Source: a virus
Length of the DNA stretch: 64,000 nucleotides
IMG/VR virus record: IMGVR_UViG_3300005274_000001
Location: 64,001-128,000 of that record
Reading direction: 5' to 3' (one strand)
Shown here: piece by piece, positions 1-64,000 of the stretch
How the letters are laid out: every line of letters starts with the position of its first letter
Numbering within the stretch: the stretch's first letter is position 1
Translations under genes and position numbers: made by a program
The notes under the pieces: model-generated
The model's database searches: none
What the model was told of the DNA's origin: nothing
The model's input: only the letters and a program-made list of their open reading frames with translations

Positions 1-19
1 TTGCCGTGTTCTTTCCCAT
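1..19 (-). CDS. 5' end of a gene running off the left edge (MGKNTA...)
   Basis: ATG at 19 preceded by AAGGAGGT SD, a leader hairpin and TTGACA-N17-TATAGT (84-56). Confidence 0.7.
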
Positions 20-227
20 CTTGCACCTCCTTATCCCCTTTACGGGGACACTTTCACTATACCCCACATCTCCTCTTTTGTCAAGACCTATCTAGGGGGG
101 TGATTTTGGGGGGGGGCAAAGCGTGTAGATTTGATGATTGTCGCGGGATGTTGAAGATAGTTGTGTGTAAACGCTAAAGCATAGATTGGGGGGGGTTTAA
201 TGAAAGTAAACGCTAGGGGATAGATTT

Positions 228-962
228 TTAAAAGGTTTCTTTTATTTTTCCCTCCAAAAGAATGCCGTAAAACTTTCTTATTGTAGAGATTTGTGTAATT
301 TCTATGTCCTCTTTTGGCCCGTAAAAATCAGATATTTTTTCAATAAAGGAAAATAGAAACATATTACTAGCAAAAGAAAATAAAAAGGAAAAGATGGGAA
401 CAAAAACGAAGATTTCTTCTCTTTCATAGATTTCAATGATTTTTGTGATTTTTTTAAGTGTGTGTAAATGAATAGTGAATGGTATTGCTGTGTTGTATTT
501 GTAGAGCGTGAATTTTTTTACTTCTTTTTCTCTTGCAAATTCAAAGTCTTCTTCTAGAGATTCTAAAATGTGAAGTTTCGTATACTCATGAAAGTTTTCA
601 AAGAAATTTTTCAGTTTGTCTTTTAAATCTTCTTTTCTTTCTACAATAGAAATAAGTGTATCTTGTTCTGGGCTGCCGCTATAGAAAGCTTTGCTGATAT
701 ATCTCTTATCGTTTTCGTATCTTTCGCTATAGTCATTTCCTTCATATAGTGCGACAAAATTCACTTTTAACTCTAGCCACAAAATATGATCGTTTATAAA
801 GTTTATTAGCGTTTCTTCTATAGATTTGAGAAAACTTTTTTGTGGACAAAAAATTTCTTGTGTTAAGTTTGGTTTCACTTGATTGATTTTTTCTATTGCT
901 TCTTCAAAATTTTTGCTTTCTTTGACTATGTTTATTAGAGCAACTTTTTCTACCTCTTTCAT
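228..962 (-). CDS. Hypothetical protein, EVF-tail array member (ends KETF)
   Basis: ORF track 228-983; ATG at 962 follows TG-C-TATCAT -10 box so is the likelier start. Confidence 0.8.
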   Translation of the reverse strand: MKEVEKVALINIVKESKNFEEAIEKINQVKPNLTQEIFCPQKSFLKSIEETLINFINDHILWLELKVNFVALYEGNDYSERYENDKRYISKAFYSGSPEQDTLISIVERKEDLKDKLKNFFENFHEYTKLHILESLEEDFEFAREKEVKKFTLYKYNTAIPFTIHLHTLKKITKIIEIYEREEIFVFVPIFSFLFSFASNMFLFSFIEKISDFYGPKEDIEITQISTIRKFYGILLEGKIKETF

Positions 963-1053
963 GTTTTGAACATGATAGCACAAAACGCAATGAAGAGATA
1001 AGGAAAGCGTTTACTTGTTTTTGCACAAAATAAAAAACACAAAACATTCTTTC

Positions 1054-1539
1054 TTAATCGTAAACAATCAAAATAGCATTCTTTGATATTCCTAGTTTAA
1101 TAGCTTCATCATATGTGTCAACTACAATATCTGCTGATCTTTTGTATCTAGCATTCATTGTGTCATAAATGACACCTTCAAAGATTCCTAAATCTGAGAT
1201 GATTTTAGCTTTTTTGCCGCAAAGATATTTTCTACGATTTTTGTCAAAGAACAAATCTTGTGAGATTGCTATGATTGTTTCTTTAACTTTCTTTATTGGG
1301 CCACAAGAAGCAATATCTGGAGTACTATCGGTTTGATTTTTTGTTAAGTTATAGAAAGATAATCTTTCTAGCTTATAAGCTTTTACGCCAAAATCTTCTT
1401 TGCTTTTTTCTCTAATGTAAAAATTTTTTGCGATTTCATATTTCTTAGAGATAAGATTTTCTTTCATGTTTTGATAATCATTAATCATTATTGGACCCAA
1501 AAGCAAGAAACTTATAGCCAAAATCCTTTTCATCGGCAC
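1054..1539 (-). CDS. Exported 3D-domain / double-psi beta-barrel protein (lytic transglycosylase-like)
   Basis: N-terminal hydrophobic segment; TDSTPDIASCG, IAISQDL, DTMNARY, SADI three-Asp pattern. Confidence 0.65.
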   Translation of the reverse strand: MPMKRILAISFLLLGPIMINDYQNMKENLISKKYEIAKNFYIREKSKEDFGVKAYKLERLSFYNLTKNQTDSTPDIASCGPIKKVKETIIAISQDLFFDKNRRKYLCGKKAKIISDLGIFEGVIYDTMNARYKRSADIVVDTYDEAIKLGISKNAILIVYD

Positions 1540-1652
1540 CTCCCCAAGGCACTATAGCAGGACAAGGCTTTTTTGGCAAGCCTTAAAAGGCTATAAGTGT
1601 ATCGCCTCTTCCATAGAAAGAAAGCAAAGAAAGCGTTTACTTATAAAGGCAT

Positions 1653-1690
1653 AAGAAGAAAACCTCCCCAAAAGGGGAGGTTTTCTTCTT
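1653..1690 (-). terminator. Intrinsic terminator (potentially bidirectional)
   Basis: Perfect 17-bp inverted repeat AAGAAGAAAACCTCCCC-AAAA-GGGGAGGTTTTCTTCTT just after the 1703 stop. Confidence 0.85.
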
Positions 1691-1702
1691 CAAGTATGTA
1701 GA

Positions 1703-2074
1703 TTAACCTACATACCTGAACACGGGCACTACGCTAGGGTGGGGGACTACCTCAATGATGAGCCTTTTGTTGTCCCAAGAACTGATGATTAGCCCATCAT
1801 CAAGGTAGAGATAAATGTTCTTATCTCCCCTTGGGACGACAAAGAAGTTAGCCCACCTTCCCTGAAACTCTTCAGGGACACCCCTAAGGCTAGGGCCAAT
1901 ATACTCCACCAGGATGCGCCTAATGCTAGAAACCTCCACAAAGGCCCTAACGCTAAGCGCATCCTCGCCTTTCTTGACATTCCCGCCAATCTTCACATCA
2001 GCAGGAATGCCCCACTTCCCAAGGTACCCCTTGACCTCTTCCAGAATCTTGTCCCTAAGCTCTTTCTCCACCAT
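1703..2074 (-). CDS. Hypothetical protein, monocistronic, GC-richer than neighbours
   Basis: Own promoter (2150-2122), AGGAGGAGGT SD, terminator. Confidence 0.85.
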   Translation of the reverse strand: MVEKELRDKILEEVKGYLGKWGIPADVKIGGNVKKGEDALSVRAFVEVSSIRRILVEYIGPSLRGVPEEFQGRWANFFVVPRGDKNIYLYLDDGLIISSWDNKRLIIEVVPHPSVVPVFRYVG

Positions 2075-2282
2075 CTCACACCTCCTCCTAAAGCATACTT
2101 CCGTATGCTTTAGGCACCTTTAGCATAGCACACCCCTCGCCTTGTGTCAAGCCCCCCCCTGCCCTAAGCGTTTCCGTGATGTTTTCGTGCGCTTGAGCGA
2201 GAAAGGCGAGTTGTAAACGCTTTGTGGGAAATAAACGCTGAAACGCTTAATCAGAAAATGGGGTATTTTATTTTTTGGGGGA

Positions 2283-2882
2283 TTAAAAATTTTCTTCTAT
2301 CTCAAAAAGAACGCAAATATAGCTTCTAAAAACGACAATACTTTCTTTTTTATTTGATAGCGAAACTTGGGAGATTAAAGGAAAGTATATTTCTCTTTCT
2401 TTGGCGAAATCTTCTTCTTTTGCCGGATAAAAGAAAATGTTTTTGCTTTCTATTGTTTGATAGGATCTCGTTATTGGGCTGTAAAATTTTTGTTGTACTG
2501 TTTTTATCTTCATGAGAAAAGGCTTTGTTGATTTAATGAGGTATCTCTTTTCTTCATCGTTAACATAGTTTGTATACATGCTTTCAAAAAATACATCTAA
2601 AAATTCTTCTAAGCCGCTTTCTAAATCTTCTTTACTTGGAAACATATCAAAAGTTTTTCTTAGGTAAAAGAAAGGCTTATTTACAGCTTCTAAATGAGAG
2701 AAAGAGTTATCTAATCTTTTTTCCTTTAGCTGAAAAAGCATAGATTTTCTAAAAAGCTTTGGTTTTCTAAGAAAAAGAAGCTCTTTGTTTTGTTCAAGGA
2801 TTTTTTCAACTTCTTCGTAAATCATTGAACTAACCTCTTCTAAATCAAAACTTCTATCTAACAAGACAAGCTCCGTCTGCAT
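2283..2882 (-). CDS. Hypothetical protein, array member (ends EENF), leaderless
   Basis: TTGACA-N17-TAATCT-N6-ATG. Confidence 0.85.
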   Translation of the reverse strand: MQTELVLLDRSFDLEEVSSMIYEEVEKILEQNKELLFLRKPKLFRKSMLFQLKEKRLDNSFSHLEAVNKPFFYLRKTFDMFPSKEDLESGLEEFLDVFFESMYTNYVNDEEKRYLIKSTKPFLMKIKTVQQKFYSPITRSYQTIESKNIFFYPAKEEDFAKEREIYFPLISQVSLSNKKESIVVFRSYICVLFEIEENF

Positions 2883-2988
2883 ACCTTAAGATTAGCAAAG
2901 CCTTACAGCGGTGTCAAGAGTTAAAAGATGAAGATGGCGTTTATTTGTTTTTTCGCAAAAAAGTGAAAAAATCAAAAACAAACACTTC

Positions 2989-3408
2989 TTAATACACATC
3001 AACTAACCTAACATACTCAACTTCACCAAAGAATATATAAACCAAATCTTTTTTGTTGTGAAAACCTAGTATTGGTTTGTGAACCAAAACATTAGAATCT
3101 ACATCCTTTCTCAAATAGTGCACTATTAAGTCTTTATAACTAGCGATTGACATCATATAAGTAACTGTTTGTATTCTAAGACTTTCAAAGTCTTCTTCGC
3201 TTAACATTGTTTCCAAAACAAACATTTTATCTTCAGACCAACGAGTTAACGCATGTTTATAAATGCCAAACTCTTTCTTGTAGGCAGAAAAGGCGTTTTC
3301 AAAGTTTTTATAGTAGCGGATTTTGTAAGTGTAACTCCGCAAAGCATATTTTGGATCATAAAAGGGCTGTACAAAGAAATACTTCTTTTTCTTAATGTCC
3401 AAAATCAC
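2989..3408 (-). CDS. Hypothetical protein, array member (ends DVY)
   Basis: GTG start with AGGAGGT SD. Confidence 0.8.
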   Translation of the reverse strand: MILDIKKKKYFFVQPFYDPKYALRSYTYKIRYYKNFENAFSAYKKEFGIYKHALTRWSEDKMFVLETMLSEEDFESLRIQTVTYMMSIASYKDLIVHYLRKDVDSNVLVHKPILGFHNKKDLVYIFFGEVEYVRLVDVY

Positions 3409-3538
3409 GGCTCACCTCCTAGCCCCCAAGCTAACACAAGGGGTGATAAAAGGCAAGAGGGGGCCTTGGTATGGGGGGGTATTAAAATAGGGAGCCCAAA
3501 AATATGTGGATAGCGTTTACTTAGTTTTGGGTAAAAGA

Positions 3539-3564
3539 AAAACCTCCCCTTTCGGGGAGGTTTT
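3539..3564 (-). terminator. Intrinsic terminator
   Basis: Minus strand AAAACCTCCCC-GAAA-GGGGAGGTTTT followed by T-rich run; same stem as 1653-1690. Confidence 0.85.
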
Positions 3565-3576
3565 GTGTGCTTCTTG

Positions 3577-3816
3577 CTATTCAATCAAGATTTTCCTTAT
3601 CTTACCATTCCTTTCCTCAACCCTAACCTTACCATATTTAGTATCCTCGTAGCCAATCACTTTCCATGTAGTATTCTTGCGGCAATCTTCACAATATTTA
3701 GGAGGCTTTGTAGCAGTTTCTGCTACAAACTCCTTTTGGCACTTTTGGCAGACAATCAGAACTTTCTTAGTAGAAATCCTACGGGTTTTGGTGCCGTTTT
3801 TGCTGATCCTGCTCAT
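3577..3816 (-). CDS. Small basic zinc-ribbon protein
   Basis: CQKC...CEDC; ATG at 3816 with GGAGGT SD and TTGACA-N17-TATCCT promoter. Confidence 0.75.
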   Translation of the reverse strand: MSRISKNGTKTRRISTKKVLIVCQKCQKEFVAETATKPPKYCEDCRKNTTWKVIGYEDTKYGKVRVEERNGKIRKILIE

Positions 3817-3964
3817 ATCTTCACCTCCACCCCCAGGATACCACAAAAAAAGATGATTGTCAAGGGGGGGTGAGAGGGTTTACCTCGGTTGGACTGGTTT
3901 TGCGTGAACTTCAGACTGCAAGGTTGCGAAGTTTGGAAGGGGATTGTTAAAAATAAACGCTTAA

Positions 3965-4372
3965 TCATAAATTGTCAGTTTCTTTATTTTCTTCTAGTTC
4001 CCTCATCTTTTTAGCATAAAAACACTCTAAGAAGATGATAAAAAGTGTGTTAAATAGGAGATAAAGAACTAAGTCATTTGTATAAATCTTTTTTGTTATC
4101 ATTTCTGTGGCAAAAAGAAAAATAAATTGAATTACAATGAAAGCTAATATTAAAATCCTTAAAAGAGAAATATTTTTGAAATCTGGATAAGTTTTCAAAT
4201 AAGAATCCTCAGATTTTTTGCCAAAATTCATCATGAATATCGCAAACAAAATATAAAATTCCTTTTCGCTTGAAGCTAATAATTTTGCAACAATAAAAGA
4301 AAATGCATTATAGATTAAATAGAAAAACATTGACATCCGTAATACATAGATGTGTGTTTCGTACCTGCTCAC
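3965..4372 (-). CDS. Small integral membrane protein (about 4 TM)
   Basis: Four hydrophobic stretches in 135 aa. Confidence 0.75.
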   Translation of the reverse strand: MSRYETHIYVLRMSMFFYLIYNAFSFIVAKLLASSEKEFYILFAIFMMNFGKKSEDSYLKTYPDFKNISLLRILILAFIVIQFIFLFATEMITKKIYTNDLVLYLLFNTLFIIFLECFYAKKMRELEENKETDNL

Positions 4373-4382
4373 TTTTCACCTC

Positions 4383-4922
4383 TCAGAAAGAAATGTTCTT
4401 TTTCACAATATAAGCGTCTGCATATACTCTAAAAACATTATCTACCTTATCTTTAAACTCTACCTCAATTTTGAAAATCTTTATTGGCACCAAAAGATAA
4501 GCTGGTACTCTTTGTAAAACTTGCAAATCATCACATGCTCTAAAAAGTTCTTTAAAAGACCTAAAGAAAAACGCATGATTCTCTGCCTTTTTTAAATTTT
4601 TCAAGTCTTCTAAGAAGTCATAAACTTCTCTATTTATAAAAGCTTTTCTCACTACGCTAACAGGATAAAGTAGCCAATATATGTCTTTCAAATCCACATT
4701 TTCTACCGAAACAATTTTAAGGTCTTTTAGTTTTAATATTTTTGGTCCTAATCCTTTGTTCAACCTTTGAAAATCTTTTTCTATTTGAGAAAAATCGTCT
4801 TTGAAAACAATATTGTTATGGATAACTGAAAACAATTTTTCTGACATCTTTTGAATATGATCTTTTTCATTAAAGACTGCATATCGTTTATGTAAAACAT
4901 CTAAGAATGGTGGTACTTCCAT
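4383..4922 (-). CDS. Hypothetical protein, array member (ends ISF)
   Basis: ORF, GGGGAGGT SD, upstream TTGACA promoter. Confidence 0.8.
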   Translation of the reverse strand: MEVPPFLDVLHKRYAVFNEKDHIQKMSEKLFSVIHNNIVFKDDFSQIEKDFQRLNKGLGPKILKLKDLKIVSVENVDLKDIYWLLYPVSVVRKAFINREVYDFLEDLKNLKKAENHAFFFRSFKELFRACDDLQVLQRVPAYLLVPIKIFKIEVEFKDKVDNVFRVYADAYIVKKNISF

Positions 4923-5035
4923 TTAGGTTCACCTCCCCCAAGGGGAGTGTAACGCAAGCCTAGGCGCTTGTCAAGGGTGCTTAATGAATATAAAGGTGCT
5001 TGCTCTTGTAATAGGTAGAATTTTCTTATTTTTGC

Positions 5036-5707
5036 TCAGAAAATTTCTTTAAAAACCACATAAAAGGTGAGGCCAAATATAGTTTTCCTTCTTATAAAGA
5101 CATTCTCATCTTGTTTGATTTTTGTTAATGAGTAAAACATAGGAATTAATACACAAGTAGAAGCAACCTCTGGTTTTTTAACAGAAATAAACAAGTCTTT
5201 TATAAGATTTTCTCTTGTAGTTGGTCTTAAGTAAAACCATTCATTAAAAATTCGATTTGTTTTAGGGGGTTTGGGGCCTTTTTCAACAATAAAGATTTTC
5301 GTTTTGTCAAAAAGTTTTAACTCCACTTCAAAAGATTTTATTTCACCAAGATACTTTTTGAATAAATCCACCTCCGCTTCTATGGTGTGAAAAAGATTTG
5401 ATTTTACATTACGATGTATCATTTCAAATTCTACATTTTTTGAAACCCTATTAAGTTCAAAATATTCGCTATGAACTCTTTTCTTTAATGTTTCTCTAAA
5501 ACCAACTTTACTCTGCATTATATATTCCCAAAAACAGAAACTTTGACGATCAAATAAAAAGGGTACATATTGTCCTTTTTTAAGTTTTTTAATGAAGCCA
5601 ACGCTTTCTAAATAAAAATCCTTTAGTTGGTGGGGATTGGAGAAAAAGTGATTGACTTTTTTAAACTGCTTCTCTTCTTCAATCGTTCTTTTTTGACGCA
5701 CCCTCAT
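5036..5707 (-). CDS. Hypothetical protein, array member (ends KEIF), leaderless
   Basis: TTGACT-N17-TATGCT-N6-ATG at 5707. Confidence 0.8.
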   Translation of the reverse strand: MRVRQKRTIEEEKQFKKVNHFFSNPHQLKDFYLESVGFIKKLKKGQYVPFLFDRQSFCFWEYIMQSKVGFRETLKKRVHSEYFELNRVSKNVEFEMIHRNVKSNLFHTIEAEVDLFKKYLGEIKSFEVELKLFDKTKIFIVEKGPKPPKTNRIFNEWFYLRPTTRENLIKDLFISVKKPEVASTCVLIPMFYSLTKIKQDENVFIRRKTIFGLTFYVVFKEIF

Positions 5708-5816
5708 AGCCAAAGCATAGCAAAGAAGGCCCCTTCAGTCAAGGTAAGTTCACCGAGGATAAAATATTAGGATAGCGTTTACTTGTTTTTAACGAATTAA
5801 AAAATCAAGAGCTTCA

Positions 5817-6359
5817 TTAGAAAACCTCGTTAAGCCTATAAAAGCAAATCTTTCCTAGCATTGCAGAAACCTCTATTTTTAGAGAGGTTTCTTCAGGTTT
5901 TGTATTTTCAAAGGTTATATAGTAATCGGGAATAAAGATTTGACCTTTTTTAAAATCAAAGATGTTGTCAATAGCGTAAAAGTATTTCTTGCTTACAACT
6001 TTAACTCTTATTTTGTCGCTATAAAGTCCACTTATTCCATTTGATGGAATAGCATAATCTGCTATGTAAAAAGCTATATCGTTTTTAAAAGTTTTTATTT
6101 TTTTTATCGCAAATTTGTCAAGAAGCGATTCAAAAGGTGCAGATCTATAGTGATAAAGATTTTTAACAAATAAAGTTCCCAGATCAAGAATTGTGTCTAT
6201 ATCATATTTGTCTTCCTCAAAAATCATCATTGGAAACCTTTTCTTTTCATTAAAGTCAAACTTATTTCCATTTTGAGTAATATAGTATCTAAACACTACA
6301 AGCGCCTCGTCAATGAAGATTTTCTCAAAAACTTCTGTATCTATCACTTTTCTAATCAT
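5817..6359 (-). CDS. Hypothetical protein, array member (ends NEVF)
   Basis: TGATG stop/start overlap with upstream gene. Confidence 0.85.
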   Translation of the reverse strand: MIRKVIDTEVFEKIFIDEALVVFRYYITQNGNKFDFNEKKRFPMMIFEEDKYDIDTILDLGTLFVKNLYHYRSAPFESLLDKFAIKKIKTFKNDIAFYIADYAIPSNGISGLYSDKIRVKVVSKKYFYAIDNIFDFKKGQIFIPDYYITFENTKPEETSLKIEVSAMLGKICFYRLNEVF

Positions 6360-6889
6360 CAGAACACCTCCTCTATTTCGTATTCATACAAAGTTCCGAT
6401 TAGTCCTTCTATCATTCCAGAAAGTTCATCTGTATCTTTCAAAAGTATTTTCCTTTGCGCAGCAAATAAAGTATCGCCTTCTATTACTTCTTTTAAATTT
6501 TTTATCTCTTCTATTTGAGAAGGCCTAAGATAAACAATAGACATTTTGTAGTCATTAATAACATGTTCGCTATAATCATCAATAAAAACCGAGAAATACT
6601 TTTTTTCAATGGCTTTGCTACAAATAACCTTTGTGCTGAAAGTTTTCAACAAATCTCTCTCAAGAGATAAACACGACAAGTTGTTGTAAAAATACTCAAT
6701 TGATCTGTAAAAAGTTTTGTTGTCTACGAAATCACAAATAATGAAAGATTTGTACAAAGAAAACTCTCCTACTATTTCGTCAGCAAAGCGATTGTTTTTG
6801 CTGGGATAATAGTCTAGTTCTAGATATGCTTTATATCTCTTCAAGATTTTAAAGGACTTTGACTCCAAGAAACCTTCTATTGCTTTCAT
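6359..6889 (-). CDS. Hypothetical protein, array member (ends EEVF); paralog of 7601-8122
   Basis: KAYLELDYYPS...IEGLIGTLY matches KAYMEVTYHPS...IEGLVGTLY; start set to MKAIEG by alignment. Confidence 0.85.
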   Translation of the reverse strand: MKAIEGFLESKSFKILKRYKAYLELDYYPSKNNRFADEIVGEFSLYKSFIICDFVDNKTFYRSIEYFYNNLSCLSLERDLLKTFSTKVICSKAIEKKYFSVFIDDYSEHVINDYKMSIVYLRPSQIEEIKNLKEVIEGDTLFAAQRKILLKDTDELSGMIEGLIGTLYEYEIEEVF

Positions 6890-6933
6890 TCTAACCCCCC
6901 CCTTTCTTAAAAACATAATCATATCAATGAAAC

Positions 6934-7440
6934 TTAAAAAATCTCTTCACGATACTTTACTCTATATATTCTTCCAACAAAACATTTTTCAATGAGTTCC
7001 ACCCTTTTAAACCATCTGCCTTCTCTAAAGGACTCAACAACAGAATCAACAATAAGCAAGTAAACTTCAGGAAAAAGTATTTCTAAATCTTTTATTTTCT
7101 CTCCTATGTGATTTACTTTTGAAATCTTCATTCTATCGTAAACATAAGGTGTGAGAATTCCTCTTTTGTTAGAAATAACCTTTTCATTACCACTACAAGC
7201 TATAACATAGCAATCATACTCAGGGTCAAGAACTTGGTAAAAATAAATGTATTTGCGTCCTATCTTGTCAGTTGTTAGCTTAGATATCTTTTTCAAGTAT
7301 TCCTCTTTGTTCAAAATCTTCACTTCTCTATATACGCCTCTAGAGAAAAAGTAGTTGGCATTTAAGATTTCTAAAAAAGGCAAAAAGTTTTTGAGGCTTT
7401 TGTAATCTTCTAGTTCTTTAATAATGCTTTCCCCCACCAT
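6934..7440 (-). CDS. Hypothetical protein, array member (ends EEIF); paralog of 8777-9283
   Basis: Shared FLPFLEI and GRIYRVKY; both 168 aa. Confidence 0.85.
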   Translation of the reverse strand: MVGESIIKELEDYKSLKNFLPFLEILNANYFFSRGVYREVKILNKEEYLKKISKLTTDKIGRKYIYFYQVLDPEYDCYVIACSGNEKVISNKRGILTPYVYDRMKISKVNHIGEKIKDLEILFPEVYLLIVDSVVESFREGRWFKRVELIEKCFVGRIYRVKYREEIF

Positions 7441-7600
7441 GACACCTCCCCGATTAAAGACTACTGCTAAGGCCCTAGAAAGTCAAGAGGAGAGAGGCAG
7501 GGCTTTATGAAGCACAAAAGCTAGTGGGGGGGGAGATATGTTTAGGATAGCGTTTACTTATTTTTAATAAAACTGGGACTATTCACTATGTCTTTAATCA

Positions 7601-8122
7601 TCAAAACACCTCATTAACCTTATATGTATACAAAGTGCCCACTAACCCTTCTATTATTCCTGAATATTCATCAACATCATCTAGAAATACTTTTCTTTTT
7701 GCAACAAATAAAGTATCAGCATCTAGCAAATCTTTCACATCTTTTATTTCTGTTATTTGCTGTGGCCTAAGATAAGCAACACGTACCCATAAACTTTCTT
7801 CAAGAGTTGGATAAATGCTAAATACGATTGAATAATACTCTTTGTTTATTTTTTCCTCACCCAAAAATCCTACATCAAATTCCTTTGAACCACCTCTTTT
7901 AACAGGAACAGATAAGAATCTATTGTAAAAATGTTCAATGCGCTTATAAAAAACTTGGTATTTCTCAGAATAATCACAAGTAATAAGTGTTTTATAGGAT
8001 TCAAAACTAGAAACTATTTCTTTAGCAAAAATATTTCTTTCGCTAGGATGATAAGTAACTTCCATATAAGCCTTCTTTTTGCTAAGAATTTCAAATGGGG
8101 CTGCTTTTAGAAATCTTTCCAT
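7601..8122 (-). CDS. Hypothetical protein, array member (ends NEVF)
   Basis: Paralog of 6359-6889. Confidence 0.85.
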   Translation of the reverse strand: MERFLKAAPFEILSKKKAYMEVTYHPSERNIFAKEIVSSFESYKTLITCDYSEKYQVFYKRIEHFYNRFLSVPVKRGGSKEFDVGFLGEEKINKEYYSIVFSIYPTLEESLWVRVAYLRPQQITEIKDVKDLLDADTLFVAKRKVFLDDVDEYSGIIEGLVGTLYTYKVNEVF

Positions 8123-8137
8123 CCCATCACCCCCTTC

Positions 8138-8644
8138 TCAAAACTTGTAATCGTAGGTAATAAGACATCCTAAACCTACAATATTGTGTATCTTTTTTAG
8201 TTTACTGAAACCTGAGTTATTCAAGAAAAACTCATCAAGCTCAACAATTGGAAAAAACATGAAATCTGTAAAATAGTCTTCCAGGTTAGGTTTTATAAAT
8301 GAGAAAATGTTTCGCTCATTTATCTCTTTGAAAATAACTTTTCCATTTTCATCATTAGTTACATAGAGTATTTTTTCTTCTTCGTAAAATTTAACATTTT
8401 TTATTTTTCTGTTGGCATCTTCGTGCAAAGAAGATTTTATTGCACTTTCTACATATATTTCAAAGGAGCTTTTTCCTACATCTGTTTCATATATGTGAGA
8501 GATTGTTGAAAAAACTTCATCTCCGAAATAATAGTTTTTGATTATTACGATAGAAAAATAGCTCGGTCTAATAAGATTACTAATGTTTGCAATCTTTTCT
8601 TTTGTTAGACTAACATAGTCTTTTTTTACACTTACCTCTTTCAT
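8138..8644 (-). CDS. Hypothetical protein, array member (ends YKF)
   Basis: ORF with AGGAGGT SD and TTGACC promoter. Confidence 0.8.
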   Translation of the reverse strand: MKEVSVKKDYVSLTKEKIANISNLIRPSYFSIVIIKNYYFGDEVFSTISHIYETDVGKSSFEIYVESAIKSSLHEDANRKIKNVKFYEEEKILYVTNDENGKVIFKEINERNIFSFIKPNLEDYFTDFMFFPIVELDEFFLNNSGFSKLKKIHNIVGLGCLITYDYKF

Positions 8645-8776
8645 GCCTTCACCTCCTCTCCCTAGTTTAAAGGAGTGAGCGCCTTAGGTCAAGTGGAGCG
8701 CAATCGTTCAGGTGCATGTAAATAAAAGATAGCGTTTATTTGTTTTTCCTAAATAAGCATAGGAAATAAATTGATT

Positions 8777-9283
8777 TTAAAAAACTTCTTGACAATATTT
8801 GACTCTATAAATTCTTCCAAAAGTAGGTTCTGCAATAAGTTTTACTCTTTTTGTCAACACATTTTCCTTATAGGCGGCAATCCGATAATCAAGTACCAAA
8901 AGGTAAACATTAGGATAAAACTTGCCAAGAAACTCTATTTCTTTTTTAAAGTATTCTATCTCGCTAAGATTAAACCTAGCAAATGTATAAGAAGGAAGGT
9001 GTTTTGCAACATTGGAAAAAACTTTACTTTCTTTATACTCATGAGCCACAAAGTAGTATTTTATTTCGGGATCAAAAACTTGGTGGAAAAAAATGTATTC
9101 TTTGTCTTTTTTGTCAACTGCTAAGCGAGATATCATTCTGAGATAGTCTTCCTTTTCTATCATTCTTATTTCATTAGCAACGCCTTTCTCCGAATAAAAA
9201 TAGCTTGCTTCAATGATCTCCAAAAACGGAAGAAAGGATTTAATATCTTCAAAATCATTTAGATTTTTTATCAGACTTTGCAT
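8777..9283 (-). CDS. Hypothetical protein, array member (ends QEVF)
   Basis: Paralog of 6934-7440. Confidence 0.85.
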   Translation of the reverse strand: MQSLIKNLNDFEDIKSFLPFLEIIEASYFYSEKGVANEIRMIEKEDYLRMISRLAVDKKDKEYIFFHQVFDPEIKYYFVAHEYKESKVFSNVAKHLPSYTFARFNLSEIEYFKKEIEFLGKFYPNVYLLVLDYRIAAYKENVLTKRVKLIAEPTFGRIYRVKYCQEVF

Positions 9284-9531
9284 TCGCTCACCTCCTCCTC
9301 TCCCCTAAAGCCTACTACTAAAGCCTTATAAGGTCAAGGGGGGAATAGGAAAAGGCCTTGTGGGGATAGAGAGGGGGGACAAGATTTTACGAGGGAAAGG
9401 CTAGCAGGGAAATATATATTTAGAGGATAGCGTTTACTTGTTTTCTCTTTAAGTTTTAAAAAATAAAAAAACATTGGAAAGGAAGGTTTGTGAGGAGATT
9501 TAAGGAAGATTTGTGAGAGGATTTGTGGAAA

Positions 9532-11190
9532 CTATTCCAAATCTTCCATTTTAACGATTGTGTATCCTTTACTCAACAAATCATTGAATGCTTGAGTACT
9601 ATAATCTTTTGTAGCGATTACAACAGCATCCCTAGGAAGTTTTTCTAACCCATAAATGTACAAATCTGTAATCACAATACCAGGAATATTCTTTTTGGCA
9701 ACATGCTCAAAAACTTTGTCAAAAACACTTCCTCCACCGCCATTAATACCATTTTTCACGGCTTTGTGAAGCTTTGCTACACTATTAACATTCTCTATCT
9801 CTTGAAAATCAACATCATTGAAATAGAGGAACACATTTGCATTATTCTCTACCAAAAACCTCAATAGCTTCATTGATTTTTCCAAATCTTCACCGCCCAT
9901 TGAACCTGAAGTATCTACGATAACATACATTTCAAGGCCAAAGTATTTTTTCTTTCCTAAGACTAGACCATCATTGCTCTTAAAGGATTTCTTGGGGTAC
10001 ACAATCCTATGCCTAAAATATCCTCCACGATAAAGGCGATTAAATAACTGGAGAACAAACTGAGGAATCTTTATTTTCTCATTAGTAAGGAGAATATTTC
10101 TTAGGAAGCCGTGTGCAGTACCGATATGCTTTTTATTTTTCTCAAAAAATCCTTCAAGTATTCTCCTGTTCTTTTCGTCATCATAATCACTAACTTCATT
10201 ACCCTCGCCAATAAGTTGACGAATGATTTCATCTTTAATGGCATTATCTAATGGGCCAAATGAGGAAGCATTTGCAAGATTATTTTTGAAATCCTGATCA
10301 TTTTTTGCCTTTTCCCTTATCTGATTAGCTACATCATTGAAGATATTGTTCACCAAATCAAAGAAGTTACCATAAGAATCTCCATTTTGTGAGCCGTTAT
10401 TAGATTGAGAATCTTGTTCTTGTTGATTATTTTGTCCACCTTGTTGATTACTATTGTTTTGTTCACCCTGATTCTGTTGACCATTTTTGTTTTGATTGTT
10501 ATTTTGATTTTGTTGGCTACCTTGATTATTTAGATGTTTATCAATAGTTTCACTAATCATTTGCGAAATCTCCTTTGCTACGGGTTCAAACAAATCAAAG
10601 AAGAACTCTATTAGTTCATAATCACTCATTTTCTTTAGTTGTTCAATATCAACACCTTTAAGATTTGGTTTAAGTTGCATTCCTAGAGTATTAACTCCAC
10701 TACGAATAGTTTTTTCAAAGTTTTCAAAGCATACACTATTCTCCTTGATTTCTTTGGGATCATCAATGAACTGATAGACGATTTCTTGAATGAACAAGTC
10801 TAAGACAAAGTTAGTAAGCATTGGATTCCTCTTAAAATAATGTTCAAATCTTCTAATGTGAGATAATCTCTGGTGTAGTATTTCATGGAATAAAGTAGCA
10901 CCAACAGCATTATAAACAGGAGTATATTTGGTGAAAAGCTTTTCATTAAGATAAATCACAGGCTTGTTTCTCTCATAGGTAGTGAAACCATACATACCAA
11001 CATTTTGACCATTAATCTCATCGGGGAATATATAAATATCTGCCACAAGTAAATCTTCATAACCATTGAGAGTATAAAGTAGAGGTTCTTTATTTTTGGT
11101 ACGATTTGGAGCAAAAAGGATTACTTTAAAGATATCCAAATATTCAGTATCTTCAATCTTTTTGGCTGCGGCTTTAATGATATCAGTCAT
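9532..11190 (-). CDS. HEXXH metallopeptidase-like + vWA domain protein (MoxR partner, DUF2201-like architecture)
   Basis: FHEILH; Q/N-rich linker; VIVDTSGSM MIDAS; GGGGS and ITD motifs; directly downstream of AAA+ gene. Confidence 0.85.
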   Translation of the reverse strand: MTDIIKAAAKKIEDTEYLDIFKVILFAPNRTKNKEPLLYTLNGYEDLLVADIYIFPDEINGQNVGMYGFTTYERNKPVIYLNEKLFTKYTPVYNAVGATLFHEILHQRLSHIRRFEHYFKRNPMLTNFVLDLFIQEIVYQFIDDPKEIKENSVCFENFEKTIRSGVNTLGMQLKPNLKGVDIEQLKKMSDYELIEFFFDLFEPVAKEISQMISETIDKHLNNQGSQQNQNNNQNKNGQQNQGEQNNSNQQGGQNNQQEQDSQSNNGSQNGDSYGNFFDLVNNIFNDVANQIREKAKNDQDFKNNLANASSFGPLDNAIKDEIIRQLIGEGNEVSDYDDEKNRRILEGFFEKNKKHIGTAHGFLRNILLTNEKIKIPQFVLQLFNRLYRGGYFRHRIVYPKKSFKSNDGLVLGKKKYFGLEMYVIVDTSGSMGGEDLEKSMKLLRFLVENNANVFLYFNDVDFQEIENVNSVAKLHKAVKNGINGGGGSVFDKVFEHVAKKNIPGIVITDLYIYGLEKLPRDAVVIATKDYSTQAFNDLLSKGYTIVKMEDLE

Positions 11191-11207
11191 CTTCCTCTAC
11201 CCCCTTT

Positions 11208-12251
11208 CTAAACACCTTTCTTAGAGATATTCTGCAGATACTTGCTCAGCGCACTATTCTTGTGAGTATGAGCATATTCATATACATTGGCCTTCCATTC
11301 ATTACCATTTACTAGTGCAGTATAGGAGAGCATGTAGTGATCGTACTTTTTGTGATTTTTGTGAATGTATTCAAAGATCTCATTAAACTTGTTCAAATCA
11401 ATCATTCCCCTTTTTACAAGATCTGCTACATCTACGATTAGCGAAAGAACCTCGCTATCATTACGAGGATAATCACCTTTAGCATAGTTTTTGAAAGAGT
11501 AATATCTGCCTTGAATAATATAGTTTTTGAAGGCCAAGTATACTTTCTTTCCAGAAGATCCAGAGATGATGATATCAAGCTCGCTATCAATAGACATAAC
11601 ATAATCTTCATTTCCTACCATTTCGTTATTGATTAAATCCTTTAAAAGGATAGCAGTACGAGTATTATTTCTTGGGGAAGGATATTGGTTTAGGTCGTCA
11701 TCCTTGGGTTCTTCATAAAACATATGATCTGGACTATTAAGAATGAAAGATACAAAAAGAGGATTTCCGCCCCTACTCATCGTATATGAAGCCCATTCCT
11801 CCTTGGAAGGAATGGGAAAATCTATAACCACAAACCTTTCTACTAATGGACGAGGGATTATTGTAGCTACTGAAGATTGTTCAGGTTTATTGCCTGTAGC
11901 AATAAAGTAAATATTTTCAAACCTTTTGTCGCCAATCCTCTTATCAAGAACAAGGGATTGCAACAAAGAATGCATATCAGGATTTCTGTTAGTTAGCTCA
12001 TCAAGGATTACAACCTTATTATTAAGATCAAAAGTGATGAAGTGAAGCATCTCCTCTTTAACCTGGGGGAAAGAGATATTTTCAGGGAACATTTGCGAAA
12101 CATTAAGATAGAACACATCTAAACCCATTTCTTTTGCGATTTCCCAAGCGATACTAGTTTTTCCTATTCCCCTATCGCCGAGGAATAGGACAGGAAACCC
12201 ATTGCTAAGAATCCTTTTAGCGATGTTTTTGACCTTTCCTACTTTCTCCAT
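11208..12251 (-). CDS. MoxR-family AAA+ ATPase
   Basis: Walker A GDRGIGKT, Walker B VILDELTN, sensor-1 ATGN, PLVERF arginine finger, PSPR. Confidence 0.9.
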   Translation of the reverse strand: MEKVGKVKNIAKRILSNGFPVLFLGDRGIGKTSIAWEIAKEMGLDVFYLNVSQMFPENISFPQVKEEMLHFITFDLNNKVVILDELTNRNPDMHSLLQSLVLDKRIGDKRFENIYFIATGNKPEQSSVATIIPRPLVERFVVIDFPIPSKEEWASYTMSRGGNPLFVSFILNSPDHMFYEEPKDDDLNQYPSPRNNTRTAILLKDLINNEMVGNEDYVMSIDSELDIIISGSSGKKVYLAFKNYIIQGRYYSFKNYAKGDYPRNDSEVLSLIVDVADLVKRGMIDLNKFNEIFEYIHKNHKKYDHYMLSYTALVNGNEWKANVYEYAHTHKNSALSKYLQNISKKGV

Positions 12252-12382
12252 CTTTACCTCCCTTGCCCCACTAGAGGGGCACTCCTAGCCTATCACAAGG
12301 CCATAGGTTTGGTCAAGCGCCTCCTTGCAAGTGAATGCGCTAAGCGCAACAATAAAAATAGGATAGCGTTTATTTATTTTCC

Positions 12383-13078
12383 TCAAAAAACTTCTTCAAG
12401 AAAAATGTTTAGCGAAAAGTGGTAGTTAAAATAAAACACTCTGTCATTTATTCGTTCACCAGAAAGATAAAACTTGTGATTTAGTGTCTTTGAGAGATTG
12501 TAGAGGATTTTTTCTTCATTTATTTCTCTTGGCGCTGAAATCAGGTTTTCAAAAAAGACTTCCTTCAAAACATTGCTGTAAACGCTTGGATTGCTACGAT
12601 AATAGTAAGCATCTTTTATTGTTGCGAAGTGCAAATAAACGATTGTGTCGTAGTTTGAGGGGAGTTTGTATAGCTTATCTTCGTTTTCTAGTTCTATTGA
12701 TAGGAGATGATACTTTTCCTTGATTTTCTTTTTTATTGGGTTTTGTTGAAATGCTAGGCGATAAATCTTTTTCTTACTCAAAAATTTTTTAAACTTGTGA
12801 GCTACTTGTTTTACAAAGCTATCAAAATCATTGGGGGTTGTATAGTATTTTTCAAATCCTCTTTTTACTTCAAATCTTAGCGTTGAGGTTTTGTATTGAA
12901 CAATAAAAAATTTTGAGGATTCTTCTATTTCTGTTTTTAGCGATGCCAACCTTTTTTCAAATATTTTTAAAAAGTCTTCTTGTGAAAATATAGACAAAGT
13001 TTTTGTTTTAATCTTATACTTTAAATTATTTTTGGGCCTATAAAGAGTAATCGTGATTAGCTTAGCATCAGCAGACAT
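12383..13078 (-). CDS. Hypothetical protein, array member (ends EEVF)
   Basis: 231-aa ORF. Confidence 0.8.
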   Translation of the reverse strand: MSADAKLITITLYRPKNNLKYKIKTKTLSIFSQEDFLKIFEKRLASLKTEIEESSKFFIVQYKTSTLRFEVKRGFEKYYTTPNDFDSFVKQVAHKFKKFLSKKKIYRLAFQQNPIKKKIKEKYHLLSIELENEDKLYKLPSNYDTIVYLHFATIKDAYYYRSNPSVYSNVLKEVFFENLISAPREINEEKILYNLSKTLNHKFYLSGERINDRVFYFNYHFSLNIFLEEVF

Positions 13079-13105
13079 ATCTCATTTTTGCAAAACGAAA
13101 AGAAA

Positions 13106-13136
13106 ACTTCACTACCCCAAAGCGGGGTAGTGAAGT
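13106..13136 (-). terminator. Intrinsic terminator
   Basis: ACTTCACTACCCC-loop-GGGGTAGTGAAGT followed by TTTCTTTT on minus strand after the 13148 stop. Confidence 0.85.
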
Positions 13137-13147
13137 CTAAATATTGC

Positions 13148-13900
13148 TTAGAACAAGCTCATGATGTTGTATTTATCTACGAGGATTTTAGTGAACTCTT
13201 CAGATGTGCTTACCAATCCCTTAACAGCATTCAAGGACTCATTATTCTTTTCTACGATATCAATAGCTAGCTGAACCATATCCCTAACATTCGTGATGTA
13301 GCTCTTTAGAAACTCAACATTAATCTCACTCTCTTTAGCTACACTATTTAGGGCTTTTTTAACTACTCTTGGCCCAAAAGCTTTCAAGAACCTTTCAATG
13401 TCTTTATCATCAACCTCTTGTTCTAGGAAAGTATTGGCAACATCCCTATTCTCCTCAAGAATGTTGATGATTTTGTAGACATCACGCTTCATAATATTCC
13501 CCTTTGTATGTTTATTGGAGAAGTTTAATAGAAGAGGTTTGTAAATAATATTTTCCTTAAACATACCGGAATAGGAGTTTACATAGTAAATAGCATCATT
13601 CTTTGTGAGAAAATAGTAGCGAGAAATATACACAGGATTATCAGGTTCAAACATTGGATTAATGCTGTCAAGTTCAGAGAACTTGAAAACGCCATAACGA
13701 GAAGTAACATAGTTAAAGAAGAGTTTTTCGGTTTCATGGGCCAAAATGTATTCATCGCTAAAAAGATTAATGAGGACCAAATCATTTTCAAAATCCTTAA
13801 CATTATTTACCCTAAGAACATAGAAAAAGCTTTTACGAAGATTTTCCACAAGATTAACTGCTTCGCCTAACTGGTAGATCTTCATCTCTTTCTCCTTCAT
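13148..13900 (-). CDS. Hypothetical protein, monocistronic (ends MSLF)
   Basis: Own promoter (13975-13947), leader hairpin, GGGGAGGT SD, terminator. Confidence 0.85.
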   Translation of the reverse strand: MKEKEMKIYQLGEAVNLVENLRKSFFYVLRVNNVKDFENDLVLINLFSDEYILAHETEKLFFNYVTSRYGVFKFSELDSINPMFEPDNPVYISRYYFLTKNDAIYYVNSYSGMFKENIIYKPLLLNFSNKHTKGNIMKRDVYKIINILEENRDVANTFLEQEVDDKDIERFLKAFGPRVVKKALNSVAKESEINVEFLKSYITNVRDMVQLAIDIVEKNNESLNAVKGLVSTSEEFTKILVDKYNIMSLF

Positions 13901-14077
13901 CTCTTACCTCCCCGCCTAACCCTATGGGTAGGGCTAGGCTACCCCTAGCCTAACACTAAAGCGTTGTTTAGTCAAGAGGGGGGGTAATGGGTAGTGAGCA
14001 GAATGGGGCGCACTAAAGAATAGGATAGCGTTTACTTATTTTTGAGCGATTAAAAAAAATAAACGAAAGCATTTTTC

Positions 14078-14470
14078 TTAAAACAAATCTCTAAACACTA
14101 CTCTATCTTCAAGATTTATGTAGAACCTTACTAAGTCTTCTTCAAGAAATCCATAAAAACTAATGCTTGCAAATATGTGATAGTCTTTGTCTAGGTTTTC
14201 TGTATTTTTGTTTTCAACGATTTTGTAAAGAAACTTTTCGTTGCGAATATCAGTATTTTTTGAGGCGATTTTTTTATCATTGAAAAGAATGTCTATTTCT
14301 ACTTGGTGTATTTTGCTCACTTGAGAAAGGATTTTTCTATTAAACTTTCGCCAAAAAGGAATAAGACTAGAATGTTCTTTCATGCGATAAATAACTTCAT
14401 CAGATACTCTGCATTGCGAGAGATTTTGCAAAGATACAATAACTTTAGTAAAAACTTCTTTTCTTTTCAA
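14078..14470 (-). CDS. Hypothetical protein, array member (ends RDLF)
   Basis: TTG start overlapping upstream stop, GGAGGT SD. Confidence 0.75.
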   Translation of the reverse strand: MKRKEVFTKVIVSLQNLSQCRVSDEVIYRMKEHSSLIPFWRKFNRKILSQVSKIHQVEIDILFNDKKIASKNTDIRNEKFLYKIVENKNTENLDKDYHIFASISFYGFLEEDLVRFYINLEDRVVFRDLF

Positions 14471-15003
14471 ATCACCTCCTCTTTCATGTGAAGCTTCAAA
14501 ACAATGTCTAAAAGTATGTATTCGTAAAAAGAATCAGAATATTCTTCGTATTCATCATCATCAGCGTCAACTTTTCTTTTTCTATAGATTGAAGCATAGA
14601 TACTTGCTTTCCTAGCATTACTCTTTAAAAGATCGGGCAACGATTTCTTAAAAAGCTCATTAATGTTTCTAAGCAGAAAATCTGAATAGTTTTCATTATC
14701 TTTCAAAGAAAACTTAAAAGCCCTTATGTTAAAAGGTTCTTCATGAGTACTTGATTCAATAAACATATACAACACATCTTGCTCATTAGGCAAAAATGTG
14801 TGCAAATAACGATATAGGTTTTCAGCGTGCTCTAAAGCTTTATAAAAGTCTTCAAACTTAGGATTTGAAACTATTCTAGTTTCAAAGAAATCGTAAACTT
14901 CTTTAGATCCTTCTCTATCTTCTTCGTCTATGCAATAGTGTGAGCTATTAATATAGTATTCTTCAAGGTTAGCTATCATTTCCCATTTCCAAACTTCTTT
15001 CAT
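14467..15003 (-). CDS. Hypothetical protein, array member (ends EEVI); paralog of 15003-15515
   Basis: MKEVWKW/MKEILWS, NPKFEDFY/NPTFERFY, YSDFL/YADYL. Confidence 0.85.
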   Translation of the reverse strand: MKEVWKWEMIANLEEYYINSSHYCIDEEDREGSKEVYDFFETRIVSNPKFEDFYKALEHAENLYRYLHTFLPNEQDVLYMFIESSTHEEPFNIRAFKFSLKDNENYSDFLLRNINELFKKSLPDLLKSNARKASIYASIYRKRKVDADDDEYEEYSDSFYEYILLDIVLKLHMKEEVI

Positions 15004-15515
15004 TAGAACACCTCCTTTATTGTTAGAAACAACTCTACTTCAAGAGTTGCGTGTTGAGTGTATATGAAATCTAGTTCATAAATGTGAGATATCACTTGTT
15101 TTCTTTCAATACCGAAGTGTATTCTTATCTTCTTTGTGTTCCTTGAAATGATCTCTTTAACAATATCCTTAAAGTATTGATTTAGCTCAAACATAAGGTA
15201 ATCTGCATAGCTTCTGTAAACTTTCACTTTCTTTGTGTGCTCAGGGTGTAAAAGATTTATATTTTCTAAGTAAGATCTGATAAAAAACCTCTCATCCTTA
15301 CTATTAAAATCTTCCACAAGATACAAATAAAAATCTTCACCTTCTTTAAGTAGCTCATAAAACCTTTCAAAGGTTGGATTTTTTACGATTTTTTTAGAAA
15401 AGTCATCAAACATGTCAAAATCACCTACATCACCACCATCGTCCATAATATAGGCGTAACTTTTTACAGACATTCTTTCTATGCTAGATATTTGGCTCCA
15501 CAAAATCTCTTTCAC
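15003..15515 (-). CDS. Hypothetical protein, array member (ends KEVF)
   Basis: GTG start, AGGAGGT SD, own promoter. Confidence 0.85.
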   Translation of the reverse strand: MKEILWSQISSIERMSVKSYAYIMDDGGDVGDFDMFDDFSKKIVKNPTFERFYELLKEGEDFYLYLVEDFNSKDERFFIRSYLENINLLHPEHTKKVKVYRSYADYLMFELNQYFKDIVKEIISRNTKKIRIHFGIERKQVISHIYELDFIYTQHATLEVELFLTIKEVF

Positions 15516-15599
15516 GGCTCACCTCCTAGGGCTAGGATAAAGCTCAAGGGGGGGCTAGTCAAGCCTCCCTTTCTAAAAAAGTTTTAAAGATTTAGATTT

Positions 15600-16115
15600 T
15601 CAAAAAAACTTTTCAAAAGGATTGTCTTCAAGCATTAAGTACAAGTATGCCTCTACTTTACCTACATCCTCATAATCAAACCTTCTACTACTTCTTTTCA
15701 GTTTTACTACAATCCTTAAACTTTTTATTTCGTTTTCAACAACATGACGAAAGCACTTTGCTTCTCCTATCGCTATATTTTCTTGTATTATAGACATTAT
15801 AGAGTTACAATCTACTTTTTTATCTTTAGGAATACTATGACTTCTTTGCATTAACTTTTCATTCTTTTTGCCTAACTTCTCAATAGCAACATAAATCATC
15901 TCATCGCCATCAAAAATATTTTTCGTGAAGTTGTAAACATCTAAAGACTCTCTTAAATGTCTGTAAAAGTTATCAATTGTTGCATTAAACTTACCATTTC
16001 GCCTATAAGAATCATGTTCATAAGTTTCTACTATATTGCCTTGATTGTCGTACTTTTGTGTTAAGTAAAATGAGTTTATTGTGTACTTTTTTACACTTGT
16101 TATCAACTCCCACAC
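15600..16115 (-). CDS. Hypothetical protein, array member (ends KFF); distant relative of 14467/15003
   Basis: WELITSVKKYTINS resembles WEMIANLEEYYINS. Confidence 0.75.
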   Translation of the reverse strand: MWELITSVKKYTINSFYLTQKYDNQGNIVETYEHDSYRRNGKFNATIDNFYRHLRESLDVYNFTKNIFDGDEMIYVAIEKLGKKNEKLMQRSHSIPKDKKVDCNSIMSIIQENIAIGEAKCFRHVVENEIKSLRIVVKLKRSSRRFDYEDVGKVEAYLYLMLEDNPFEKFF

Positions 16116-16259
16116 GCCGCTCTCTCCTTTTTGGATTGCGTTTATTTATCCCCCCTTGAAACTTTCAGACATTCTCAGAAACTTGCGTTTTTCAAGTAAA
16201 CGCTTAATCATAGTTTGCGAAAAAATAAAAAATCATTAGAAGGAGAATTTCTTATAATT

Positions 16260-16502
16260 TCAGGAAATTTTTAGATGTTCCTCTTGGTTCCAATCGTTTC
16301 TCAAAACCAAAACGCTTAGATTTGGATTATTCTTTAGCAGAGGCTCAATGGGAATTCCAAAGTATTTTTCAAAGACATCTTTAAACTTTTTATGTAAATC
16401 TACATCATCAACATACTTGTCATTAATGAAAAGATCATAGTCATAAATGTTCTTAAAGAATTCCTTTACACTCTTATTTGCAGCCTCTTCGAGAGTCCAC
16501 AT
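16260..16502 (-). CDS. Small hypothetical protein
   Basis: GGAGG SD and TTGACA-N17-TAACAT promoter. Confidence 0.75.
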   Translation of the reverse strand: MWTLEEAANKSVKEFFKNIYDYDLFINDKYVDDVDLHKKFKDVFEKYFGIPIEPLLKNNPNLSVLVLRNDWNQEEHLKIS

Positions 16503-16558
16503 ACCTATCGCCTCCGATGCTCATGTTAGCAGGTAGGTATCCTTTTGTCAAGCTCCCC

Positions 16559-17035
16559 CTAAAAAACCTCACTTTTTTCGTATTCTGCTCCGATATATAG
16601 TTCATATTTGACATTATTGTTATCGCTTTTGTTATTCGCTACGATTCTAAAAACCAAAACAAAAGTATGATCTGAAAGAGATTCGCTAAACTTTAAAAGC
16701 TTCTTGTAGGTCTTTAAAACATATTCTTCATCTTGCTTGTAGTCAAAATTCAATATCAATTTTTTACTCGTTGTTGTCTTTAGCGTTCTTTCTTTCGTGG
16801 TTATATCTCTTTTGCCTGTAGCTTCAAAGTGAACTTTCATTGATGCTTTTGTATTCTCTTTGGAGATAGAGTTTTTGAGGATTTTAAAATATTTTGTAAA
16901 AAATCTTTCAATTTCGTTAAACCTTCCTTCTCTGAAATCAATTAGGAAAGCGATATTCTTTTTTACTTCATCCTTTCCTTTATTTGCGACAACAGAAAAT
17001 ATTAAGTGATATTTCTTTGGTGTGAAGGGTATCAT
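16559..17035 (-). CDS. Hypothetical protein, array member (ends SEVF), leaderless
   Basis: TTGACA-N17-TAGCTT-N6-ATG. Confidence 0.85.
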   Translation of the reverse strand: MIPFTPKKYHLIFSVVANKGKDEVKKNIAFLIDFREGRFNEIERFFTKYFKILKNSISKENTKASMKVHFEATGKRDITTKERTLKTTTSKKLILNFDYKQDEEYVLKTYKKLLKFSESLSDHTFVLVFRIVANNKSDNNNVKYELYIGAEYEKSEVF

Positions 17036-17129
17036 GTCTATAAGCTAGCATGAGAGTGAATCGTTGTCAAGCGTTGGTACACTATTATAAGTCTGGAAAG
17101 CAGAGATACTATTCAAAACACAGCACAAG

Positions 17130-17636
17130 CTATACATAAGGAAAGGTTCTCCTAAATTTGGTCTTTAGTGAAAATTCAATAGTCTTCTCACCAGTAAAGA
17201 AGTGGATTCCTAAAGAGAAGAAGAAGCTTTTGGCATCTTTGTTTTTGAAGATTCTGTCTTGCGCTTTTTTAGTTTTTAGATAGAAATCTTCAAGTAATGT
17301 GTTTATTTCTTTTGGTGAGCTTAAGGTTTTGTATTCGATATGTGAGGCGTATTGGTTTAGTTTGAAGTTCGTGTCGAAAAAGGTTTCTTCATAAATGCTA
17401 AAGATTAGTTTTGTTGGCAAAAATTTATTAAACAAGTCTAAGAAAAGATTGTAAGTTCTAAAAACTTCATCGCTATACAAATGAAAAGTATACAAATGTT
17501 TTGTAGACTTATTTTTGAAGTTTATTGATTTGTTTATCTTTTTAAGATTACTCTCCTCTAGCGTAAGAATAACTTCTACTAATTCGAAGGCGGGATGACA
17601 ATAAATTTTTACTTTATTCTCTTTTATGTTGTTCAT
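17130..17636 (-). CDS. Hypothetical protein, leaderless
   Basis: TTGACA-N17-TACACT-N6-ATG at 17636. Confidence 0.8.
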   Translation of the reverse strand: MNNIKENKVKIYCHPAFELVEVILTLEESNLKKINKSINFKNKSTKHLYTFHLYSDEVFRTYNLFLDLFNKFLPTKLIFSIYEETFFDTNFKLNQYASHIEYKTLSSPKEINTLLEDFYLKTKKAQDRIFKNKDAKSFFFSLGIHFFTGEKTIEFSLKTKFRRTFPYV

Positions 17637-17676
17637 GTCTTTAGTGTATGCTAGCTGCACTTTGTTGTCAAGTGTG

Positions 17677-18222
17677 TCAGAAAACTTCTTCTACTCTGCT
17701 AAAAATCAGAGATGCTTTTAAGGCATAGTAAAACTGCTTTGCCTCTTCTCTTGTTGGTTTAAGAAGTAAGTAATTTTCTGAGGTAAGTATTATCGCATTG
17801 CGCACGATTGCTTGTCTTAGAACTTCGTTTAGGTTTTCATTTATTTTTGCAGAAAACAAACCTAAATCTAATCTTTCAATGCAATCTCTTTGTCGTTTGT
17901 ATTCTACTTCTTGCAAATAAGAGTTTTCTAATTCAAAGCCTTTGATTCTGGTAAAGAATGTAGTTTGTGAATTTATTTTCTTATGCGAAGAAAATCTTTT
18001 AAATAGTTTTATCGCCTCGCTACTTTCTTTTAGCAAAAAAGTATCGTTTTTGCTGTTGTATTTAAAATCATCTTTTTTAAATTCCAACATTTTAGATTCG
18101 TCAACAAAAGAACTGTCTATCAATTCTTCTTCTGGTTTATCTTCAGAGGAATAACCGAGATAAAAGGATAGTGTGAAATCCTCTATCTCATAAGGATAAA
18201 TGTTTTTCACTTTAAAAGACAT
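17677..18222 (-). CDS. Hypothetical protein, array member (ends EEVF)
   Basis: ATG at 18222 after GAGGTG; N-terminus resembles 18212-18784. Confidence 0.8.
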   Translation of the reverse strand: MSFKVKNIYPYEIEDFTLSFYLGYSSEDKPEEELIDSSFVDESKMLEFKKDDFKYNSKNDTFLLKESSEAIKLFKRFSSHKKINSQTTFFTRIKGFELENSYLQEVEYKRQRDCIERLDLGLFSAKINENLNEVLRQAIVRNAIILTSENYLLLKPTREEAKQFYYALKASLIFSRVEEVF

Positions 18223-18784
18223 CTTTGCACCTCTCAAAAACAAGTGTTACTCTAAACAGATTTTTTGAGTACAATGTACCTTTTCTGGTTTTTTGTTTGT
18301 GTTTGTAGGAAAAATAAGATATAACTTCAAACTCATTGGCTTCAAAGCGAAATGCTTTAGGCAATCCTTGTACAATGTATTTGTTTATGTTTTCACTAAG
18401 AATATAAAGTGAAAATTCCTCTGTTGGAACTTTCATTTGCAGCAGTTCGTGTTCGTCTACGTATTCCGATGTTGAAGGACATGTCATTTCAAAGTAAAAG
18501 AACTGGTCTTTAACAGACCTTTTGTTTCCTGAGGAATAATCTTTGATGAAGTCTTCAAACATGTCATAAATTTTTCCTCTTTTCTCTAAGACAAACAAAT
18601 TTCTTTTTTCGTCAAAATCAATAATATTTTTCCCTAGCTCTATGTAGCTATCAATAGCGCCAAGTTTCACATACTCGTTTTTGATTATTAAATAAAGATT
18701 TGAAAACAGCTCAATTTTTGCGTTTGCAAGAGTGAAAGGAAAAAAGTTAGAAATTTCAATCGCATGATTTTTTTTCTTCTTCAT
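18212..18784 (-). CDS. Hypothetical protein, array member (ends KDVF)
   Basis: ATG at 18784 with AGGAGGT SD. Confidence 0.8.
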   Translation of the reverse strand: MKKKKNHAIEISNFFPFTLANAKIELFSNLYLIIKNEYVKLGAIDSYIELGKNIIDFDEKRNLFVLEKRGKIYDMFEDFIKDYSSGNKRSVKDQFFYFEMTCPSTSEYVDEHELLQMKVPTEEFSLYILSENINKYIVQGLPKAFRFEANEFEVISYFSYKHKQKTRKGTLYSKNLFRVTLVFERCKDVF

Positions 18785-18825
18785 GCTCACCTCCTCAGAA
18801 GAGATCATCTCAGAAGAGATCATCT

Positions 18826-19344
18826 CTAGAATGGATCATCTCTAACTATACGAATTGTCATTTCTAAATTCGTTTTTAGATCAGTTTCGTAATTACTATC
18901 TACTGAGTCATAAGTTAGGTAAAACGACCAAGAAATCTCATGAAAGGTAGGAACTTCCTTTATTGTTTTCTCAACAATTCTTTTCAAGACCAACTTAATG
19001 TTTAAAAAGTTCAAATCCTCAATTTTGTAGAAAACTGGTTCAAATTGATAAAAATCTCTATCTGGTCGATTTGATAAAGGATCCTTAGTATAAAAGTAGA
19101 CAGAGTAGAAAGAGTAAGCATTAAAACTAAATCTCGCTAGTTCTTCTTTCTGCTTCAAAAGTTTCAAGTGATTAACCTCTTTAGTTATCCTCTTATGAAG
19201 CAAATTGAAAGCATTGATAACTTCAGAGAGATTTGAAGTGTATAGATAGTAGTTTTCATGAGATGATTCGCTGTCTTTGCACCTAGCAAATCTATCATAA
19301 GTAAGCTTTGCGCTATGTACTTTTGCGTAGCTCGTCAACTTCAT
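18826..19344 (-). CDS. Hypothetical protein, array member (ends DDPF)
   Basis: AGGAGGAGGT SD, TTGACA promoter. Confidence 0.85.
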   Translation of the reverse strand: MKLTSYAKVHSAKLTYDRFARCKDSESSHENYYLYTSNLSEVINAFNLLHKRITKEVNHLKLLKQKEELARFSFNAYSFYSVYFYTKDPLSNRPDRDFYQFEPVFYKIEDLNFLNIKLVLKRIVEKTIKEVPTFHEISWSFYLTYDSVDSNYETDLKTNLEMTIRIVRDDPF

Positions 19345-19509
19345 TGCTCACCTCCTCCTATAGTCTAGGCGCTAAAAGGCGTTTTGTCAAGGGGGGGCTA
19401 TATTTTGTACTAGGAAAGCGTAGCAAGGCTTTTATCTTTAATGCAAATCTTGTTTAAGCATTTTAGGTGGTACACTATTACCTAAGTCTGGAGGGACAAA
19501 CAAACAACG

Positions 19510-20025
19510 CTAGAAAACCTCATTACCCTTCTTGTATTCAAACTTCACTACAAGAAGTTTTTCTATGCTTTCAACTTCTTTGTTTGCTAGTAGTCTTTGT
19601 AGAAGCGTAGGAAACTTGATGATAGCTGCATTAAAGCGAAAATAGTAAGTAATGCTCTCCATTCCTTCTCTTAGAGCTTTTATTGTGATAGGTTTTCCAA
19701 ATAGGTTTATCATTGAAGCGAATTCGTTTTCATTAAAGTTTGCAATTATGTCGTTTTCTTTCTCAATGTAAATCGGCAGAGAAACTAGTTTGTAAGATGA
19801 GAACATTAAATAGGAGAACTCAAAAAGTGATTCTATTTTTACTGATTTGGGCTTTGCAAAAAAATCTTTCTTAAAATCTTGCAAATAGTTTTTAACTTCT
19901 TTACAAAAATCGTAAAAATCAAAGAATTCTTCATAAGAAGATTTATGCACAATTTTCTTACCTCTTTCTTCTTTGTAGATAATTGATATCGAACTTAGAG
20001 AGTAGGGAAGAAAAGCTTTAAGCAT
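19510..20025 (-). CDS. Hypothetical protein, array member (ends NEVF)
   Basis: ATG at 20025 with GAGGAG SD; the track start at 20085 lies inside repeat motif B. Confidence 0.75.
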   Translation of the reverse strand: MLKAFLPYSLSSISIIYKEERGKKIVHKSSYEEFFDFYDFCKEVKNYLQDFKKDFFAKPKSVKIESLFEFSYLMFSSYKLVSLPIYIEKENDIIANFNENEFASMINLFGKPITIKALREGMESITYYFRFNAAIIKFPTLLQRLLANKEVESIEKLLVVKFEYKKGNEVF

Positions 20026-20159
20026 GTTCCTCTCCTCTGCATTACCTTTCTTACTTACTTTAAAGTAACCCAGGGCGTGGTACACTATTACCTAAGTCTG
20101 GAAGATGACTACTAACAACAAAAGATAAACAACTTCTTTTGTTGTAAACACTCACGTCC

Positions 20160-20657
20160 TCAAAACAAGGTATTAAAATCAAATGAAGCTTCTATGCGCA
20201 AATCTTGTGAAAGTGTCGTTTCATTGATTTTTAACTCGACAAAAGATACAAAGAAAACATTGAGTGTTTTTTCTTCTTTAATCGCATATTTATAGCGTTT
20301 ATTTATCTCACGCTGCATTAGGCTAAAAATCTTTTGTTCACTAAATTCTTCTAGACTAAGAAATCTTTTTCTTAAGCGTTTTCTTAGCTCTTTGTAAGGC
20401 ATATCAAAATAGTAATCATTTGCTAATGAGGATACAATTGTAAAGCGTCCTAATTCGAAAAAAGGAGATTTGAAAAATCTTTTTAGAATCTCAAAGTTTC
20501 TTGAAAAATCAGTAAACGCTTTATCAAAGAATTCGCTTCTTTCTTCTTCAAAAAACTCAGTCTTCCTAGTTGAAAGAAGGCTGTCGTTAATCAAATATTC
20601 TTTTAAAAACCTCAGACTTTTAGGTTTTTGTAGTGAAAAAAGCTCTTCGATGTTCAT
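20160..20657 (-). CDS. Hypothetical protein, array member (ends TLF); paralog of 21710-22216
   Basis: MNIEEL/MRIEDL, KRFFKSPFF/KRFVSSKYF, EEFSEQK/EEFSEEK. Confidence 0.85.
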   Translation of the reverse strand: MNIEELFSLQKPKSLRFLKEYLINDSLLSTRKTEFFEEERSEFFDKAFTDFSRNFEILKRFFKSPFFELGRFTIVSSLANDYYFDMPYKELRKRLRKRFLSLEEFSEQKIFSLMQREINKRYKYAIKEEKTLNVFFVSFVELKINETTLSQDLRIEASFDFNTLF

Positions 20658-20665
20658 GTTTTCAC

Positions 20666-21136
20666 CTAAAAGACTTCTTTTCTTTCTAAATTAGCTTCTA
20701 CTTCTAGAACAACTTTGTCAAGGTTTCTTGTTAGATAATTTAGCTCTATAAAAATTGTTATTGCAGAAACTTCTTTTTCGTTCTTAAGCGCTTTGTTATA
20801 AATTTGACTAATGTTTTCTTCAATAACTCTTAAAACTGTTTTAGGATTAACAAAGGAAGTATTTTTAACACCTATGTCTTCGAATCTAGGTGTTCCAGCT
20901 TTTGTATTTGTAATCAACGCATAGTTAATCTTTAAAATGTCTTGTACGACATCACCTTCAGAATTTTTTACTTGCTTATAATATTTTGAAACAAAACTTC
21001 TAAGGTGCTTATAAAAGTCGTTAGCCTTTTCTTCTTTCAATATTTTTTTAAATGAAAAATTGTTTTCTTCACCTTTTGAGTTTTTAAAGTATTCGAAGTT
21101 AAACTTCGCTTTTGTGAATTCAAAAGGCGCTAGCAT
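20666..21136 (-). CDS. Hypothetical protein, array member (ends KEVF), leaderless
   Basis: TTGACA-N17-TAGCAT-N6-ATG. Confidence 0.85.
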   Translation of the reverse strand: MLAPFEFTKAKFNFEYFKNSKGEENNFSFKKILKEEKANDFYKHLRSFVSKYYKQVKNSEGDVVQDILKINYALITNTKAGTPRFEDIGVKNTSFVNPKTVLRVIEENISQIYNKALKNEKEVSAITIFIELNYLTRNLDKVVLEVEANLERKEVF

Positions 21137-21200
21137 AGCTTGATGCTAGCACGACAGGCTAAGCGTGTCAACTTGGCGCACTATTATCTGGGTCTGGAAA

Positions 21201-21698
21201 CTATAAGATGTCGTAATAGTAGACAACCTCTAGTGATGCGTAGTAATTCCTATGAGGTGTGTAGTAATTCCTATGAGGATGGCCTTTAGTGAGCATTAAA
21301 GAAACGAGAATATAGTCTTTTTTACCAACACCTTTTAATTTTAAAAACTTTGATAATGTTTTATCTCTCTCTTTGATGATTGTATTAAACACCTTTTTAG
21401 GATTTATATCGTATCCCAAAATTTTAATTTTTTCTGCAAAGTCTTCTTGTTTAATATTATTATTAATTGTCAAATAGAAAGGTTCCTCTTCTTTGCTTTC
21501 AAAACTTTTTTCGATGTCGATTGTTTGTTTTATAAACTTTAACATTAATTGATTTGCTCTTTTTTCTAACTCTAACGCTTCAGTATTTTTGTTGAAAGTA
21601 AATTTGTATTTATTCTCTAAAGCTTTTAAGAGTTCTTTTGATGCACCCAAAGGCTCTTGCAAGTAGAAAATTTCGATTTCTCTGAGTTTCAGTTTCAT
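21201..21698 (-). CDS. Hypothetical protein (ends YDIL)
   Basis: ATG at 21698 after GGGGA; internal 21-bp duplication. Confidence 0.75.
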   Translation of the reverse strand: MKLKLREIEIFYLQEPLGASKELLKALENKYKFTFNKNTEALELEKRANQLMLKFIKQTIDIEKSFESKEEEPFYLTINNNIKQEDFAEKIKILGYDINPKKVFNTIIKERDKTLSKFLKLKGVGKKDYILVSLMLTKGHPHRNYYTPHRNYYASLEVVYYYDIL

Positions 21699-21709
21699 CG
21701 CTTCCCCCT

Positions 21710-22216
21710 TCAAAAAACGCCATGTAGAGAGTAGTGCATTTTTAAAAATAGCTTTTTTACAACCAAAGATTTCTTTATCTTTAATGAAACGAAGAATATA
21801 GATTCTACTGATAGATTCTCTTGGTTTATTAAGGCTTTTCTATATTTTTTGTAAAAAGCTTCTTCTACTAAACGCATAAATTTCTCTTCACTAAATTCTT
21901 CAATTCTATAAACTCTTTCAGGAAATCTAGTTAGCAAGCTTTTTTCTTCTCTATAAATATCAAAGTATTCTTCAGAAATATTACATAAAGAAAAAACAAC
22001 AAAATAACCTTTGTAAAAATATTTTGACGACACAAATCTTTTGACAATGTTTAAGTGTTTCAAAAATATGTCGTTAAAATTTTTAATTTCTTCTTCTTGG
22101 GAATTGTAATAATATTTACGCTTTCTAGCTTTAGTAAACACCTGTTTGACGAAGTGTTCAGTTGACACTTCTACGAAAAATATTTCGTGTGTTTTAATTA
22201 AGTCTTCAATGCGCAT
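21710..22216 (-). CDS. Hypothetical protein, array member (ends GVF)
   Basis: Paralog of 20160-20657. Confidence 0.85.
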   Translation of the reverse strand: MRIEDLIKTHEIFFVEVSTEHFVKQVFTKARKRKYYYNSQEEEIKNFNDIFLKHLNIVKRFVSSKYFYKGYFVVFSLCNISEEYFDIYREEKSLLTRFPERVYRIEEFSEEKFMRLVEEAFYKKYRKALINQENLSVESIFFVSLKIKKSLVVKKLFLKMHYSLHGVF

Positions 22217-22222
22217 AGCACC

Positions 22223-22741
22223 TCAAAAACTAGGAAGAACAATGTCATTTATGTCTATAGTGTAAGGAGGTCTTAAAGAGAAAATGTGTTCTATTTCTAC
22301 TAGACAAACTTTTTCGACTTTTTTTATTTCAAAAACTATTCTTGACATTATGGAGATTGGGTAATTGTTTAAGCTTTTAATATTTCTGCTCAGTTCGTTT
22401 AGTGTTTTTTCTGTGTTTTCAATCATTTCGCAAGCTTTTTCTCTGAGAAAAAATGACATATTCTTTTTCTTCTCTGACAGAGTTTCATCATTTTTTAAGC
22501 TTTTTATATCTTTGAAATAAAGCTTTGTCCTTCCTAAAGCATAGCCTCTATAGTTAACAAACATATAAATAGAGATTGTTTTTACATCTTGTTTTAGTGA
22601 TTTTAATACAAAACTGTCAAGCGCTTTAATCAGTTTATCTTTTTCGTTTGCAGAAAAGACGATATTTGAAGTATCTGTGTAGCTAAAGAAAGATTTGTAT
22701 ATTCCCTTTTTCGTAGTTAAATGAAGCTTTTCTAGCCTCAT
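22223..22741 (-). CDS. Hypothetical protein, array member (ends PSF)
   Basis: ATG at 22741 after GGGGGAG; TTGACA-N17-TATGGT promoter. Confidence 0.8.
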   Translation of the reverse strand: MRLEKLHLTTKKGIYKSFFSYTDTSNIVFSANEKDKLIKALDSFVLKSLKQDVKTISIYMFVNYRGYALGRTKLYFKDIKSLKNDETLSEKKKNMSFFLREKACEMIENTEKTLNELSRNIKSLNNYPISIMSRIVFEIKKVEKVCLVEIEHIFSLRPPYTIDINDIVLPSF

Positions 22742-22870
22742 CTCTTCTCCCCCAGAAGACACCATAGAACACAAACCTTAGGCTGTCAAGCGTTGGTACA
22801 CTATTATAAGTCTGGAAGGTGTAGAAGAATGACGCTTGAAGATTGAAGGTCTATATGCTAGTATATAGCT

Positions 22871-23407
22871 ATGCAGACGCAAGGAGGTTGGCTTTTTGAT
22901 AAATCTGTTTTCTTAAGAAGAGCCTTTACACGTTATTTGTATGTTGACAGTAATAATGTGGCTCACAATTACCAAGAAGAAATTGAAAACTTAGAAGGAT
23001 TAGAAAATATTGTTCAATTGGCAAAAGAAAAATTAAAAGAATACGAAAAAGAATTAAGAGAAGCGATTATGTTTGGATTAAAAATTGAAGAAAATTTTCA
23101 ATTAATTGCTATAGCAAACTTTTATAAAGCATCAGTAAGGCATCAGTATTATAAAAAATTAACTCTTAACGAAGCGATGTCTTTTTCTTTTAGAGATGCA
23201 ATCGATGAGGCTATATCTCACTTCTTGAGATTTTGTGAAATTGAAGATTTATCGTTGATTTTAAGTTTAAGTTTTCCTTTTTTATCAGCATATAAATCTC
23301 TATGCAGTTCTGGAAATTACAATTGCTATGCGTTAATTCCTGACCCTCCGCAACTCTTTCACATTATCGCTGAATTTTTGGTTGATAAAAATTTACTTGT
23401 TTTTTAG
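22871..23407 (+). CDS. Hypothetical protein, inverted array member (ends LVF), leaderless
   Basis: TTGAAG-N17-TAGTAT-N6-ATG; weak similarity to 23404-24039. Confidence 0.8.
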   Translation: MQTQGGWLFDKSVFLRRAFTRYLYVDSNNVAHNYQEEIENLEGLENIVQLAKEKLKEYEKELREAIMFGLKIEENFQLIAIANFYKASVRHQYYKKLTLNEAMSFSFRDAIDEAISHFLRFCEIEDLSLILSLSFPFLSAYKSLCSSGNYNCYALIPDPPQLFHIIAEFLVDKNLLVF

Positions 23408-24039
23408 AATGTTTCTTTTATCTCAGCAAACAAGGAGTAGTTGAACAAATTTGGCTTGCTCAAAATTTTTATCATTTCCTTAGTATGTTTGTCAAGTGTT
23501 TTAGCGTTTATCTTTTTTGCACCTACCGAATAAAGATTTGATGAAGTTTCTTCTTCATGAAAATCTAACCAAAAATCAAACTTAAATTGAAAGGAAATTT
23601 TTGACATTAGACCAAACTTTTTAAGAAAATAAAGCGTTGATCTTTCTAATTCTCTTTTGAGGGACAAAGAGGGTATTTTAGAAAGTTTATATTCCTTTTT
23701 CCAATTAAAACCTTTAGCACCTTCATAGAAAGCTAAGGCGTTGAGTTCTAAGACTTCATAAACAATAACCCTTCTTAGCGTGCTTCCACTTTGATTGTTT
23801 ATTAGTTGTTGTATATTATTTAGCCCACTAGTGAACAATTTAACTCTATCTTTGGCGAGATGAAAAAAGTTTTTCACTTCTTCAAACACATCATAATCGT
23901 TTGAAAAGTAGTGAATCAATTTTACTTCATTAAGCTCATTAGTTTCCTTTTTACTTTTTGTCTTATCAAAGTAGCGTATATAGACTGAGCCTCTTGTAAA
24001 GCTTAGTATGTCAAAGGCGCTAAAGGACACTTTAAGCAC
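23404..24039 (-). CDS. Hypothetical protein, array member (ends KETF)
   Basis: 211-aa ORF with TTGACA-N17-TACACT promoter. Confidence 0.8.
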   Translation of the reverse strand: MLKVSFSAFDILSFTRGSVYIRYFDKTKSKKETNELNEVKLIHYFSNDYDVFEEVKNFFHLAKDRVKLFTSGLNNIQQLINNQSGSTLRRVIVYEVLELNALAFYEGAKGFNWKKEYKLSKIPSLSLKRELERSTLYFLKKFGLMSKISFQFKFDFWLDFHEEETSSNLYSVGAKKINAKTLDKHTKEMIKILSKPNLFNYSLFAEIKETF

Positions 24040-24152
24040 CCCCTTTTCTGTTTGCCCAGCTTAGTGTATGAGCACAAGCCTGTCAAGCCTCTATTTAAAA
24101 GAAAATCTTGTTTAAGCGAAGAGAATTTCTTCGCTAAGGCGTTGGTACACTA

Positions 24153-24689
24153 TTATAAGTCTGGAAGGTCTAGTAGAGGTTGCCTAAAGTCTACAGCTTT
24201 GTACTCTAGTTTGAAGGTAGAACTATGCAGAATTTTGTATTTCGACTTTTCGTGAACTAATTGGCTAATAACGAACTCGAATCTAGTTAAAGGAATTCCT
24301 GGTCTTAATCTGAAGAATTCAATTAATGATTCTATCGAATCCTCGATGAAAAAATAAAACGCATTTTTTATTCTCTTCTCACTTGGTGTTATTAGTCTTA
24401 TAAATTCGTGAGGTTTAGACATCTCTAAATCCAACTTGTATTCTTTATTTTTTCTTAACTCATAAGCGTCTATACTTTTTGAGAGTCTAAATTCAAAGTC
24501 TTTGTTAATTATAGCTTTTGCTAATACCTTTTCTATCAATCTCTCTAAAGAATTTTTACTTTTTGTTGGCATTTTAGTTAAATAGTGAAACCTTACTTCT
24601 TTAGAATCTTTCTCATTGCAGTACTCATAGTTTACTTCTATCTGCCTAAGCAGAAAAAGCTGCTTGTTCACTCTAATGAGTTCTCTCAT
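24153..24689 (-). CDS. Hypothetical protein; its stop codon lies inside motif B
   Basis: 178-aa ORF. Confidence 0.75.
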   Translation of the reverse strand: MRELIRVNKQLFLLRQIEVNYEYCNEKDSKEVRFHYLTKMPTKSKNSLERLIEKVLAKAIINKDFEFRLSKSIDAYELRKNKEYKLDLEMSKPHEFIRLITPSEKRIKNAFYFFIEDSIESLIEFFRLRPGIPLTRFEFVISQLVHEKSKYKILHSSTFKLEYKAVDFRQPLLDLPDL

Positions 24690-24698
24690 CTTTAAATC

Positions 24699-25199
24699 CT
24701 ACATCGTTTCGTTTTTGAAATATGTTACAAACCAAATAACATATTCGAAGTTTGCAACAATTCTCTGTGTAAGGCAAATTTTCAAAACTTTGTTTTTATA
24801 TATACAATTCGCAAATTGATAGTTTGTAATTATTTCTTCTATTCTTTCAAAGAGAATTTTTGATAGATCTATTTTGCTAGCGTCTTCAATGAATTCTCTA
24901 TTTGAGCCTAAAAGATTCGTCAAATCTTTTATTCTTTTTTTCTTTTTTCTTTGCGCTTCAATTTCAATGCGATTAGTAATTAGGACATCTAAATTTTCTT
25001 TTTTAATTTCTTTGAATGTTTTAGCAAGAAACTTCTTTACAGCTTCAAAGTTCTCTGAAGAAAAGTGTTTTTGTTGGTTGAACATTTCGCTTGTAGAGCC
25101 ATTAAAATCAATTCTTCTATAAATGCTAACTTTATACTGTTGAAGCGAAAATTTTTGATGACCAAAATCCTTGTTGTAAAAAAGAAGTTCTTTTTTCAT
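24699..25199 (-). CDS. Hypothetical protein (ends NETM)
   Basis: ATG at 25199 after GAGGTG. Confidence 0.75.
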   Translation of the reverse strand: MKKELLFYNKDFGHQKFSLQQYKVSIYRRIDFNGSTSEMFNQQKHFSSENFEAVKKFLAKTFKEIKKENLDVLITNRIEIEAQRKKKKRIKDLTNLLGSNREFIEDASKIDLSKILFERIEEIITNYQFANCIYKNKVLKICLTQRIVANFEYVIWFVTYFKNETM

Positions 25200-25207
25200 C
25201 CTACACC

Positions 25208-25630
25208 TCATGTGTAATCTTTGAACATCTCCTCTTCTAACGCTCTTTTAAACTCCTCTTTAGTGAGCGTTGTAATCTTTCCTTCTTCAAAAAAGTGAAT
25301 GCGTTTAAAGTCTAGCTCATTTAATATACTTGCGCAATACAAACAGGGCCTAGTGTTTTTCAGAAGGCTTTTTCTGTAGCCAAAAACAAAAATATCACTA
25401 GGATAGAAACGCTCCTTTTTAGCTTTGTGAAAAAAGTCTAACTCAGCGTGAAGCGCTGCAAAATTAGGATAATCGTATTTAACTTGTTTGCTAACGATGT
25501 ATTTATTTTCGCCAATTAAAATTTCCTTTTTACTAATACCAACACAATACATCTTTACTTTGCCTTTTGGTGTATTCGTTTCTCTTTCCAATAAAATATT
25601 CATTAACCTAAGTAAACGCTCAACCCTCAT
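25208..25630 (-). CDS. Zinc-dependent cytidine/dCMP deaminase-fold protein
   Basis: LHAE and RPCLYC motifs; leaderless start at 25630. Confidence 0.8.
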   Translation of the reverse strand: MRVERLLRLMNILLERETNTPKGKVKMYCVGISKKEILIGENKYIVSKQVKYDYPNFAALHAELDFFHKAKKERFYPSDIFVFGYRKSLLKNTRPCLYCASILNELDFKRIHFFEEGKITTLTKEEFKRALEEEMFKDYT

Positions 25631-25637
25631 GTAAGGC

Positions 25638-25680
25638 ATAATAGCATGAGCTTGACAGGCTGTCAATCGCTTGCTATGAT
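25638..25680. promoter_or_regulatory. Overlapping divergent sigma70-type promoters
   Basis: TTGACA-GGC-TGTCAA palindrome; plus TTGACA-N17-TATGAT, minus TTGACA-N17-TATTAT, both with TG extension. Confidence 0.8.
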
Positions 25681-25700
25681 GAGGAATGCAATGAGGGGAG

Positions 25701-26402
25701 GTGTCTTTCGTGCTAAAGGTTTGCGCATTGGACCTAGGCTCAAGAAGGCAGGTTGCAGTAAAAGGAGTGATTGATGACGATATTCTGAGAATTAAGGACT
25801 ACAAATATACTTACATTGAAGAGGAAAACATAAAAGAGAAAATTAAAAAGCTAAATGAGTTTTTAGAGAAGAATGTTTTAAGCGAGGAGTTTGATTTTGT
25901 GATTTTAGAAAAAAAATTTAAGAGCACAAAAAAGACAAAATTAAAGGTATCGCATTCAGAATACAAAGCTTTTGTAATGCTAAATGAACACGCAAAAAAT
26001 AAACTTTTAAGCGAAGGCATTAATCTGTTGACTGTAGTGTCAAGCAACATTGAAGCTTTTTTTGTAAACTCAAAAAGAAGCAACTACTTTGTTCCTGGTT
26101 GGAAGCAAGTTCTTACTGGTATTAATAAACCTTCAGATAAGGACATTGAAGAAGCATTAAAAACTTTGTTAAAAGAAGGAAAAATTGTATACGAAGCAAA
26201 CACAAGTGAACTGACGCAAAATAAAAAAAGGTTTTATGTAGACTTTAATGACGCTGTAGGAATGCTTTATGCGTATATTCTAAGGCCAGAAATTTTTGTT
26301 TTAGAGGAGGCACCAAAAGAAGATGATGACAACAAAAATGACTTCTACGATGAGATTACAAAAGAGCTGCTAGAAAAATTTCTTGGCCCAATAGTGTCTT
26401 GA
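25701..26402 (+). CDS. RuvC/RNase H-fold nuclease, probable Holliday junction resolvase
   Basis: ALDLGSR, FVILE, W-K, and DFNDAVGM acidic catalytic pattern. Confidence 0.65.
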   Translation: MSFVLKVCALDLGSRRQVAVKGVIDDDILRIKDYKYTYIEEENIKEKIKKLNEFLEKNVLSEEFDFVILEKKFKSTKKTKLKVSHSEYKAFVMLNEHAKNKLLSEGINLLTVVSSNIEAFFVNSKRSNYFVPGWKQVLTGINKPSDKDIEEALKTLLKEGKIVYEANTSELTQNKKRFYVDFNDAVGMLYAYILRPEIFVLEEAPKEDDDNKNDFYDEITKELLEKFLGPIVS

Positions 26403-26933
26403 GTGAAATAATACTCTTTTTGTGTTTAATGAGATTAAGAATTTTTTTGTGTTTCTTTTTATCTCATTGCTAATAACGAAAGCGTTTATTTCTTTGTAGT
26501 ACTTATAAGCGAACCTAGCGTCCTCATTAAAGTCTGCAACAAAAAGAATTAAGTCTTCTAGGTAATAAGAATTCACGATGTAGTTTTTTATTGTCTTGTA
26601 ATCTTCCTTTGTCTTTATGTAATAGAAGTCAAAAACTTCTTCAACTTCAATGAATTTTTTATACGCCTTATACAAAGGCAAAGGATTTTGCAGGAAGTAA
26701 AAAAACAAATATCTAGAAAAAGTTTCTAAATAGTTAGTACTAAAACGATATCTTTCAAACTCTGAAATCCTTTTTATAGACTTGTATTGTTTAACAAAAG
26801 CGAACTCTCTTAGTATCTTTTTTCTTATAGGACTTATGTCAAAGATAATCCTGTCAATAAAGTAAACGCTTCGAGCGTTTCTCTTAAAAGCTTCGCTTGC
26901 TCTTAGAATTGGAAACGATAGATTAGTGTTCAC
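26370..26933 (-). CDS. Hypothetical protein (ends KFF)
   Basis: 187-aa ORF, TG-C-TATAGT upstream. Confidence 0.7.
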   Translation of the reverse strand: MNTNLSFPILRASEAFKRNARSVYFIDRIIFDISPIRKKILREFAFVKQYKSIKRISEFERYRFSTNYLETFSRYLFFYFLQNPLPLYKAYKKFIEVEEVFDFYYIKTKEDYKTIKNYIVNSYYLEDLILFVADFNEDARFAYKYYKEINAFVISNEIKRNTKKFLISLNTKRVLFHSRHYWAKKFF

Positions 26934-27000
26934 TCTTTATTCACTATAGCACAAGACCTTTATATCGTCCTGCACGCAAAAATTGATATTTTAAAAGCGA

Positions 27001-27235
27001 AACCTTGATTTTTGGTCAAAATTGAGGGTTTTATTTTCTTATATCGATTTTCCTATAGGCGAAATAAAACTTTAGGTGGTGTGAAAATAAAAATCTTTGA
27101 ATTTTGCGCAAAATTGAAGGTTTTAAAATTTCATAAGGTTTTGCCATAGGCAAAATAAAAAACTGAAAGAACAAAAAACTAAAATCTTTGATTTTTGGGC
27201 GAAATTAAAAGTTTTAAGATTTTATAAGGTTTTAT
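27001..27235. repeat. About 2.6 imperfect tandem copies of a roughly 91-bp AT-rich unit
   Basis: Units begin near 27001, 27091 and 27183 (AA-C/TCTTTGA-TTTTG..C-AAATT.A.GGTTTTA...CATAGGC.AAATAAAA). Confidence 0.7.
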
Positions 27236-28836
27236 AAGGGGTCAGATAAAACATAAACAAAATTTCCAGCAGTAGGAACTTTCATATAGCCATTAGCTTT
27301 CATGATTTCGCTTTCAGATAAATTTTCGTCAAAGAAATTTATTTCGTATTTATTTTCTTTGTAGTAGTCTTTTAACTTATGTTTTTGAAAAAGTTCTCTA
27401 GGATAAAGCTCTCTTCTGTTCTTTGTATAAAAGTATCCAGGTTTTGTTATCCCAATTCTTTTAAATCCAAGTTTCTCGTAAACCTTGCCACTAGAATACA
27501 TAAGGTCAGCATAAGAGATTAAGTTTTTAGGAGAGAAGTGTTTTATTATCTTTCCTAATGCGCCAACAACAAGCGTGTTTTTCTTTGAGGCAAATCTTAT
27601 TAGCTCCCAAGAAAAGTTTTCGTTGTATCTAGGTTTTGCAAAAGAAGCTGCTGCTACGAGTTCATCATCGTAATACAAACCAAAAGCGTACTTAAAGCTT
27701 GCACCTCCAGAGATGTGATTTTCTTCAAAAAATTCGTTTGCAGTAGTGTAGTCAACTTCTTCAATTCTTGTCTTCCTAGCAAAAATTCTTCTTTCAAAAA
27801 GTCCCAGCTTTGCTTTTACTAGCGATTTGACGATATCTAGTTTTTGGTAAATAATAGGTTCGTAGAAGAATAGAACATCAATTCCTTTATCAAGGAATAA
27901 CAATTTTTTCTTTTGCAGATGATTAAAAGGCTTCTTTTCTTCTGAGTGCCAATAAGTTCCGTTAAGCTCTATAGCTAGATTTTTGGCTGGAATAAAAAAG
28001 TCTAATTCTAGTTCATCTCTATAACGAAACTCATAAGGAAAAGAGATGTCTTTTAAAACTTCATTTTCAAAAAATTCTTCAAGCGTGCTTTTCTTTATTC
28101 TGCAACTAGGACAAGAGGTAACGTTGTATTGAATTAGAGAATTCAGGTGATATTCAAAGACATTTCCACAAGAACAAAGAAGAGTAACTTTAGAACGCAT
28201 TTTGTAATCTTTAGGCAAGATTTTTAAGTTGGCGCTAGTTAAAAAGTCTTCTACTTTTTGCTTTACTCCTACTTGCTTTTCAATTCTTCTTTTAATCTTT
28301 TCTTCTTTTTCATCTATTTTTCTTTTCTTCTCCTCCACCAAAAAGGAAAACCTTTCTTTCTTCTTGAGATAGACATCTCTCAGCGTTGAATACTTCAATC
28401 GCCAAATTTCTTGGTTTTTATAAGTAAGAGAAAACTCTAAACTAGACAAATCTAAAACAGCCTCAATTGAGTAATTTTTTTCTGCTTCTTCTACAAGATG
28501 CAAAATTTGCGGCAAATGAATAAAAAACTTCATGCTATTCAAAAATTCAAAAAACGCCTCCTCAAAAGAAATTTCTTCAAAATTTTCTACAAGTCTATAG
28601 TGCCTCTTTGTTTCCAGGTTATAAACTAAGCTCTTTCTAGCCTTATGAGGATGTGTAGCTTTTCTATAGAGAGAAGAATATGGAACAAGAAATTTGTCTT
28701 CTTTATAAAAAACAACTACGCCATCCTTAGAAAATTTTTTCTCAAAATTTTCAACAAAAGAAAGCATTTTGTCAAATCTTTTCTTCGCTTGAAGAACTTT
28801 TTTGTTTTCAATTTGGTCAGGTAGGACAATTCTCAT
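27232..28836 (-). CDS. Hef-like free-standing endonuclease: Zn ribbon + Vsr/DUF559-type nuclease + GNAT/Mom-like C-terminal domain
   Basis: CSCG...CPSC; ELDFFIPAKNLAIELNGTYWH; WELIRFA, LISYAD, GKVYEKLGF. Confidence 0.75.
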   Translation of the reverse strand: MRIVLPDQIENKKVLQAKKRFDKMLSFVENFEKKFSKDGVVVFYKEDKFLVPYSSLYRKATHPHKARKSLVYNLETKRHYRLVENFEEISFEEAFFEFLNSMKFFIHLPQILHLVEEAEKNYSIEAVLDLSSLEFSLTYKNQEIWRLKYSTLRDVYLKKKERFSFLVEEKKRKIDEKEEKIKRRIEKQVGVKQKVEDFLTSANLKILPKDYKMRSKVTLLCSCGNVFEYHLNSLIQYNVTSCPSCRIKKSTLEEFFENEVLKDISFPYEFRYRDELELDFFIPAKNLAIELNGTYWHSEEKKPFNHLQKKKLLFLDKGIDVLFFYEPIIYQKLDIVKSLVKAKLGLFERRIFARKTRIEEVDYTTANEFFEENHISGGASFKYAFGLYYDDELVAAASFAKPRYNENFSWELIRFASKKNTLVVGALGKIIKHFSPKNLISYADLMYSSGKVYEKLGFKRIGITKPGYFYTKNRRELYPRELFQKHKLKDYYKENKYEINFFDENLSESEIMKANGYMKVPTAGNFVYVLSDPL

Positions 28837-28861
28837 GGCACTAGTATAACAAAAAAAATTT

Positions 28862-28938
28862 TGGTGGGGCGTGTAGGACTCGAACCTACAACCTACCGGT
28901 TATGAGCCGGCTGCTCTCACCAGTTGAGCTAACGCCCC
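28862..28938 (-). tRNA. tRNA with CAT anticodon (probably Ile2/lysidine; otherwise elongator Met)
   Basis: GGGGCGT...GCCGG-CTCATAA-CCGGT...GTAGG-TTCGAGT-CCTAC-ACGCCCC-ACCA cloverleaf with encoded CCA. Confidence 0.95.
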
Positions 28939-28950
28939 ACGATTATTATT

Positions 28951-29027
28951 TGGCGAGGGGTGCAGGACTCGAACCTGCAACCTAGGGCTTAGAAGGCCCT
29001 TGCTCTGTCCTGTTGAGCTAACCCCTC
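28951..29027 (-). tRNA. tRNA-Arg (TCT)
   Basis: Cloverleaf, AGGGC-CTTCTAA-GCCCT anticodon arm, A20 Arg determinant, encoded CCA. Confidence 0.95.
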
Positions 29028-29039
29028 AAACACAAGTCT

Positions 29040-29068
29040 AGTATAGCACACCTTCACAAGTCTGTCAA
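29040..29068 (-). promoter_or_regulatory. Promoter of the tRNA pair
   Basis: TTGACA-N17-TATACT with TG extension; the -35 overlaps the TGA of the upstream gene. Confidence 0.8.
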
Positions 29069-29616
29069 GCCTGTGTGTCAGGCTCTAAGACTACCTCTTC
29101 AACAATTTCGCCCAATAAAACTTCATAAAATTTAGAGAATTCCTTATAACCGGGCGCACGAACTTTTAGTGTCATTCCTAGTCTAGCAATGTCTTCAATT
29201 ACAATAACTTCGCCCTCTTGAATGTTGTATTCAACAAGATTTTCACCTTCTTGTCTTTGCATTGAGCACCTAGCGAAAACAGGATTACCTTGTTGATCTT
29301 TAATGATTAGCGTCAGTTTAAAATTAGTCTTTATTTGTCCACCAAGAACGCCATAGATACCAGCCTCTAGCATCTTACCTATAGTACAAGTATCAACACC
29401 AAGGTCTTCTTTTGTGAGCTGCATTAAAACAAAAACAGGTTCTCCTTCTATGACTACATTACCCGTTTCTAATGTATACCACTTACCTTCTTTATAAAAA
29501 CCGTCAGCGTATTCAATTATTACTCTTAAAGATTCTGTTGCAAAATCTCTTTCTATGTGAAAGCTTTTGTGTCTTCTCTCTATTTTTGTTTGAACCTCTC
29601 CTATCTCTAAAGGCAT
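29065..29616 (-). CDS. Hypothetical protein with possible C-terminal beta-sandwich (PEGA/carboxypeptidase-regulatory-like)
   Basis: IIKDQQGNPV...VRAPGY pattern; leaderless TAAAAT-N6-ATG. Confidence 0.6.
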   Translation of the reverse strand: MPLEIGEVQTKIERRHKSFHIERDFATESLRVIIEYADGFYKEGKWYTLETGNVVIEGEPVFVLMQLTKEDLGVDTCTIGKMLEAGIYGVLGGQIKTNFKLTLIIKDQQGNPVFARCSMQRQEGENLVEYNIQEGEVIVIEDIARLGMTLKVRAPGYKEFSKFYEVLLGEIVEEVVLEPDTQA

Positions 29617-29659
29617 AATTATATTTTACAACAAAACCTTTTTGTGGTATGATGTGTGT

Positions 29660-29833
29660 ATGGAAATTTACTACAAGCTAAAAGGTAAATTTGATTTTGG
29701 GTATTTTATTAAGATTAAGTTTGATGCAAAAAATTTGTTTTTTGTTAGCGCAACAAATCTTGAAGAAAAATTTTGCGAAATAAAAAACACTCTACTTCTT
29801 GATAATATTCAAATTTCTTATAAACTCCTCTAA
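29660..29833 (+). CDS. Possible small leaderless protein (57 aa)
   Basis: TG-G-TATGAT-N6-ATG at 29660; overlaps the end of the next gene by 42 bp. Confidence 0.45.
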   Translation: MEIYYKLKGKFDFGYFIKIKFDAKNLFFVSATNLEEKFCEIKNTLLLDNIQISYKLL

Positions 29834-32800
29834 AGGAACTGAAGAAATACTTCCTTCTACAATAATCACATGTGTTCCTCTAACTCCAGAAGATGTTTGT
29901 AAAGAAGGTGTTGTAGTAGTAGTAGACGAAGCAATAGAAACACTAGAAGAAGTAGTAGTTGAAGGAATGTTTTCAATATTTCTTCTCATTTCATCAATGA
30001 TTCTCTTTGATTCGGGGCTTAGATTGAGATACTTGTAAAGAAAATCAGTTCCTCCTTCTATAGCTTCAGATGTTAGATTTATTATTCCTTTTCCTAGGGG
30101 CTCACTAAGTTTTAGTGTGATTGCAGCTAGAGTAGTGATGTTTTTATTTAGACTTACGACTGCTTGAGAGTTTTCTTTAAAAGTGTCAATAAGAAGTTGG
30201 AAAGAAGAATTTAATACATCTAATTGCTTAGCGAAAACTTCATCTGGTGTCTTTGTAGTTGGCATTCCTTTTCCTAGCTCTGTTTCTACAATCCTTCTAG
30301 CTCTTGTAATATCACCAGTAATAGAAGCTGCGATTAGTGTTCTAAACACTTCTGGAGAAATGTTAGTAAGACCTAAGACTTGCTGCATTATAGGAATTAA
30401 AAAATTCTCTGCTTGCGCTGTAAATCTTCCTCCAGTAAACTGACTAACTAATCCAGTTTCTATAGAAAGTCTTCTTAAAACTTGAATTAAGTTTTCAGGA
30501 GTAGCACCTCTTTGTAAATCTAAAGGCGTTAAGCCTGCACGAATACCAATTCCTAAAGCTATAGGATTTCCACTTAAGCCGCTTCTAATAAATTCGTTAA
30601 AAGTAGAAACAGCTTGTTGAACTATTTCAGGATTTCTTTCAGCTAATCTAGCGATTTGATAATTTGAAAAATTGCGCAAAACAGTTTGCGCTGCTAAGAA
30701 AGTATTAAAGTAATCATAAGGATTCAATCCTTGTCTAATAGCAATTGAAGTAGAAGCGTTAATCAAAGCTTCACTAAAAGCTTTAGTAAACGCTGAATAC
30801 TCACTTCCTACTAAGAAAGCTCCTCTTATTGCTCTTCTTTCATCTATTAACGCTCTTCTAGAAGTAGCTACAAGATTAACAGCCTCAGCTATAGATGTGC
30901 CAAATAAGTTTGCTACTCTAGCGCTATTTAATAAAGCAGAAGAAAAATTATCTACACTTCTACTTAATCCGCCGATAGATGCAAATAATCTAGCTGATGT
31001 ACCTAGATATTCTTCAGGTGAAAATCCTTGATTTACAGGAAATACTCTTCCTCCAAAAGTAAATTGTCTAGAAACACTAGCTACATCTCCTCCTAACTGC
31101 TCACGAATTTGCTGAGGAAGAAGTCTTATTTGTGTAAAGCGACTATAAAAAGTATCATAAGCTTTATTTACGCTCTGCAAATAGAAATCAGTAAGAAACG
31201 CTGCTGAACCTGCTAGAACACCTGCGCCTACACTAGCTGCTGATGTAGCTATGTTTCTTCCTACTATATTGTTAGCAGATAAAGAAGCTGCTATACCTAG
31301 TGAACCTACTGAAGTTGCTGCTAAGTTTGTAGCAATAGAAAATTGATTTAGATTTTTTGAGGCTTCAAAAATATATTGTTTAACTTCTTCTCTTTCTCTA
31401 GGAGGAAAAAGTCTATCTAAAAGTAAATTAGTTCCTACACCTGCTGCTACGCCAAGTATAGGATTAAAAATTCCTGCGATAGCGCTTACTGCGAAAGATG
31501 CACCTGTTTTTAAGATATTTTCAATAGTAAAAGTTCTTCTTAATCCTTCACCTAAATCTCCAGCTTCTAAAGTATTTAGAACAGCGTCTAAGCCTATGCC
31601 AAATAAAGCACCTGTTGCACCTACTCTTAAACCTCTAGAAAGGTTTGTAGGAGTTCTACTAGTAGTAGGTCTATTCGTAGGAACAGGTGTAGGAGTCCTG
31701 TTAGTAGGAGGAGGTGTTGTTGTAGGAATTCTATTTAGAGGAGGAAAGTTTCTAGCTAACAAATTATCTACTGCGTTAAATACATTTGTGCCTATTAGGA
31801 AACCTTGTCTAAGTGAAGAAGCAAATATATCTACAAAAGGATTTCTTGTTGTTGAAAAAATGTAATCGAATTCTCTAAATGAGAAATTTTTTAATGCGCT
31901 AAAAAGTTCTCTTAGTTCTTTGTTTGCTTCGTTTCTTATCTTTAATTCTTCTGCGTATAGTTGTGTTAGAGATTTGAGGTAGTTAAATCTTTCTTCTTGA
32001 AGTCTTGCTACTTCTTCTGGTGATTGAGCTTTTTGTAGGTTTTCATTTACTCTATTTAATTGCGCAATAAAGTTTGACCTAGCTATGTTTATAGCGTTTA
32101 GTGATTCGTTATAGAATTCGCTTAGAGTTCTAGATAAAAATACTTCTCTTTCGCTTCTAAAAATTCTTTCAGATAAAGGAAGTTGATTTCTGGTTGTTTT
32201 TGCGAGTTCAAAAAGACTTCTAAATTCTGAAAAAGCTTTTTGTGCACCAGTTTGTCTTAGGTCAAAATAATTAGAAAGAAAATCTCTATCTAAATCACCT
32301 GAAGCTTCTAGATAGTATACAGTTATAGGAAACTTTTCAATCGCTCTTCTATAAAATGCACCTAAAGCGATATCTTGTAGTGTTTTATCTTGCGCTCTTA
32401 AGTCTTGAAGTTTTAAATCAGCTATAAATTTTTCTATTGCGCTTCTAAATTCTTTTAGGTTTAATGAAGCTATACTTAGTGCTTTAGGAAGTTGTTGTGA
32501 TAATTCTTCAACAAAGTTTCTTCCTGTAGCTTGAGATAAAAGATTTAAGTTTTCTATCTGTTGTCTTATTGAAGAAATAAAGTTTTGTAGTTCACCTAAA
32601 TCTCTAGCATAAGGTACTGATAGACCTCTCGCTCTTCTAGCTGAAGAAACGCTGTATTCTAATTGTTGTAGAGTTTCAATTAGCTGTTGTGTGTTTCTAG
32701 CTGTAGCTCTTATTGTTGCTGATAAAATTTGCGAAAATGTTCCTGTTTCTGAGCCTAGAAGTTCTTCTATTGAACCTCTAGACTTTATTAGGTTTCTTAG

Positions 32801-32845
32801 CTCACCTAAGATTTCTTTTGTGCTTTCATCTCTGTCTTCAGGCAT
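29792..32845 (-). CDS. Large helical virion protein, possible tape-measure-like
   Basis: 1017 aa, coiled-coil N-half, P/T linker, Ala/Gly-rich hydrophobic segments; function inferred from composition only. Confidence 0.5.
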   Translation of the reverse strand: MPEDRDESTKEILGELRNLIKSRGSIEELLGSETGTFSQILSATIRATARNTQQLIETLQQLEYSVSSARRARGLSVPYARDLGELQNFISSIRQQIENLNLLSQATGRNFVEELSQQLPKALSIASLNLKEFRSAIEKFIADLKLQDLRAQDKTLQDIALGAFYRRAIEKFPITVYYLEASGDLDRDFLSNYFDLRQTGAQKAFSEFRSLFELAKTTRNQLPLSERIFRSEREVFLSRTLSEFYNESLNAINIARSNFIAQLNRVNENLQKAQSPEEVARLQEERFNYLKSLTQLYAEELKIRNEANKELRELFSALKNFSFREFDYIFSTTRNPFVDIFASSLRQGFLIGTNVFNAVDNLLARNFPPLNRIPTTTPPPTNRTPTPVPTNRPTTSRTPTNLSRGLRVGATGALFGIGLDAVLNTLEAGDLGEGLRRTFTIENILKTGASFAVSAIAGIFNPILGVAAGVGTNLLLDRLFPPREREEVKQYIFEASKNLNQFSIATNLAATSVGSLGIAASLSANNIVGRNIATSAASVGAGVLAGSAAFLTDFYLQSVNKAYDTFYSRFTQIRLLPQQIREQLGGDVASVSRQFTFGGRVFPVNQGFSPEEYLGTSARLFASIGGLSRSVDNFSSALLNSARVANLFGTSIAEAVNLVATSRRALIDERRAIRGAFLVGSEYSAFTKAFSEALINASTSIAIRQGLNPYDYFNTFLAAQTVLRNFSNYQIARLAERNPEIVQQAVSTFNEFIRSGLSGNPIALGIGIRAGLTPLDLQRGATPENLIQVLRRLSIETGLVSQFTGGRFTAQAENFLIPIMQQVLGLTNISPEVFRTLIAASITGDITRARRIVETELGKGMPTTKTPDEVFAKQLDVLNSSFQLLIDTFKENSQAVVSLNKNITTLAAITLKLSEPLGKGIINLTSEAIEGGTDFLYKYLNLSPESKRIIDEMRRNIENIPSTTTSSSVSIASSTTTTTPSLQTSSGVRGTHVIIVEGSISSVPLEEFIRNLNIIKK

Positions 32846-32861
32846 ATTCTTCTTCTTTTTA

Positions 32862-33386
32862 TTATGCTAGATAAGCTTTGATATTTAGTATTATTGGCAA
32901 ATTAAATACTCTTTCTATTGCGCCAACTAAACTTACTTTTATTGCAAAAGGATAGAAGTCTTGATAATACAAAGTTTCTCTTATTTCTATTGCGTTTCCT
33001 TTAAACGCTATGAAGTCTTCTATGTTTTTTCCTTGAAACTCTAATATTTCTCCATAAGGCGTATAAGATAAATGTGTTTTATTTTTGCCAAAAAAGCTTG
33101 TAATAACAACTTCTGATTTGATGTTTTTTAGCAGGTATAAATCAAATTTGTCTTGGTGAAATTTGTAATCAATATATTGGCTTATTTTAATTTTGTACAC
33201 ATAAAATTCGCTTTCTAATTCGTTGACAAAATAGAAAAATCTATATTGAAAATTTCCCAAAATTGAATCCAATTCGTTGAAAGTAAAAGTTAGTTTGTAG
33301 GTTTCTTCTGCTAGGTAGCCGCCTAGCGAATTTTTTCTTTCTGAGTTTCTTATCTTTAGTGGGAAAATAAGATTGCTTGAAAACAT
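32862..33386 (-). CDS. Hypothetical protein
   Basis: 174-aa ORF with TAAAAT upstream. Confidence 0.75.
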   Translation of the reverse strand: MFSSNLIFPLKIRNSERKNSLGGYLAEETYKLTFTFNELDSILGNFQYRFFYFVNELESEFYVYKIKISQYIDYKFHQDKFDLYLLKNIKSEVVITSFFGKNKTHLSYTPYGEILEFQGKNIEDFIAFKGNAIEIRETLYYQDFYPFAIKVSLVGAIERVFNLPIILNIKAYLA

Positions 33387-33400
33387 AATCTTTTATTTTA

Positions 33401-34441
33401 TTATTGCACAGAGAAACAAATTTGCATTGGCGTTGAGCTTCTTTTAGTGTTAAAGCTAGGACACAAGCTTTGTGTTACTGGACTATATACCTTATTTTGA
33501 CCAAAACTCTTTAGAAAATTTAGAGGCTCAATGTAACCATAATACTTTGCGTAAGAGCCTCCATAAAAGATTTCATCTGAGGTAGCTTGAGTATATGGAT
33601 TATTTTTTCCGAAAAAATTCCAGGGCTCACTTGGATCCATGAAGGAGGATATGTAATACTTATAGTCTATGCAGTATTGCGTTAAGGATGTTGTGTTTTT
33701 TAGTGTGTCGTACAGAATTGCTGCTATATAAGCTAAATTTAGTCCTTTATCTTTGTACATGTTTCTTGGATAGTTTTTGGGAAAATTTGAGTAAATATTT
33801 TTTAGCGTGGTTTCAAAGTGAAGGTGAGATGTACTATTGCATTTGTATTCTCCTATTGAAGCTATTCTTTCTCCCGCCTTGACTTTTTTTCCAATGCTTA
33901 CTTCTGGAACGACATGACCATAAAGCGCATAAAAAATTTTATTTTGACATCTATGTTCTATTGCTACAAAACCAGAACAATCACAAGATGCGCTACAAAA
34001 TTGTCTACTAGCGTTGATTACAACGCCATCGGTTACTGCATATACAGGAAGTCCTAAATCTTGATTTCCTGAACCATAATTTATATCAACGCCTGGATGA
34101 AATGAAATGTATTTAAAATTTGACTTGTCAATCAACTTTGCTCTATCTGATAAAATCTTCCCTCTAGAGAAGTTTAGTTTTTGTGGATTTGTGTTGACTA
34201 TGAATTCCAAAAGAAGAATTCTATTTTTTATAGAGGCCAAATCTTGTGGTAAATTTGGATAATTCTGTTTAAAGGAAGAATAGTTCAATTCATAAGATTG
34301 TATTAAAGAAGTTATGTCAAACAAAATTTTTTGTTCTTGTTGCGTAAAAAATTTTTGATTAGGGTAAGGTTCGCCATAGTTTGTAGTTATGGTTATTGGC
34401 GATAAAGAACAATTTATTGGAAAATAAACTCTTTGCTCCAT
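33401..34441 (-). CDS. M23-family metallopeptidase (peptidoglycan hydrolase)
   Basis: HPGVD, PVYAVTDGVV, YGHV, GKKVKAGERI, HLHFE. Confidence 0.9.
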   Translation of the reverse strand: MEQRVYFPINCSLSPITITTNYGEPYPNQKFFTQQEQKILFDITSLIQSYELNYSSFKQNYPNLPQDLASIKNRILLLEFIVNTNPQKLNFSRGKILSDRAKLIDKSNFKYISFHPGVDINYGSGNQDLGLPVYAVTDGVVINASRQFCSASCDCSGFVAIEHRCQNKIFYALYGHVVPEVSIGKKVKAGERIASIGEYKCNSTSHLHFETTLKNIYSNFPKNYPRNMYKDKGLNLAYIAAILYDTLKNTTSLTQYCIDYKYYISSFMDPSEPWNFFGKNNPYTQATSDEIFYGGSYAKYYGYIEPLNFLKSFGQNKVYSPVTQSLCPSFNTKRSSTPMQICFSVQ

Positions 34442-34445
34442 AGCT

Positions 34446-35396
34446 TTACCAAGCAGTCATTACTGGTCTGTAATAAGGAGATAGTAGTTCTCTTAATCTT
34501 TCTTTGTATTCGTTATATAGATTTTCATAAAGAAGGCCATTGTTACCAAAGGAAGCATTGAAGCCTTCTATGCCAAAAGATCTAAGTCCTGCTGTTAAAT
34601 TTGCAGATATAGCTAATATGAATTGCATTGCAGTTCTTATTGCTACTGCTTCTAGCAAATCATAGGGCGGATCTGTGTAACCAAATTCGTAATCAATTAC
34701 TATAACTTGAGGAATTCTAGGTGCAATTGGACCATATTGCGAACCCCAAAGTGGGTCTTGAGAAGTTGTTTGCGATAGAATTCTAGCCATTACAGCAGGA
34801 AATATGTGTATTTCTCCGGTTCTGTAGAAGTAGAATTCATTTGGTTTATACAACCTAAAGAATAAATTTTTTCCTTCGTACCCTGGAGGAGCTGTAAACG
34901 CTAAGGCTAGAGAGTAAACAGTTATTATTGGAGCGTAATAGGTAATGATTAGTGGTGTTCCTTTTCCGTCTTGTCTTTCGGCATCGCCAATTTTATTTGG
35001 AGCAACACGAATGTTTGAAACCCATTGGTTTAATTGGTCATTTGTTAAGAGATCAAAAGGCAGAGATCCAGGAACATAAAAACTAGGATTATTTCCATAA
35101 AGATTTTTTTGCGCCGCCGTTAAATCTTCCCACTTGGGAAACTGATAAAAGTTTTCATTTATAGCATCCTTGTATTTGGCCCTGTTTTCGTAAGCTTCTC
35201 TAGGTGTTTTTGGAAGATTAGTAAATCTAGCTGGTGTTAGAGAAGTTCTCAATCTGTTTTCTATATATTGTGCAGACCTTTCTATCTCTCTTTCTAAATA
35301 TTGTTGAACTTCAGGTGTAATTTCGGGCATTAAAACGCCCTCTACCTTGTCTAAAAGTATTTGAAATATGTCTTGTTTTACTTTTTCTGTAAGCAT
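34446..35396 (-). CDS. Probable head-tail adaptor / neck protein
   Basis: YIENRL and IDYEFGY..PYDLLEAV patterns, C-terminal LSPYYR. Confidence 0.5.
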   Translation of the reverse strand: MLTEKVKQDIFQILLDKVEGVLMPEITPEVQQYLEREIERSAQYIENRLRTSLTPARFTNLPKTPREAYENRAKYKDAINENFYQFPKWEDLTAAQKNLYGNNPSFYVPGSLPFDLLTNDQLNQWVSNIRVAPNKIGDAERQDGKGTPLIITYYAPIITVYSLALAFTAPPGYEGKNLFFRLYKPNEFYFYRTGEIHIFPAVMARILSQTTSQDPLWGSQYGPIAPRIPQVIVIDYEFGYTDPPYDLLEAVAIRTAMQFILAISANLTAGLRSFGIEGFNASFGNNGLLYENLYNEYKERLRELLSPYYRPVMTAW

Positions 35397-35400
35397 AATT

Positions 35401-35661
35401 CTATATTAGAGTGTACAGGTGATAGATGATAGCTAATAATCCCAAAACCATTAATAGCGCCAAAATGTGCGCAACCCAAGGTTTTGTTTTAGATTTCCTA
35501 TAAAACCTTTCAGAAAGCGTGATTCCAGTTAGCCTTATAGAAATGTATTCTCCTACTCCTAAAGCTATGAGAACCAGAAGAGTGAAAATTGCCCACTCTT
35601 TTAATCCTGCCAAATAAAATGCCGTAGCCCAAACCATGAATGTTCCTAGTACTATTAGCAT
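35401..35661 (-). CDS. Small membrane protein (about 3 TM), holin-like candidate
   Basis: 86 aa, hydrophobic; heads the operon that includes the M23 gene; leaderless TAAAAT-N6-ATG. Confidence 0.55.
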   Translation of the reverse strand: MLIVLGTFMVWATAFYLAGLKEWAIFTLLVLIALGVGEYISIRLTGITLSERFYRKSKTKPWVAHILALLMVLGLLAIIYHLYTLI

Positions 35662-35717
35662 AATTTCATTTTATCTAGCAATCTTTGTTTTTTCACTTTT
35701 TGTTTTACAATATAAGT

Positions 35718-35903
35718 GTGCAGACACTTAAAACATGGTATCAAAATAAGATGTCAGTTTATAGAGAAACCAACAAAACAATTAAAGATATACAAAATTT
35801 AAGAACCTTTTATTATTTAATGAAAGCTGAATACGGAGAATATGCCATGAAAGATTGGAACACTTTATTTAGGAAATTTTTAAAGGATCAAGGACTTTTG
35901 TGA
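35718..35903 (+). CDS. Small hypothetical protein, leaderless GTG
   Basis: TACAAT-N6-GTG at 35718. Confidence 0.55.
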   Translation: MQTLKTWYQNKMSVYRETNKTIKDIQNLRTFYYLMKAEYGEYAMKDWNTLFRKFLKDQGLL

Positions 35904-36349
35904 TAGAATTAAAAAGGGGAAGATTTATGAAAAAGGTAAAGGTAAGATTTAGGCCAAGAACAAGCTTAAGGGTTGCTTACAAGGGCATGGTTTATAGATT
36001 GGTTACTGAAGGAGAAGAGCAATTTGTTGAACTGCCAATGAGAAATATGGGAGAAAAAGAAGCTGCTGAACTTTTGGAACACCTAAAGAAAATTGGAATT
36101 TTGTCCAGCTACGAAACAAAAGTTGTTGAAGATACTGTAGCAGTCCAACCACAAAAAGAAAGCCCAGAAGAACCTCAAAAGGAAGATACTCCTACATCTC
36201 AGGTTAGCACAGAAGAAAATAGCGCTAAAGAAGAAGCGGTAAAAGAAACAGTAAAAGAAGATGAACCTGAAAAAGAAACAAAAGATAGTTCTCAAAAGTC
36301 TGAAACCTCGCAAAGCACTAAAAAGAGGAGGAGCAGAAAAACAAATTAG
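35900..36349 (+). CDS. Hypothetical protein with acidic low-complexity tail and basic end
   Basis: ORF; true start may be 35927. Confidence 0.75.
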   Translation: MIELKRGRFMKKVKVRFRPRTSLRVAYKGMVYRLVTEGEEQFVELPMRNMGEKEAAELLEHLKKIGILSSYETKVVEDTVAVQPQKESPEEPQKEDTPTSQVSTEENSAKEEAVKETVKEDEPEKETKDSSQKSETSQSTKKRRSRKTN

Positions 36350-36358
36350 TGGACTATC

Positions 36359-36847
36359 ATGATTCAAATAAGTCTTTCGCAAGCAAACCCATTAACTACA
36401 ACATTATCTGGTCATATCTTTGATACTAACAATGTTAATTATTATGATATCGGCGTAGTGAAGGAAGAGGTTTCTGGACAAACAAAAATTTTTCTTAGTA
36501 GAGAAACTTTGCAAAGTGTTACAACTCCCAAATTTCTTTTTTTCAAAATTAGCGCAAATAGTTTTTTAACACATTCAGATTTTTGTTCATCTTATTCTTC
36601 TGACATTTGTTCTGGATTTACTATTAACTACCTTTATGGTGGTGAATATATATCACTTATCTTTATAAAGGGGAACATTTTAAATATTGTAAAGTTTCTG
36701 TTTGATTTGAATCACCCAGCGTTTACAATTAACTCAACATTTAGTGAAAATTATATAAACGCAAAACTAGCGTTTGAAGAAGGAGCGCTTAGATTAAGAA
36801 CAGAAAATGTTGATACAGGCAGTCCTTACAAAAAATATTGTTTTTGA
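36359..36847 (+). CDS. Hypothetical protein (virion module)
   Basis: 162-aa ORF. Confidence 0.75.
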   Translation: MIQISLSQANPLTTTLSGHIFDTNNVNYYDIGVVKEEVSGQTKIFLSRETLQSVTTPKFLFFKISANSFLTHSDFCSSYSSDICSGFTINYLYGGEYISLIFIKGNILNIVKFLFDLNHPAFTINSTFSENYINAKLAFEEGALRLRTENVDTGSPYKKYCF

Positions 36848-36865
36848 AAACTTAAAATAAAAGCG

Positions 36866-38854
36866 ATGAAAACAAAGTTTGAGATATTAAACTTTTTAGA
36901 AAATACATTTTTAGCAATACAAAACAAAATCAATGCAATAAAACCTGGTAGTGTAATAAGGTCTATATTTTACTCTGTTGCTAGTGCAATTGAAGATGTT
37001 TATGCGCTAATAGACGAAGTAAAGCAAAATTCATACATACACACAGCCACAGGTGAATACTTAGACCAATTGATTTATGGATTTTCTAAACTTGAAAGGA
37101 TAAGAGGAAGAAGAGCCTTTGGTTATGTTGTTCTTAGTCCAATAGGTTTCAATTTTGATTCCATACAAAGTATAGATTTGTTGTCTAACACTATTTTTTC
37201 AAAATACGATGTAAAAAATAACCTAATTTTTTCTCCCCCACTTTCCGCTAAATTCAGCATTTCAACAGCATATGGGATTTTTAACTATCTTCTATTGCCT
37301 CCAATTAAATTATCTCTTCAATATGAGGACGATTTCTACTATGAGATAAATCCAAACACGGGAAAGCAAAGAATAGCTGAGATTTTTGCTGAAACCATAA
37401 AGGCAAACTTTCTTCAAAACCCAACAAAGAGGATAAAGTACATAGTTCTACCTATAATTTCGGAGGACTTTGGAAAAGAAAAAAATTTGCTACCCTCATC
37501 AATAGATGTTGTTTTACAATTTGGCACAGCAAAATTTTCTCTAAGCAACAATTTTGAGTACACGCTTTTGACAGATGAAACTTTTGTTGATTTAGATTCG
37601 GTATCTTCTTATGAAGACACCCTTCTTATTCTAGGAGAATCCTCAGAAATCAAAGGAGGATCTTCAGAAGAAACAGACGAAGAATACAGAAACAGATATT
37701 GGAATTTCTTAAATTCTTTATCTAAGGGAACAATTTCCTCAATTGAAAACGCCCTCTCTCAAATAATACAAGGTGCAAAAGTAAAGGCTATTAGTTCTCC
37801 CAACCCCGGAGTAATAGATGTTTACATTTATTCAGACACTCAAACAATAAGCAATTCACTTGTTTTACTCTCTCAAGAAATTGTAGACGAAGTTAAGCCT
37901 GCTGGTTCTATAATAAACATAAGATTTCCAAAGACTGTTTACATAAACCTTCTTGTTGATAGCAAACAGTCTATCACAAAAAACGATATTGAAAGTATTA
38001 GACTAAAATTCAGAGATTCATTCTCTGAGTTAAATATTGGCGATTCCTTCTCCTATGAGAAATTTTGGGAGTTTTTAAGTGGTCAAAACTCTTCGTTTGC
38101 TAATCCAATGTTTGGTTTATCTTTAAATCGTGAACTTTTTGAGCTGTATAAAGATAGCATCAAAAAGTTTGTCTGTTTAAACTACTACGAAAGCCACACA
38201 TATTTCACAACACTACCTGACTTTTGCAATGGAACTTCTGAATTTACTTATAGTGATTATTTAAACATCGTTTCAGAAGGAAAAATAGCTCTATATATCT
38301 ACGACAAAAACATAAACTACAAATCGTATATAACTAACAACAGTTATTCTTCTAACCTAAACATACAGGCTCCTAGATACCCTCTAAAAAAAGTTATTTC
38401 TAGAGTCCTTAGTGGAGAAGAAATTCTTCATCCAAGTATAAGAAATGCAATAAAAGCTAGATGTAAAAACATATCTGCAGACATTTGTTTGAAAGAAATA
38501 TCTAGAAATGGCGACTTAGATGCATCTGGAGTGCAAAGTAGAATAGCTATACCCATTTTTGATTTGGACGAAATTTACGCAAACTACTTTAAGATAAAAC
38601 TCATGACACTACCTGTAAGGTCAACAAACGATATAGAGTTGTGCGAAAACAAAATATCTGATTACGGATATTGTTCTAGCAATTCTTACGAATTCAAGAT
38701 TTTGTATTTCTTACTAAACGATGTGCAATACATAGAATACAAAGACTTGGACGAAATACAATATTCAGATAGTCTTATTCGTTTACAAACATCTAGCCAA
38801 CTTAATAAAGACTTTATAGCAAAGTATAATGTAGCTGTAAGGAGTGAGCAATGA
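36866..38854 (+). CDS. Baseplate J-like wedge protein
   Basis: PGSVIRSI, TATGEYLD, GGSSEETDEEYRNR, PGVIDVYI, VKPAG. Confidence 0.85.
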   Translation: MKTKFEILNFLENTFLAIQNKINAIKPGSVIRSIFYSVASAIEDVYALIDEVKQNSYIHTATGEYLDQLIYGFSKLERIRGRRAFGYVVLSPIGFNFDSIQSIDLLSNTIFSKYDVKNNLIFSPPLSAKFSISTAYGIFNYLLLPPIKLSLQYEDDFYYEINPNTGKQRIAEIFAETIKANFLQNPTKRIKYIVLPIISEDFGKEKNLLPSSIDVVLQFGTAKFSLSNNFEYTLLTDETFVDLDSVSSYEDTLLILGESSEIKGGSSEETDEEYRNRYWNFLNSLSKGTISSIENALSQIIQGAKVKAISSPNPGVIDVYIYSDTQTISNSLVLLSQEIVDEVKPAGSIINIRFPKTVYINLLVDSKQSITKNDIESIRLKFRDSFSELNIGDSFSYEKFWEFLSGQNSSFANPMFGLSLNRELFELYKDSIKKFVCLNYYESHTYFTTLPDFCNGTSEFTYSDYLNIVSEGKIALYIYDKNINYKSYITNNSYSSNLNIQAPRYPLKKVISRVLSGEEILHPSIRNAIKARCKNISADICLKEISRNGDLDASGVQSRIAIPIFDLDEIYANYFKIKLMTLPVRSTNDIELCENKISDYGYCSSNSYEFKILYFLLNDVQYIEYKDLDEIQYSDSLIRLQTSSQLNKDFIAKYNVAVRSEQ

Positions 38855-40746
38855 AGAAGTTTAAACCTAGCTTCGCAAAGTTTATAAGATTTTCTGACTT
38901 AAGTTCTTTAAGTGAAGAGAACACATCCTTCATATTGAAGCTAATAAGCAACACTTTTGGCAAAGGATATTATTCTGAAAAAGACATAAATCAGGTTGTT
39001 TCTTTTGATGTTCAAACTATAGGAACTACAGAATATTTGAATTTTAGAATAAAATCAGGTGAAACTTTTACCTTTTTAGACGACAACGGTTTTTCTGAGT
39101 CGGTTGGTGGAGATTTAAATTTTTACAGCATAATTTTTGACGAAAAAAATCCTCTAAACGGTTCTACTGAAAATCCTGTTAGAATTCCTTATGGTTCGTT
39201 TCCAGTAAATACTGTTATTGGTTACAGCAAAGAAAACATACCTGTTCTTTATGTAAATGGTACTCCTCAATTTAGTAGTGATTTTTCAATTTCCAAAGAT
39301 TCTGAATACTCAAAAATAAGCTTCTCTAGAATTCGTGGCGGTTATATTTATCCATTACCAAAGGATAAAAATGGAAAGTTTAATACAAAGGTTGTTACAG
39401 GTACAACATTCTTAGAATTTAAACAAGACTTTTGTGATGATAATTTAAACTGCTACCTAGATTTTGGATTTTTAAATACTGTAAGCACGAATAAATATCT
39501 TGTATTAAAGGTTTCGTCTTTAGGGCTAGAAACATATTACCATATACCCAAAAATCTTCCAATTTATAACAATGGATTATATTACTTAACTTCTGCAGAC
39601 AAGCCAAATGTTGTCATTATAAACTTTTCTGAGTTCACTTTAAACGACAGCGATAATGTAGAATTCTATTTCATAGAAAATGCTCCACCAACAATAACAA
39701 CAGTAAGTGAAACTTTCATAAACCAGTACAACTTGAATGTAGAAAATCTTCTTGTAGATACAAACTCTTCTGCAATTGTTTTAGCATTAGACGAACAAAA
39801 TGGAACTTTTATAAACTTATCTAATCTAAACGCACAACTCGCAACAAATATTTACACAATAAACACATCTTATGGAAAAATACAAGTGAATACTTCTTAC
39901 CTACCTAGTCCTCAAAGCAAAGTTTTCGTAATTAACTACTACTACTCGCCTCCAATAAAGGTTTATCCGAACATAGATTATTTAAACAACATATCGTTCT
40001 ACGGAACATTTGGAAGTTCAATACCAGTAAACTCAAAACCAAAAACAGTTTTCATTTACGCCAAAAACACACATGTCCCCTTCTACGGAACAACATATTA
40101 TGATTCTTCTTCAAACATAATCTCCGAACCTTATGTATATGAGATAATGCCATACTTTTTGCTTTCAGAAACAACAATAAGTGATCCGCAATATACCTAC
40201 ATTGGATCTGTAACCTTAAACACAGGAAATAGCACAAACTTTTCACCATCTAGTGATATACAAGTTCCTTACCAAAACCTAATAAATTTAGCTCAACAAA
40301 TTAATCCTCCTCCAAAATGGAGAACAATAAACATAAACAGGTCAGAATTTTCTTCTGGTACAAATACGACAATTAATATTCCGATATTACCTGTTTTAAC
40401 AGAAAATAATAGAGTAACTTCAATAAAAGCTATACATTTAAAATTAAGAGTTTATGTATATGACATAAATGATGGTCAAGTCGATATACCTTTTGATTTA
40501 AAGCTTTCTCTTAGAGATGGAATCACGATAAAGAACACAGTAACTTTGGGCTCCTCTTTGTCAACCTCTACTTCTCAAGTGTATCAATATGGAAACAGCA
40601 ACCTGTTTAGTCAAACAAGTCTAATGTCTTACAACTTTGATTCAAACAACGATGTGGCTCCAATTTACTATTTGGAATTTTCTGCTTCTTCAACAAATTA
40701 TTTTGTAGTTTTTGATTACGCAATTATCTACTTTGAGATATACTAA
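38851..40746 (+). CDS. Virion structural protein (baseplate/tail region)
   Basis: 631 aa, S/T/N-rich beta-type composition, coupled to baseplate J. Confidence 0.6.
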   Translation: MKKFKPSFAKFIRFSDLSSLSEENTSFILKLISNTFGKGYYSEKDINQVVSFDVQTIGTTEYLNFRIKSGETFTFLDDNGFSESVGGDLNFYSIIFDEKNPLNGSTENPVRIPYGSFPVNTVIGYSKENIPVLYVNGTPQFSSDFSISKDSEYSKISFSRIRGGYIYPLPKDKNGKFNTKVVTGTTFLEFKQDFCDDNLNCYLDFGFLNTVSTNKYLVLKVSSLGLETYYHIPKNLPIYNNGLYYLTSADKPNVVIINFSEFTLNDSDNVEFYFIENAPPTITTVSETFINQYNLNVENLLVDTNSSAIVLALDEQNGTFINLSNLNAQLATNIYTINTSYGKIQVNTSYLPSPQSKVFVINYYYSPPIKVYPNIDYLNNISFYGTFGSSIPVNSKPKTVFIYAKNTHVPFYGTTYYDSSSNIISEPYVYEIMPYFLLSETTISDPQYTYIGSVTLNTGNSTNFSPSSDIQVPYQNLINLAQQINPPPKWRTININRSEFSSGTNTTINIPILPVLTENNRVTSIKAIHLKLRVYVYDINDGQVDIPFDLKLSLRDGITIKNTVTLGSSLSTSTSQVYQYGNSNLFSQTSLMSYNFDSNNDVAPIYYLEFSASSTNYFVVFDYAIIYFEIY

Positions 40747-40756
40747 AAAATAGACT

Positions 40757-43147
40757 ATGGCTATAGAGCATTTAAAACAAGTAGAAGTTTATACCTCCGA
40801 AACAACGAATGATTCTGTAGATTTAACCACTTTTTCTCCTTTAAACATACAAGACGATTTAAATGTAATAAGAACGATATTAAAAAATGTTATTGGCGGA
40901 ACAAACTTTAAAGATATTGCAAATATCTATACATTAAAAAATCTATACACTTGGAGAAACACGCACTTTACTTCTTCGGGATTAAAAGCAACATCTATAG
41001 ATGTTAGTGTTGTCGCTGATGTAGATAATTTCAGCTTTGTTTTATCTAATAACTCGTATTGGCAAAAACTAAAAAGTTTTTCTCAACAATATTTAAATAC
41101 ACAAAACAAAGTTCTTTGGTCTGGTATAGCTTATACGACTACTGAGCTTAACAATGCTATAAGTACCTTACCAGTTATTACCTCTCTTCAAACAAATGTT
41201 AACAATCTACAAACATCCATCAATTCTATTCAAACTAATCAATCTATTTTCTTTCAAGAAATTTATGGAACAGTAGTTTCCTCTTCCTCTGGAAACCAGC
41301 CAATTTTGGATAGATTGTCTAATTTAGAAGCTAAAGTTAGTAACCTTGAAGTTGTTTCTGACTATGGTAATTATATAAATGTAATAAGCACAGAAATTTA
41401 TGGCTACTCTCCTCCTCCCTCCTCTCCAGTAGGAACAGATTCAATACTTACAAGACTTAATACAGTTGAAAGCGATATAAATTCTCTACAAAATAACATT
41501 GGTCAAATTCCTCAAATTCAATCCGACTTGCAAAGCTTACAGAACAAAGTAGGATATTTTGACTATAACGATTATTTAAATACTATTAGCGAAATAAACA
41601 CAAATATAAACTTTTTAAGTTTTGTTTCTCAATTTGGAGTTAAAGAGAAATTATTCCTAGACATAGGAAAACTAAAGGTATTGGACCTAGATAAAACAAT
41701 AAGAAACTTCATTGAGTTGCAACCTGCTCCCGACATTGTAAACCTTTTAAATTCGCTAAAAGAAAACAACATAGGAGAAGTGTTTCTTTTATACAGGTAT
41801 ATAAATCTAGTTAACTCTTCAAACATTACACTAATTGAAAAAATAAAAGAGATTCTTAACACCCTGTCTTATTCTAATAGCCTAGATAAACTCCCTAAAC
41901 TAACTGTTCTAATCGTGCTAAACAGCTCTACCATATTAGATGAAACTGTTCTCTACTCTCAATTACCCCAACTTGTTGCCAAACTTCTTCCTTATGTTGA
42001 TGTTGCTCTTCAAATAGAAGAAAGTTTCAATGTTTGGACGGATTCAACATATTCTTCCACAACAACCGTTTCTTTAGAGGAAATTATTAATCAAATAGAA
42101 AACACAATAAAGTACATTTACGAACAAGAAAAACCAGTAAAGGTGTTTACAAACAATCCCAAGTTAGTTTTATCTAGGTTTGGAATGTATAACTTAGAAG
42201 TCTTCTCTCCAGTACAATTTTATTGGCCGCATTCCATAAATGGTTTCAATGTAAAAATTGATAAAGTTGGCCTATTTGACAACGCCTTTGATGTGAGTTA
42301 CTTCTGTACACTATTTCCTCCAAACGCATCAAACCCATCTTCCGATAACATCTCTTGTGATTTAATTTCTAGTCCAACTTTCCAAGGAGTTACATTTGAT
42401 CTGTCATTTGATACAAATACAAATGACTACACTTCTCCATCAGATGTTCAAAAGCTTTTCTCTGCTATATCAGAGAATATAAAAGTAGAAATTCTTACAA
42501 ACTATCAGTCTTCTTATACAGTTTTTTCTCCACTTTCAATAGATGTTTCTGACCCCTCAAACATTCAGCTTCAATTTTCAAGCGTAAAATCTGGTTTTTT
42601 TAAATTTTATAGAAAGCTGAAACTATTTAACAAGGGTATAAACAACTTCCCAGCAACAGAATCTGATAGACATACAGCAATAGATGAATTTTATGATTAT
42701 TACTTACTAGACACAATAAATTCTTCTGCTATAATCTACGAATCAGGGATAAAAGATGCATTGATTTTTGCTACATCTTTAGGAGAGAATTTTGAAATAG
42801 AACTATTTATTAATGGTTATGATATTTACAATCAATCGTACAACTACATATTAAAGCTTTCCTATGATGCATCTACGGGAGATTTAGCTGGATACGACAG
42901 TTCAAATAACGCAATAACTGGGTTTTCTAAGAACATAGGTACTAGCGGTTTAGGTATTTTTAAGGTGTTTCTTATAAACAACGGTACAGATTTAGATATT
43001 TATTTGGGAAGTATATCTGATATTACACCTCCAGAATCCCCCAAATACACAATAACAAACATGAATTTTGATGGATCAATCAATATTATTTTGAACTTTA
43101 CAGGAACTACAAACCTGAAAATAAAAGTTCTATCAAACGATGTATAA
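40757..43147 (+). CDS. Virion fibre/whisker-like protein with segmented coiled coils
   Basis: Heptad segments, repeated EIYG...IL-RL-x-x-E units. Confidence 0.55.
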   Translation: MAIEHLKQVEVYTSETTNDSVDLTTFSPLNIQDDLNVIRTILKNVIGGTNFKDIANIYTLKNLYTWRNTHFTSSGLKATSIDVSVVADVDNFSFVLSNNSYWQKLKSFSQQYLNTQNKVLWSGIAYTTTELNNAISTLPVITSLQTNVNNLQTSINSIQTNQSIFFQEIYGTVVSSSSGNQPILDRLSNLEAKVSNLEVVSDYGNYINVISTEIYGYSPPPSSPVGTDSILTRLNTVESDINSLQNNIGQIPQIQSDLQSLQNKVGYFDYNDYLNTISEINTNINFLSFVSQFGVKEKLFLDIGKLKVLDLDKTIRNFIELQPAPDIVNLLNSLKENNIGEVFLLYRYINLVNSSNITLIEKIKEILNTLSYSNSLDKLPKLTVLIVLNSSTILDETVLYSQLPQLVAKLLPYVDVALQIEESFNVWTDSTYSSTTTVSLEEIINQIENTIKYIYEQEKPVKVFTNNPKLVLSRFGMYNLEVFSPVQFYWPHSINGFNVKIDKVGLFDNAFDVSYFCTLFPPNASNPSSDNISCDLISSPTFQGVTFDLSFDTNTNDYTSPSDVQKLFSAISENIKVEILTNYQSSYTVFSPLSIDVSDPSNIQLQFSSVKSGFFKFYRKLKLFNKGINNFPATESDRHTAIDEFYDYYLLDTINSSAIIYESGIKDALIFATSLGENFEIELFINGYDIYNQSYNYILKLSYDASTGDLAGYDSSNNAITGFSKNIGTSGLGIFKVFLINNGTDLDIYLGSISDITPPESPKYTITNMNFDGSINIILNFTGTTNLKIKVLSNDV

Positions 43148-44162
43148 GCTAAAGATAAACACCCAACTAGGAACTTTTGAGGGAGTAGACACGAAAGAAG
43201 TTCATTTGCCAATTTTTAGCATAATTGATGAAGATAATCCTTATCAAGAACTTGAACTTTTGATTGAAACTACTGAGCCACAAAGTTTAGATTATATATA
43301 TCCGAATACATCGTTATTAATGTTCAATATTTCTCCTTCCATAACTTTGGAAAATGACTTCTCCCCATTAACATTAGAAGTTTCAATCCAAAACTCAGAA
43401 AACCTTCTCGTTATTAACGACAAAAGAGCGTTTGATGGATATAGTGTTGTTGGAGTAATCTTTTCATCTGATTACGATTTAATTGTAAACTTTGAAAATT
43501 CCGACATTTTACGAAGAAAGTTTATTCTTGTTCCTTATAAGTTGGGCGCAAATAGTTCATACTCAATAAAAATGAAAATTTATAGAAGCACAGAAGAAGC
43601 CCAGTCATCGCTAATAAGAAATAAATTCTACGGGTACGAAAAGATATTGTATGATTTTTCAAAGTCTTATTCTGGTGCTTTAGAAACAATAAATAATGTT
43701 TCCTTGTCAAAGTTTTATGAAACTTACGGAAGAGAACGAAGCTTCTTAGCAATAGACAAAAATGCTTTGATTAACGAAGTTTTCTATCCAAAAGATTTTC
43801 TATATATAAACCTCGCAACAAACTCTATTATGGTTCTTGATGATGGATCTTTAGATTCGTTTATTTTAAACTACGAAAAAAACTTTTTATCAGATTATAG
43901 GATAGAAGTAAATACAACTTCGAAATTTCCTTATTTAAAGTTCATCAACACACTAAATACGCTAGTTGGAACCTACGAAAACACATCAATTAATACAGAA
44001 AACTATTTAAAAGAAGTTTCGAACCTAGTATTTGCTGAAATGTTAAAACCTTATATTGCAAATTCAGGCTTCTTTCCAATAAATACTTCACAAAACATAA
44101 AAGCGCTATCTAGCTTTTTTAGAGAGAATTCTTCAACACTTGGCTACACTTTCTACAGTTAG
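43140..44162 (+). CDS. Virion protein; possibly N-terminal part of a frameshifted gene 43140-45252
   Basis: 340-aa ORF; see T6 shift finding. Confidence 0.65.
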   Translation: MYKLKINTQLGTFEGVDTKEVHLPIFSIIDEDNPYQELELLIETTEPQSLDYIYPNTSLLMFNISPSITLENDFSPLTLEVSIQNSENLLVINDKRAFDGYSVVGVIFSSDYDLIVNFENSDILRRKFILVPYKLGANSSYSIKMKIYRSTEEAQSSLIRNKFYGYEKILYDFSKSYSGALETINNVSLSKFYETYGRERSFLAIDKNALINEVFYPKDFLYINLATNSIMVLDDGSLDSFILNYEKNFLSDYRIEVNTTSKFPYLKFINTLNTLVGTYENTSINTENYLKEVSNLVFAEMLKPYIANSGFFPINTSQNIKALSSFFRENSSTLGYTFYS

Positions 44163-45252
44163 AGAAACTATAGTAAACTATACAACCTTCTCTGGAAACT
44201 TACTATCAGAAGAAAGACAAAAACTTTGGTTCTCAATTTTCTACTTAGAATCAATTTTCTTTGTAGATTTTGTAAATTCGCTTTTGCAAAAGGGTTACAT
44301 AAGTTCAATCCCTTCAGAAGTTTCGTCATTAAAAAATACTTTAGATTCCTACATTCAAACATTTTTAGATTTTTCATACTTTCTAAGTAGTCTAAGCATA
44401 GTTGAACAAGACTCTCTAGATATAGATTTCATATTATCCTTGTTCTTCGTGGTTTACTTATATCATTTATCTGGAAAAAACATCATTCCTTCTGGATCAT
44501 CGATAATTAAATATCTTGAAGTTTTTTACGACTATTATATAAAGCTTTCTGAACAGCTATTTTCTGTAAGAACTAACCTCAACCCAAACAAATTTATAAA
44601 TGATTCCACAGTTTCTATAAATACTGTGTCAAATAAAGCTATTTTATTGTCTTTGTATTCATCTTTATTCGGTAGAGAAGAGTTTTACATAGACCTGTTA
44701 AATAGACTAAGTGCCTACGGTGCAACTAATACAAATGTCGAAGAAGGTATAGAATACTACACAATTTCCATAGAGCTTTCTTCTTTATCCTCTGGAACAA
44801 GGCAAGCTTTATATAGTCAAAATACTGTTATTTTATATCCAGGAAGCGGAAATGATGAAAACTTTCATGGTAAAAATGTCGTCTTAGCTAACTCCTCTCT
44901 TAACGAATATTACATATTCTTGCCATTCTCTATATTTTCCACAGAAATAAAAGGAAACAAACTTATTTTAAAAGTTAGCAAAAGAAACTACATTGTTAAT
45001 GATGATAAAAAGTTGGTTCCAAGATTTCTTACGCTAGACCTTTCTGTAAACCTAATTAATCTATACACAAAGGTAAATGGGCTATTCATTGACAATAACT
45101 ACTTCATTTCTAGTGGAGGTAACAATCAAATTGATGCAATTGCAAACACATTCGTCTATGATTTCTTGAAGTTCTTACTTTCTGGAAACTTTAACAACAA
45201 AGTTTCTCAAAATACAACAAATATAAAAATTATTTTGACAAACACCTTTTGA
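44140..45252 (+). CDS. Virion protein; possibly C-terminal part of 43140-45252
   Basis: TTG start without SD; frame open back to 44101. Confidence 0.6.
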   Translation: MATLSTVRETIVNYTTFSGNLLSEERQKLWFSIFYLESIFFVDFVNSLLQKGYISSIPSEVSSLKNTLDSYIQTFLDFSYFLSSLSIVEQDSLDIDFILSLFFVVYLYHLSGKNIIPSGSSIIKYLEVFYDYYIKLSEQLFSVRTNLNPNKFINDSTVSINTVSNKAILLSLYSSLFGREEFYIDLLNRLSAYGATNTNVEEGIEYYTISIELSSLSSGTRQALYSQNTVILYPGSGNDENFHGKNVVLANSSLNEYYIFLPFSIFSTEIKGNKLILKVSKRNYIVNDDKKLVPRFLTLDLSVNLINLYTKVNGLFIDNNYFISSGGNNQIDAIANTFVYDFLKFLLSGNFNNKVSQNTTNIKIILTNTF

Positions 45253-45275
45253 AAAAGTTATACTAAAATGTAGCT

Positions 45276-46175
45276 ATGGCCGAAAGAACTTTTAAGCTAC
45301 ATTATCCACAAAATACGCTAATCGATCCAATGGGATCAATAATTATCAATGTCAATACAACAGCAAACCCTCAGTTTGAATGGGCCTACATAAATTCTTT
45401 AAATGGAGTTGGACCAGTTGATCCGTCAAAAGAGGTCAACATTTCTCTACTAGGTTTTAAAGACACAACATCTTACAAAATAAGGTACCTAGAGAACATT
45501 ACAAGACACAATAACACTTTGTTGACTGTAGGATCAGCAGCTTGTTTAACTAGTCCTGACGCTGTTTCTTGTCAAGGATATGGACCATATATAGTTTTTG
45601 GTAAAAGATACTACATAGACTTTATTGTTTTATACTTCGTAAACAGAAGCGTAGTACCCCAAGGAGGCAATGAGGCTGACTACTACTTATCTAGCCCGAT
45701 ATTTTCAGTAGATACTTCTAGGTGTACACCAGATTACGGAATTTTTATTGCTTCACCAAAACCTAAAACACCAACTAATAATTCCGATCCATATATAGAA
45801 GCAACAGCTGGTACTGGTGATAGAAAGATGTTTACTACGCTACCTTCTTATACTAACGAATTGGGATTCTTTAACCAAAACATAAAATACAGAATAACTG
45901 CTCTAAAAAGCGCAAATTCCAACGACTACATGGACGATGTTATACTAACTCCAGGAAATATTGTTCAGGCACTACAAAACACTATAAACTACGGCCAAAC
46001 TAGTATTGTATCTGTAAAAGATGACAACACGCCAATAGTATTAAAGCCTCAAGCTAGTAATACTTCTTCATTTAACCCTCAATCATTTTTGCCCTTCATC
46101 TTGTTTAGATACATAAGCGTAGATGCTCCAACAAGACGAGTATTTCTTTCTTTCTCTTTTGCTCCTAACGCATAG
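45276..46175 (+). CDS. Hypothetical virion protein, leaderless
   Basis: TAAAAT-N6-ATG. Confidence 0.75.
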   Translation: MAERTFKLHYPQNTLIDPMGSIIINVNTTANPQFEWAYINSLNGVGPVDPSKEVNISLLGFKDTTSYKIRYLENITRHNNTLLTVGSAACLTSPDAVSCQGYGPYIVFGKRYYIDFIVLYFVNRSVVPQGGNEADYYLSSPIFSVDTSRCTPDYGIFIASPKPKTPTNNSDPYIEATAGTGDRKMFTTLPSYTNELGFFNQNIKYRITALKSANSNDYMDDVILTPGNIVQALQNTINYGQTSIVSVKDDNTPIVLKPQASNTSSFNPQSFLPFILFRYISVDAPTRRVFLSFSFAPNA

Positions 46176-46180
46176 TAACT

Positions 46181-46531
46181 ATGAACACGATCTATATAGA
46201 CTTTATAAACAGATTTTTCCCCTCTATTGATTTTAGAGGTGCAGTAAATATACTTAATTCTGATTTTCCTGATGGAAATTTAGCAGTTTACAACATAATA
46301 AATAGAGAATACCCAACAATCAGAGATTGTAATAGGACTCCAACAATGATCTTTCATGGAAATAATGAACAAATAAATTTTAGAATTTCATACGGAATTG
46401 TTGTTTCTTCTACAAAAGAAATAAATGTTAGCGCAGAAGGAATGATTGACGATAAGCACTTAATAAAGAAGCTATTTGAAAATCTACCTAATTACTTCGC
46501 TTCTCTGGAGGAGCAAGAAGATGAAAATTAG
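46181..46531 (+). CDS. Hypothetical protein
   Basis: 116-aa ORF in operon. Confidence 0.7.
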   Translation: MNTIYIDFINRFFPSIDFRGAVNILNSDFPDGNLAVYNIINREYPTIRDCNRTPTMIFHGNNEQINFRISYGIVVSSTKEINVSAEGMIDDKHLIKKLFENLPNYFASLEEQEDEN

Positions 46532-47384
46532 CAATGTATTAATCGATAACAATAAAACATTTCCCATTGTGATTTCTCCAGAAGCAAACAATGTTGAAGA
46601 AATGAGTAACAAATACTATCTTTATGGATTGAACAAATATTTTGGTGTATTACCGATTTCTCTTTATAACGAAAAGGGGCTTATCTCACTATTTGAATTT
46701 CTTTCAAATACTTCGAAAACTTTAGTAGATTTAGCATATTCCTTGGACGAATTAGAAAACAAATACTTTAAAAGTTCCAAAATTACACAAGGAGTAATTG
46801 AGGAAACAAGGAGATTTTTTTATCCAGTATATAACGATGATGTTTTTTCTCTTAAACCAGAACTTTGGGACACGCTTTATAAGTTTTTATACATGTTTTA
46901 CAAATCTGTTTTGTATGATGGCCTAAGAATATACATGTCTTACACCCTTACAAAGGTAAACAAGTTTTTTTCGTTTTCAATATTAAAAACAGAGTGTTCT
47001 AGCAGTAGTGAAGTAGAGATTAAATCCTTCTTTGAAAAAATAAGAAGGGCTTTTTATAAAACCATAGCACCAGACACAAATGATGCTTTAAGAAGTTATC
47101 TTCTTTCTTTGACATCAGATGCTTTTTATATAGAAGATTCAATTTTGCCTAATAAAACAGCTGACTTAAACTTTTATGACGCTTATACAAGTGCATTAAG
47201 AGGAGCTACAATAAAACAGCTAAAGTTAGAAGAGCTTTATCAAAGCTTCAATCAAGAGTTTGATTCATTCTATAGAGGCAAGTTATCTGAAATTTTTTCT
47301 CAAAATAATATTTTTTACCAAGAACTTGTTAGTATTGTAGGAGGAAGTCTAGCAGATGAATACCTTAAGTTCCTCATCTCCTAA
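46521..47384 (+). CDS. Hypothetical protein
   Basis: ATG at 46521 with GGAGGAG SD. Confidence 0.75.
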   Translation: MKISNVLIDNNKTFPIVISPEANNVEEMSNKYYLYGLNKYFGVLPISLYNEKGLISLFEFLSNTSKTLVDLAYSLDELENKYFKSSKITQGVIEETRRFFYPVYNDDVFSLKPELWDTLYKFLYMFYKSVLYDGLRIYMSYTLTKVNKFFSFSILKTECSSSSEVEIKSFFEKIRRAFYKTIAPDTNDALRSYLLSLTSDAFYIEDSILPNKTADLNFYDAYTSALRGATIKQLKLEELYQSFNQEFDSFYRGKLSEIFSQNNIFYQELVSIVGGSLADEYLKFLIS

Positions 47385-48156
47385 GTTAGTATTTAGCCCT
47401 CCTATACCAGGCACTTCAAGGCCTGAGGAAAGGCAGTTGTCTTTCACCCCTGAACAAGTATCAATAAAAGAAAGAGCATCGCTAAAAGAATTTAACAATA
47501 CTAAGCTTGCTGCTAAAGATGTTACACAAGCTTTTATACTTTATTGGGAACCGTACTACACAAATGGTTTTATTAACATTCCTTACCGTGATGTATATGC
47601 GAAATTCTTAAGAGAGTATGGAAACAACATAGAGCCAGAAATAGTTTACAGATATCGTGGACTAGATGTTCTTTTAATGAATGAAACAGATTTTAACAAC
47701 TTTGAAAATAATGAAATAGCTGTATATTTACCAATTTCAGTTGGAAGATATTTGGTATTAGAAAAGTTTGAGCTTCCTAGGACAATAATAAGCGCACAAA
47801 AAGTTTCCCAAGAAGGAAAATTTGTTTCTGTGTTTACAGAAAACTTTCCTAGATTTTCAATGACATTAAAGGCTGTAATCTTTGGTAGTGTTCATATAAA
47901 GACAAAACAATTTTTCGATATTGTAATAAAACATATTTCAAACAATAAACCTGGTAGATTGATTCTTTATGATATATTTGGAAATGTAAAAGTATCTCAA
48001 GCTGACATCTTTCTAACTTTGCAATATAACAAAACACCTTTCTACCGTCTTCTACCAACAAATGTTTCTTACTCAAGAACTTCATCTGAAAACACATACT
48101 TAAACATAGAAATTACTGGTACAGTCTTAGAAATACACAATGAAAGATATGTTTAG
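47356..48156 (+). CDS. Hypothetical virion protein (possible tube-initiator/hub component)
   Basis: Context before the large hub-like gene; function inferred. Confidence 0.5.
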   Translation: MNTLSSSSPKLVFSPPIPGTSRPEERQLSFTPEQVSIKERASLKEFNNTKLAAKDVTQAFILYWEPYYTNGFINIPYRDVYAKFLREYGNNIEPEIVYRYRGLDVLLMNETDFNNFENNEIAVYLPISVGRYLVLEKFELPRTIISAQKVSQEGKFVSVFTENFPRFSMTLKAVIFGSVHIKTKQFFDIVIKHISNNKPGRLILYDIFGNVKVSQADIFLTLQYNKTPFYRLLPTNVSYSRTSSENTYLNIEITGTVLEIHNERYV

Positions 48157-48760
48157 TTCAGAAACCTTTAAAACATATGCAGTTGTAGTAATTGAATCTC
48201 TGTGGCCTTCTAGAGAAGATTATAGAGGCGAAGGAGAAAATATCGTTTTTAGCAGCGGTGCTAAAAACTATGAGCTACTGAAATTTTCTCCTCTTCAGAG
48301 CAAGTATTCTGGTTATTACAAAATAATACCGCTAAACATTCTTAGCGTTAATACATCGTTTTCCAAAGAGGGTGGAAATTTTAATATTTCGTTTACAGCA
48401 AACAACCTGCTATTTTTATCGGATAGAGAACTTCCAGACAGGATAAAGAAAATACTGGAATCAACATCAACTAGACTAGAAAACTTTCCTATAGACCAAT
48501 TTCCCTTTTTAGAAAAGGTTTTGGTTGGCAATGACAAGTTAAGAGTTGGTTACATAACAAACTACAATGTTATATCTCAATTTATAAGAGAACTGGATAC
48601 TGTTTCAATCTATTTGGTGAATATAAAAGAAAATCTTTCAAACGATTTACTTCCTCTGTATATCGGTAAAAATCCTGGAAGGACAAAACAAGCTGAAGCA
48701 GCTCAATTAGCAGACAAAAAGAACAAAATTTTGGTTTCTCTCGGTATATCAAAAAAATGA
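48140..48760 (+). CDS. N-terminal part of probable baseplate hub protein (split at A7)
   Basis: Ends ISKK-stop inside an A7 run. Confidence 0.6.
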   Translation: MKDMFSSETFKTYAVVVIESLWPSREDYRGEGENIVFSSGAKNYELLKFSPLQSKYSGYYKIIPLNILSVNTSFSKEGGNFNISFTANNLLFLSDRELPDRIKKILESTSTRLENFPIDQFPFLEKVLVGNDKLRVGYITNYNVISQFIRELDTVSIYLVNIKENLSNDLLPLYIGKNPGRTKQAEAAQLADKKNKILVSLGISKK

Positions 48761-48761
48761 A

Positions 48762-51700
48762 TTGAAGTTTGTAGACGATGTTTTAAAGAGCAAAGACTTA
48801 AAAAACATGCTGTTTTACTACAGAAAATTTAGCTATCCTCTCATAATTAATAGATTCTTCAAGGCGTTAAACATTCATCTGTTTTCTCTTAATTCCGAAT
48901 TTAGAAATAAAATTTATCAACAAGAATTGAATAACGCAGAAACAGAGGACATAGAAAACTTTATAAATTTGTTTGGAAGAACGATTTTTGAGTACTACTT
49001 TAAGGATAGGAACGCTAGAAAGCAGATTAAATCTTGTATTGAATCTTACTATAAAGCAAATTCTGTTTTGAGCAAGTTAATTTCATGGACCGCTTTTGAA
49101 ACTTTACGGCTAAAGTTAAATGAATCTTTAGGCGTTTCTCCAGGTCTTTGCTTTTCTAGGAATTCCAAGGTAGAAGAAGAAAGAAAATTTAAAACAATAC
49201 TAAATGCCATAGTTATTGACAATTTCCTCTACGAATATGCAAACAAAGTTTTGGGGTCTGAAAGTCAGGAAGAGCTGGAGTTTGGTATTAATTTTATAAA
49301 CAATATCTTGGGAAACAACTTGTTCAGTCTTGAAGATTACTTGTTAGGTATACATAGCCTTCTATCGATATTCGTAAAAGACTTTTACAATACAGAATCA
49401 AACACAGAAGAAATAGAAATTAGCGATATTCAGGAAGAATTAACTATTAATAATTCTGGTGATGCGCTTAGTCTAGTCTTTCGTGGACATATAACAGACA
49501 TTTCAAGAAGTGTATCAATAAACGAAAACTCCTCTGATATAACTATCTCGATAAAAGGAAGAGATTTTAGTCATCCTCTAAGAAATCATGAAGTTTACGC
49601 TGACTATACTTCAATAAAATTTGCTGCACAGCCACTAGAAAACTATTCAGTAAAAATTTTAACACCCGTAGAAGCTGTGCTAAAAATAATGAACTCCTTT
49701 GCGCCACAAAAAATAAATATTTTAGAACTAGATAGAGAAACTTTTTTAACTTCTGTGATTTCCTCTAGAGGATTTGATACCTTTTACAACGCTGGTACAC
49801 AAAACATACTAATAAATCAAGGAAATGTTGTTGCACCTTCTTATGACGCTCAGTTTGACGAGCTTTCAATCTTTACACCTATTCACTACATCAGCTTAGA
49901 TTTCATACAAATGGTAAAAAATGCCTTTGATACTGAAGGAATCCTTCAAAAGTTTTTAGCAAATGTCAATGTTGATATTTCTGATGGTCCTCTATTCGAT
50001 GTTCTAAAAAGAGTTATATCCTCAAACTCTGCATATAGAATTTATGTTGATCACCTTGGTTATTTAAAAATAGAATATGAACCAGCACACATATCTTTTC
50101 CATTTTCACTAAGTCTTAATAGAGAAATAGATGACTACTACACATTTTCTATAGAACATTCTTCAAGCGAAAGCAACATAACTACTTTTGTAGAAGTGAT
50201 ACCAAAATCCTTTGGTACCAGCAGTCCAAGTTCTATGGGTATAGCTTCGCTTTATGGACGAAGCATACCTCCAACAATTCAGGAATTATACTCTACGATT
50301 GAATACATAGACAGCAACAAAGATAAATTTGTTGAATTTCTTTCTGAAGCAGTTAAATTGTTAGATAACAAACTTAAAGACCATCTTATACAAAGAGAGG
50401 GCGAATACGAAAAAGAAGTTTTTAATGAACTTAACAAATTAAATACCTTTATAAACCAACAAAACAACAATGACTTGTTCTCTGCTCTTCGTGGTCTTAC
50501 AAAAAAGGAATCTGTATCTCAGCAGATATCCTCCATAGATATAGTTACTGAAACCACTTACAGAGAAGATTTTTGTACTGGAGAAAAAATACCAAATACC
50601 TCTTACACCATACAAGAATCCACGAAAACTATACAAACACAAGTTGAGGTTCCAATTAACCTGTTTAAACCGGAAGTTTTATCCAACATATTTAATGTTG
50701 GTAGAATAGATGAAAAATTTTTCTATACAAATGTAGATCACGAATACTATAAGCTTTTTGCCAAATCTTTTGCTACACTAAATGAATATTATGTAAACAA
50801 AATTGCTTTATTAAACGATATCTGTCCAAAACTTAACGCTATCGCAAGAACAAAGTTTAAACTTTCTTCCTCTGCTAATGTTTGTTTTGAAGAAAACTTA
50901 GATGTTTTGTCAAGTCTAATGGTTCTTGGTGCGAAATTTGAGCTTTACGGAAAAACAGATAGAGAGAACGCTACTTTAGGAAATTTAATTACAAACATAA
51001 TTAACTCAATTAGAATAAAATCTTCTGAAAATATTTTCAAGATTAACTTGTCAAAAGTTGATGAAAATAAAAATCAAACAATAAGTTATCTTAAAGACTT
51101 TTACGCATATTTTATACCGTTTTCAGATATATCTAATGTAGTAAAAAACGAAAACAATATACTCAAGAACCTTTCACCAGACCTGTTTATATACGGCCTA
51201 AGAAGAAAAACATTTTCTGATGCTTTTATATCTGTGGTAGATTCGCTAAGGAATGAAGAAAGGATTTCTGCTAAGCGTGCTGAAATTATAAGAAAGCTAA
51301 ACTCTAAACCAATAAACACAGCAAAAGTTTCTGTTTTAGGCCATAATTACTTTGTCGGCTATACTACTCTACTAATAAATGAAAAACTACCTCCACTAAA
51401 CGATGCCTTTATTTCACAAAAAACTTTGAACGATATAAATGATGACGCTAAATTCGTCAAAGATAAGGAAAACCTAATCATTTACATCAACGAAAAAGTT
51501 TTAACAAAAAGATTTTCAGAAATCTACAATAAATTATTGCCGCAAATACCTGGCTATAATCCTCCTTCAAAGGTTGATGAAGAAACAATAATAAACTACT
51601 TCACAGAGGGTATTAAGTTTATTCTTAGTTTTAACTATGACTATGTTCCCTATCAGTATTGGGTACCTCTTTGGGGTGTTTATACCAAAGAAAGCCTAGA

Positions 51701-52184
51701 AAACATAAATCTAGGAGATTATGTCAAAATTTTGCTAACTGAGCTTTTGTACCACGTTCCCGAAAAACAGCAAGATTCTTCAGAATATTCTGAACTGCTA
51801 TTCAGATTTATATCAAACAATCAACAATATATGCATATATATCAAGAATATGTAAAACCGCAAAATTACCTAGTAGCTCAAGGACACATAGAAAATGTTG
51901 AGCACTCTTGGTCTTTAGGAAGTGTTTACACCACAAATGTTGGGCTTAACTATCTCCTTCCAGCTATTTATACATACCTTCCACTAGGAAAAAAGAAAAT
52001 AATTATCGGATATGTGGTTATAGACTCTCCCCTTTCCAAGTTCAATGAGTCTGGTCAGTATAACAAGTTCTTGAAAGATGAAGAATTTTTTAAGTACTTT
52101 AGACTTTTGAAGCGACTTTATCTGAATTTCTACGAAAACGAATTAAATTTCGTAAAAAATAACGCAGTACTAAGTTTACTGTAG
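48762..52184 (+). CDS. Large probable baseplate hub (gp27/VgrG-like pattern) protein, C-terminal part
   Basis: LVFRGHITDISRSV, ISIKGRD, IYVDHLGYL, GHIENVEHSW strand patterns; TTG start without SD. Confidence 0.55.
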   Translation: MKFVDDVLKSKDLKNMLFYYRKFSYPLIINRFFKALNIHLFSLNSEFRNKIYQQELNNAETEDIENFINLFGRTIFEYYFKDRNARKQIKSCIESYYKANSVLSKLISWTAFETLRLKLNESLGVSPGLCFSRNSKVEEERKFKTILNAIVIDNFLYEYANKVLGSESQEELEFGINFINNILGNNLFSLEDYLLGIHSLLSIFVKDFYNTESNTEEIEISDIQEELTINNSGDALSLVFRGHITDISRSVSINENSSDITISIKGRDFSHPLRNHEVYADYTSIKFAAQPLENYSVKILTPVEAVLKIMNSFAPQKINILELDRETFLTSVISSRGFDTFYNAGTQNILINQGNVVAPSYDAQFDELSIFTPIHYISLDFIQMVKNAFDTEGILQKFLANVNVDISDGPLFDVLKRVISSNSAYRIYVDHLGYLKIEYEPAHISFPFSLSLNREIDDYYTFSIEHSSSESNITTFVEVIPKSFGTSSPSSMGIASLYGRSIPPTIQELYSTIEYIDSNKDKFVEFLSEAVKLLDNKLKDHLIQREGEYEKEVFNELNKLNTFINQQNNNDLFSALRGLTKKESVSQQISSIDIVTETTYREDFCTGEKIPNTSYTIQESTKTIQTQVEVPINLFKPEVLSNIFNVGRIDEKFFYTNVDHEYYKLFAKSFATLNEYYVNKIALLNDICPKLNAIARTKFKLSSSANVCFEENLDVLSSLMVLGAKFELYGKTDRENATLGNLITNIINSIRIKSSENIFKINLSKVDENKNQTISYLKDFYAYFIPFSDISNVVKNENNILKNLSPDLFIYGLRRKTFSDAFISVVDSLRNEERISAKRAEIIRKLNSKPINTAKVSVLGHNYFVGYTTLLINEKLPPLNDAFISQKTLNDINDDAKFVKDKENLIIYINEKVLTKRFSEIYNKLLPQIPGYNPPSKVDEETIINYFTEGIKFILSFNYDYVPYQYWVPLWGVYTKESLENINLGDYVKILLTELLYHVPEKQQDSSEYSELLFRFISNNQQYMHIYQEYVKPQNYLVAQGHIENVEHSWSLGSVYTTNVGLNYLLPAIYTYLPLGKKKIIIGYVVIDSPLSKFNESGQYNKFLKDEEFFKYFRLLKRLYLNFYENELNFVKNNAVLSLL

Positions 52185-52209
52185 GTTGTTGTGGTAGAAT
52201 AATGAGGAT

Positions 52210-52734
52210 ATGAAGGAAAAACACAAGACAATGTTAAACTTTGAAGAGGGCGTTCAAAAAAACGAATTTTCGTTTGGTGCTTATAAGTTGGTTGCTAGAG
52301 TTCCAACTCTTTTCGAAGAATCTAAAATTTTTCTTAAGAGGTTCGAGATTTTTAAAAAGTTTTTGAACGAAGATGAAGATTTCAAAAACTATTTTAGCGA
52401 TATAACTGTAAAAGAGCTGAAAATAAATGACGAAGGTAAACCAGAAATAGTCGATGTTCCTTTTGATCCCAAAAAGCAAGACCACATTGAACATGTGTTC
52501 AACAATTATCTAGGAGAAGAGTACAGAGAACTTATTAACAGATTAGCCTATCTTGATGTCGTTATAGAAAAAATTTATAGAGGAGAAGAAGAGCTTCGTG
52601 GAAAGTTTTCCGATTTATTCTTTTTCCAGCCAACAAGCGGTCTTCATTTAAGAGAGATATTTAACCTTTCTGAAGAAATTATCAACTGGATTAACTCAGT
52701 AAATGAGGTTGACCCTTTTTTGTCAAAAAATTAA
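52210..52734 (+). CDS. Tail assembly chaperone-like protein (G form)
   Basis: Acidic 174 aa, ARVPT motif, ends on slippery heptamers. Confidence 0.6.
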   Translation: MKEKHKTMLNFEEGVQKNEFSFGAYKLVARVPTLFEESKIFLKRFEIFKKFLNEDEDFKNYFSDITVKELKINDEGKPEIVDVPFDPKKQDHIEHVFNNYLGEEYRELINRLAYLDVVIEKIYRGEEELRGKFSDLFFFQPTSGLHLREIFNLSEEIINWINSVNEVDPFLSKN

Positions 52735-53255
52735 TATCTGAAGATATTCATCTAAATGCTATAATAAATGCTTACTTCTCTTCATTCTCTGTTCCGGCAA
52801 TTGATTCGTCAATAAAAGCAGACATAAAATCTCTAGCAGAAGGTGGAAGTATTAGTCAGCCTTTATTTCTTCCCCTTTTAAAACCTTATGAAAAATATTT
52901 TCCTCTTAATACTCTAACAAAAGGAAAGCTAAATTTGATTCTTGGAATAGAGTTTTATTTCGGAAGGCAAAAAACTTTGGCGTTATACCTTTTGTCAACA
53001 AAAAACAAGAAGCTTAAAGAATTAGTTGAAGCTGCATCGAGATTAAAGATTTTGAAGGACAAAAGTCTTGGGCTTCACGAAGAGATAGCGGAAAAAGGTT
53101 TATCAAAACTGGATGAAATATTGATGGAAATCGAAAAGTTAGATATAAAAGTAAAAACGCTTTTAGCAGAAGTTTCTTCTGACAAGTCTTTGCAAAATGA
53201 GTTAGGGGTTGGAGGAGAAGAATTGAAAACTATGATTGAAGAATTTATAGCCTGA
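52713..53255 (+). CDS. -1 frameshift extension (GT form), includes track ORF 52935-53255
   Basis: -1 frame is stop-free from 52713 to 53252. Confidence 0.7.
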   Translation, partial: PFFVKKLISEDIHLNAIINAYFSSFSVPAIDSSIKADIKSLAEGGSISQPLFLPLLKPYEKYFPLNTLTKGKLNLILGIEFYFGRQKTLALYLLSTKNKKLKELVEAASRLKILKDKSLGLHEEIAEKGLSKLDEILMEIEKLDIKVKTLLAEVSSDKSLQNELGVGGEELKTMIEEFIA

Positions 53256-54312
53256 GATCAAACTGCTCTTCTGTAAAAGAATTTTGGGCAAACTTTCTAT
53301 TTACAGCGTCTATGTAAAAGGTTCTAAAACCATCCTTTACTACTGATTCTTCGTATATTTCTATGTGTTCTTTTAATTTTTCTACAAATACACTATCAAC
53401 TGATATGGTAACTATTTTGTTTTTAGTTTCATATTTATTGTTCCTAGGTGAATATAGAAACTTTATTCTATCAAGATATTTAGCAATAGAAGCTACATCT
53501 GAATCAACATTTAAATATTTTCCTCTCCCCACTCTTTTGTAACCTAAAAGAAGAATTCCCAAATCAATATTCGAAGTATAAGGAAATTCTTCGCCTACAA
53601 GTTTGTAGTTTTTATATTTGGCAACATATATTTTTCTTATAATTTTCTTCAAACTTTCTTGATCTTTGAAGTGTATTCCCTCAATTAAGTGAATCTTTAT
53701 TTTGAATTTTATGTCAAATATTGGACTATCTAAATTGAGCAAATCTAACAGATTGTAATTCTTTATTTTGTTTTTTTCTTTCCTTATGATTTTCTCTATT
53801 TTGGATGTAAATGGATACAATCTAAAAATGTAAAAATCTTCTATGTTACTTAACAATTTTTTTACTTCACCGTATTCTTTTCCTGGTGTTGGACTGAAAC
53901 CGACACCTATGGAAAACGAAAATTCTGCACCATTTGAATTTAAGTAGTACTGCAAGTAATTTTCTTTATTGCTTTTAACTTCTTCAAAAAGCCTAAGAAG
54001 ATTTCTGTAACTAAATATGTCTTGTGCAAAATTCAAATTCTTGGTAGTTAGAGAAAAGAACAACCTTCTCTTTATTGTTTCAAGAAACACATCAAATATA
54101 TAGGGATATTGTGTTGGTTCTCCTCCACCAACAACTACTTCCAACACATCGTTTTCATTAAGAAAATCTAGAACTTTTTTTATGTACTCAAAATCAGCAT
54201 GTTTTCCAGTAATCTTAGAGTTCTGGTAGCAAAAAGGGCAACCATAATCACAATAGTTGGTTACTTTTAGGTCAACGCTTATTGCCTGGTTTTTGATGTT
54301 TTGTAGGTTCAT
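53245..54312 (-). CDS. Radical SAM protein
   Basis: TNYCDYGCPFCY (CxxxCxxC), GGGEPT, SLTT. Confidence 0.9.
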   Translation of the reverse strand: MNLQNIKNQAISVDLKVTNYCDYGCPFCYQNSKITGKHADFEYIKKVLDFLNENDVLEVVVGGGEPTQYPYIFDVFLETIKRRLFFSLTTKNLNFAQDIFSYRNLLRLFEEVKSNKENYLQYYLNSNGAEFSFSIGVGFSPTPGKEYGEVKKLLSNIEDFYIFRLYPFTSKIEKIIRKEKNKIKNYNLLDLLNLDSPIFDIKFKIKIHLIEGIHFKDQESLKKIIRKIYVAKYKNYKLVGEEFPYTSNIDLGILLLGYKRVGRGKYLNVDSDVASIAKYLDRIKFLYSPRNNKYETKNKIVTISVDSVFVEKLKEHIEIYEESVVKDGFRTFYIDAVNRKFAQNSFTEEQFDLRL

Positions 54313-55274
54313 CTTAGATCTCCACCTCCCAACTCGTAAATCGCATAAATGTTTTCTTGCGGATCATATAAAACTAATTCATTTCCTTTTCTGGAAGATA
54401 TTGAGAAATTAACATTCTTCGCTTTTCCTAAGGCATTAACCTCTCTATGAAAAACATTAGTTTCTAGGTTATTTTGTCTTTCTGTTATGATGTCTAGAAC
54501 GATGTCTTTAAAAATAGCTTTTCTATTTCTTTTGTGTGGCTTAGAATTTCCATAAACTTTAGAAATTGCTACTTCATTTGTTAAACTTTTTCCCAAAAAT
54601 GAATATTCTTCCTCTTCGTATACTAGAAGTAGTGTTTTTACTCTTTTCTTTAGTTCTCTGTAATTATCCAAAATCGCTTCTTCGTCAAAATTATATGTTT
54701 TTCTATCTATCACAGGATTAAACAGTATTTTTAAGTAGTTGGCGTATATGTAAAGAGGAAAATTTAGTGTGGAAAACTTTGCAATAAATAGATTTCCTTC
54801 TTTCTTCATTTCCTCCAAATAAATATTTACAAATTCATTTCCAGGAAGAAGAACATCTCCTATTTTTCTAAGTATTTTGTATATCCTATTTTCCACAGAA
54901 TCCTTTTTTACCTTTTTAAACTTGTGATAAAAGTCAGATATTTCAATAAATGATTCAACCGCTAAAACAAGCAGAAGAAAGTTCCTTATCTTTTCATTTT
55001 CATTGACCAAATAAGCTACGAAATCTTCTTCAAGCCTATTTAAATAATTAAATGAAGCACCTTTTAATTCTTTCTTAAAGATTTCGTAGTTTGAAAGCTT
55101 TTTGATGAAACTACTAGATTTCTCATCTTCCTTTATGAACAAAAGCAAATCACCATAAAACACATCATCGAAGGAAGAATCTTTATCTGAAGGTATAACT
55201 AGCATAGAAGCAGAAGAAGAATTTGTCATGCTGGTAAGTCTTATTTCTTTTAGCCTTCTCATGCTCTTCTTCAC
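54309..55274 (-). CDS. Hypothetical protein with N-terminal R-x-x-x-x-TNSSS motif
   Basis: IRLTSMTNSSSASM; ATGA overlap with radical SAM gene. Confidence 0.75.
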   Translation of the reverse strand: MKKSMRRLKEIRLTSMTNSSSASMLVIPSDKDSSFDDVFYGDLLLFIKEDEKSSSFIKKLSNYEIFKKELKGASFNYLNRLEEDFVAYLVNENEKIRNFLLLVLAVESFIEISDFYHKFKKVKKDSVENRIYKILRKIGDVLLPGNEFVNIYLEEMKKEGNLFIAKFSTLNFPLYIYANYLKILFNPVIDRKTYNFDEEAILDNYRELKKRVKTLLLVYEEEEYSFLGKSLTNEVAISKVYGNSKPHKRNRKAIFKDIVLDIITERQNNLETNVFHREVNALGKAKNVNFSISSRKGNELVLYDPQENIYAIYELGGGDLR

Positions 55275-55277
55275 CTC

Positions 55278-55916
55278 CTAAAAAAACTCCACCTTTTCAG
55301 CATCTAAAGTTATCGCTTTGTGAGCCTCCAAAAATTCTACTACTTGGTATATATCTTCAAAGTGTTTAATCAGTTTAACCTCGTTATGAGGTATTGGAAT
55401 GAATATTCCTTTAACATTTAAACTTTTAATGCTAAATTCGCCAAAAGTGTAGAGATTTATATACAAAAACACCTCATCTGTCAACGAAAAGCTAGGTAAA
55501 TTTAAAAATACCAAAGAGTGAAGAGTAATTATCTCAACATCTTTACTTCCATCTAATTTTTCTGGTAAGTACTTAATTGCTATAAAATTTTTTGCTATCA
55601 ACGAAAACAAATCATAATCTAATACATCTACTGCCAAAACAAAATCTGCAGATTGTGTATTGTTAAACTTTTCTTTTACAAAACTGTTTGAAAATTTTAC
55701 CGCTGAAATCCAGCTTTCGTAAAATTCTAAAAACGGATTTTTCTTTTCGCTAATTGTAGAAACAATGTAGCTTGAAGTTATATTTAATCTAAACTTATAA
55801 AACCCCAAATTTGTGTTTTTAACTTTAACATCTTTTTCATTAATTGCATCTATTGCTGCTTCTAAAAACTTTTTTAATTTTTCTCTATCGTTTTTCAGAA
55901 CGCCTGGTACTTTCAC
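55278..55916 (-). CDS. Hypothetical protein resembling array members (ends VEFF), leaderless GTG
   Basis: TTGACA-N17-TAAGGT-N6-GTG (55951-55923). Confidence 0.75.
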   Translation of the reverse strand: MKVPGVLKNDREKLKKFLEAAIDAINEKDVKVKNTNLGFYKFRLNITSSYIVSTISEKKNPFLEFYESWISAVKFSNSFVKEKFNNTQSADFVLAVDVLDYDLFSLIAKNFIAIKYLPEKLDGSKDVEIITLHSLVFLNLPSFSLTDEVFLYINLYTFGEFSIKSLNVKGIFIPIPHNEVKLIKHFEDIYQVVEFLEAHKAITLDAEKVEFF

Positions 55917-55986
55917 ACCACAACCTTACCACACCGTGTCTTTGGTGTCAAGCCATTGCGCTGATGGAAGATGCTAAAATAAAGCT

Positions 55987-56532
55987 ATGACAAACACTTT
56001 AAATTTGCTAGCAAAGGAAGTTGCCAATAGATTGGGATTTCTTTACTTGAACACAAAAGATTTACATCACAAACTTGAACCTGTTAAATTTTTTGTTTCA
56101 AGATATTTAGAAGACAGAGTAATAGACGAAGAAGACATAGAGTTTCTAACTTCTAGCTACGAAGACTTTCCTTCCTCAAACCTTTTGAGAACTGAAAGCA
56201 CTTTTTTAATTCAAAGCTTTTCTGATTTGGCTGGTTTTGCAGAAGAACTAGAATTGTCGTTATCAAATATTGCTTCACCTTCATCTCTTATAAGGATAGA
56301 TAACTATTCAAAAATAATAACTGTTGATGACATTGAAATAATGTTCTATGCTATAGAGGATTATGAACATGTTCTTTTGCCTTATTTTTTGTTTTTTCTT
56401 CTTGTAAGTATCAATAATGTTGAAGACGTTGTAGATAGTAAGTTAGAACCATCTTCTATAAATAAAGAAGACTTTAGAAAGTTCTCAAAAGAAACAAAAC
56501 AAAAAACCAATCTTCTTGCAAAATTATTGTGA
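55987..56532 (+). CDS. Hypothetical protein, leaderless
   Basis: TG-C-TAAAAT-N6-ATG. Confidence 0.8.
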   Translation: MTNTLNLLAKEVANRLGFLYLNTKDLHHKLEPVKFFVSRYLEDRVIDEEDIEFLTSSYEDFPSSNLLRTESTFLIQSFSDLAGFAEELELSLSNIASPSSLIRIDNYSKIITVDDIEIMFYAIEDYEHVLLPYFLFFLLVSINNVEDVVDSKLEPSSINKEDFRKFSKETKQKTNLLAKLL

Positions 56533-56570
56533 AGGACAGTTCAAAAATTTGAAATAAAATGAAGTAGAGT

Positions 56571-57200
56571 ATGGAAATTATAGCCAAAGAATATTACAAA
56601 TTGGGAGAGAACCTTCTTTTTGTTATTAGGGGATTTACTAATGATGTAAGCTTAACAATACAAACAATAAAGTCTGGAAAATATATTTTTCGTAACACTT
56701 TTGGTTGGACAACATCTGATACACAAACCTCAACAACTTTTCTTTTTTCTGACGCATTAGACGATAACGGAACTAAGTATTTTATCATAGAAATACCAAA
56801 GGAAAGTTTATTAAAAAACGATATCTACAAGTTATTTGTTGATGATGGTAACACACAAACAGAAAAGTTTGTTTTTGTTGGAGATTCTTTTACTTCTCCA
56901 CCGAAAATAAATGTTTATGGCAATTTATATGATGCACTTGGTAGACCAGTTTCATCTACAACGCTTACATTTAGCGTTCTTAATCCTGTTGGTCATTTTG
57001 ATAACTCTCCAATTACCAGTATGAGCGCTTCTACAACAACAGATGAAAACGGATATTTTTCAATTCTTCTAAACAAAAATTACAATTATGTTGTTGTCGT
57101 TCCAGAGCTAAATTACAGAAAAGTTGTAAAGCTTTCTGAACTTCCTAATAATGTTACTTCTGTAGAACTTGTCTTTGGAGAGGTAAGTAATCTATGTTAA
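56571..57200 (+). CDS. Virion protein with prealbumin/carboxypeptidase-regulatory-like beta domain
   Basis: VYGNLYDALGRPV...TTDENGYFSI. Confidence 0.55.
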   Translation: MEIIAKEYYKLGENLLFVIRGFTNDVSLTIQTIKSGKYIFRNTFGWTTSDTQTSTTFLFSDALDDNGTKYFIIEIPKESLLKNDIYKLFVDDGNTQTEKFVFVGDSFTSPPKINVYGNLYDALGRPVSSTTLTFSVLNPVGHFDNSPITSMSASTTTDENGYFSILLNKNYNYVVVVPELNYRKVVKLSELPNNVTSVELVFGEVSNLC

Positions 57201-57583
57201 AAGTCTTAAAAATTGAATTATCTAACTTGTTTACAAGACCCTTAGAGGGGGCAAAGATAGAAATTTATCCTTATCCAACAAAGGTTTATTATTTGCAGGA
57301 CAATAGAAGAATATATTTGCCTAGCGTTGTTGCTTATTTGACAGCAAACCAATGGGGCAACGCTGAAACTCAATTAGTGCCCAACGATTTGCTTAGTCCT
57401 TCTCCCAACTTTTATGTAGTAAAAGTTATGTATAAAGGAAGAATTTACTATTTTGTAGCAAAAATAACTAGTGATATGGATGATATTGTTTATCTACACG
57501 ATGTAGTTATAAATAAAGAAGAAGAATGCGAAAATCAACAAAGTCTTCCTTATAGGATACTTGGTAATAACTATTACATCTGA
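57194..57583 (+). CDS. Small virion protein, similar beta domain
   Basis: RPLEGAKI...TANQWGNA...LVPND. Confidence 0.55.
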   Translation: MLKVLKIELSNLFTRPLEGAKIEIYPYPTKVYYLQDNRRIYLPSVVAYLTANQWGNAETQLVPNDLLSPSPNFYVVKVMYKGRIYYFVAKITSDMDDIVYLHDVVINKEEECENQQSLPYRILGNNYYI

Positions 57584-57628
57584 ATAAAAACAAAAAGCAA
57601 ATTTTAAAATTGAATAAGGAGGCATATT

Positions 57629-59122
57629 ATGGCTATTGAACTACCTCAGTATTCAGAAACTATAGAAACCAAGCAATTTACAACTCAGTCTGAAATAATC
57701 AGGCTTCCATATGTATTTCATGCCCTTGGGATTACAAATAAGGGAAGTGTACCAGTAAAGGTTTATTTATCAGAATCAAACCCAAACTCTTATGTTGTCG
57801 TAGATGCAAACTCCTACAAGGAAGTTTCTGCGTCCTCTAACTATATAAAATTTGTTTATGATGCTACAGGTACATACGATATAACACTTGAAATCTTTAG
57901 CCTTTTTTCCGAGGGATTTTTGGCACCAAGGTTTCCTAATCTATATGTGCAAGATATAAACGGAAACTATGTTTTATACAATCCACTAACTACTGACGGC
58001 TTCTTTACAGAAACATACTCTTACGGCGATTCTTTAGCAGTTAATAGACCTTACAACTCTGAAACAATGCTAGAAGTAGACTATTGGTTTAACGGCCAAA
58101 AACTAGCCTCTACAGATGGTACATTTTCTAGTGATTTCTTTGCCACTTTGATACAAAACTTTATAACTTCTGTATTTCCTTATTCTGATGTAAATGATGT
58201 CTTGCGTCCTCTTCCTGGTGGACAAACTGCAGACATCATAAACAAAATTAAAGATTATTGGCAACAAATAGATAGACCAATTAACGATGAATATGTAGGC
58301 GGTTGGGCGAAACTTGAGTCTTTTGATAGGAAACTTAGCTTACTTAGCTTTGTTTTAAGTGCTGGTGATAAGATAGAATTCCCATTTACTGTATTAGGCT
58401 TCAATATAGAGAACCTTGATAGCTCCAATAACGCTACTGTAAGGATTTATAATGAAAGCGCTTATACAGACCAAACCATTTCCCCATCCTCAAGTTATGT
58501 TGGAAATCTTGAACCAGCAACAAAGTTTGAAGTGCTAAGTGGAATAGTAAAAATCTCTTTCAGCGGTTATGCCGTTAAAATGCTTACCTTTGCTCCGATA
58601 ATTAATATTTACTATCCAATTGGCTTTGATGAAACTAGTGGTTTACCAAATGATGCTTATACTCTCTTCCAAAACCGACTTACAGAGTTTGAAACTTGGT
58701 TATCAAATGCTAAATTTTCTGGTAGAGTCTTTAAATATAAGTGGGTACAGCACGTACCAGAAACAAGAAATGTTTGGGATGCAGATTATTATCAAATAAC
58801 TTTTGCCGATTCTAAAATTCCTCTTCCTTTTGATGAGCTAAGACTTTACTTAAGAGATTGGTATACATATTCCCAATTGGAAAAGCAAATAATTTCTAGA
58901 GTTTGGGACGAAAATTATTCTGTTTTGGGGCAATATGGAAAACCTAAAGACATGAATGAAATTATCAATAATGACAACATCGTTTATGTTCTAGGACAAG
59001 ATTTCTCCAGTTACGCTGCTGGTACTGCAAGAAGAGAAGCCAAAAGAGAATTTTTGAGAAAAGTATTACTTGAGGGTTATCTAGGAAACTATGCTGGAAC
59101 TTTAACTTATTCCATAAATTAA
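57629..59122 (+). CDS. Probable virion protein with two internal beta-rich repeats
   Basis: AAGGAGG SD; IRLPYVFHALGITN vs IEFPFTVLGFNIEN. Confidence 0.65.
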   Translation: MAIELPQYSETIETKQFTTQSEIIRLPYVFHALGITNKGSVPVKVYLSESNPNSYVVVDANSYKEVSASSNYIKFVYDATGTYDITLEIFSLFSEGFLAPRFPNLYVQDINGNYVLYNPLTTDGFFTETYSYGDSLAVNRPYNSETMLEVDYWFNGQKLASTDGTFSSDFFATLIQNFITSVFPYSDVNDVLRPLPGGQTADIINKIKDYWQQIDRPINDEYVGGWAKLESFDRKLSLLSFVLSAGDKIEFPFTVLGFNIENLDSSNNATVRIYNESAYTDQTISPSSSYVGNLEPATKFEVLSGIVKISFSGYAVKMLTFAPIINIYYPIGFDETSGLPNDAYTLFQNRLTEFETWLSNAKFSGRVFKYKWVQHVPETRNVWDADYYQITFADSKIPLPFDELRLYLRDWYTYSQLEKQIISRVWDENYSVLGQYGKPKDMNEIINNDNIVYVLGQDFSSYAAGTARREAKREFLRKVLLEGYLGNYAGTLTYSIN

Positions 59123-59148
59123 CGACTTAATGTTGATAAAATGAAGTT

Positions 59149-60237
59149 ATGCCTAAGGAATATGAACATTGCAAAGAAAGTTATCTAAAAAAGGGAGTTT
59201 CAGAAAAGAGGGCGAAAGCAATTTGCGCTGGAATGTATTATAATAGACATGGTATTACAGTAAATGAAGCTAAAAAGAGGGGGTTAAAAAGCATGAAACT
59301 TTTATATTTAGGTAGAACAAAAGAGGCTCTAAAGTCATTAATTTTGGCTAATGGAGAAGAACTAAAGGATTTTGTTATTGTAAAGGTACCTGATTCTCTA
59401 AGAAAGAACAAAGTAGTTAAATCTCTCTATCCCAAGGTAGAAAACGAAGAATATGTTTATGTAGCTGTTCATAAGTCTGTTGTTGATGTAACTGTTGAAG
59501 GAAAGGTTGTTCTTTGTCTTGAAAAGCTCCTTTCTAAGGTTGAAGAAAACGAAACCTCTAAACAAAACGAAGACAATGTTGCCCATGTAGAGGCTGGTAA
59601 GGAAGTTGTTAAGGACGGCAAGTTAGAAAAAAGCTCTGGAGAAAGCGGCCAAACTGGTTCTCTAAAAGAAGAAATTCATGAAGAAGTTGTAGTAACTAAG
59701 TCTAAGAATAGTGAAGAAGAAAAAGACGATAGCAAGGTTTCCATACTAGACGATGTTGTCGAAAAATTAAAGAAGAAGAATATCCTTACAAATGAAGAGA
59801 GGGCCGCACTAGTTAATGCTCTTAGAGTTATTGAAGAATTCATGCAAGATAAGCTTACTGATGAACAAAGAGCAAATCTTTCTACTGCAATTAGTGATGT
59901 AGACATGGCACTTTCAGAAGAGGGCGATAAGAGTGAAGCTGAATCAGAAGAAAAGGCATTAGAGGCTACTTCTTCTACAGTAGAAGCAGTAGAGAAGGAA
60001 GATCTTGAACCTGAAGTTGTTCCTGTAACAAAAAGCCTTTCTGAGTATGAAAAGTTTCTAAGCCTAAAGTCGGTTGACGGAAAAAATCCTGTTTTTGAAA
60101 GCAAACATGATGCTAATAGGTATGCTAGACTGTATAACCTTCATAATGAAGGTAAGAAAGCTGTTGTGCTTCCTGCTTCAATGAATGAGAAGAGGAAGTA
60201 CGGTACAAAGGCTAAATATGTAGTTGTTTTTGAATAG
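59149..60237 (+). CDS. Acidic protein with many KS motifs (possible head-processed/scaffold-like)
   Basis: TG-A-TAAAAT-N6-ATG; strong terminator after. Confidence 0.65.
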   Translation: MPKEYEHCKESYLKKGVSEKRAKAICAGMYYNRHGITVNEAKKRGLKSMKLLYLGRTKEALKSLILANGEELKDFVIVKVPDSLRKNKVVKSLYPKVENEEYVYVAVHKSVVDVTVEGKVVLCLEKLLSKVEENETSKQNEDNVAHVEAGKEVVKDGKLEKSSGESGQTGSLKEEIHEEVVVTKSKNSEEEKDDSKVSILDDVVEKLKKKNILTNEERAALVNALRVIEEFMQDKLTDEQRANLSTAISDVDMALSEEGDKSEAESEEKALEATSSTVEAVEKEDLEPEVVPVTKSLSEYEKFLSLKSVDGKNPVFESKHDANRYARLYNLHNEGKKAVVLPASMNEKRKYGTKAKYVVVFE

Positions 60238-60248
60238 ACCAATTTAAA

Positions 60249-60284
60249 AAAATAAGCAAGGCCTGTTTTGGCCTTGCTTATTTT
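60249..60284 (+). terminator. Intrinsic terminator
   Basis: AAAATAAGCAAGGCC-TGTTTT-GGCCTTGCTTATTTT. Confidence 0.85.
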
Positions 60285-60298
60285 GTTATAATAGCATT

Positions 60299-60802
60299 AT
60301 GACTGAGCAAGAACTTAATCAAGCAATTTTTCAAAAGTTTGATGAAATAAAAGATACAATCAAAAATGAATTCTATAATTCTTTAAACAGTAAATTTGTA
60401 GAACCCATAAGAACAAATAATACCTTTTACAACTCAGAAGAATTGGCTAACCTTGTAGAAACTGAATTAAAAAATCGTTTTGATGAAATTTTTCAAGAGG
60501 CAGAAAATGAATTTAAGTCTTTTAAATTTTATCTGTTTAATGATGATGTTGGTAGAGAAGATTTGGGATTTAAACCTGGTTTTTGTAGAACTTCAAAAAC
60601 TCACCTTATTATAGAAGGTCAATTTAGAACAGTAGATTGTGGTTTCATATTGTTTGAAAATCCACAAATTCTTAATAAATTTATTGAAGCTTTTATAAAA
60701 AGAATCTTTAGCGCACTCATTGTAAAAAGGCTAAATGAGATTTCCGCAAAAATAATCGAAGAAAATGCTATAATATCTACCGATAATTATGGTTCAGCTT
60801 AA
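60299..60802 (+). CDS. Hypothetical protein, leaderless
   Basis: TG-T-TATAAT-N6-ATG. Confidence 0.8.
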   Translation: MTEQELNQAIFQKFDEIKDTIKNEFYNSLNSKFVEPIRTNNTFYNSEELANLVETELKNRFDEIFQEAENEFKSFKFYLFNDDVGREDLGFKPGFCRTSKTHLIIEGQFRTVDCGFILFENPQILNKFIEAFIKRIFSALIVKRLNEISAKIIEENAIISTDNYGSA

Positions 60803-61052
60803 GTTACTAGACCAAGACTTTGAAGTGGAGGTAGACGATAGGTATCTAATCCTTTACTCAAATGACGATTTTTGCTCTTCTCCAAAGACGCTTAGATTTA
60901 TTGGTTTTGAAATATATACATTTGACAATGTTTTTTGCGGAATAAAAATTAGATTAGAAAAATTGGACGATAGAAAATTAGAATCAATAATTCTTGTTGA
61001 TGAATATAATTACGAAATAGATTTATCTTCATTTGTTTCCAGCTACATATAA
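60789..61052 (+). CDS. Small hypothetical protein
   Basis: 87-aa ORF overlapping the upstream gene. Confidence 0.65.
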   Translation: MVQLKLLDQDFEVEVDDRYLILYSNDDFCSSPKTLRFIGFEIYTFDNVFCGIKIRLEKLDDRKLESIILVDEYNYEIDLSSFVSSYI

Positions 61053-61061
61053 AACAAAAAC

Positions 61062-61967
61062 TTAAAACAGCAATAATCTAACTACTCCTGTTGGAACATT
61101 TGCCATATCAGATGATGTATATCTGTTTCTATATAAAGAAATTATTACATTGCCGCTACTCCAACTTATCCCAGTAACAGCATACTCGTTGTCATGGGAA
61201 TTAGAGGATGTTCCTTGGTACACAGATAAAGATGCGCCAACATTAGTATAAACACCACTTATATTGTTTATTCCCATTCTTGTCAGCGCACCTTCAAGTG
61301 GAATAGACAAATAGATATAACCTTCCCCCATAAAACCTGTATCTATAGAAGAACTACTAATTAACGATATGATTTGTAGATCTAAAACAGAAAGAGAAAC
61401 AAACATTAGTATTGCTCCTAACTCAAAATAGGCACTATTTACAACACTAATACCACTACTAACTGTATAACCTACATATTCTGCCGGAGTAAAGTCGATA
61501 GGATAATATGGGGTTCTAAATACACCAGTTAACCCGACATCTGACAAATAATAAATCGTTCCACCCGATGGAGGGGAAGGAGAATATGTTCCGTCATATA
61601 CTATATTTACCGCACCTACTGCCGACAATTCCAAATTTACTAATCCCCTAACTTTTACTTTTAACCAAACTTCACCCGGAAGAGAGGTGTCGTTTGGAAC
61701 ATAAAATATAATATCTGAGCTATTTAAATAACCAGAAACGATTCCCCCAATTCCCGGCGAACTACTTAAAGAAAAGATAACATTGACCAGACCTCTGCCC
61801 TCAGTAGAAGAATATCCTCCTAAAATTCCATTAATTTGTAAGATTCCATTTCCTCTATCAATGGTTGCTAGTTTGTAATATCTAGTTTCTGGTATATTTC
61901 CAAAATCCAAATAAACATGCAAATATCTCTTATCACCTATTGTTGTATTTGGTAAAAGCTTTGCCAT
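61062..61967 (-). CDS. Probable tail-fibre-associated/receptor-binding protein
   Basis: Gly/Ser/Val-rich, YYKLATI motif, downstream of fibre gene. Confidence 0.5.
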   Translation of the reverse strand: MAKLLPNTTIGDKRYLHVYLDFGNIPETRYYKLATIDRGNGILQINGILGGYSSTEGRGLVNVIFSLSSSPGIGGIVSGYLNSSDIIFYVPNDTSLPGEVWLKVKVRGLVNLELSAVGAVNIVYDGTYSPSPPSGGTIYYLSDVGLTGVFRTPYYPIDFTPAEYVGYTVSSGISVVNSAYFELGAILMFVSLSVLDLQIISLISSSSIDTGFMGEGYIYLSIPLEGALTRMGINNISGVYTNVGASLSVYQGTSSNSHDNEYAVTGISWSSGNVIISLYRNRYTSSDMANVPTGVVRLLLF

Positions 61968-61969
61968 AT

Positions 61970-62794
61970 TTAAATTTCTCCTTTCAAAAACTCTTCAATC
62001 TTTTTTAGTCTATATTCTAATTCATCGATTTTCTTTTTCTTCTCTTTTAAAGCTGCAACTAGAAGAGCTACAACAGCATTGTAGTTTAGCTGTAAATAAC
62101 CATCTTTATCTTTCTTTACCGCTTCGGGAAAGACTTCTAAAACTTCGTCAGCTATAAGACCAGCACTAGGTTCTTTTTCTTTGGTAAATATGTATCCATT
62201 TAGTTTATTTATTTTCTCCACCGCACTACTTATTTGTTTAATATCACTCTTTATCCTTATATCTGAAGTTTCGTAAATTGCTCCATTTACATATAAATCG
62301 CTCGTTATTCTTGCTGTTCCACTAACATCTAGTTTATAGGATGGATTACTAGTTCCAATACCAACATTTCCAGAAATAACAATTAAGTTATCGTTTACCG
62401 TTAGATTTCCAGAGCTGATTGTTAAGTTTCCAGTCATTGTATCACCATCTTTATTTACTGGTGTATAACCAATGTTTGCAATAGCAGCACCAGAAGCAAG
62501 TTTTGCAGATGTAATAGCACCATCAGCAATTTTACTAGTTGTAACAGCACCATCTGAAATCATTGATGTAGTAATGCCGCTGTTGGCAACGCTTAAAGTA
62601 ACATCTCCAGTTAAAGTGCCGCCACCTGTTAGTCCTGAACCAGCAATGACAGAAGGATGTCCAGACAGCCTAGACCAGGGTACAGTACCGCTTAGTAAAC
62701 TGCCCTTCCAATAAACATTTCCACTAGGATCGACATTAATTATTCTAGAAATGTTGTTTAGGTCTAAACCTGTGTTAAATTTCTTGATTGCCAT
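61970..62794 (-). CDS. Tail fibre protein with C-terminal intramolecular chaperone (peptidase S74)
   Basis: GAVTTSKIADG repeats, GDTMTGNL, GNVGIGT..PSYKLDV, TSDIRIKSDI cleavage motif, GLIADEV..FPEAV, terminal coiled coil. Confidence 0.85.
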   Translation of the reverse strand: MAIKKFNTGLDLNNISRIINVDPSGNVYWKGSLLSGTVPWSRLSGHPSVIAGSGLTGGGTLTGDVTLSVANSGITTSMISDGAVTTSKIADGAITSAKLASGAAIANIGYTPVNKDGDTMTGNLTISSGNLTVNDNLIVISGNVGIGTSNPSYKLDVSGTARITSDLYVNGAIYETSDIRIKSDIKQISSAVEKINKLNGYIFTKEKEPSAGLIADEVLEVFPEAVKKDKDGYLQLNYNAVVALLVAALKEKKKKIDELEYRLKKIEEFLKGEI

Positions 62795-62900
62795 AATCAA
62801 CTATATTTTACTTAAAAAGTATGAAGCTTTTATATTGTAGAACAAAAGAAAAACTCTTTTATAGAATTTTTAGTTCAATTAATTGTTTTGAAGATCAATT

Positions 62901-64000
62901 TCATCCAATAATTACTACTCTAAGTGCATTGTTTCCTGGGGGAGAAGAGGTTCTGATTTCTATAGAATTAGTAGTTGGCCTTCTAATTTCAACTTCTACA
63001 TCATCGTAGTTACCTGAGTTGTTGTATACGCTAACATGTATATCTCTAGTGTTTAAGTTGTGTGTAATTGTATAAACAGTATTTGTAGTATCACCTATAG
63101 TAGCCACATATTTCTTTAGATTTGTAGTATAGTCTGTTTCTAGATTCGTAGTATAGTTTGTTCCTCCTCCGCTATTGCCGCTCTCACTATTACTTTCACC
63201 ACCTCCTCCACCTCCTCCACCGCCTCCTTCACTAATTATAAATGCAGAAGCAATTACTGGTCCATTTACTGTTAGGACTCCATTAACATTTGTAATTGTA
63301 AGTGATGTTATTCCTGAAACATTCAAATTTCCTTGTAATTGTGTATTTCCCTTAACTAATAAATCCTTACTAACTGTCAAATAATCTTCAATAACAAACT
63401 GGTCTGCACAAAATGTAAACTTTTTTACGCCGTTTTTGTTGTTTTCTACTTTAAAACAGCCGCTAGAAGAATCGGCAAAAATATCTACATATGTTGCGTT
63501 TTCTACATGCGTATTAAAAACTGACTTAGAAGAATCTGAAGAAAGTGTTATGTAGGAAAAAGAACTGTGCTTTTTAGCGCCAAAAATTACAGATTGACCA
63601 TCACTTAAAGCGTTGGCATATGTAAAATCTGTTCTTTTTAAAGAAGTATCCTTGTTTCCTCTTAAAAATAATCCAAAAGAATAGTCGTTTAAACTTGAAG
63701 AAGATTTTTGTAAGTTTTTAAACGATTCTTTTTCAGCATTTAGAATTAAAACATGTTGATAATTTTCTTTGTAAAACTGTTCAAACAGCAAAGAAGGATA
63801 GGTTGAAATAAATGTTCTGTTAAAATTATCGCTTTTTTCCAACAAAATAGAAGAACCGTCATCGTTTCTTATTCTTAACTGACTTTTATTTCCAAAGTTG
63901 ATCGCTGAAAATTGCTGGTCCTTACTTGTCTTTAAAAGCAGAAAAGAATCCTTTTTGTTTATCTTGTAGAGGCCGATTTTATTTCTTCCTAACTTTATTT
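62901..64000 (-). CDS. Tail-fibre-like protein, 5'-truncated by the window
   Basis: Frame is stop-free from 63998; beta-helix-like repeats, poly-Gly linker, ITHNLNTRDI domain. Confidence 0.7.
   Translation of the reverse strand, partial: IKLGRNKIGLYKINKKDSFLLLKTSKDQQFSAINFGNKSQLRIRNDDGSSILLEKSDNFNRTFISTYPSLLFEQFYKENYQHVLILNAEKESFKNLQKSSSSLNDYSFGLFLRGNKDTSLKRTDFTYANALSDGQSVIFGAKKHSSFSYITLSSDSSKSVFNTHVENATYVDIFADSSSGCFKVENNKNGVKKFTFCADQFVIEDYLTVSKDLLVKGNTQLQGNLNVSGITSLTITNVNGVLTVNGPVIASAFIISEGGGGGGGGGGESNSESGNSGGGTNYTTNLETDYTTNLKKYVATIGDTTNTVYTITHNLNTRDIHVSVYNNSGNYDDVEVEIRRPTTNSIEIRTSSPPGNNALRVVIIG

Follow-up and report, generated by a model that had tools for sequence, protein, structure and literature searches.

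Positions 228-26933 of the window (the whole 64,000-nucleotide stretch analysed here) raise the question of why proteins that appear to share almost nothing in sequence strictly keep a final phenylalanine. The window belongs to the 157-kb genome of a phiYS40/TMA-type Thermus myophage, and 228-26933 is a leftward multi-promoter accessory block of that phage, presumably an early one given its position. The array has several promoters of its own, is variable in copy number, and differs in gene content between sister phages.

Enrichment and conservation of the terminal phenylalanine

Non-overlapping ORFs of at least 90-100 aa were extracted independently from 228-26933 (Table 1). A C-terminal Phe is present in 27/41, as compared to 8/116 in the rest of the genome (Fisher p = 2e-13); 18 ORFs end in [E/D]-x-F and 10 exactly in EVF. 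These values reproduce the counts and near misses of the first-pass annotation and give a strongly positive answer to its question of whether the tag is enriched over the rest of the genome. The same comparison gives p = 1e-10 for [ED]xF and p = 6e-8 for [ED][VI]F, and against the 8.5% Phe content of the array proteins, the terminal F has a binomial p of ~1e-19. Internal [ED][VI]F is not enriched in these proteins (18 observed vs 13 expected). Other final residues include one Y, one I, one M and three L, and only DVY, EVI, ETM and DIL resemble the tag. Among tagged genes, -1 is Val in 13/27 and Pro in only one, and -3 is often Lys. An alternating hydrophobic strand had been noticed before the tag; hydrophobics indeed dominate -4, -6, -8 and -10, with Gly common at -11. 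The buried-face positions -4, -6 and -8 accept any hydrophobic residue, and position 0 is far more residue-specific.

Table 1. ORFs of the array, genes embedded in it and one outlier, in window coordinates
Position	Strand	Length (aa)	C-terminal end	Remarks
228..983	-	251	KETF	TMA orthologue 94% identical, same tail
2283..2882	-	199	EENF	
2989..3408	-	139	VDVY	Near miss; two phiYS40 paralogues end HEVF, REVF; TMA orthologue is a weak BFVD fold match
4383..4922	-	179	NISF	
5036..5713	-	225	KEIF	No orthologue in TMA or phiYS40
5817..6359	-	180	NEVF	Followed by 103-nt spacer
6359..6922	-	187	EEVF	GAG GTG is next gene's SD; paralogue of 7601-8122
6934..7440	-	168	EEIF	Paralogue of 8777-9283
7601..8122	-	173	NEVF	Followed by 160-nt spacer
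8138..8644	-	168	DYKF	
8777..9283	-	168	QEVF	GAA GTT TTT; followed by 132-nt spacer
9532..11190	-	552	Untagged	HExxH-vWA protein
11208..12251	-	347	Untagged	MoxR-type AAA+ ATPase
12383..13078	-	231	EEVF	
13148..13900	-	250	MSLF	Third partner conserved beside MoxR/vWA
14078..14470	-	130	RDLF	
14467..15003	-	178	EEVI	Near miss; TMA orthologue is a BFVD fold match
15003..15515	-	170	KEVF	phiYS40 orthologue YS40_114 is a BFVD fold match
15600..16115	-	171	EKFF	
16559..17035	-	158	SEVF	Orthologue YS40_116 is a BFVD fold match
17130..17660	-	176	RTF-PYV	Phe kept, non-terminal; orthologue TMA_114 is a BFVD fold match
17677..18243	-	188	EEVF	Orthologues at 50% identity end KDVF
18212..18823	-	203	KDVF	
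18826..19344	-	172	DDPF	Orthologue YS40_122 (end NDPF) is a BFVD fold match
19510..20085	-	191	NEVF	
20160..20657	-	165	NTLF	Paralogue of 21710-22216
20666..21136	-	156	KEVF	Modelled member; 4-residue coil tail
21201..21713	-	170	YDIL	Near miss; orthologues end differently
21710..22216	-	168	HGVF	
22223..22774	-	183	LPSF	
22871..23407	+	178	LLVF	Opposite strand; kept in four relatives
23404..24039	-	211	KETF	
24699..25211	-	170	NETM	Near miss
26370..26933	-	187	KKFF	
55278..55916	-	212	VEFF	Outlier beyond array

The terminal F is retained in 52/53 orthologue pairs below 90% identity, as compared to 20/33 for the last residue of non-F ORFs, and even where identity falls to 39-60% it persists in TMA, in phiYS40 and in two relatives from metagenomes. 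Its absence from orthologues, which had been named at first pass as grounds for discarding a shared signal, is thus not what is seen. Across orthologue and paralogue pairs, terminal F is kept in 73/78 (94%) and internal F in 858/1200 (71%; p = 3e-6). In the unrelated Thermus myophage phiLo the count is 3/59; the tail is not a general trait of Thermus phages. In 27 genes the stop codon directly follows F despite lengths of 130-251 aa and lost similarity. Apparent C-terminal extensions occur in only about three genes (TF-PYV, VF-RYVG and EVF-KDYT), and stop loss would append 0-50 residues. Such a sharp stop suggests that extension is selected against, which would follow if the free carboxylate were important.

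The tag might also be maintained at the nucleotide level, with GAG GTG TTT stop kept as a downstream SD or spread by recombination as a repeated 3' DNA cassette. The three junctions at which the first-pass annotation saw GAG GTG double as the next gene's SD (6359, 14467 and 15003) are confirmed, with gaps of -1, -4 and -1. GAG is slightly over-used at -2 (7/15 vs 26% in gene bodies), and a 32-residue C-terminal module is common to two neighbouring families. However, spacers of 69-443 nt with their own signals separate at least 10 tagged genes from the next gene, the tag codons vary (GAA/GAG, GTT/GTG/GTC, TTT/TTC) and all three stop codons occur. Sequences flanking the tag differ between genes, and the terminal Phe shows synonymous TTT/TTC differences in 51/152 pairs, the residue being unchanged. 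Because codons vary and many tagged genes precede spacers of >100 nt, selection acts on the peptide rather than on the SD site, as had been proposed; a nucleotide-level cause is largely refuted, and we give it almost no credence.

Predicted fold and related arrays

Sequence profiles do not join the array families: hhalign, HMM searches and iteration all failed to link them, whereas fold comparison does. The three ORFs 14467-15003, 15003-15515 and 15600-16115 form one sequence family. The AlphaFold model of 20666..21136 is confident (pLDDT 80, pTM 0.80), and a Foldseek search of BFVD with this model matched models from at least five further array families, with identities of 10-22%. These matches point to one predicted α+β fold in at least six sequence-unrelated families, the query's own included, and so bear out the diversified family that had been suspected. 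The best explanation of these predictions is that most array genes are tandem, extremely diverged copies of one α+β domain of ~150-200 aa. The modelled domain runs β-hairpin, helix, β-hairpin, helix, β-hairpin and then a tail of 3-4 residues. In the model the strand stops at -4 and K-E-V-F is coil, with mean pLDDT falling from 93 to 67 in the last block (residues 151-156). Because only one family has been confidently modelled, exposure of the tail rests on a single chain-end drop, of a kind commonly seen at chain ends.

Embedded in the array are a MoxR-type ATPase and a protein in which a Q/N-rich linker connects a zincin-like HExxH domain (HEILH) to a vWA-like domain bearing the MIDAS motif DTSGS. 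Homologues of the latter at 27-37% identity keep all three motifs, with HExxH and MIDAS DTSGS invariant or nearly so. Two distant phage lineages from metagenomes, L009 and L013, have the same trio of MoxR, HExxH-vWA and 250-aa proteins, flanked by similar arrays of 150-190-aa ORFs whose C-termini are hydrophobic; the 250-aa partner ends SRFF in L009 and VDLI in L013. This synteny could be simple common descent. The L009 array has a terminal F in 18/25 ORFs, with a [K/R]-[Y/F]-F tail style and F and L swapping among clear paralogues, and all 10 ORFs of the L013 array end in I or L. Since L009 tails are basic and L013 tails end in L or I, an acidic residue at -2 is confined to the phiYS40 lineage; as -2 flips from acidic to basic between lineages, that position has no conserved electrostatic reader. 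Of the shared [E/D]-x-F signal first proposed, a real, peptide-level signal on a diversified family stands, but the acidic -2 is shallow.

Proposed roles: structural anchor or contact peptide

We tentatively favor a contact in trans. The last strand would be followed by a 3-4-residue tail, [K/E/N]-[E/D]-[V/I]-F-COOH, short and probably exposed at the sheet end. The terminal Phe and free carboxylate would together be recognized as a contact peptide, which would plug into a common partner at a hydrophobic pocket equipped to bind the carboxylate. A less likely, though possible, explanation is a structural anchor in cis, in which all array genes go back to a single domain with a core Phe at the end of its last β-strand, and nothing acts as a trans reader. 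Residue -2 (E/D or K/R) and the β-former after it, at -1, would then just complete the strand, and the Phe would pin the C-terminus onto the layer of helices, as would be useful at 65-75 °C.

The predicted fold common to at least six families agrees with such an anchor. The first-pass annotation had held that burial of the Phe in one common fold would tell against docking, and the common-fold half of that proposition holds as a prediction. Several observations favor the anchor and count against a trans contact: F keeps the register of the buried hydrophobic positions -4, -6 and -8 in the last strand; distant arrays use F, L or I, the L009 swaps and L013 ends fitting generic hydrophobic packing; -2 switches from acidic to basic; and the TF-PYV family retains Phe and fold with the Phe internal and without a free carboxylate. 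The trans contact is further weakened by a very short tail that comes immediately after a core strand, and by some 21201-21713 paralogues that lack the tail entirely.

However, position 0 is nearly only F and far more residue-specific than other core positions, terminal F is significantly better conserved than internal F, and the modelled tail is coil, all of which oppose the anchor and support a contact in trans. The anchor is also at odds with a C-terminus that is not ragged in spite of extreme divergence and with a charged -2 and hydrophobic -1 that break strand alternation. Also consistent with a trans contact, the tail is the sole common sequence feature of families joined only by Foldseek, the arrays of distant lineages flank the same trio with each its own tail flavor, and phiLo lacks the feature.

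Candidate partners and known parallels

If the tail is a contact peptide, the co-conserved phage MoxR AAA+/HExxH-vWA (MIDAS) machine stays a candidate partner because its link to the arrays is conserved in three lineages, although on its own it is improbable. A host hub or protease seems about as doubtful, or slightly more so, and a neighboring subunit of the same family more doubtful still. Signal peptides and membrane segments were sought in the array proteins and none was found; periplasmic readers are excluded by the lack of signal peptides. In group 2.2 jumbo phages, a MoxR AAA+ ATPase is accompanied by a vWA cochaperone that has a metallopeptidase fused at its N-terminus; a role in virion assembly has been proposed for them, with no mention of a client array (PMC7824862). 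The 9532-12251 pair has this same architecture, an AAA ATPase and HExxH/vWA with MIDAS, but is here embedded in and co-conserved with arrays of Phe- or Leu-ending proteins. Pfam DUF2201 scores 25.6 bits here, just below the 26.4-bit cut-off. vWA/MIDAS domains bind an acidic group of their clients in integrin I-domains, CbbO-Rubisco and midasin, and integrin αIIbβ3 reads the fibrinogen γ C-terminal AGDV-COOH. By analogy only, it is chemically plausible that such a domain could recognize a C-terminal carboxylate that lies next to a hydrophobic side chain.

The tail might instead be a degron, a non-polar end that marks accessory proteins for timed removal by a host FtsH-, Lon- or ClpXP-like protease or by the phage HExxH protein with the MoxR ATPase. 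Non-polar C-termini, such as that of the ssrA tag, act as degradation signals in bacteria, as Parsell, Silber and Sauer reportedly described in 1990, and an AAA+ ATPase and conserved HExxH protein sit within the array. However, the tail is unlike any known (LAA-type) degron sequence, and a degron would be a special case of the trans contact rather than a true alternative; we consider it improbable.

Acidic, Phe-ending tails dock replisome partners in bacterial SSB (SSB-Ct), T7 gp2.5 and T7 gp4, and in SSB a long disordered linker carries the tip D-D-D-[I/L]-P-F. The array tail resembles SSB-Ct (D-D-D-I-P-F) and the T7 tails in its invariant terminal Phe and carboxylate and in the use of one peptide as a common handle; the acidic residue before Phe is a likeness that holds for the phiYS40 lineage. 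The first-pass annotation accordingly listed mimicry of the SSB tail, which would compete for host proteins that bind the SSB tip, and one family does end DDPF or NDPF. However, the known tails are long disordered stretches of strongly acidic character, each borne by one protein; in SSB, -1 is Pro. The array tail extends only 3-4 residues past a β-strand, favors Val at -1 and often Lys at -3, lacks the Pro and acid run in all but one family, is carried by ~30 different proteins, and is basic in related lineages. SSB mimicry is therefore very unlikely.

The terminal Phe of the C-terminal β-signal in outer-membrane β-barrels has a structural role and also serves in recognition: BAM reads it, as does the PDZ domain of DegS in the form Y-x-F. 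The array shares the alternating hydrophobic last strand and near-invariant terminal Phe, but its proteins are predicted α+β sandwiches rather than barrels. In genetic organization, the closest parallels are the SPO1 host-takeover module and the ASFV MGF families, in which small tandem genes likewise diverge fast, vary in copy number and have several promoters of their own. To our knowledge, no common C-terminal residue has been described for either. By contrast, the array copies have diverged past sequence recognition, yet a predicted fold unites several families and the last residue survives in most. About one-sixth of this Thermus phage genome is given to ~30 small, fast-evolving array proteins, and a tail that plugged into a common pocket would allow many differing protein bodies to share one partner.

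Position and conservation of the terminal phenylalanine

The window spans bases 64001-128000 of a phage genome of 157,225 bp that has terminal repeats, and its block at 228-26933 consists of tightly packed, predominantly leftward ORFs. GC content is ~32%, and the DNA of the region is 79-81% identical to that of the Thermus phages TMA and phiYS40. The first-pass annotation described the encoded proteins as orphans sharing a C-terminal [E/D]-x-F tag, and independent ORF extraction reproduces its counts: 27 of 41 ORFs end in Phe, 18 in [E/D]-x-F, and 10 in EVF. The proportion in the rest of the genome is 8/116 (Fisher p = 2e-13), and the frequency in the array exceeds that expected from a Phe content of 8.5% (binomial p ~1e-19). 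The stop codon immediately follows the F codon in the 27 ORFs, so that each chain terminates in a Phe bearing a free carboxylate. Inside the protein bodies, [ED][VI]F shows no enrichment (18 seen, 13 expected), indicating that the signal is positional. Val occupies position -1 in 13/27 and Pro in one, Glu or Asp occupies -2 in 18/27, and -3 is polar, with Lys in 7/27. Position counts from -10 to 0 also bear out the proposed alternating hydrophobic strand before the tag; positions -4, -6, -8, and -10 are hydrophobic, Gly is frequent at -11, and the alternation extends to -4 in most members.

The terminal residue is conserved among orthologues. Phe is retained in 52 of 53 pairs below 90% identity, as compared with 20 of 33 pairs for the final position of ORFs with other C-termini. 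It is kept in TMA, phiYS40, and the metagenomic relatives L005 and L006 (~58% identical), even at 39-60% protein identity. Terminal Phe is also better conserved than internal Phe of the same proteins (73/78 versus 858/1200; p = 3e-6), which argues for recognition of the residue in trans, by a common partner. At the nucleotide level, TTT and TTC are exchanged in 51 of 152 pairs with the Phe residue unchanged. The tag codons GAG GTG serve as the Shine-Dalgarno (SD) sequence of the downstream gene at three junctions, whereas spacers of 69-443 nt follow at least 10 tagged genes. Tag codons vary (GAA/GAG, GTT/GTG/GTC, both Phe codons, and all three stops), and the DNA flanking the tag on either side differs between genes. 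The tag is therefore unlikely to be an SD artefact or another nucleotide signal, and selection appears to act on the peptide, as had been suggested.

Several individual ORFs depart from the general pattern. ORF 2989-3408 ends in VDVY, its two phiYS40 paralogues end in HEVF and REVF, and the codons just 3' of its stop are GAA GTG TTT (E-V-F). An isolated ORF of 171 residues, remote from the array (genome 33055-33570; L007:1056-1571, minus strand), ends in IEVF; it has a tiny PHROG to itself and is possibly a displaced member of the array family. Array ORFs 1054-1539 and 3965-4372, neither of which has a terminal F, are unlike the others; the N-terminus of one is hydrophobic and resembles a signal or lipoprotein sequence, and the other, with a maximum 19-residue hydropathy of 2.76, resembles a small membrane protein. 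Database homologues of 6359-6922 (P0019-P0025) seem to extend beyond EVF with WWLEKW. Because this string corresponds to the window's TGA TGA TTA GAA AAG TGA with TGA read as Trp, it is a gene-calling artefact arising on low-GC contigs and not a real extension.

Relationships among the array families

Sequence comparison joins the array families only into small subfamilies of a few neighbors (table), whether by blastp, all-against-all hhalign of orthologue profiles (820 cluster pairs), HMM searches controlled with reversed-sequence decoys, or an iterated merged profile. The HMM searches give a mild excess of family pairs at 8 bits or more (28 forward versus 8 reversed), which may stem from the tail itself. 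A profile run against 1.84 billion representative proteins recovered only the query's own cluster, and the ESM Atlas gave no usable lead. Pfam has no matches for the array other than a weak dCMP-deaminase-like match for 25208-25666, and PHROGs contains only tiny self-families. A "glycosyltransferase" label (phrog_17351; TMA_110/111, YS40_112-114) lacks Pfam support and was rejected. Two neighboring and otherwise unrelated families have in common a 32-residue C-terminal module ending in EEVFKDYT (hhalign probability 97.7), which suggests that array genes exchange 3' ends.

Predicted structure links families that sequence does not. The AlphaFold model of 20666-21136, a member ending in KEVF, was built with 19 homologues and has a pLDDT of 80 and a pTM of 0.80. 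Its K-E-V-F residues are modelled as coil, four residues past strand 141-152, with mean pLDDT declining from 93 to 67 in the final block. A Foldseek search of BFVD with this model, in which both sides are predicted models, returned 12 matches (E <= 1e-3, prob 1.00) with TM scores of 0.48-0.67 and identities of 10-22%, all to proteins of 130-185 residues. The matches include YS40_114, _116, _120, and _122 and TMA_110 and _114, among others, their names being inferred from length and accession order and checked against GenBank order. The corresponding families are those of window ORFs 15003, 16559, 18826, 14467, and 17130, plus one family missing from this phage. The claim that the array is one diversified family is thus borne out by predicted fold in several families and not by sequence, which joins only a few neighbors; on these models, much of the array is one small α+β fold despite the absence of a sequence link. 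The same Foldseek query found nothing in the PDB. The best PDB match by VIA-align was to kinesin motor cores, and its Z of 8.2 lies within the tool's stated noise range, so it was read as a generic α/β sandwich. The AlphaFold model of 6359-6922 (12 sequences) has a similar-looking topology but a pLDDT of only 40 and was left out of the fold comparison.

The common fold, together with a Phe that is in phase with the buried face of the strand, is consistent with a role in cis, in which the terminal Phe packs within its own monomer as a structural staple. The unstructured tail of the model instead favors recognition in trans.

Candidate readers of the terminal residue

Host proteins that bind the C-terminal tip of single-stranded DNA-binding protein (SSB) had been proposed as readers. 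Array ORFs resemble the SSB tip in ending in Phe with a free carboxylate. However, the SSB consensus is an acid run followed by [I/L]-P-F, borne at the tip of a long disordered linker; the array tails lack both, 18826-19344 alone ends in DDPF, and the tail of 20666-21136 directly follows its last strand. The residue preferences at -1 and -3 likewise make SSB mimicry unlikely, and no SSB (PF00436) was found in the phage genome. Periplasmic readers are also unlikely. The outer-membrane β-signal similarly combines an alternating hydrophobic last strand with a terminal Phe, but the proteins bearing it are exported, whereas the F-ending array ORFs have no signal peptide; their N-termini are polar, and their maximum 19-residue hydropathy is at most 1.4, except in 228-983 (1.95). 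The absence of an export signature applies equally to the DegS/Prc PDZ domains. No array ORF ends in an ssrA/ClpX-type degron (L-A-A or A-A).

The array also encodes an ATPase and a metallopeptidase-like protein, a pairing of MoxR with metallopeptidase-vWA that is known as a module from jumbo phages (PMC7824862). ORF 11208-12251 is an AAA/AAA_5-type ATPase (PF00004, 36.3 bits; PF07728, 23.0 bits; both above cut-offs). ORF 9532-11190 contains HEILH, an HExxH zincin motif, and DTSGS, the D-x-S-x-S motif of a vWA MIDAS. Its homologues lie at 27-37% identity, and among 13 of them, down to 27%, D426-S430 is invariant and H102, E103, and H106 are nearly so. Its scores against Pfam DUF2201 and DUF2201_N fall below the gathering score (25.6 versus 26.4 and 16.1 versus 23.2 bits needed), and precomputed tables assign PF09967 to most of its homologues.

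The pair recurs beside comparable arrays. On two contigs from distant phage lineages, L009 (23 kb) and L013 (12 kb), arrays of ORFs of 150-190 residues flank the genes for the MoxR ATPase and vWA protein together with a homologue of the 250-residue ORF 13148-13900; L014 and L015, two further contigs with distant vWA homologues, are too short to inform. Across the three deeply diverged lineages, the ATPases share 46-49% identity, and the vWA proteins, whose linker is Q/N- or S/N-rich, share 28-33% and retain HExxH and the MIDAS DTSGS throughout. The third protein, of 250-296 residues, is conserved at 31-36%. In the L009 array, 18 of 25 ORFs end in F and four in L; the consensus is K-x-I-x-[K/R]-[Y/F]-F, and clear paralogues switch between F and L. 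All 10 ORFs of the L013 array have a C-terminal I or L, and YYGKVL closes three of these. In phiLo, which infects the same host and is an unrelated myophage, the count is 3/59, with no comparable feature. Profiles of the L009 and L013 paralogues show no hhalign link to the window families. These tails indicate that the deep feature is a bulky hydrophobic side chain, most often that of Phe, at the extreme C-terminus and that an acid at -2 is particular to the phiYS40 lineage.

The interchange of F, L, and I in the other lineages, the flips in charge at -2, and one family (TF-PYV) in which the Phe is internal all suit a structural anchor in cis, which we nevertheless consider rather unlikely. 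We tentatively favor recognition of the terminal Phe in trans, which is a good possibility: the position is specific for Phe, whereas genuine core positions vary among hydrophobic residues, and the stop codon is fixed right behind it despite extreme divergence.

For recognition in trans, co-conservation with such arrays makes the MoxR/HExxH-vWA pair the foremost candidate reader among the phage's own proteins. A specific version, which we regard as improbable, is that the array is a library of interchangeable clients or adaptors for this embedded machine. Each divergent α+β body would bind its own host target, and the HExxH-vWA protein would receive the common Phe-COOH tail at its MIDAS metal and a neighboring pocket. 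Remodelling or cleavage of the captured target would then fall to the MoxR ATPase and zincin domain, and within each phage lineage tail flavor (EVF, KYF, or KVL) would co-evolve with the vWA protein.

Coordinates of features in and related to the array
Feature	Position	Remarks
Perfect TTGACA boxes	25666, 22789, 21171, 19390, 17671, 16551	coding strand; in spacers
Conserved trio	window 9532-13900; L009:7702-11590; L013:6856-12060	
Model of 20666-21136 (residues)	strands 5-17, 27-34; helix 35-58; strands 65-76, 84-93; helix 98-118; strands 123-135, 141-152	
Shared EEVFKDYT module	window 24699-25666; L006:4147-4719	includes dCMP-deaminase-like ORF 25208-25666
Sequence-linked subfamilies	14467/15003/15600; 17677/18212; 6359/7601; 6934/8777; 20160/21710	
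IS605-type TnpB/OrfB insertions	L001:30651-32673; L005:6388-7530; L006:13581-14723	L001 is TMA

Setting and meaning of the array

The array is a candidate early host-takeover gene cluster, which would be read from host-type promoters; perfect TTGACA boxes lie in its spacers (table), and the total of promoter-like sites is not higher than in shuffled sequence. The repeat motif AAACAAGTAAACGC occurs in spacers after tagged genes at window 1007-14041 on the minus strand, with 12 matches (up to two mismatches allowed; 10 of 12 on the coding strand) versus 1 expected, and it is probably a regulatory repeat for the left half of the array. IS605-type TnpB/OrfB insertions are present at differing sites in the arrays of TMA, L005, and L006, and none is present in the window's own array. 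L006 is a 33-kb phiYS40-like phage contig (JAVYNF010000003.1 of GCA_038735885.1) in a bin labelled Candidatus Aenigmatarchaeota, probably through a binning error.

Our analysis allows the array to be described as a set of tandemly amplified, very fast-evolving small proteins, many with one α+β fold and most with the same last residue. About 27 kb of the 157-kb genome, comprising ~30 genes, had remained unannotated since publication of the phiYS40 and TMA genomes. A full-text literature search, with the original phiYS40 and TMA papers (PMC1773054, PMC3225780) outside its scope, found no description of the family or its terminal residue. Most of the array now appears, from the predicted models, to combine one fold with an invariant last residue, which reduces 30 orphans to a single tractable problem. 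Should the Phe be only a structural staple, the result would still be striking, with paralogues diverged beyond sequence recognition among which several families retain the fold and most retain the last residue. Were the Phe-COOH read in trans, it would constitute a phage-wide addressing system, offer a handle for fishing out the partner, and might serve as a heat-stable tag. The array proteins would then be the first candidate clients for the widespread, poorly understood phage MoxR/metallopeptidase-vWA pair.

Follow-up and report, generated by a model that had tools for sequence, protein, structure and literature searches.

Motif B, an asymmetric two-box repeat beside early promoters of a phiYS40-like Thermus phage, as a candidate binding site for a phage-encoded protein

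A repeat of about 30 bp that recurs beside the early promoters of a large phage raises the question of what reads it, if anything does. The repeat, motif B, was studied in a window of 64,000 nucleotides taken from the 157,225-bp genome of a hot-spring Thermus myophage, which is phiYS40-like and has as its relatives TMA and phiYS40 itself, the latter a lytic phage. Motif B consists of a first box, TTGGTACACTATTA, 3-5 variable bases and a second box, AGTCTGGAAG. The six copies listed in the preliminary description (c1 to c6) were all recovered where they had been placed, and a seventh (c7) was located at genome position 152255, outside the window. A search with the exact 22-mer, allowing up to 3 mismatches, returned 3 matches against 0.00 expected from 100 shuffles. 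With a looser pattern applied to the whole genome all seven copies were found on the plus strand, while the reversed control gave 0 matches. Six of the seven copies are intergenic, and the remaining one, c6, overlaps the final four codons of ORF 24153-24689. The features of the window are collected in Table 1.

Table 1. Motif B copies, neighbouring promoters and associated elements; positions are those of the window
Feature	Position	Strand	Description
Early-type promoter TTGACA-17-TAGCTT	17042..17070	-	ORF 16559-17035; -10 exactly 6 nt before ATG, leaderless
Motif B copy c1, GCGTT GGTACACTATTA TAA GTCTGGA AAG	17071..17100	+	Box 1 GG at 17076; 5 nt from minus-strand -35
Early-type promoter TTGACA-17-TAGACT	19362..19390	-	ORF 18826-19344
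Shared 15-mer AAATCTTGTTTAAGC	19445..19459	+	Between c2 and its promoter; also at the c2 ortholog in phiYS40/TMA
Motif B copy c2	19467..19495	+	Box 1 GG at 19469; 78 nt from minus-strand -35 at 19385-19390
611-bp cassette	19503..20113		ORF 19510-20085 plus one motif B copy; absent from sister strain
Motif B copy c3	20077..20105	+	Box 1 GG at 20079; same as c2 over 26 nt
Early-type promoter TTGACA-17-TAGCAT	21143..21171	-	ORF 20666-21136; leaderless
Motif B copy c4	21173..21200	+	Box 1 GG at 21175, box decayed (GGCGCAC); 3 nt from minus-strand -35
Early-type promoter TTGACA-17-TATGGT	22761..22789	-	ORF 22223-22774
Motif B copy c5	22790..22819	+	Box 1 GG at 22795; between divergent promoters, minus -35 at 5 nt, plus -35 at 19 nt
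Promoter TTGAAG-17-TAGTAT	22836..22864	+	ORF 22871-23407, the array's only plus-strand gene; leaderless
Early-type promoter TTGACA-17-TAAGCT	24058..24086	-	ORF 23404-24039
Second copy of 15-mer AAATCTTGTTTAAGC	24103..24117	+	Followed by 8-bp-stem hairpin AGCGAAGA...TCTTCGCT, before c6
Motif B copy c6	24139..24168	+	Box 1 GG at 24144; 57 nt from minus-strand -35

Comparison with the relatives showed that phiYS40 and TMA carry eight copies each, at the same seven positions as the window's phage; all seven positions are orthologous, and the counterpart of c1 is a tandem pair 46 nt apart. Between the window's phage and phiYS40, 129 of 136 aligned columns of the boxes are identical (95%) versus 424 of 612 (69%) in the 40-nt flanks, so motif B is kept by selection and did not arise by recent duplication of spacers. 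Such a simple duplication had been named beforehand as an outcome that would refute the proposed roles, and it does not account for copies that are orthologous across phages of about 77% identity. Around c3 and c6 the motif persists although its flanks can hardly be aligned at all. The box positions (12 + 7) vary little or not at all in 22 of the 23 copies of the three phages, while the spacer varies in length (3-5) and sequence. The decayed first box of c4 is intact (GGTACAC) in the sister strain L051, a contig of 98.4% identity, where the copy reads GGTACACT. Outside the phage lineage motif B has no multi-copy occurrence, and none of the 24 matches in a scan of prokaryote genomes is titled Thermus, which favours a phage-encoded reader.

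Every copy stands 3-78 nt upstream of a minus-strand promoter of the form TTGACA-17-TAnnnT, for c3 in phiYS40 and TMA, where TTGACC lies 6 nt away. In the window's phage this promoter has decayed, and no recognisable -35 follows c3. Three copies directly abut a minus-strand TTGACA, as had been described (17071, 21173 and 22790; gaps of 5, 3 and 5 nt), and the two that were said to lie farther upstream, c2 and c6, are separated from the -35 hexamer by 78 and 57 nt; for c7 the gap is 42 nt. The additional sequence ascribed to these two distant copies is likewise there, AAATCTTGTTTAAGC having its only two exact genomic copies at 19445 and 24103. Two copies, c5 and c7, are situated between divergent promoters, and the plus-side promoter at c5 serves the gene at 22871-23407. 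Of some 40 sigma-A-type promoter candidates just 6 have motif B within 75 nt, and it is therefore not a general part of early promoters. An UP element is an A/T-rich tract at -40 to -60 that contacts the alpha C-terminal domain; this identity was rejected, as only three of the seven copies lie at -40 to -60 and neither of the conserved cores, GGTACAC and GTCTGG, is an A/T tract. A second repeat, motif A, has same-strand copies from genome position 60744 to 78026 (up to 14026 in the window) and, as first noticed, gives way to motif B, which begins at 17071. Two separate regulons are plausible because motif A is placed in a like manner upstream of other early promoters.

Motif B may well be, at somewhat under an even chance, a lineage-specific asymmetric site of two boxes, read as duplex DNA and set beside early promoters of the host-sigma-A type, with the phage prim-pol/winged-helix protein encoded beside c7 as its candidate reader. 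Most likely a single phage-encoded protein would bind it via two DNA-reading surfaces; the fixed boxes and variable spacer are better matched by a pair of coupled reading heads than by sigma acting alone. The best candidate is an early protein in which a predicted archaeo-eukaryotic primase-polymerase (AEP prim-pol) domain is joined by a helical domain and, at the C-terminus, by a winged helix. Once bound, it could modulate the adjacent early promoters and the read-through between early units, in the manner of an operator or stoperator, or it could start DNA synthesis at motif B in the manner of ColE2 Rep. As a by-product, the repeated copies also serve homologous recombination, through which early-gene cassettes are lost or gained. 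We infer the binding of a protein, the identity of the binder and its effect.

Among the three alternatives put forward in the preliminary description, a protein site upstream of the minus-strand promoters is the one preferred here, with neither activation nor repression implied. Its proposed location at about -40 to -65 holds exactly for three of the six window copies, and all seven genome positions conform to an element that stands upstream at differing distances. The gap to the -35 ranges over 3-78 nt and shows no helical phasing, which is unusual for a classical activator and speaks against this reading. All seven copies are co-oriented with the minus-strand early units and plus-strand units carry no contrasting copy; against a required orientation, the uniform strand could come by inheritance from cassette duplication.

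The stoperators of cluster A mycobacteriophages (L5 gp71-type repressor) are described as asymmetric sites in many copies, found at promoters and in short intergenic spaces and oriented with transcription, whose reader is a monomeric repressor with two DNA-binding domains (PMC9283540). Motif B resembles them in being asymmetric, two-boxed and intergenic, in its single orientation (7/7) and in adjoining a -35 at three to four of the seven positions. It differs in that L5-type stoperators are 13-mers that number more than 20 in a temperate phage and have a known repressor, whereas motif B is about 30 bp long, has a variable spacer and occurs in 7-8 copies; the two share no sequence similarity, and a cognate repressor was not found in the window's phage. 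Pfam and PHROGs scans of all 172 ORFs of the genome revealed no repressor or integrase, and DNA-binding-type matches were confined to a Myb-like HTH, a weak HTH_11 and the prim-pol/winged-helix protein. For 38 ORFs of the array no Pfam family scored above the cut-off.

The candidate binder is the ortholog of phiYS40 gp028; from the end of c7 to the -35 hexamer of its gene there are 10 nt. An alignment of nine sequences has D61, D63, S91, G94 and H97 unchanged throughout, in agreement with AEP motifs I and II, and a remote homolog hits Pfam AEP-TOTE at 4e-24. The best Foldseek match for its model, which has a mediocre mean pLDDT of 64.5, is a CAPP prim-pol domain (probability 1.00, E 3e-3), and the predicted C-terminus matches winged helices of the CodY/MarR type. 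Language-model neighbours carry PriCT_1 with TrmB/MarR or are named Replication protein B, while the Pfam PriCT and HTH matches of the candidate itself are all below the cut-off (E 0.002-0.17; PriCT_1 0.13, HTH families 0.07-0.17). The genomic link of this protein to motif B consists of one adjoining copy in seven; the other six lie 64-71 kb from its gene.

An unlikely alternative that nevertheless deserves weight is that the host sigma-A RNA polymerase uses motif B as an extended -10 promoter on the plus strand (TGgTACACT), giving RNAs with the common 5' end (A)GUCUGGAAG. From five copies these RNAs would enter the 3' ends of early genes in antisense, from two they would enter the leaders of plus-strand genes, and they could help to shut off early genes. 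The extended -10 was reported for five of the six window copies and is indeed present in these as TGGTACACT, the copy at 21175 reading GGCGCACT; across the three phages TGn directly precedes TAnnnT in 22 of 23 copies, this c4 of the window's phage being the exception. About half of the phage's -35-less leaderless promoters also have TGn before the -10, TACACT supplies the -10 hexamer of a promoter with a -35 at window 17643-17671, and the A before GTCTGG is invariant and stands roughly where a transcription start would be expected. Sevostyanova et al. (2007) reportedly found phiYS40 middle and late promoters with a -10-like element only, the temporal switch being left unexplained. However, in the phage's own leaderless promoters (72 listed) the -10 element stands 5-8 nt before the start codon, mostly 6, and none of the seven motif B copies has an ATG, GTG or TTG 5-8 nt after the hexamer. 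A plus-strand gene lies downstream of only two of the seven copies, each of these genes being served by a separate -35/-10 leaderless promoter and lacking a Shine-Dalgarno sequence, and no consistent plus-strand terminator follows the motif. The invariance of C-10, A-9, C-8, ATTA and the 8-nt second box, a box that extended -10 sigma-70/sigma-A promoters do not have, is more than sigma needs, and the TAnnnT match is not specific, as TAGTGT of the minus strand is equally conserved (22/23). The earlier proposal of antisense promoters keeps its sequence match, but the missing start codons and the extent of the conservation speak against it. The minus-strand TATAAT noted at the same time does occur in three of the six window copies; in the three phages together it is present in 5 of 23 copies and is probably incidental.

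It is rather unlikely that the copies are dispersed unidirectional mini-origins or priming sites, placed upstream of strong early promoters, for an AEP prim-pol/winged-helix initiator of the ColE2-Rep type. Negative supercoiling driven by transcription from the early promoters would then help an ATPase-less initiator to open the DNA. If true, replication would start by a scheme that is not known from large lytic phages and that couples origin firing to early transcription. The Rep proteins of ColE2 and ColE3 (primase AEP, PriCT, HTH) are described as binding a very small asymmetric origin at or in their own gene and making a short primer there (PMC4538821, PMC5304414, PMC5862659, PMC4980987), and initiators with AEP, PriCT and HTH as binding small origins that adjoin their own genes (PMC4538821, PMC5304414, PMC5862659). 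By description only, c7 is comparable, being small, asymmetric and next to a gene with AEP motifs and a predicted winged helix; ColE2, however, has one origin per replicon, while motif B has seven dispersed copies. The window's phage also encodes a DnaG-type primase and a DnaB helicase. The minimum of the cumulative GC skew falls at c7, but this lends no independent support, because at four-fold sites the skew carries no replication signal and follows the coding strand.

Recombination at motif B is a matter of observation in one place. In L051 a single copy has the left flank of c2 and the right flank of c3 and the 611-bp cassette is gone; the independent run X4 has the same junction (19502 to 20114) together with the undeleted form. 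The crossover is placed just to the right of motif B, at the neighbouring copies c2 and c3. The loss of gene cassettes by homologous crossover at motif B copies is thus supported by one deletion in two data sets. The earlier idea of cassette recombination sites survives in this form, without the integrase, hairpin or attC-like anatomy of a dedicated system. An integron attC or other site-specific cassette system was rejected, given the lack of a hairpin structure and of an integrase anywhere in the genome, whose sole recombinase is a short IS607-type resolvase-domain ORF adjoining a TnpB gene, about 60 kb from the motif B array.

We regard it as improbable that motif B has no molecular reader and is a module homogenised by gene conversion, with a purely evolutionary role, that of supplying homology for early-gene cassette shuffling. 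Besides the deletion, the identity of c2 and c3 in the window's phage, where the two differ in phiYS40 and TMA, suggests conversion. YS40_126, a gene specific to phiYS40, starts within about 30 nt of c3, the gene content of the early array differs between the window's phage and phiYS40/TMA, and recombination proteins of the RecA-like and Rad52-like kinds are encoded by the phage. In T4-like phages the PeSL (promoter-early stem-loop) is described as a small conserved intergenic motif that occurs where small orphan early genes form hyperplastic regions, and as a point of homologous exchange for indels (PMC4122927; PMC2839356). Motif B lies in a region of the same kind, with its own deletion joining two copies; a PeSL, however, comprises a terminator and an early promoter, whereas motif B has no stem-loop and its -35/-10 pair lies outside the motif. 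Conversion within a genome leaves unexplained that the same 20 box positions are fixed in three phages while spacer and flanks have changed. The distant c7, in the replication-gene region, retains the same boxes, and two other indels, at phiYS40 genes 120-121 and at genes 123-124 (flanked by an ~80-bp promoter repeat), end away from motif B.

Motif B is very unlikely to work at the RNA level, as a signal in the minus-strand early transcripts for, say, processing, pausing or antitermination between early genes: five of the seven copies do follow an upstream minus-strand gene, 3-58 nt past its stop codon and all in sense orientation relative to those transcripts, but no significant secondary structure was obtained on either strand (14 folds, z -0.8 to +1.5), inverted symmetry and an Rfam match are absent, and c5 and c7 head divergent units at which no upstream minus-strand gene ends.

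Elsewhere in the window, positions 26934-27231 form an AT-rich region of 298 bp with three repeats of about 91 bp, which is a more conventional origin candidate.

All six copies of motif B in the window (c1-c6) were recovered where the preliminary description had placed them, and a seventh copy (c7) was found in the whole record beyond the window. Three 22-mer matches with at most 3 mismatches were obtained against 0.00 expected. A looser motif B pattern matched the whole genome seven times, each time on the plus strand, and the reversed control pattern gave zero matches in the same genome. The described details could also be reproduced. Three copies abut TTGACA with gaps of 5, 3 and 5 nt, two others lie 78 and 57 nt from it and have AAATCTTGTTTAAGC in common, TGGTACACT is found in five of the six window copies and a minus-strand TATAAT in three of the six. 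The TATAAT is probably incidental, since only 5 of 23 copies across three phages carry it.

These 23 copies (7 from this genome, 8 from phage phiYS40 and 8 from phage TMA) were aligned. The consensus reads (g)TT-GGTACACTATTA (box 1), 3-5 variable bases ending in A, and GTCTGGA(A/G)(G/A) (box 2), often trailed by a weak (A/G)T(G/C)TA. The spacer varies in both length and sequence; 22 of the 23 copies keep the boxes with little or no change. The odd copy is c4 of this genome, with GGCGCAC in box 1; this change is recent, as a 98.4%-identical strain still has box 1 intact. For box 1 only, one-mismatch matches occur at two further places in phiYS40 and two further in TMA.

The whole record (157,225 bp, 33% G+C), of which the window covers bases 64001-128000, belongs to a contractile-tailed phage judging from gene content in Pfam and PHROGs scans. 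Across window 16600-24500 its DNA is about 77% identical to and collinear with that of the Thermus phages phiYS40 (152,372 bp) and TMA (151,483 bp). The same scans revealed a DNA polymerase A, ribonucleotide reductase, ThyX, RecA, DnaB, a DnaG-type primase and a PrkA/SpoVR/DUF444 trio, with neither an RNA polymerase nor a sigma factor among the matches. The array of small minus-strand ORFs gave no Pfam family above cut-off, and the sole matches of each of its ORFs were to a lineage-specific PHROG. Most of the orphan proteins of the array (~170 aa) end in a C-terminal (E/D)-x-F, for example EEVF, KETF and EEIF.

Coordinates of motif B and of other features in the window and in the whole record
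Feature	Window	Whole record	Remarks
Motif B, c1-c6	17071-24168		
Motif B, c7		152255	outside window
Array	228-26933		~40 small minus-strand ORFs
Motif A, span	993-14060	60744-78026	
Leaderless genes, examples	17042-17035, 21143-21136, 22859-22873		TAnnnT 6 nt before start
Candidate reader gene		152325-153722	outside window; directly downstream of c7; 465 aa
AT-rich intergenic region	26934-27231		298 bp; three degenerate ~91-bp direct repeats; adjoins homing-endonuclease-like gene
Homing/HNH endonuclease match with adjoining tRNA genes	27232-29027		protein of 534 aa; tRNA-Met and tRNA-Arg
IS607-like pair		21177-22977	outside window

Motif B is real and selectively maintained. Each of its seven positions has an ortholog in phiYS40 and in TMA, on the same strand throughout; at one of them, both of these phages carry a tandem pair at a distance of 46 nt. 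Compared with phiYS40, 129 of 136 box columns are identical, versus 424 of 612 columns of the 40-nt flanks, and at c3 and c6 the motif is retained between flanks that barely align. The 22-mer excess over shuffled sequence, the orthology and the box-over-flank identity rule out chance occurrence. Orthology, box identity and the retention at c3 and c6 likewise remove the simple recent duplication of spacers which the preliminary description had named as grounds for refutation. Among viral contigs, metagenome contigs and one genome per prokaryote species, multi-copy loci are confined to this lineage. The pattern also matches in 24 prokaryote genomes, at 19 metagenome loci and in 4 further viral contigs, each time as a single copy and consistent with chance; no similarity to this phage genome exists for the 23 matches of viral or metagenome origin. 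A host transcription-factor site was rejected, since these stray matches are single-copy and no Thermus-titled record is among the 24 prokaryote-genome matches to the exact pattern. To our knowledge motif B has not been described so far; a full-text literature search for its letters, which did not cover the primary phiYS40 and TMA papers, returned unrelated papers only.

The phage promoters are of host type, TTGAC(A/T/C)-17-TAnnnT, and the -10 element very often lies exactly 6 nt ahead of the start codon. In the whole genome, dozens of genes have TAnnnT at this distance and lack a Shine-Dalgarno sequence, which indicates leaderless mRNAs; early genes that also bear a -35 hexamer are included. 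The pattern agrees with the phiYS40 promoters and leaderless mRNAs as reviewed in PMC3594737, and with Deinococcus-Thermus in general according to PMC12340547. For 6 of 40 candidate -35/-10 promoters adjoining gene starts, motif B lies no more than 75 nt upstream, and c2 follows at 78 nt. All copies are situated upstream of a minus-strand promoter, with c5 and c7 positioned between divergent promoters; the promoter at c3 is decayed in this genome and has TTGACC 6 nt from the motif in phiYS40 and TMA. A different intergenic repeat, motif A (AAGTAAACGCTATCC in gene sense, GATAGCGTTTACTT on the plus strand), has a similar placement 7-100 nt upstream of 9 other early promoters, often directly after a CCTCCCC...GGGGAGG terminator, and three of its copies are oppositely oriented.

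For large phages that infect extreme thermophiles, the phiYS40 type serves as the main model. According to what is reported of Sevostyanova et al. 2007, -35/-10 promoters form the early class of phiYS40, and a -10-like element is all that its middle and late promoters contain; host polymerase is said to transcribe all three classes in vitro, leaving the early/middle/late switch unexplained. We know of no mapped replication origin in this group. The 30-bp motif B site, found at some of the early promoters and also heading the replication-gene cluster, gives a concrete handle on both the temporal switch and the origins.

Motif B is most likely a repeated asymmetric protein-recognition site of the phage early region, a putative site of a known kind. 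Two invariant boxes, a flexible spacer, a single orientation and the intergenic, promoter-proximal placement would fit binding by one putative protein with two DNA-binding surfaces; the molecular effect of the site is one that we infer. In its logic, the closest described analogue is the operator/stoperator system of mycobacteriophages (PMC9283540). A plus-strand extended -10 promoter within the motif, firing antisense RNAs as the preliminary description had suggested, is possible from the letters alone, as 22 of 23 copies carry TGnTAnnnT. However, a start codon at 5-8 nt is missing from all seven copies and nothing lies downstream to be expressed, two nearby plus-strand genes already own leaderless promoters, conservation spans 20 positions, and the minus strand holds an equally conserved TAGTGT. 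The proposed activator site in its classical form, or an UP element, fits poorly, as the distance to the promoter is variable and the cores are not A/T. An RNA element is unlikely given the absence of structure and two copies at the heads of transcription units: on neither strand was folding better than in mononucleotide shuffles found, and Rfam gave no match at the motif. The same fold comparison excluded a hairpin, attC or ssi-like structure, and tRNAs or known RNA families were ruled out with only two tRNAs, at 28862-29027, and nothing at motif B. Box 1 resembles the ...ACACTATA core of T7/SP6-like single-subunit polymerase promoters; this identity was rejected on finding no RNA polymerase or sigma factor gene in Pfam scans of 168 of the 172 ORFs called.

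By adjacency and analogy only, the protein encoded beside c7 is a candidate reader of the motif B site. It is 95% identical to phiYS40 gp028, annotated as hypothetical, and a homolog with 73% identity is encoded on another contig. The AEP primase-polymerase motifs IVIDVD and GGRIH are present and invariant in a 9-sequence alignment, and a remote homolog matches Pfam AEP-TOTE (4e-24). In the AlphaFold model (mean pLDDT 64.5) the best match is to the CAPP prim-pol domain, and the C-terminus resembles CodY/MarR winged helices. Language-model neighbours include PriCT_1+TrmB/MarR proteins and replication proteins; PriCT and HTH Pfam matches are below cut-off. The gp028-type protein resembles a plasmid-type replication initiator, an AEP primase-polymerase that ends in a winged helix, and it coexists with DnaG and DnaB in one phage. 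Its domain plan is that of ColE2-Rep-like initiator-primases, which recognise a tiny asymmetric origin adjoining their own gene (PMC4538821, PMC5304414, PMC5862659). Motif B offers a defined DNA probe to fish out its binding protein, with a candidate in hand. The cumulative GC-skew minimum coincides with c7; it was dropped as support for an origin there, since four-fold-site skew follows the coding strand. The AT-rich intergenic region is possibly an origin or control region and is the more conventional origin candidate than c7. The adjacent endonuclease match was made in PHROGs (E ~1e-78), and the two neighbouring tRNA genes are 76% alike.

The third suggestion of the preliminary description, cassette recombination sites, holds for homologous shuffling and cassette loss beside the copies, and fails for a site-specific system, as no integrase was found in the phage genome and no attC-like structure at motif B. 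In a metagenome contig of the 98.4%-identical sister strain (L051), a single copy has the left flank of c2 and the right flank of c3, and the intervening 611 bp, comprising ORF 19510-20085 and one motif copy, are missing. This junction, with 19502 joined to 20114, recurs in an independent sequencing run (X4), in which a neighbouring contig keeps the ORF; the X4 joint is weak on its own, with only 30 letters on the shorter side. No run found to carry the stretch is RNA; those labelled metatranscriptomic consist of contigs and probably derive from DNA. Since phiYS40 and TMA hold the ORF and both motif copies, the sequence comparison identifies the 611-bp difference as a deletion, with its crossover within AACAAC microhomology just right of the motif. 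Over a stretch of 26 nt, c2 matches c3 exactly in this genome but not in phiYS40 or TMA, a pattern suggestive of conversion between them. A phiYS40-specific gene begins ~30 nt right of c3. A side role of motif B in the loss of cassettes is documented, through homology-driven shuffling of the kind described for the T4 PeSL motifs (PMC4122927). Here, in a thermophilic phage with no relation to T4, orphan early-gene cassettes drop out at intergenic control motifs that occur in repeated copies.

Further array indels end away from motif B, one of them at an ~80-bp promoter repeat. The IS607-like pair, a short resolvase-domain ORF with a TnpB/Cas12f-like ORF, was judged unrelated to motif B, being ~60 kb away; the TMA transposase sits elsewhere, within the ortholog of ORF 24153-24689 and ~300 nt from c6, and was likewise judged unrelated. 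At window 19366-19400, strains of runs X5-X7 carry 618 extra letters, a cassette-sized indel flanked by a 35-nt promoter-region repeat and ending away from motif B.

Follow-up and report, generated by a model that had tools for sequence, protein, structure and literature searches.

Does a radical SAM enzyme encoded by a phage act on the conserved TNSSS segment at the start of the protein whose gene overlaps its own? This question is raised by a small minus-strand operon in the 64,000-nucleotide stretch of viral DNA analysed here (the window; positions 64,001 to 128,000 of IMG/VR record IMGVR_UViG_3300005274_000001). The window belongs to a phiYS40/TMA-like Thermus phage, at about 93% nucleotide identity, and the operon is carried by the cultured Thermus thermophilus phages phiYS40 and TMA as well as by their relative in the window.

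A three-gene operon behind one promoter

The operon consists of homologues of YS40_163, YS40_162 and YS40_161, whose products are referred to as gp163, gp162 and gp161. The first-pass annotation, made from the letters of the window, had described three coupled genes under one TTGACA-N17-TAAGGT promoter, and all of these elements are present on the minus strand, as read from the sequence and its open reading frames. The promoter (TTGACA-N17-TGgTAAGGT, 55951-55923, minus strand) comprises a -35 hexamer, TTGACA, at 55951-55946, followed after a 17-nt spacer by an extended -10 element, TGG+TAAGGT, at 55931-55923. It is conserved in the phiYS40 group, where the phages compared (n=4) all share an identical -35 and have a -10 of the form TAnnGT. 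Sites of the form TTGAC[AT]-N17/18-TAnnnT occur 18 times in the 157-kb genome, and each is followed by a start codon at a distance of 4-9 nt. The site is missing from the output of a generic promoter scan, of a kind that performs at chance level in this AT-rich DNA, since its -10 agrees with the consensus at only three of six bases.

Gene 1 (55916-55278, minus strand) encodes gp163, a protein of 212 amino acids without cysteine, and begins with a GTG at 55916, only 6 nt past the -10. Its mRNA is probably leaderless, an arrangement that has been documented in Deinococcus-Thermus (PMC12340547), and a homologue at another locus with 40% identity (L014) likewise starts 7 nt past its own -10. The gene is lineage-specific, matching phrog_31341 only, and the opening genes of the distant operons described below are unrelated to it. 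Its earlier description as "array-like" was not sustained, as both the protein and the DNA show only short chance repeats.

Gene 2 (55262-54309, minus strand) encodes gp162, which has 317 amino acids and no cysteine and begins MRRLKEIRLTSMTNSSSASM. It is preceded by an 8-nt Shine-Dalgarno sequence, GGAGGTGA, at 55278-55271, which overlaps the gene-1 stop, with the ATG at 55262 following at a distance of 8 nt. The radical SAM gene (54312-53245, minus strand; 355 amino acids) follows, with its own Shine-Dalgarno sequence, GGAGGTG, placed within the final codons of gene 2. Its start overlaps the gene-2 stop in an ATGA at 54312-54309 (minus strand), which had been noticed at first pass and which implies that the two genes are translationally coupled.

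The position of the operon is kept in relatives of 70-80% identity, and the only matches of the flanking genes are to PHROGs that are phiYS40-specific and have no known function. Recent insertion from a foreign source is unlikely, since the GC content of the operon (0.25-0.36) resembles that of its flanks.

A radical SAM enzyme with a single set of cysteines

The third product, gp161, belongs to the radical SAM superfamily, with PF04055 scoring 49.1 bits against a cut-off of 29.5 over residues 16-95. It carries the CxxxCxxC motif at residues 21-28 (codons 54252-54229, minus strand), the SAM-binding motif GGGEP and the family motifs GKHAD, LGYKRxGRG and YIDAV...NSF. Along residues 1-354 it matches phrog_16999, a family of phage proteins labelled "Fe-S oxidoreductase", at an E value of 1.6e-122. 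The three-strand segment that precedes the radical SAM core in a fused relative (see below) is absent from gp161, whose first cysteine is residue 21.

Cysteines occur in gp161 at positions 21, 25 and 28 only. A SPASM or twitch cluster is impossible, because the cluster cysteines are the only ones in the protein, in agreement with the initial remark that a Cys-rich SPASM tail is missing. Matches of gp161 to NCBIfam models of SPASM/twitch RiPP maturases, the class to which SuiB, SkfB, PqqE and CteB belong, are confined to the N-terminus and reach 15-30 bits against cut-offs of 265-850, within a wider pattern in which many radical SAM families match this region weakly.

The middle protein and its N-terminal tag

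The conserved N-terminal segment of gp162, hereafter the tag, covers residues 1-24 (55262-55191, minus strand) and contains R8 and T13-N14-S15-S16-S17, followed by the hydrophobic residues MLVIP. Residues T13 to S17 (codons 55226-55212, minus strand) are invariant. The first-pass annotation had placed the start of the protein too far downstream: the true start is the ATG at 55262, and the proposed N-terminus, IRLTSMTNSSSASM, corresponds to residues 7-20. All 11 close homologues begin MR[RK]LKE, and residues 1-46 are almost invariant among them.

The gp162 family is small: when 1.84 billion representatives were searched exhaustively with its profile, only three clusters matched. In PHROGs, gp162 matches phrog_28854 only. 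Among three clades that share only 24-25% identity, R8, T10 and T13-S17 are invariant. Searches of Pfam, NCBIfam, PADLOC, PDB sequences and the ESM Atlas returned nothing usable for either gp162 or gp163, and an AF2 model of gp162 built from a 7-sequence alignment was poor (pLDDT 44).

Recurrence of the tag beside the enzyme

Relatives of the enzyme in phrog_16999 were examined for a protein with an N-terminal R-x5-NSSS motif no more than two genes or 6 kb away, and one was present in every group of phages covered. Such a protein lies near the enzyme in 79 of 80 IMG/VR loci, compared with about 3 chance matches to the motif in 3751 open reading frames. A further enzyme locus, L013, shows no tag but is uninformative, since the sequence immediately upstream of it is a run of N. 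Two distant metagenomic phages (L005 and L006) encode full-length relatives of the enzyme at 29-34% identity and keep the layout of a small gene, a gene of about 300 codons and an overlapping radical SAM gene; their proteins of about 300 amino acids retain R...TNSSS at an overall identity of 24-25%. In Rhodothermus phage RM378 and Microcystis phage Ma-LMM01, the tagged proteins gp106 and gp130 are encoded within two genes of the enzyme (gp108 and gp128, respectively, both matching phrog_16999 at about 1e-122). In gut-phage loci the tag likewise adjoins the enzyme, with up to three tagged paralogues.

Altogether, the tag is encoded within a few genes of the enzyme, or is fused to it, in nine independent settings. 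The stand-alone enzyme has 495 matches in IMG/VR, while natural fusions of the tag, a domain of about 200 amino acids and a radical SAM domain make up at least 700 protein clusters; in newly fetched fusion matches, the tag was present in 119 of 119. The architectures in other phages are either a single fused polypeptide or an enzyme accompanied by one to four small tagged proteins. The bodies of the tagged proteins are mostly unrelated to one another and without a Pfam family, which indicates a portable element for recognition or modification. The sole element common to all partners is the N-terminal R-x5-N-S-S-S followed by hydrophobic residues, and this tag domain has no family in Pfam or NCBIfam.

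The first-pass annotation had stated that N-termini of the form R-x-x-F-x-[TS]NSSS recur beside radical SAM genes in phages. Independent lineages and natural fusions now verify this: the motif is conserved and is linked to phrog_16999. Literature searches on the motif together with radical SAM enzymes found no relevant publication or published function.

Comparison with the fused proteins

The radical SAM domain of one fusion, P0026, aligns with residues 13-350 of gp161 (E 6e-24), and in profile-profile comparison with the fusion family only the first 26-27 residues of gp162 align (hhalign E 9e-5), with no homology of the gp162 body detected beyond the tag.

The AF2 model of P0026 is of high quality (pLDDT 90.2, pTM 0.89). 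Its tag is modelled as a beta-hairpin with strands at residues 2-7 and 19-22, and just two stretches fall below pLDDT 50, the loop of the tag at residues 11-17 (ATNSSSS) and residues 76-78. The best matches among solved folds are SuiB (Z 21.7) and SkfB (Z 21.1), both of them maturases of ribosomal peptides, with the nucleotide-modifying enzymes viperin and BlsE as the next neighbours; anSME (Z 15.1), PFL-activase (11.7) and QueE (10.1) score lower. The SuiB alignment reaches back to residue 128 of the model, taking in a three-strand segment that precedes the radical SAM core, the place where a RiPP recognition element (RRE) would be expected in a SPASM/twitch maturase. It is hypothesised that the three C-terminal strands of gp162 could correspond to this segment; their register is consistent with it, at a non-significant E of 0.006-0.2.

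Proposed mechanism

Genes 162 and 161 are co-inherited, and the reading favoured here, at a probability of roughly one half, is that gp162 and gp161 would form a two-polypeptide radical SAM system in which the enzyme docks with the tag and modifies its loop. In such a system, gp161 would be a small enzyme holding one [4Fe-4S] cluster and gp162 its dedicated protein partner. The tag hairpin would dock at the open side of the partial barrel of the enzyme, where one of the loop's Thr, Asn or Ser residues would lose a hydrogen to the 5'-deoxyadenosyl radical. The TNSSS segment would be chemically modified by the enzyme in this way, as suggested at first pass, leading to the post-translational maturation of gp162. 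Candidate chemistries are the oxidation or dehydration of serine, or backbone cleavage; thioether formation, SPASM-type reactions and Cys-dependent epimerisation would be excluded, because gp162 has no cysteine and gp161 has no auxiliary cluster. The operon is probably expressed early, given its host sigma-A type -35/-10 promoter and leaderless first gene, and the matured gp162 might then act in host takeover or counter-defence. Early timing has reportedly been described.

A broader version of this proposal is put forward more tentatively, at somewhat less than even odds. The TNSSS hairpin may be a portable tag that brings whole phage proteins to a dedicated radical SAM enzyme, by which a novel modification is placed on its Ser/Asn/Thr loop, and early effectors, for example those of counter-defence, may be matured in this way. 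Three interchangeable architectures would serve this purpose, namely clients in trans, the split enzyme of phiYS40 and the fusion in cis.

The absence from the enzyme of the auxiliary clusters found in its closest structural neighbours counts against the favoured reading.

Competing explanations

The strongest competitor, unlikely but with an appreciable share of the probability, is that gp162 is the second subunit of a composite enzyme, a split counterpart of the fused proteins, in which the TNSSS loop helps to bind or position a third substrate such as a nucleotide, DNA, RNA, a lipid or a metabolite for conversion by the radical SAM domain. The N-terminal domain of the fusions has further conserved polar motifs, FGW, DHQS and GGNDN, which resemble a separate active site, and the 300-residue body of gp162 is itself conserved; for these reasons the partner may be a subunit of the enzyme rather than its client. 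The composite reading also draws on the existence of at least 700 fused forms and on RM378 gp106, which is homologous to the fusion N-domain past the tag (E 5.5e-12, with a BFVD match). Enzymes without the N-terminal three-strand extension have long partners (256-317 amino acids), and those with it have short ones (100-243 amino acids), and the extensions of the fusions and of the stand-alone enzymes are homologous to each other (hhalign 98%). Additionally, viperin and BlsE, the fold neighbours next after SuiB and SkfB, modify nucleotides, and genes of DNA metabolism neighbour the module in RM378, Ma-LMM01 and L005. A composite enzyme is harder to reconcile with the small acidic proteins of 100-160 amino acids that have the tag alone in common and number up to three or four per locus. 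Moreover, searches of the partners found no family that binds nucleotides or ligands, and the resemblance between the gp162 C-terminus and the extension falls short of significance.

It is improbable that the product of the enzyme is a modified DNA base or nucleotide, such as a 7-deazaguanine or a hypermodified pyrimidine, with the tagged protein incidental. Radical SAM enzymes, in the form of QueE, are common in phage DNA modification, and the weak N-terminal similarity of gp161 to many radical SAM families would accommodate such a role, but the complete 157-kb genome lacks QueC and TGT/DpdA. The fold match to QueE is distant (Z 10.1 against 21.7 for SuiB), the QueE model scores 19.6 bits on a relative of the enzyme against a cut-off of 206, and QueE is absent among the 25 families listed of the 34 matched by gp161. 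The strict linkage of the enzyme to the tag, and its fusion with it, would also be left unexplained.

Still less probable is that the tag is a signal for sorting, packaging or turnover unrelated to catalysis, with adjacency reflecting co-regulation only. Capsid-targeting signals can take the form of conserved N-terminal peptides shared by phage proteins with otherwise unrelated sequences, as in the internal proteins of T4. Against this, at least 700 clusters have the tag and the enzyme itself joined in one polypeptide, and the linkage is kept over Thermus, Rhodothermus, cyanobacterial and gut phages, for which co-regulation alone is insufficient.

The least probable explanation, a PflA/NrdG-like activase installing a glycyl-type radical on a partner enzyme, would suit a small single-cluster enzyme with a protein partner and the R-x-G present in many tags of other phages, but the corresponding residue is Thr instead of Gly in gp162 and in its relatives from L005 and L006. 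Searches of the complete genome of the phage for Gly_radical and NrdD domains (PF01228, PF13597) found none, the NrdG2 model reaches 27.4 bits where its cut-off is 131, and the fold match to PFL-activase is distant (Z 11.7). The possibility, raised at first pass, that the enzyme might group with a known activase or QueE family is thus contradicted by HMM scores, fold matches and genome content.

Significance

The pairing or fusion of enzyme and tag in hundreds of phages probably marks a protein-modification system that has yet to be described. To our knowledge, few radical SAM enzymes mature whole proteins (activases, anSME and the recent HXS system), and each of them brought new chemistry. 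If the portable-tag reading is true, a new class of enzymatic maturation of proteins after translation would be established for viruses, and if the tagged proteins are early effectors, the system would bear on host takeover and counter-defence by phages. The phiYS40-type system, with one enzyme and one tagged partner, would be a clean one in which to find the reaction, since Thermus thermophilus is a genetically tractable host with thermostable proteins and there are no cysteines to confuse mass spectrometry.

Relation to known radical SAM systems

SuiB with SuiA (streptide) and SkfB resemble the phage module in that the enzyme is encoded beside a linked polypeptide whose N-terminus holds a conserved segment for recognition, and one enzyme sometimes serves several substrates. 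Unlike them, the enzyme of the window has no SPASM/twitch auxiliary cluster, its partner is a protein of 317 amino acids rather than a short peptide, and the tag contains no Cys, Lys-Trp or similar crosslink pair. The conserved phage segment is also the likely site of action, not a leader ahead of a variable core.

The proposal also has a likeness in the anaerobic sulfatase-maturating enzyme (anSME/AtsB), which modifies a Ser (or Cys) in a short motif of the N-terminal region of folded proteins and serves several client proteins. However, anSME has two auxiliary clusters, for which gp161 lacks the cysteines, and recognises C/S-x-P/A-x-R, whereas the gp162 tag has no P-x-R. PflA and NrdG are likewise small single-cluster radical SAM enzymes that act on a loop of a partner protein, but the conserved gp162 position holds no Gly and the genome encodes no glycyl-radical enzyme.

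In the HXS antiphage system, HxsB and HxsC mature HxsA, providing a precedent for a whole-protein effector matured by radical SAM enzymes in phage-bacterium conflict (PMC13128918). HxsC is also the top NCBIfam match of gp161, although its score is very low (30.7 bits, where the cut-off is 267.9). In contrast to HXS, which is bacterial and periplasmic, the module described here is phage-encoded; gp162 has no His-Xaa-Ser repeats, and the module includes neither HxsD nor a second radical SAM gene. In conflict systems, mention has been made of a radical SAM domain "likely modifying a peptide effector" (Kaur et al. 2020). Prokaryotic viperin was considered for gp161 and rejected, with NF038283 at 25.6 bits against a cut-off of 180; the PADLOC match to pVip (E 8e-8) covers the N-terminal 80 residues only.

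Association of the tag with the radical SAM enzyme

The window shares ~93% identity with the Thermus phages phiYS40 and TMA and covers 64001-128000 of a complete 157,225-bp viral record with terminal repeats. In phiYS40, the counterparts of its three genes are annotated as hypothetical proteins (YS40_163 and YS40_162) and as a 'radical SAM superfamily enzyme' (YS40_161). The whole genome encodes one enzyme, gp161, and one true tag protein, gp162, with an N-terminal R-x5-NSSS segment.

The first-pass annotation had stated that such segments recur next to radical SAM genes, and they were indeed encountered in several phages and in fused proteins. L005 (a 152.8-kb contig) and L006, two distant metagenomic phages, encode full-length enzyme relatives (29-34% identity) in the layout of the window: a small gene, a ~300-aa gene, and an overlapping radical SAM gene. 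The ~300-aa products share 24-25% identity with gp162, yet R, T and T-N-S-S-S occupy matching positions near the N-terminus. In Rhodothermus phage RM378, tagged gp106 (IRFGLSTNSSSSHS) is two genes away from the phrog_16999 enzyme gp108, and in Microcystis phage Ma-LMM01, tagged gp130 (VRQGVFETNSSSTHS) is two genes away from gp128, and in gut-phage contigs the enzyme is adjoined by between one and three tagged proteins, each 100-160 aa long. One to four tagged ORFs were found within 6 kb of the stand-alone enzyme in 79 of 80 IMG/VR loci, the remaining locus being a 1.9-kb fragment, against ~3 chance motif matches in 3751 ORFs; since these loci are closely related, they were counted as one lineage. 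The link between tag and enzyme is real and strong. A literature search for the tag found no publication.

Several neighboring proteins were also recorded. Between RM378 gp108 and gp106 lies gp107 (L002:5810-6022), a strongly hydrophobic, membrane-like protein of 70 aa. A gut-phage locus with three tagged paralogues encodes a 746-aa protein (L012:9394-11634) combining AAA_33 kinase, metallophosphatase, and T4 RNA-ligase domains, a Pnkp-like RNA repair set, along with Band_7 and LemA proteins.

The common core of the tagged partners

Within its group, gp162 is nearly invariant over residues 1-46 and ~70% identical over the remainder. It matches only its own PHROG family and has 11 close homologues, and exhaustively searching 1.84 billion representatives with its profile yielded three clusters in total. 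Like gp163, it contains no cysteine. With the tag removed, most partner bodies show no relationship to one another by BLASTP; even a single phage clade holds several families of them, and they match no Pfam family. When the gp162 family was aligned profile to profile with 117 fusions, residues 2-27 alone aligned (E 9e-5), so the shared element is the tag core: a basic residue and, six or seven positions later, an invariant N-S-S-S that leads into hydrophobic residues. In gp162, L005, and L006, the Gly, Glu, and His seen in most other tags are missing, which narrows the essential core.

A 584-aa ORF starting MKLHKIIKEINSSSLDADVV, outside the window (genome 154280-156034; L112:281-2035, minus strand), has an N-terminal NSSS without the tag's Thr, Arg, or hydrophobic follow-up. 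About 0.08 chance matches of this sort are expected per genome, and it is therefore probably a coincidence.

Fused proteins and their predicted structure

The enzyme query also retrieved proteins of 470-495 aa starting R-x-G-x-A-[TN]-NSSS-x-HS, in which the radical SAM domain begins after ~200 residues. Searching with this N-terminal domain returned at least 700 clusters, nearly all with PF04055, and the tag was present in 119/119 newly fetched matches. Without its tag, the domain profile still finds RM378 gp106 (E 5.5e-12) and, weakly, Ma-LMM01 gp130, with no match to the small gut-phage proteins or the gp162 family. The fusion occurs in only 16 loci among 185,579 species genomes, 15 of them on MAG contigs, so the family looks mainly viral. 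The sole isolate genome is Deinococcus lacus NBRC 112440 (L100, chromosome contig, 147588-158379), which matches the radical SAM part (residues 191-474), with no N-terminal tag ORF found; this locus may be a prophage, or a copy that has degenerated in the host phylum. In four fusion relatives of ~310-320 aa (P0088, P0114, P0136, and P0158), the tag domain and CxxxCxxC are followed by Hint/intein Pfam domains, which suggests that an intein is inserted directly after the cluster loop in some fused enzymes; these four may be truncated at contig ends.

A model of one fusion, P0026, built with 117 sequences, reached a mean pLDDT of 90.2 and a pTM of 0.89. The tag forms strands at 2-7 and 19-22, and pLDDT falls below 50 only at residues 11-17 (A-T-N-S-S-S-S) and 76-78. 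A loop that is invariant yet unplaced would be expected if a ligand, a partner site, or a modification determines its conformation. Among solved structures, the model is closest to SuiB (Z 21.7, over model residues 128-495) and SkfB (Z 21.1, over 179-495), followed by viperin (17.6), BlsE (17.2), PqqE (16.9), MoaA (15.8), and anSME (15.1). Searched against a viral structure library, P0026 matched a fused phage protein at TM 0.80-0.86. It also matched two entries with the lengths of RM378 proteins, one of 279 residues (as in gp108) and, weakly, one of 256 residues (as in gp106).

Stand-alone enzymes can carry an N-terminal extension of ~45 residues, and the three-strand segment that precedes the radical SAM core in the fusions is its homologue (hhalign 98%, E 3e-14). 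This extension is absent from the enzymes of the window, L005, L006, and RM378 (first Cys at 15-21), all of which have long partners of 256-317 aa, while enzymes with the extension have short partners. A low-confidence gp162 model places three short strands at the C-terminus (288-310), in a register consistent with the fusion segment, in an alignment that is not significant. From these patterns, it is tentatively proposed that gp162 and gp161 together correspond to the fused protein in split form.

Candidate roles of gp161

PF04055 is passed by gp161 over residues 16-95, and the protein is a full-length member of phrog_16999. Its cysteines are confined to positions 21, 25, and 28, in agreement with the earlier remark that a Cys-rich SPASM tail is missing. 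Every curated NCBIfam match listed is N-terminal only and far under cut-off, including HxsC (30.7 bits against 267.9), NrdG2 (27.4 against 131), and viperin (25.6 against 180); gp161 fits no characterised family.

Our leading reading, at a probability of about one half, is a reaction on protein that targets the tag loop. A composite enzyme with a third substrate is distinctly less probable. Activase and 7-deazaguanine roles are disfavoured, because the complete phage genome contains neither glycyl-radical or NrdD domains nor QueC or TGT. The first-pass proposal depended on the enzyme standing apart from the activase and QueE families, as it does by its NrdG2 score and by the low fold matches of P0026 to PFL-activase (Z 11.7) and QueE (Z 10.1).

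Operon anatomy and promoter class

All three genes lie on the minus strand, with the base composition of their flanks. The single promoter and the ATGA overlap described initially are both present. The -35 TTGACA (55951-55946) is separated by a 17-nt spacer from the -10 TAAGGT, which carries a TGG (55931-55923), and the GTG start of gene 1 (55916) lies six bases downstream, which probably makes the first cistron leaderless. Across four phiYS40-group phages the -35 is invariant, and the -10 and a start codon 6-7 nt downstream are kept. A generic consensus scan, which does no better than chance in DNA as AT-rich as this, missed the promoter.

Gene 1 (gp163) matches only its own PHROG family, is conserved within the phiYS40 group only, and evolves fast (40% identity versus 70% for gp162 and ~74% for the enzyme); the first genes of the L005 and L006 operons are unrelated. 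Gene 2 starts at an ATG (55262) behind a perfect Shine-Dalgarno sequence, GGAGGTGA, and its stop overlaps the radical SAM start at 54312-54309. The gp162 tail LGGGDLR (54309-54335) is coded by GGGAGGTGGAG, the Shine-Dalgarno sequence of the radical SAM gene; the tail is non-conserved, and relatives finish differently (IQKEG). The last 11 nt of the radical SAM gene (53245-53255) overlap the end of a convergent plus-strand ORF (52935-53255), and neither has a predicted intrinsic terminator.

Promoters of the -35/-10 type in phiYS40 were reportedly assigned to the early class by Sevostyanova et al. in 2007. A scripted scan of the 157,225-bp genome gave 18 sites of the form TTGAC[AT]-N17/18-TAnnnT, mostly with TGn, and each with a start codon 4-9 nt downstream that opens an ORF of at least 50 aa. 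This spacing implies many leaderless transcripts, and the same arrangement, with the -35 boosting transcription, is documented in Deinococcus-Thermus (PMC12340547). The sites in the window are at 2917, 5742, 17070, 17671, 21171, 25666 (minus strand), and 55951, and most of the 18 lie on the minus strand at genome positions 61-90 kb.
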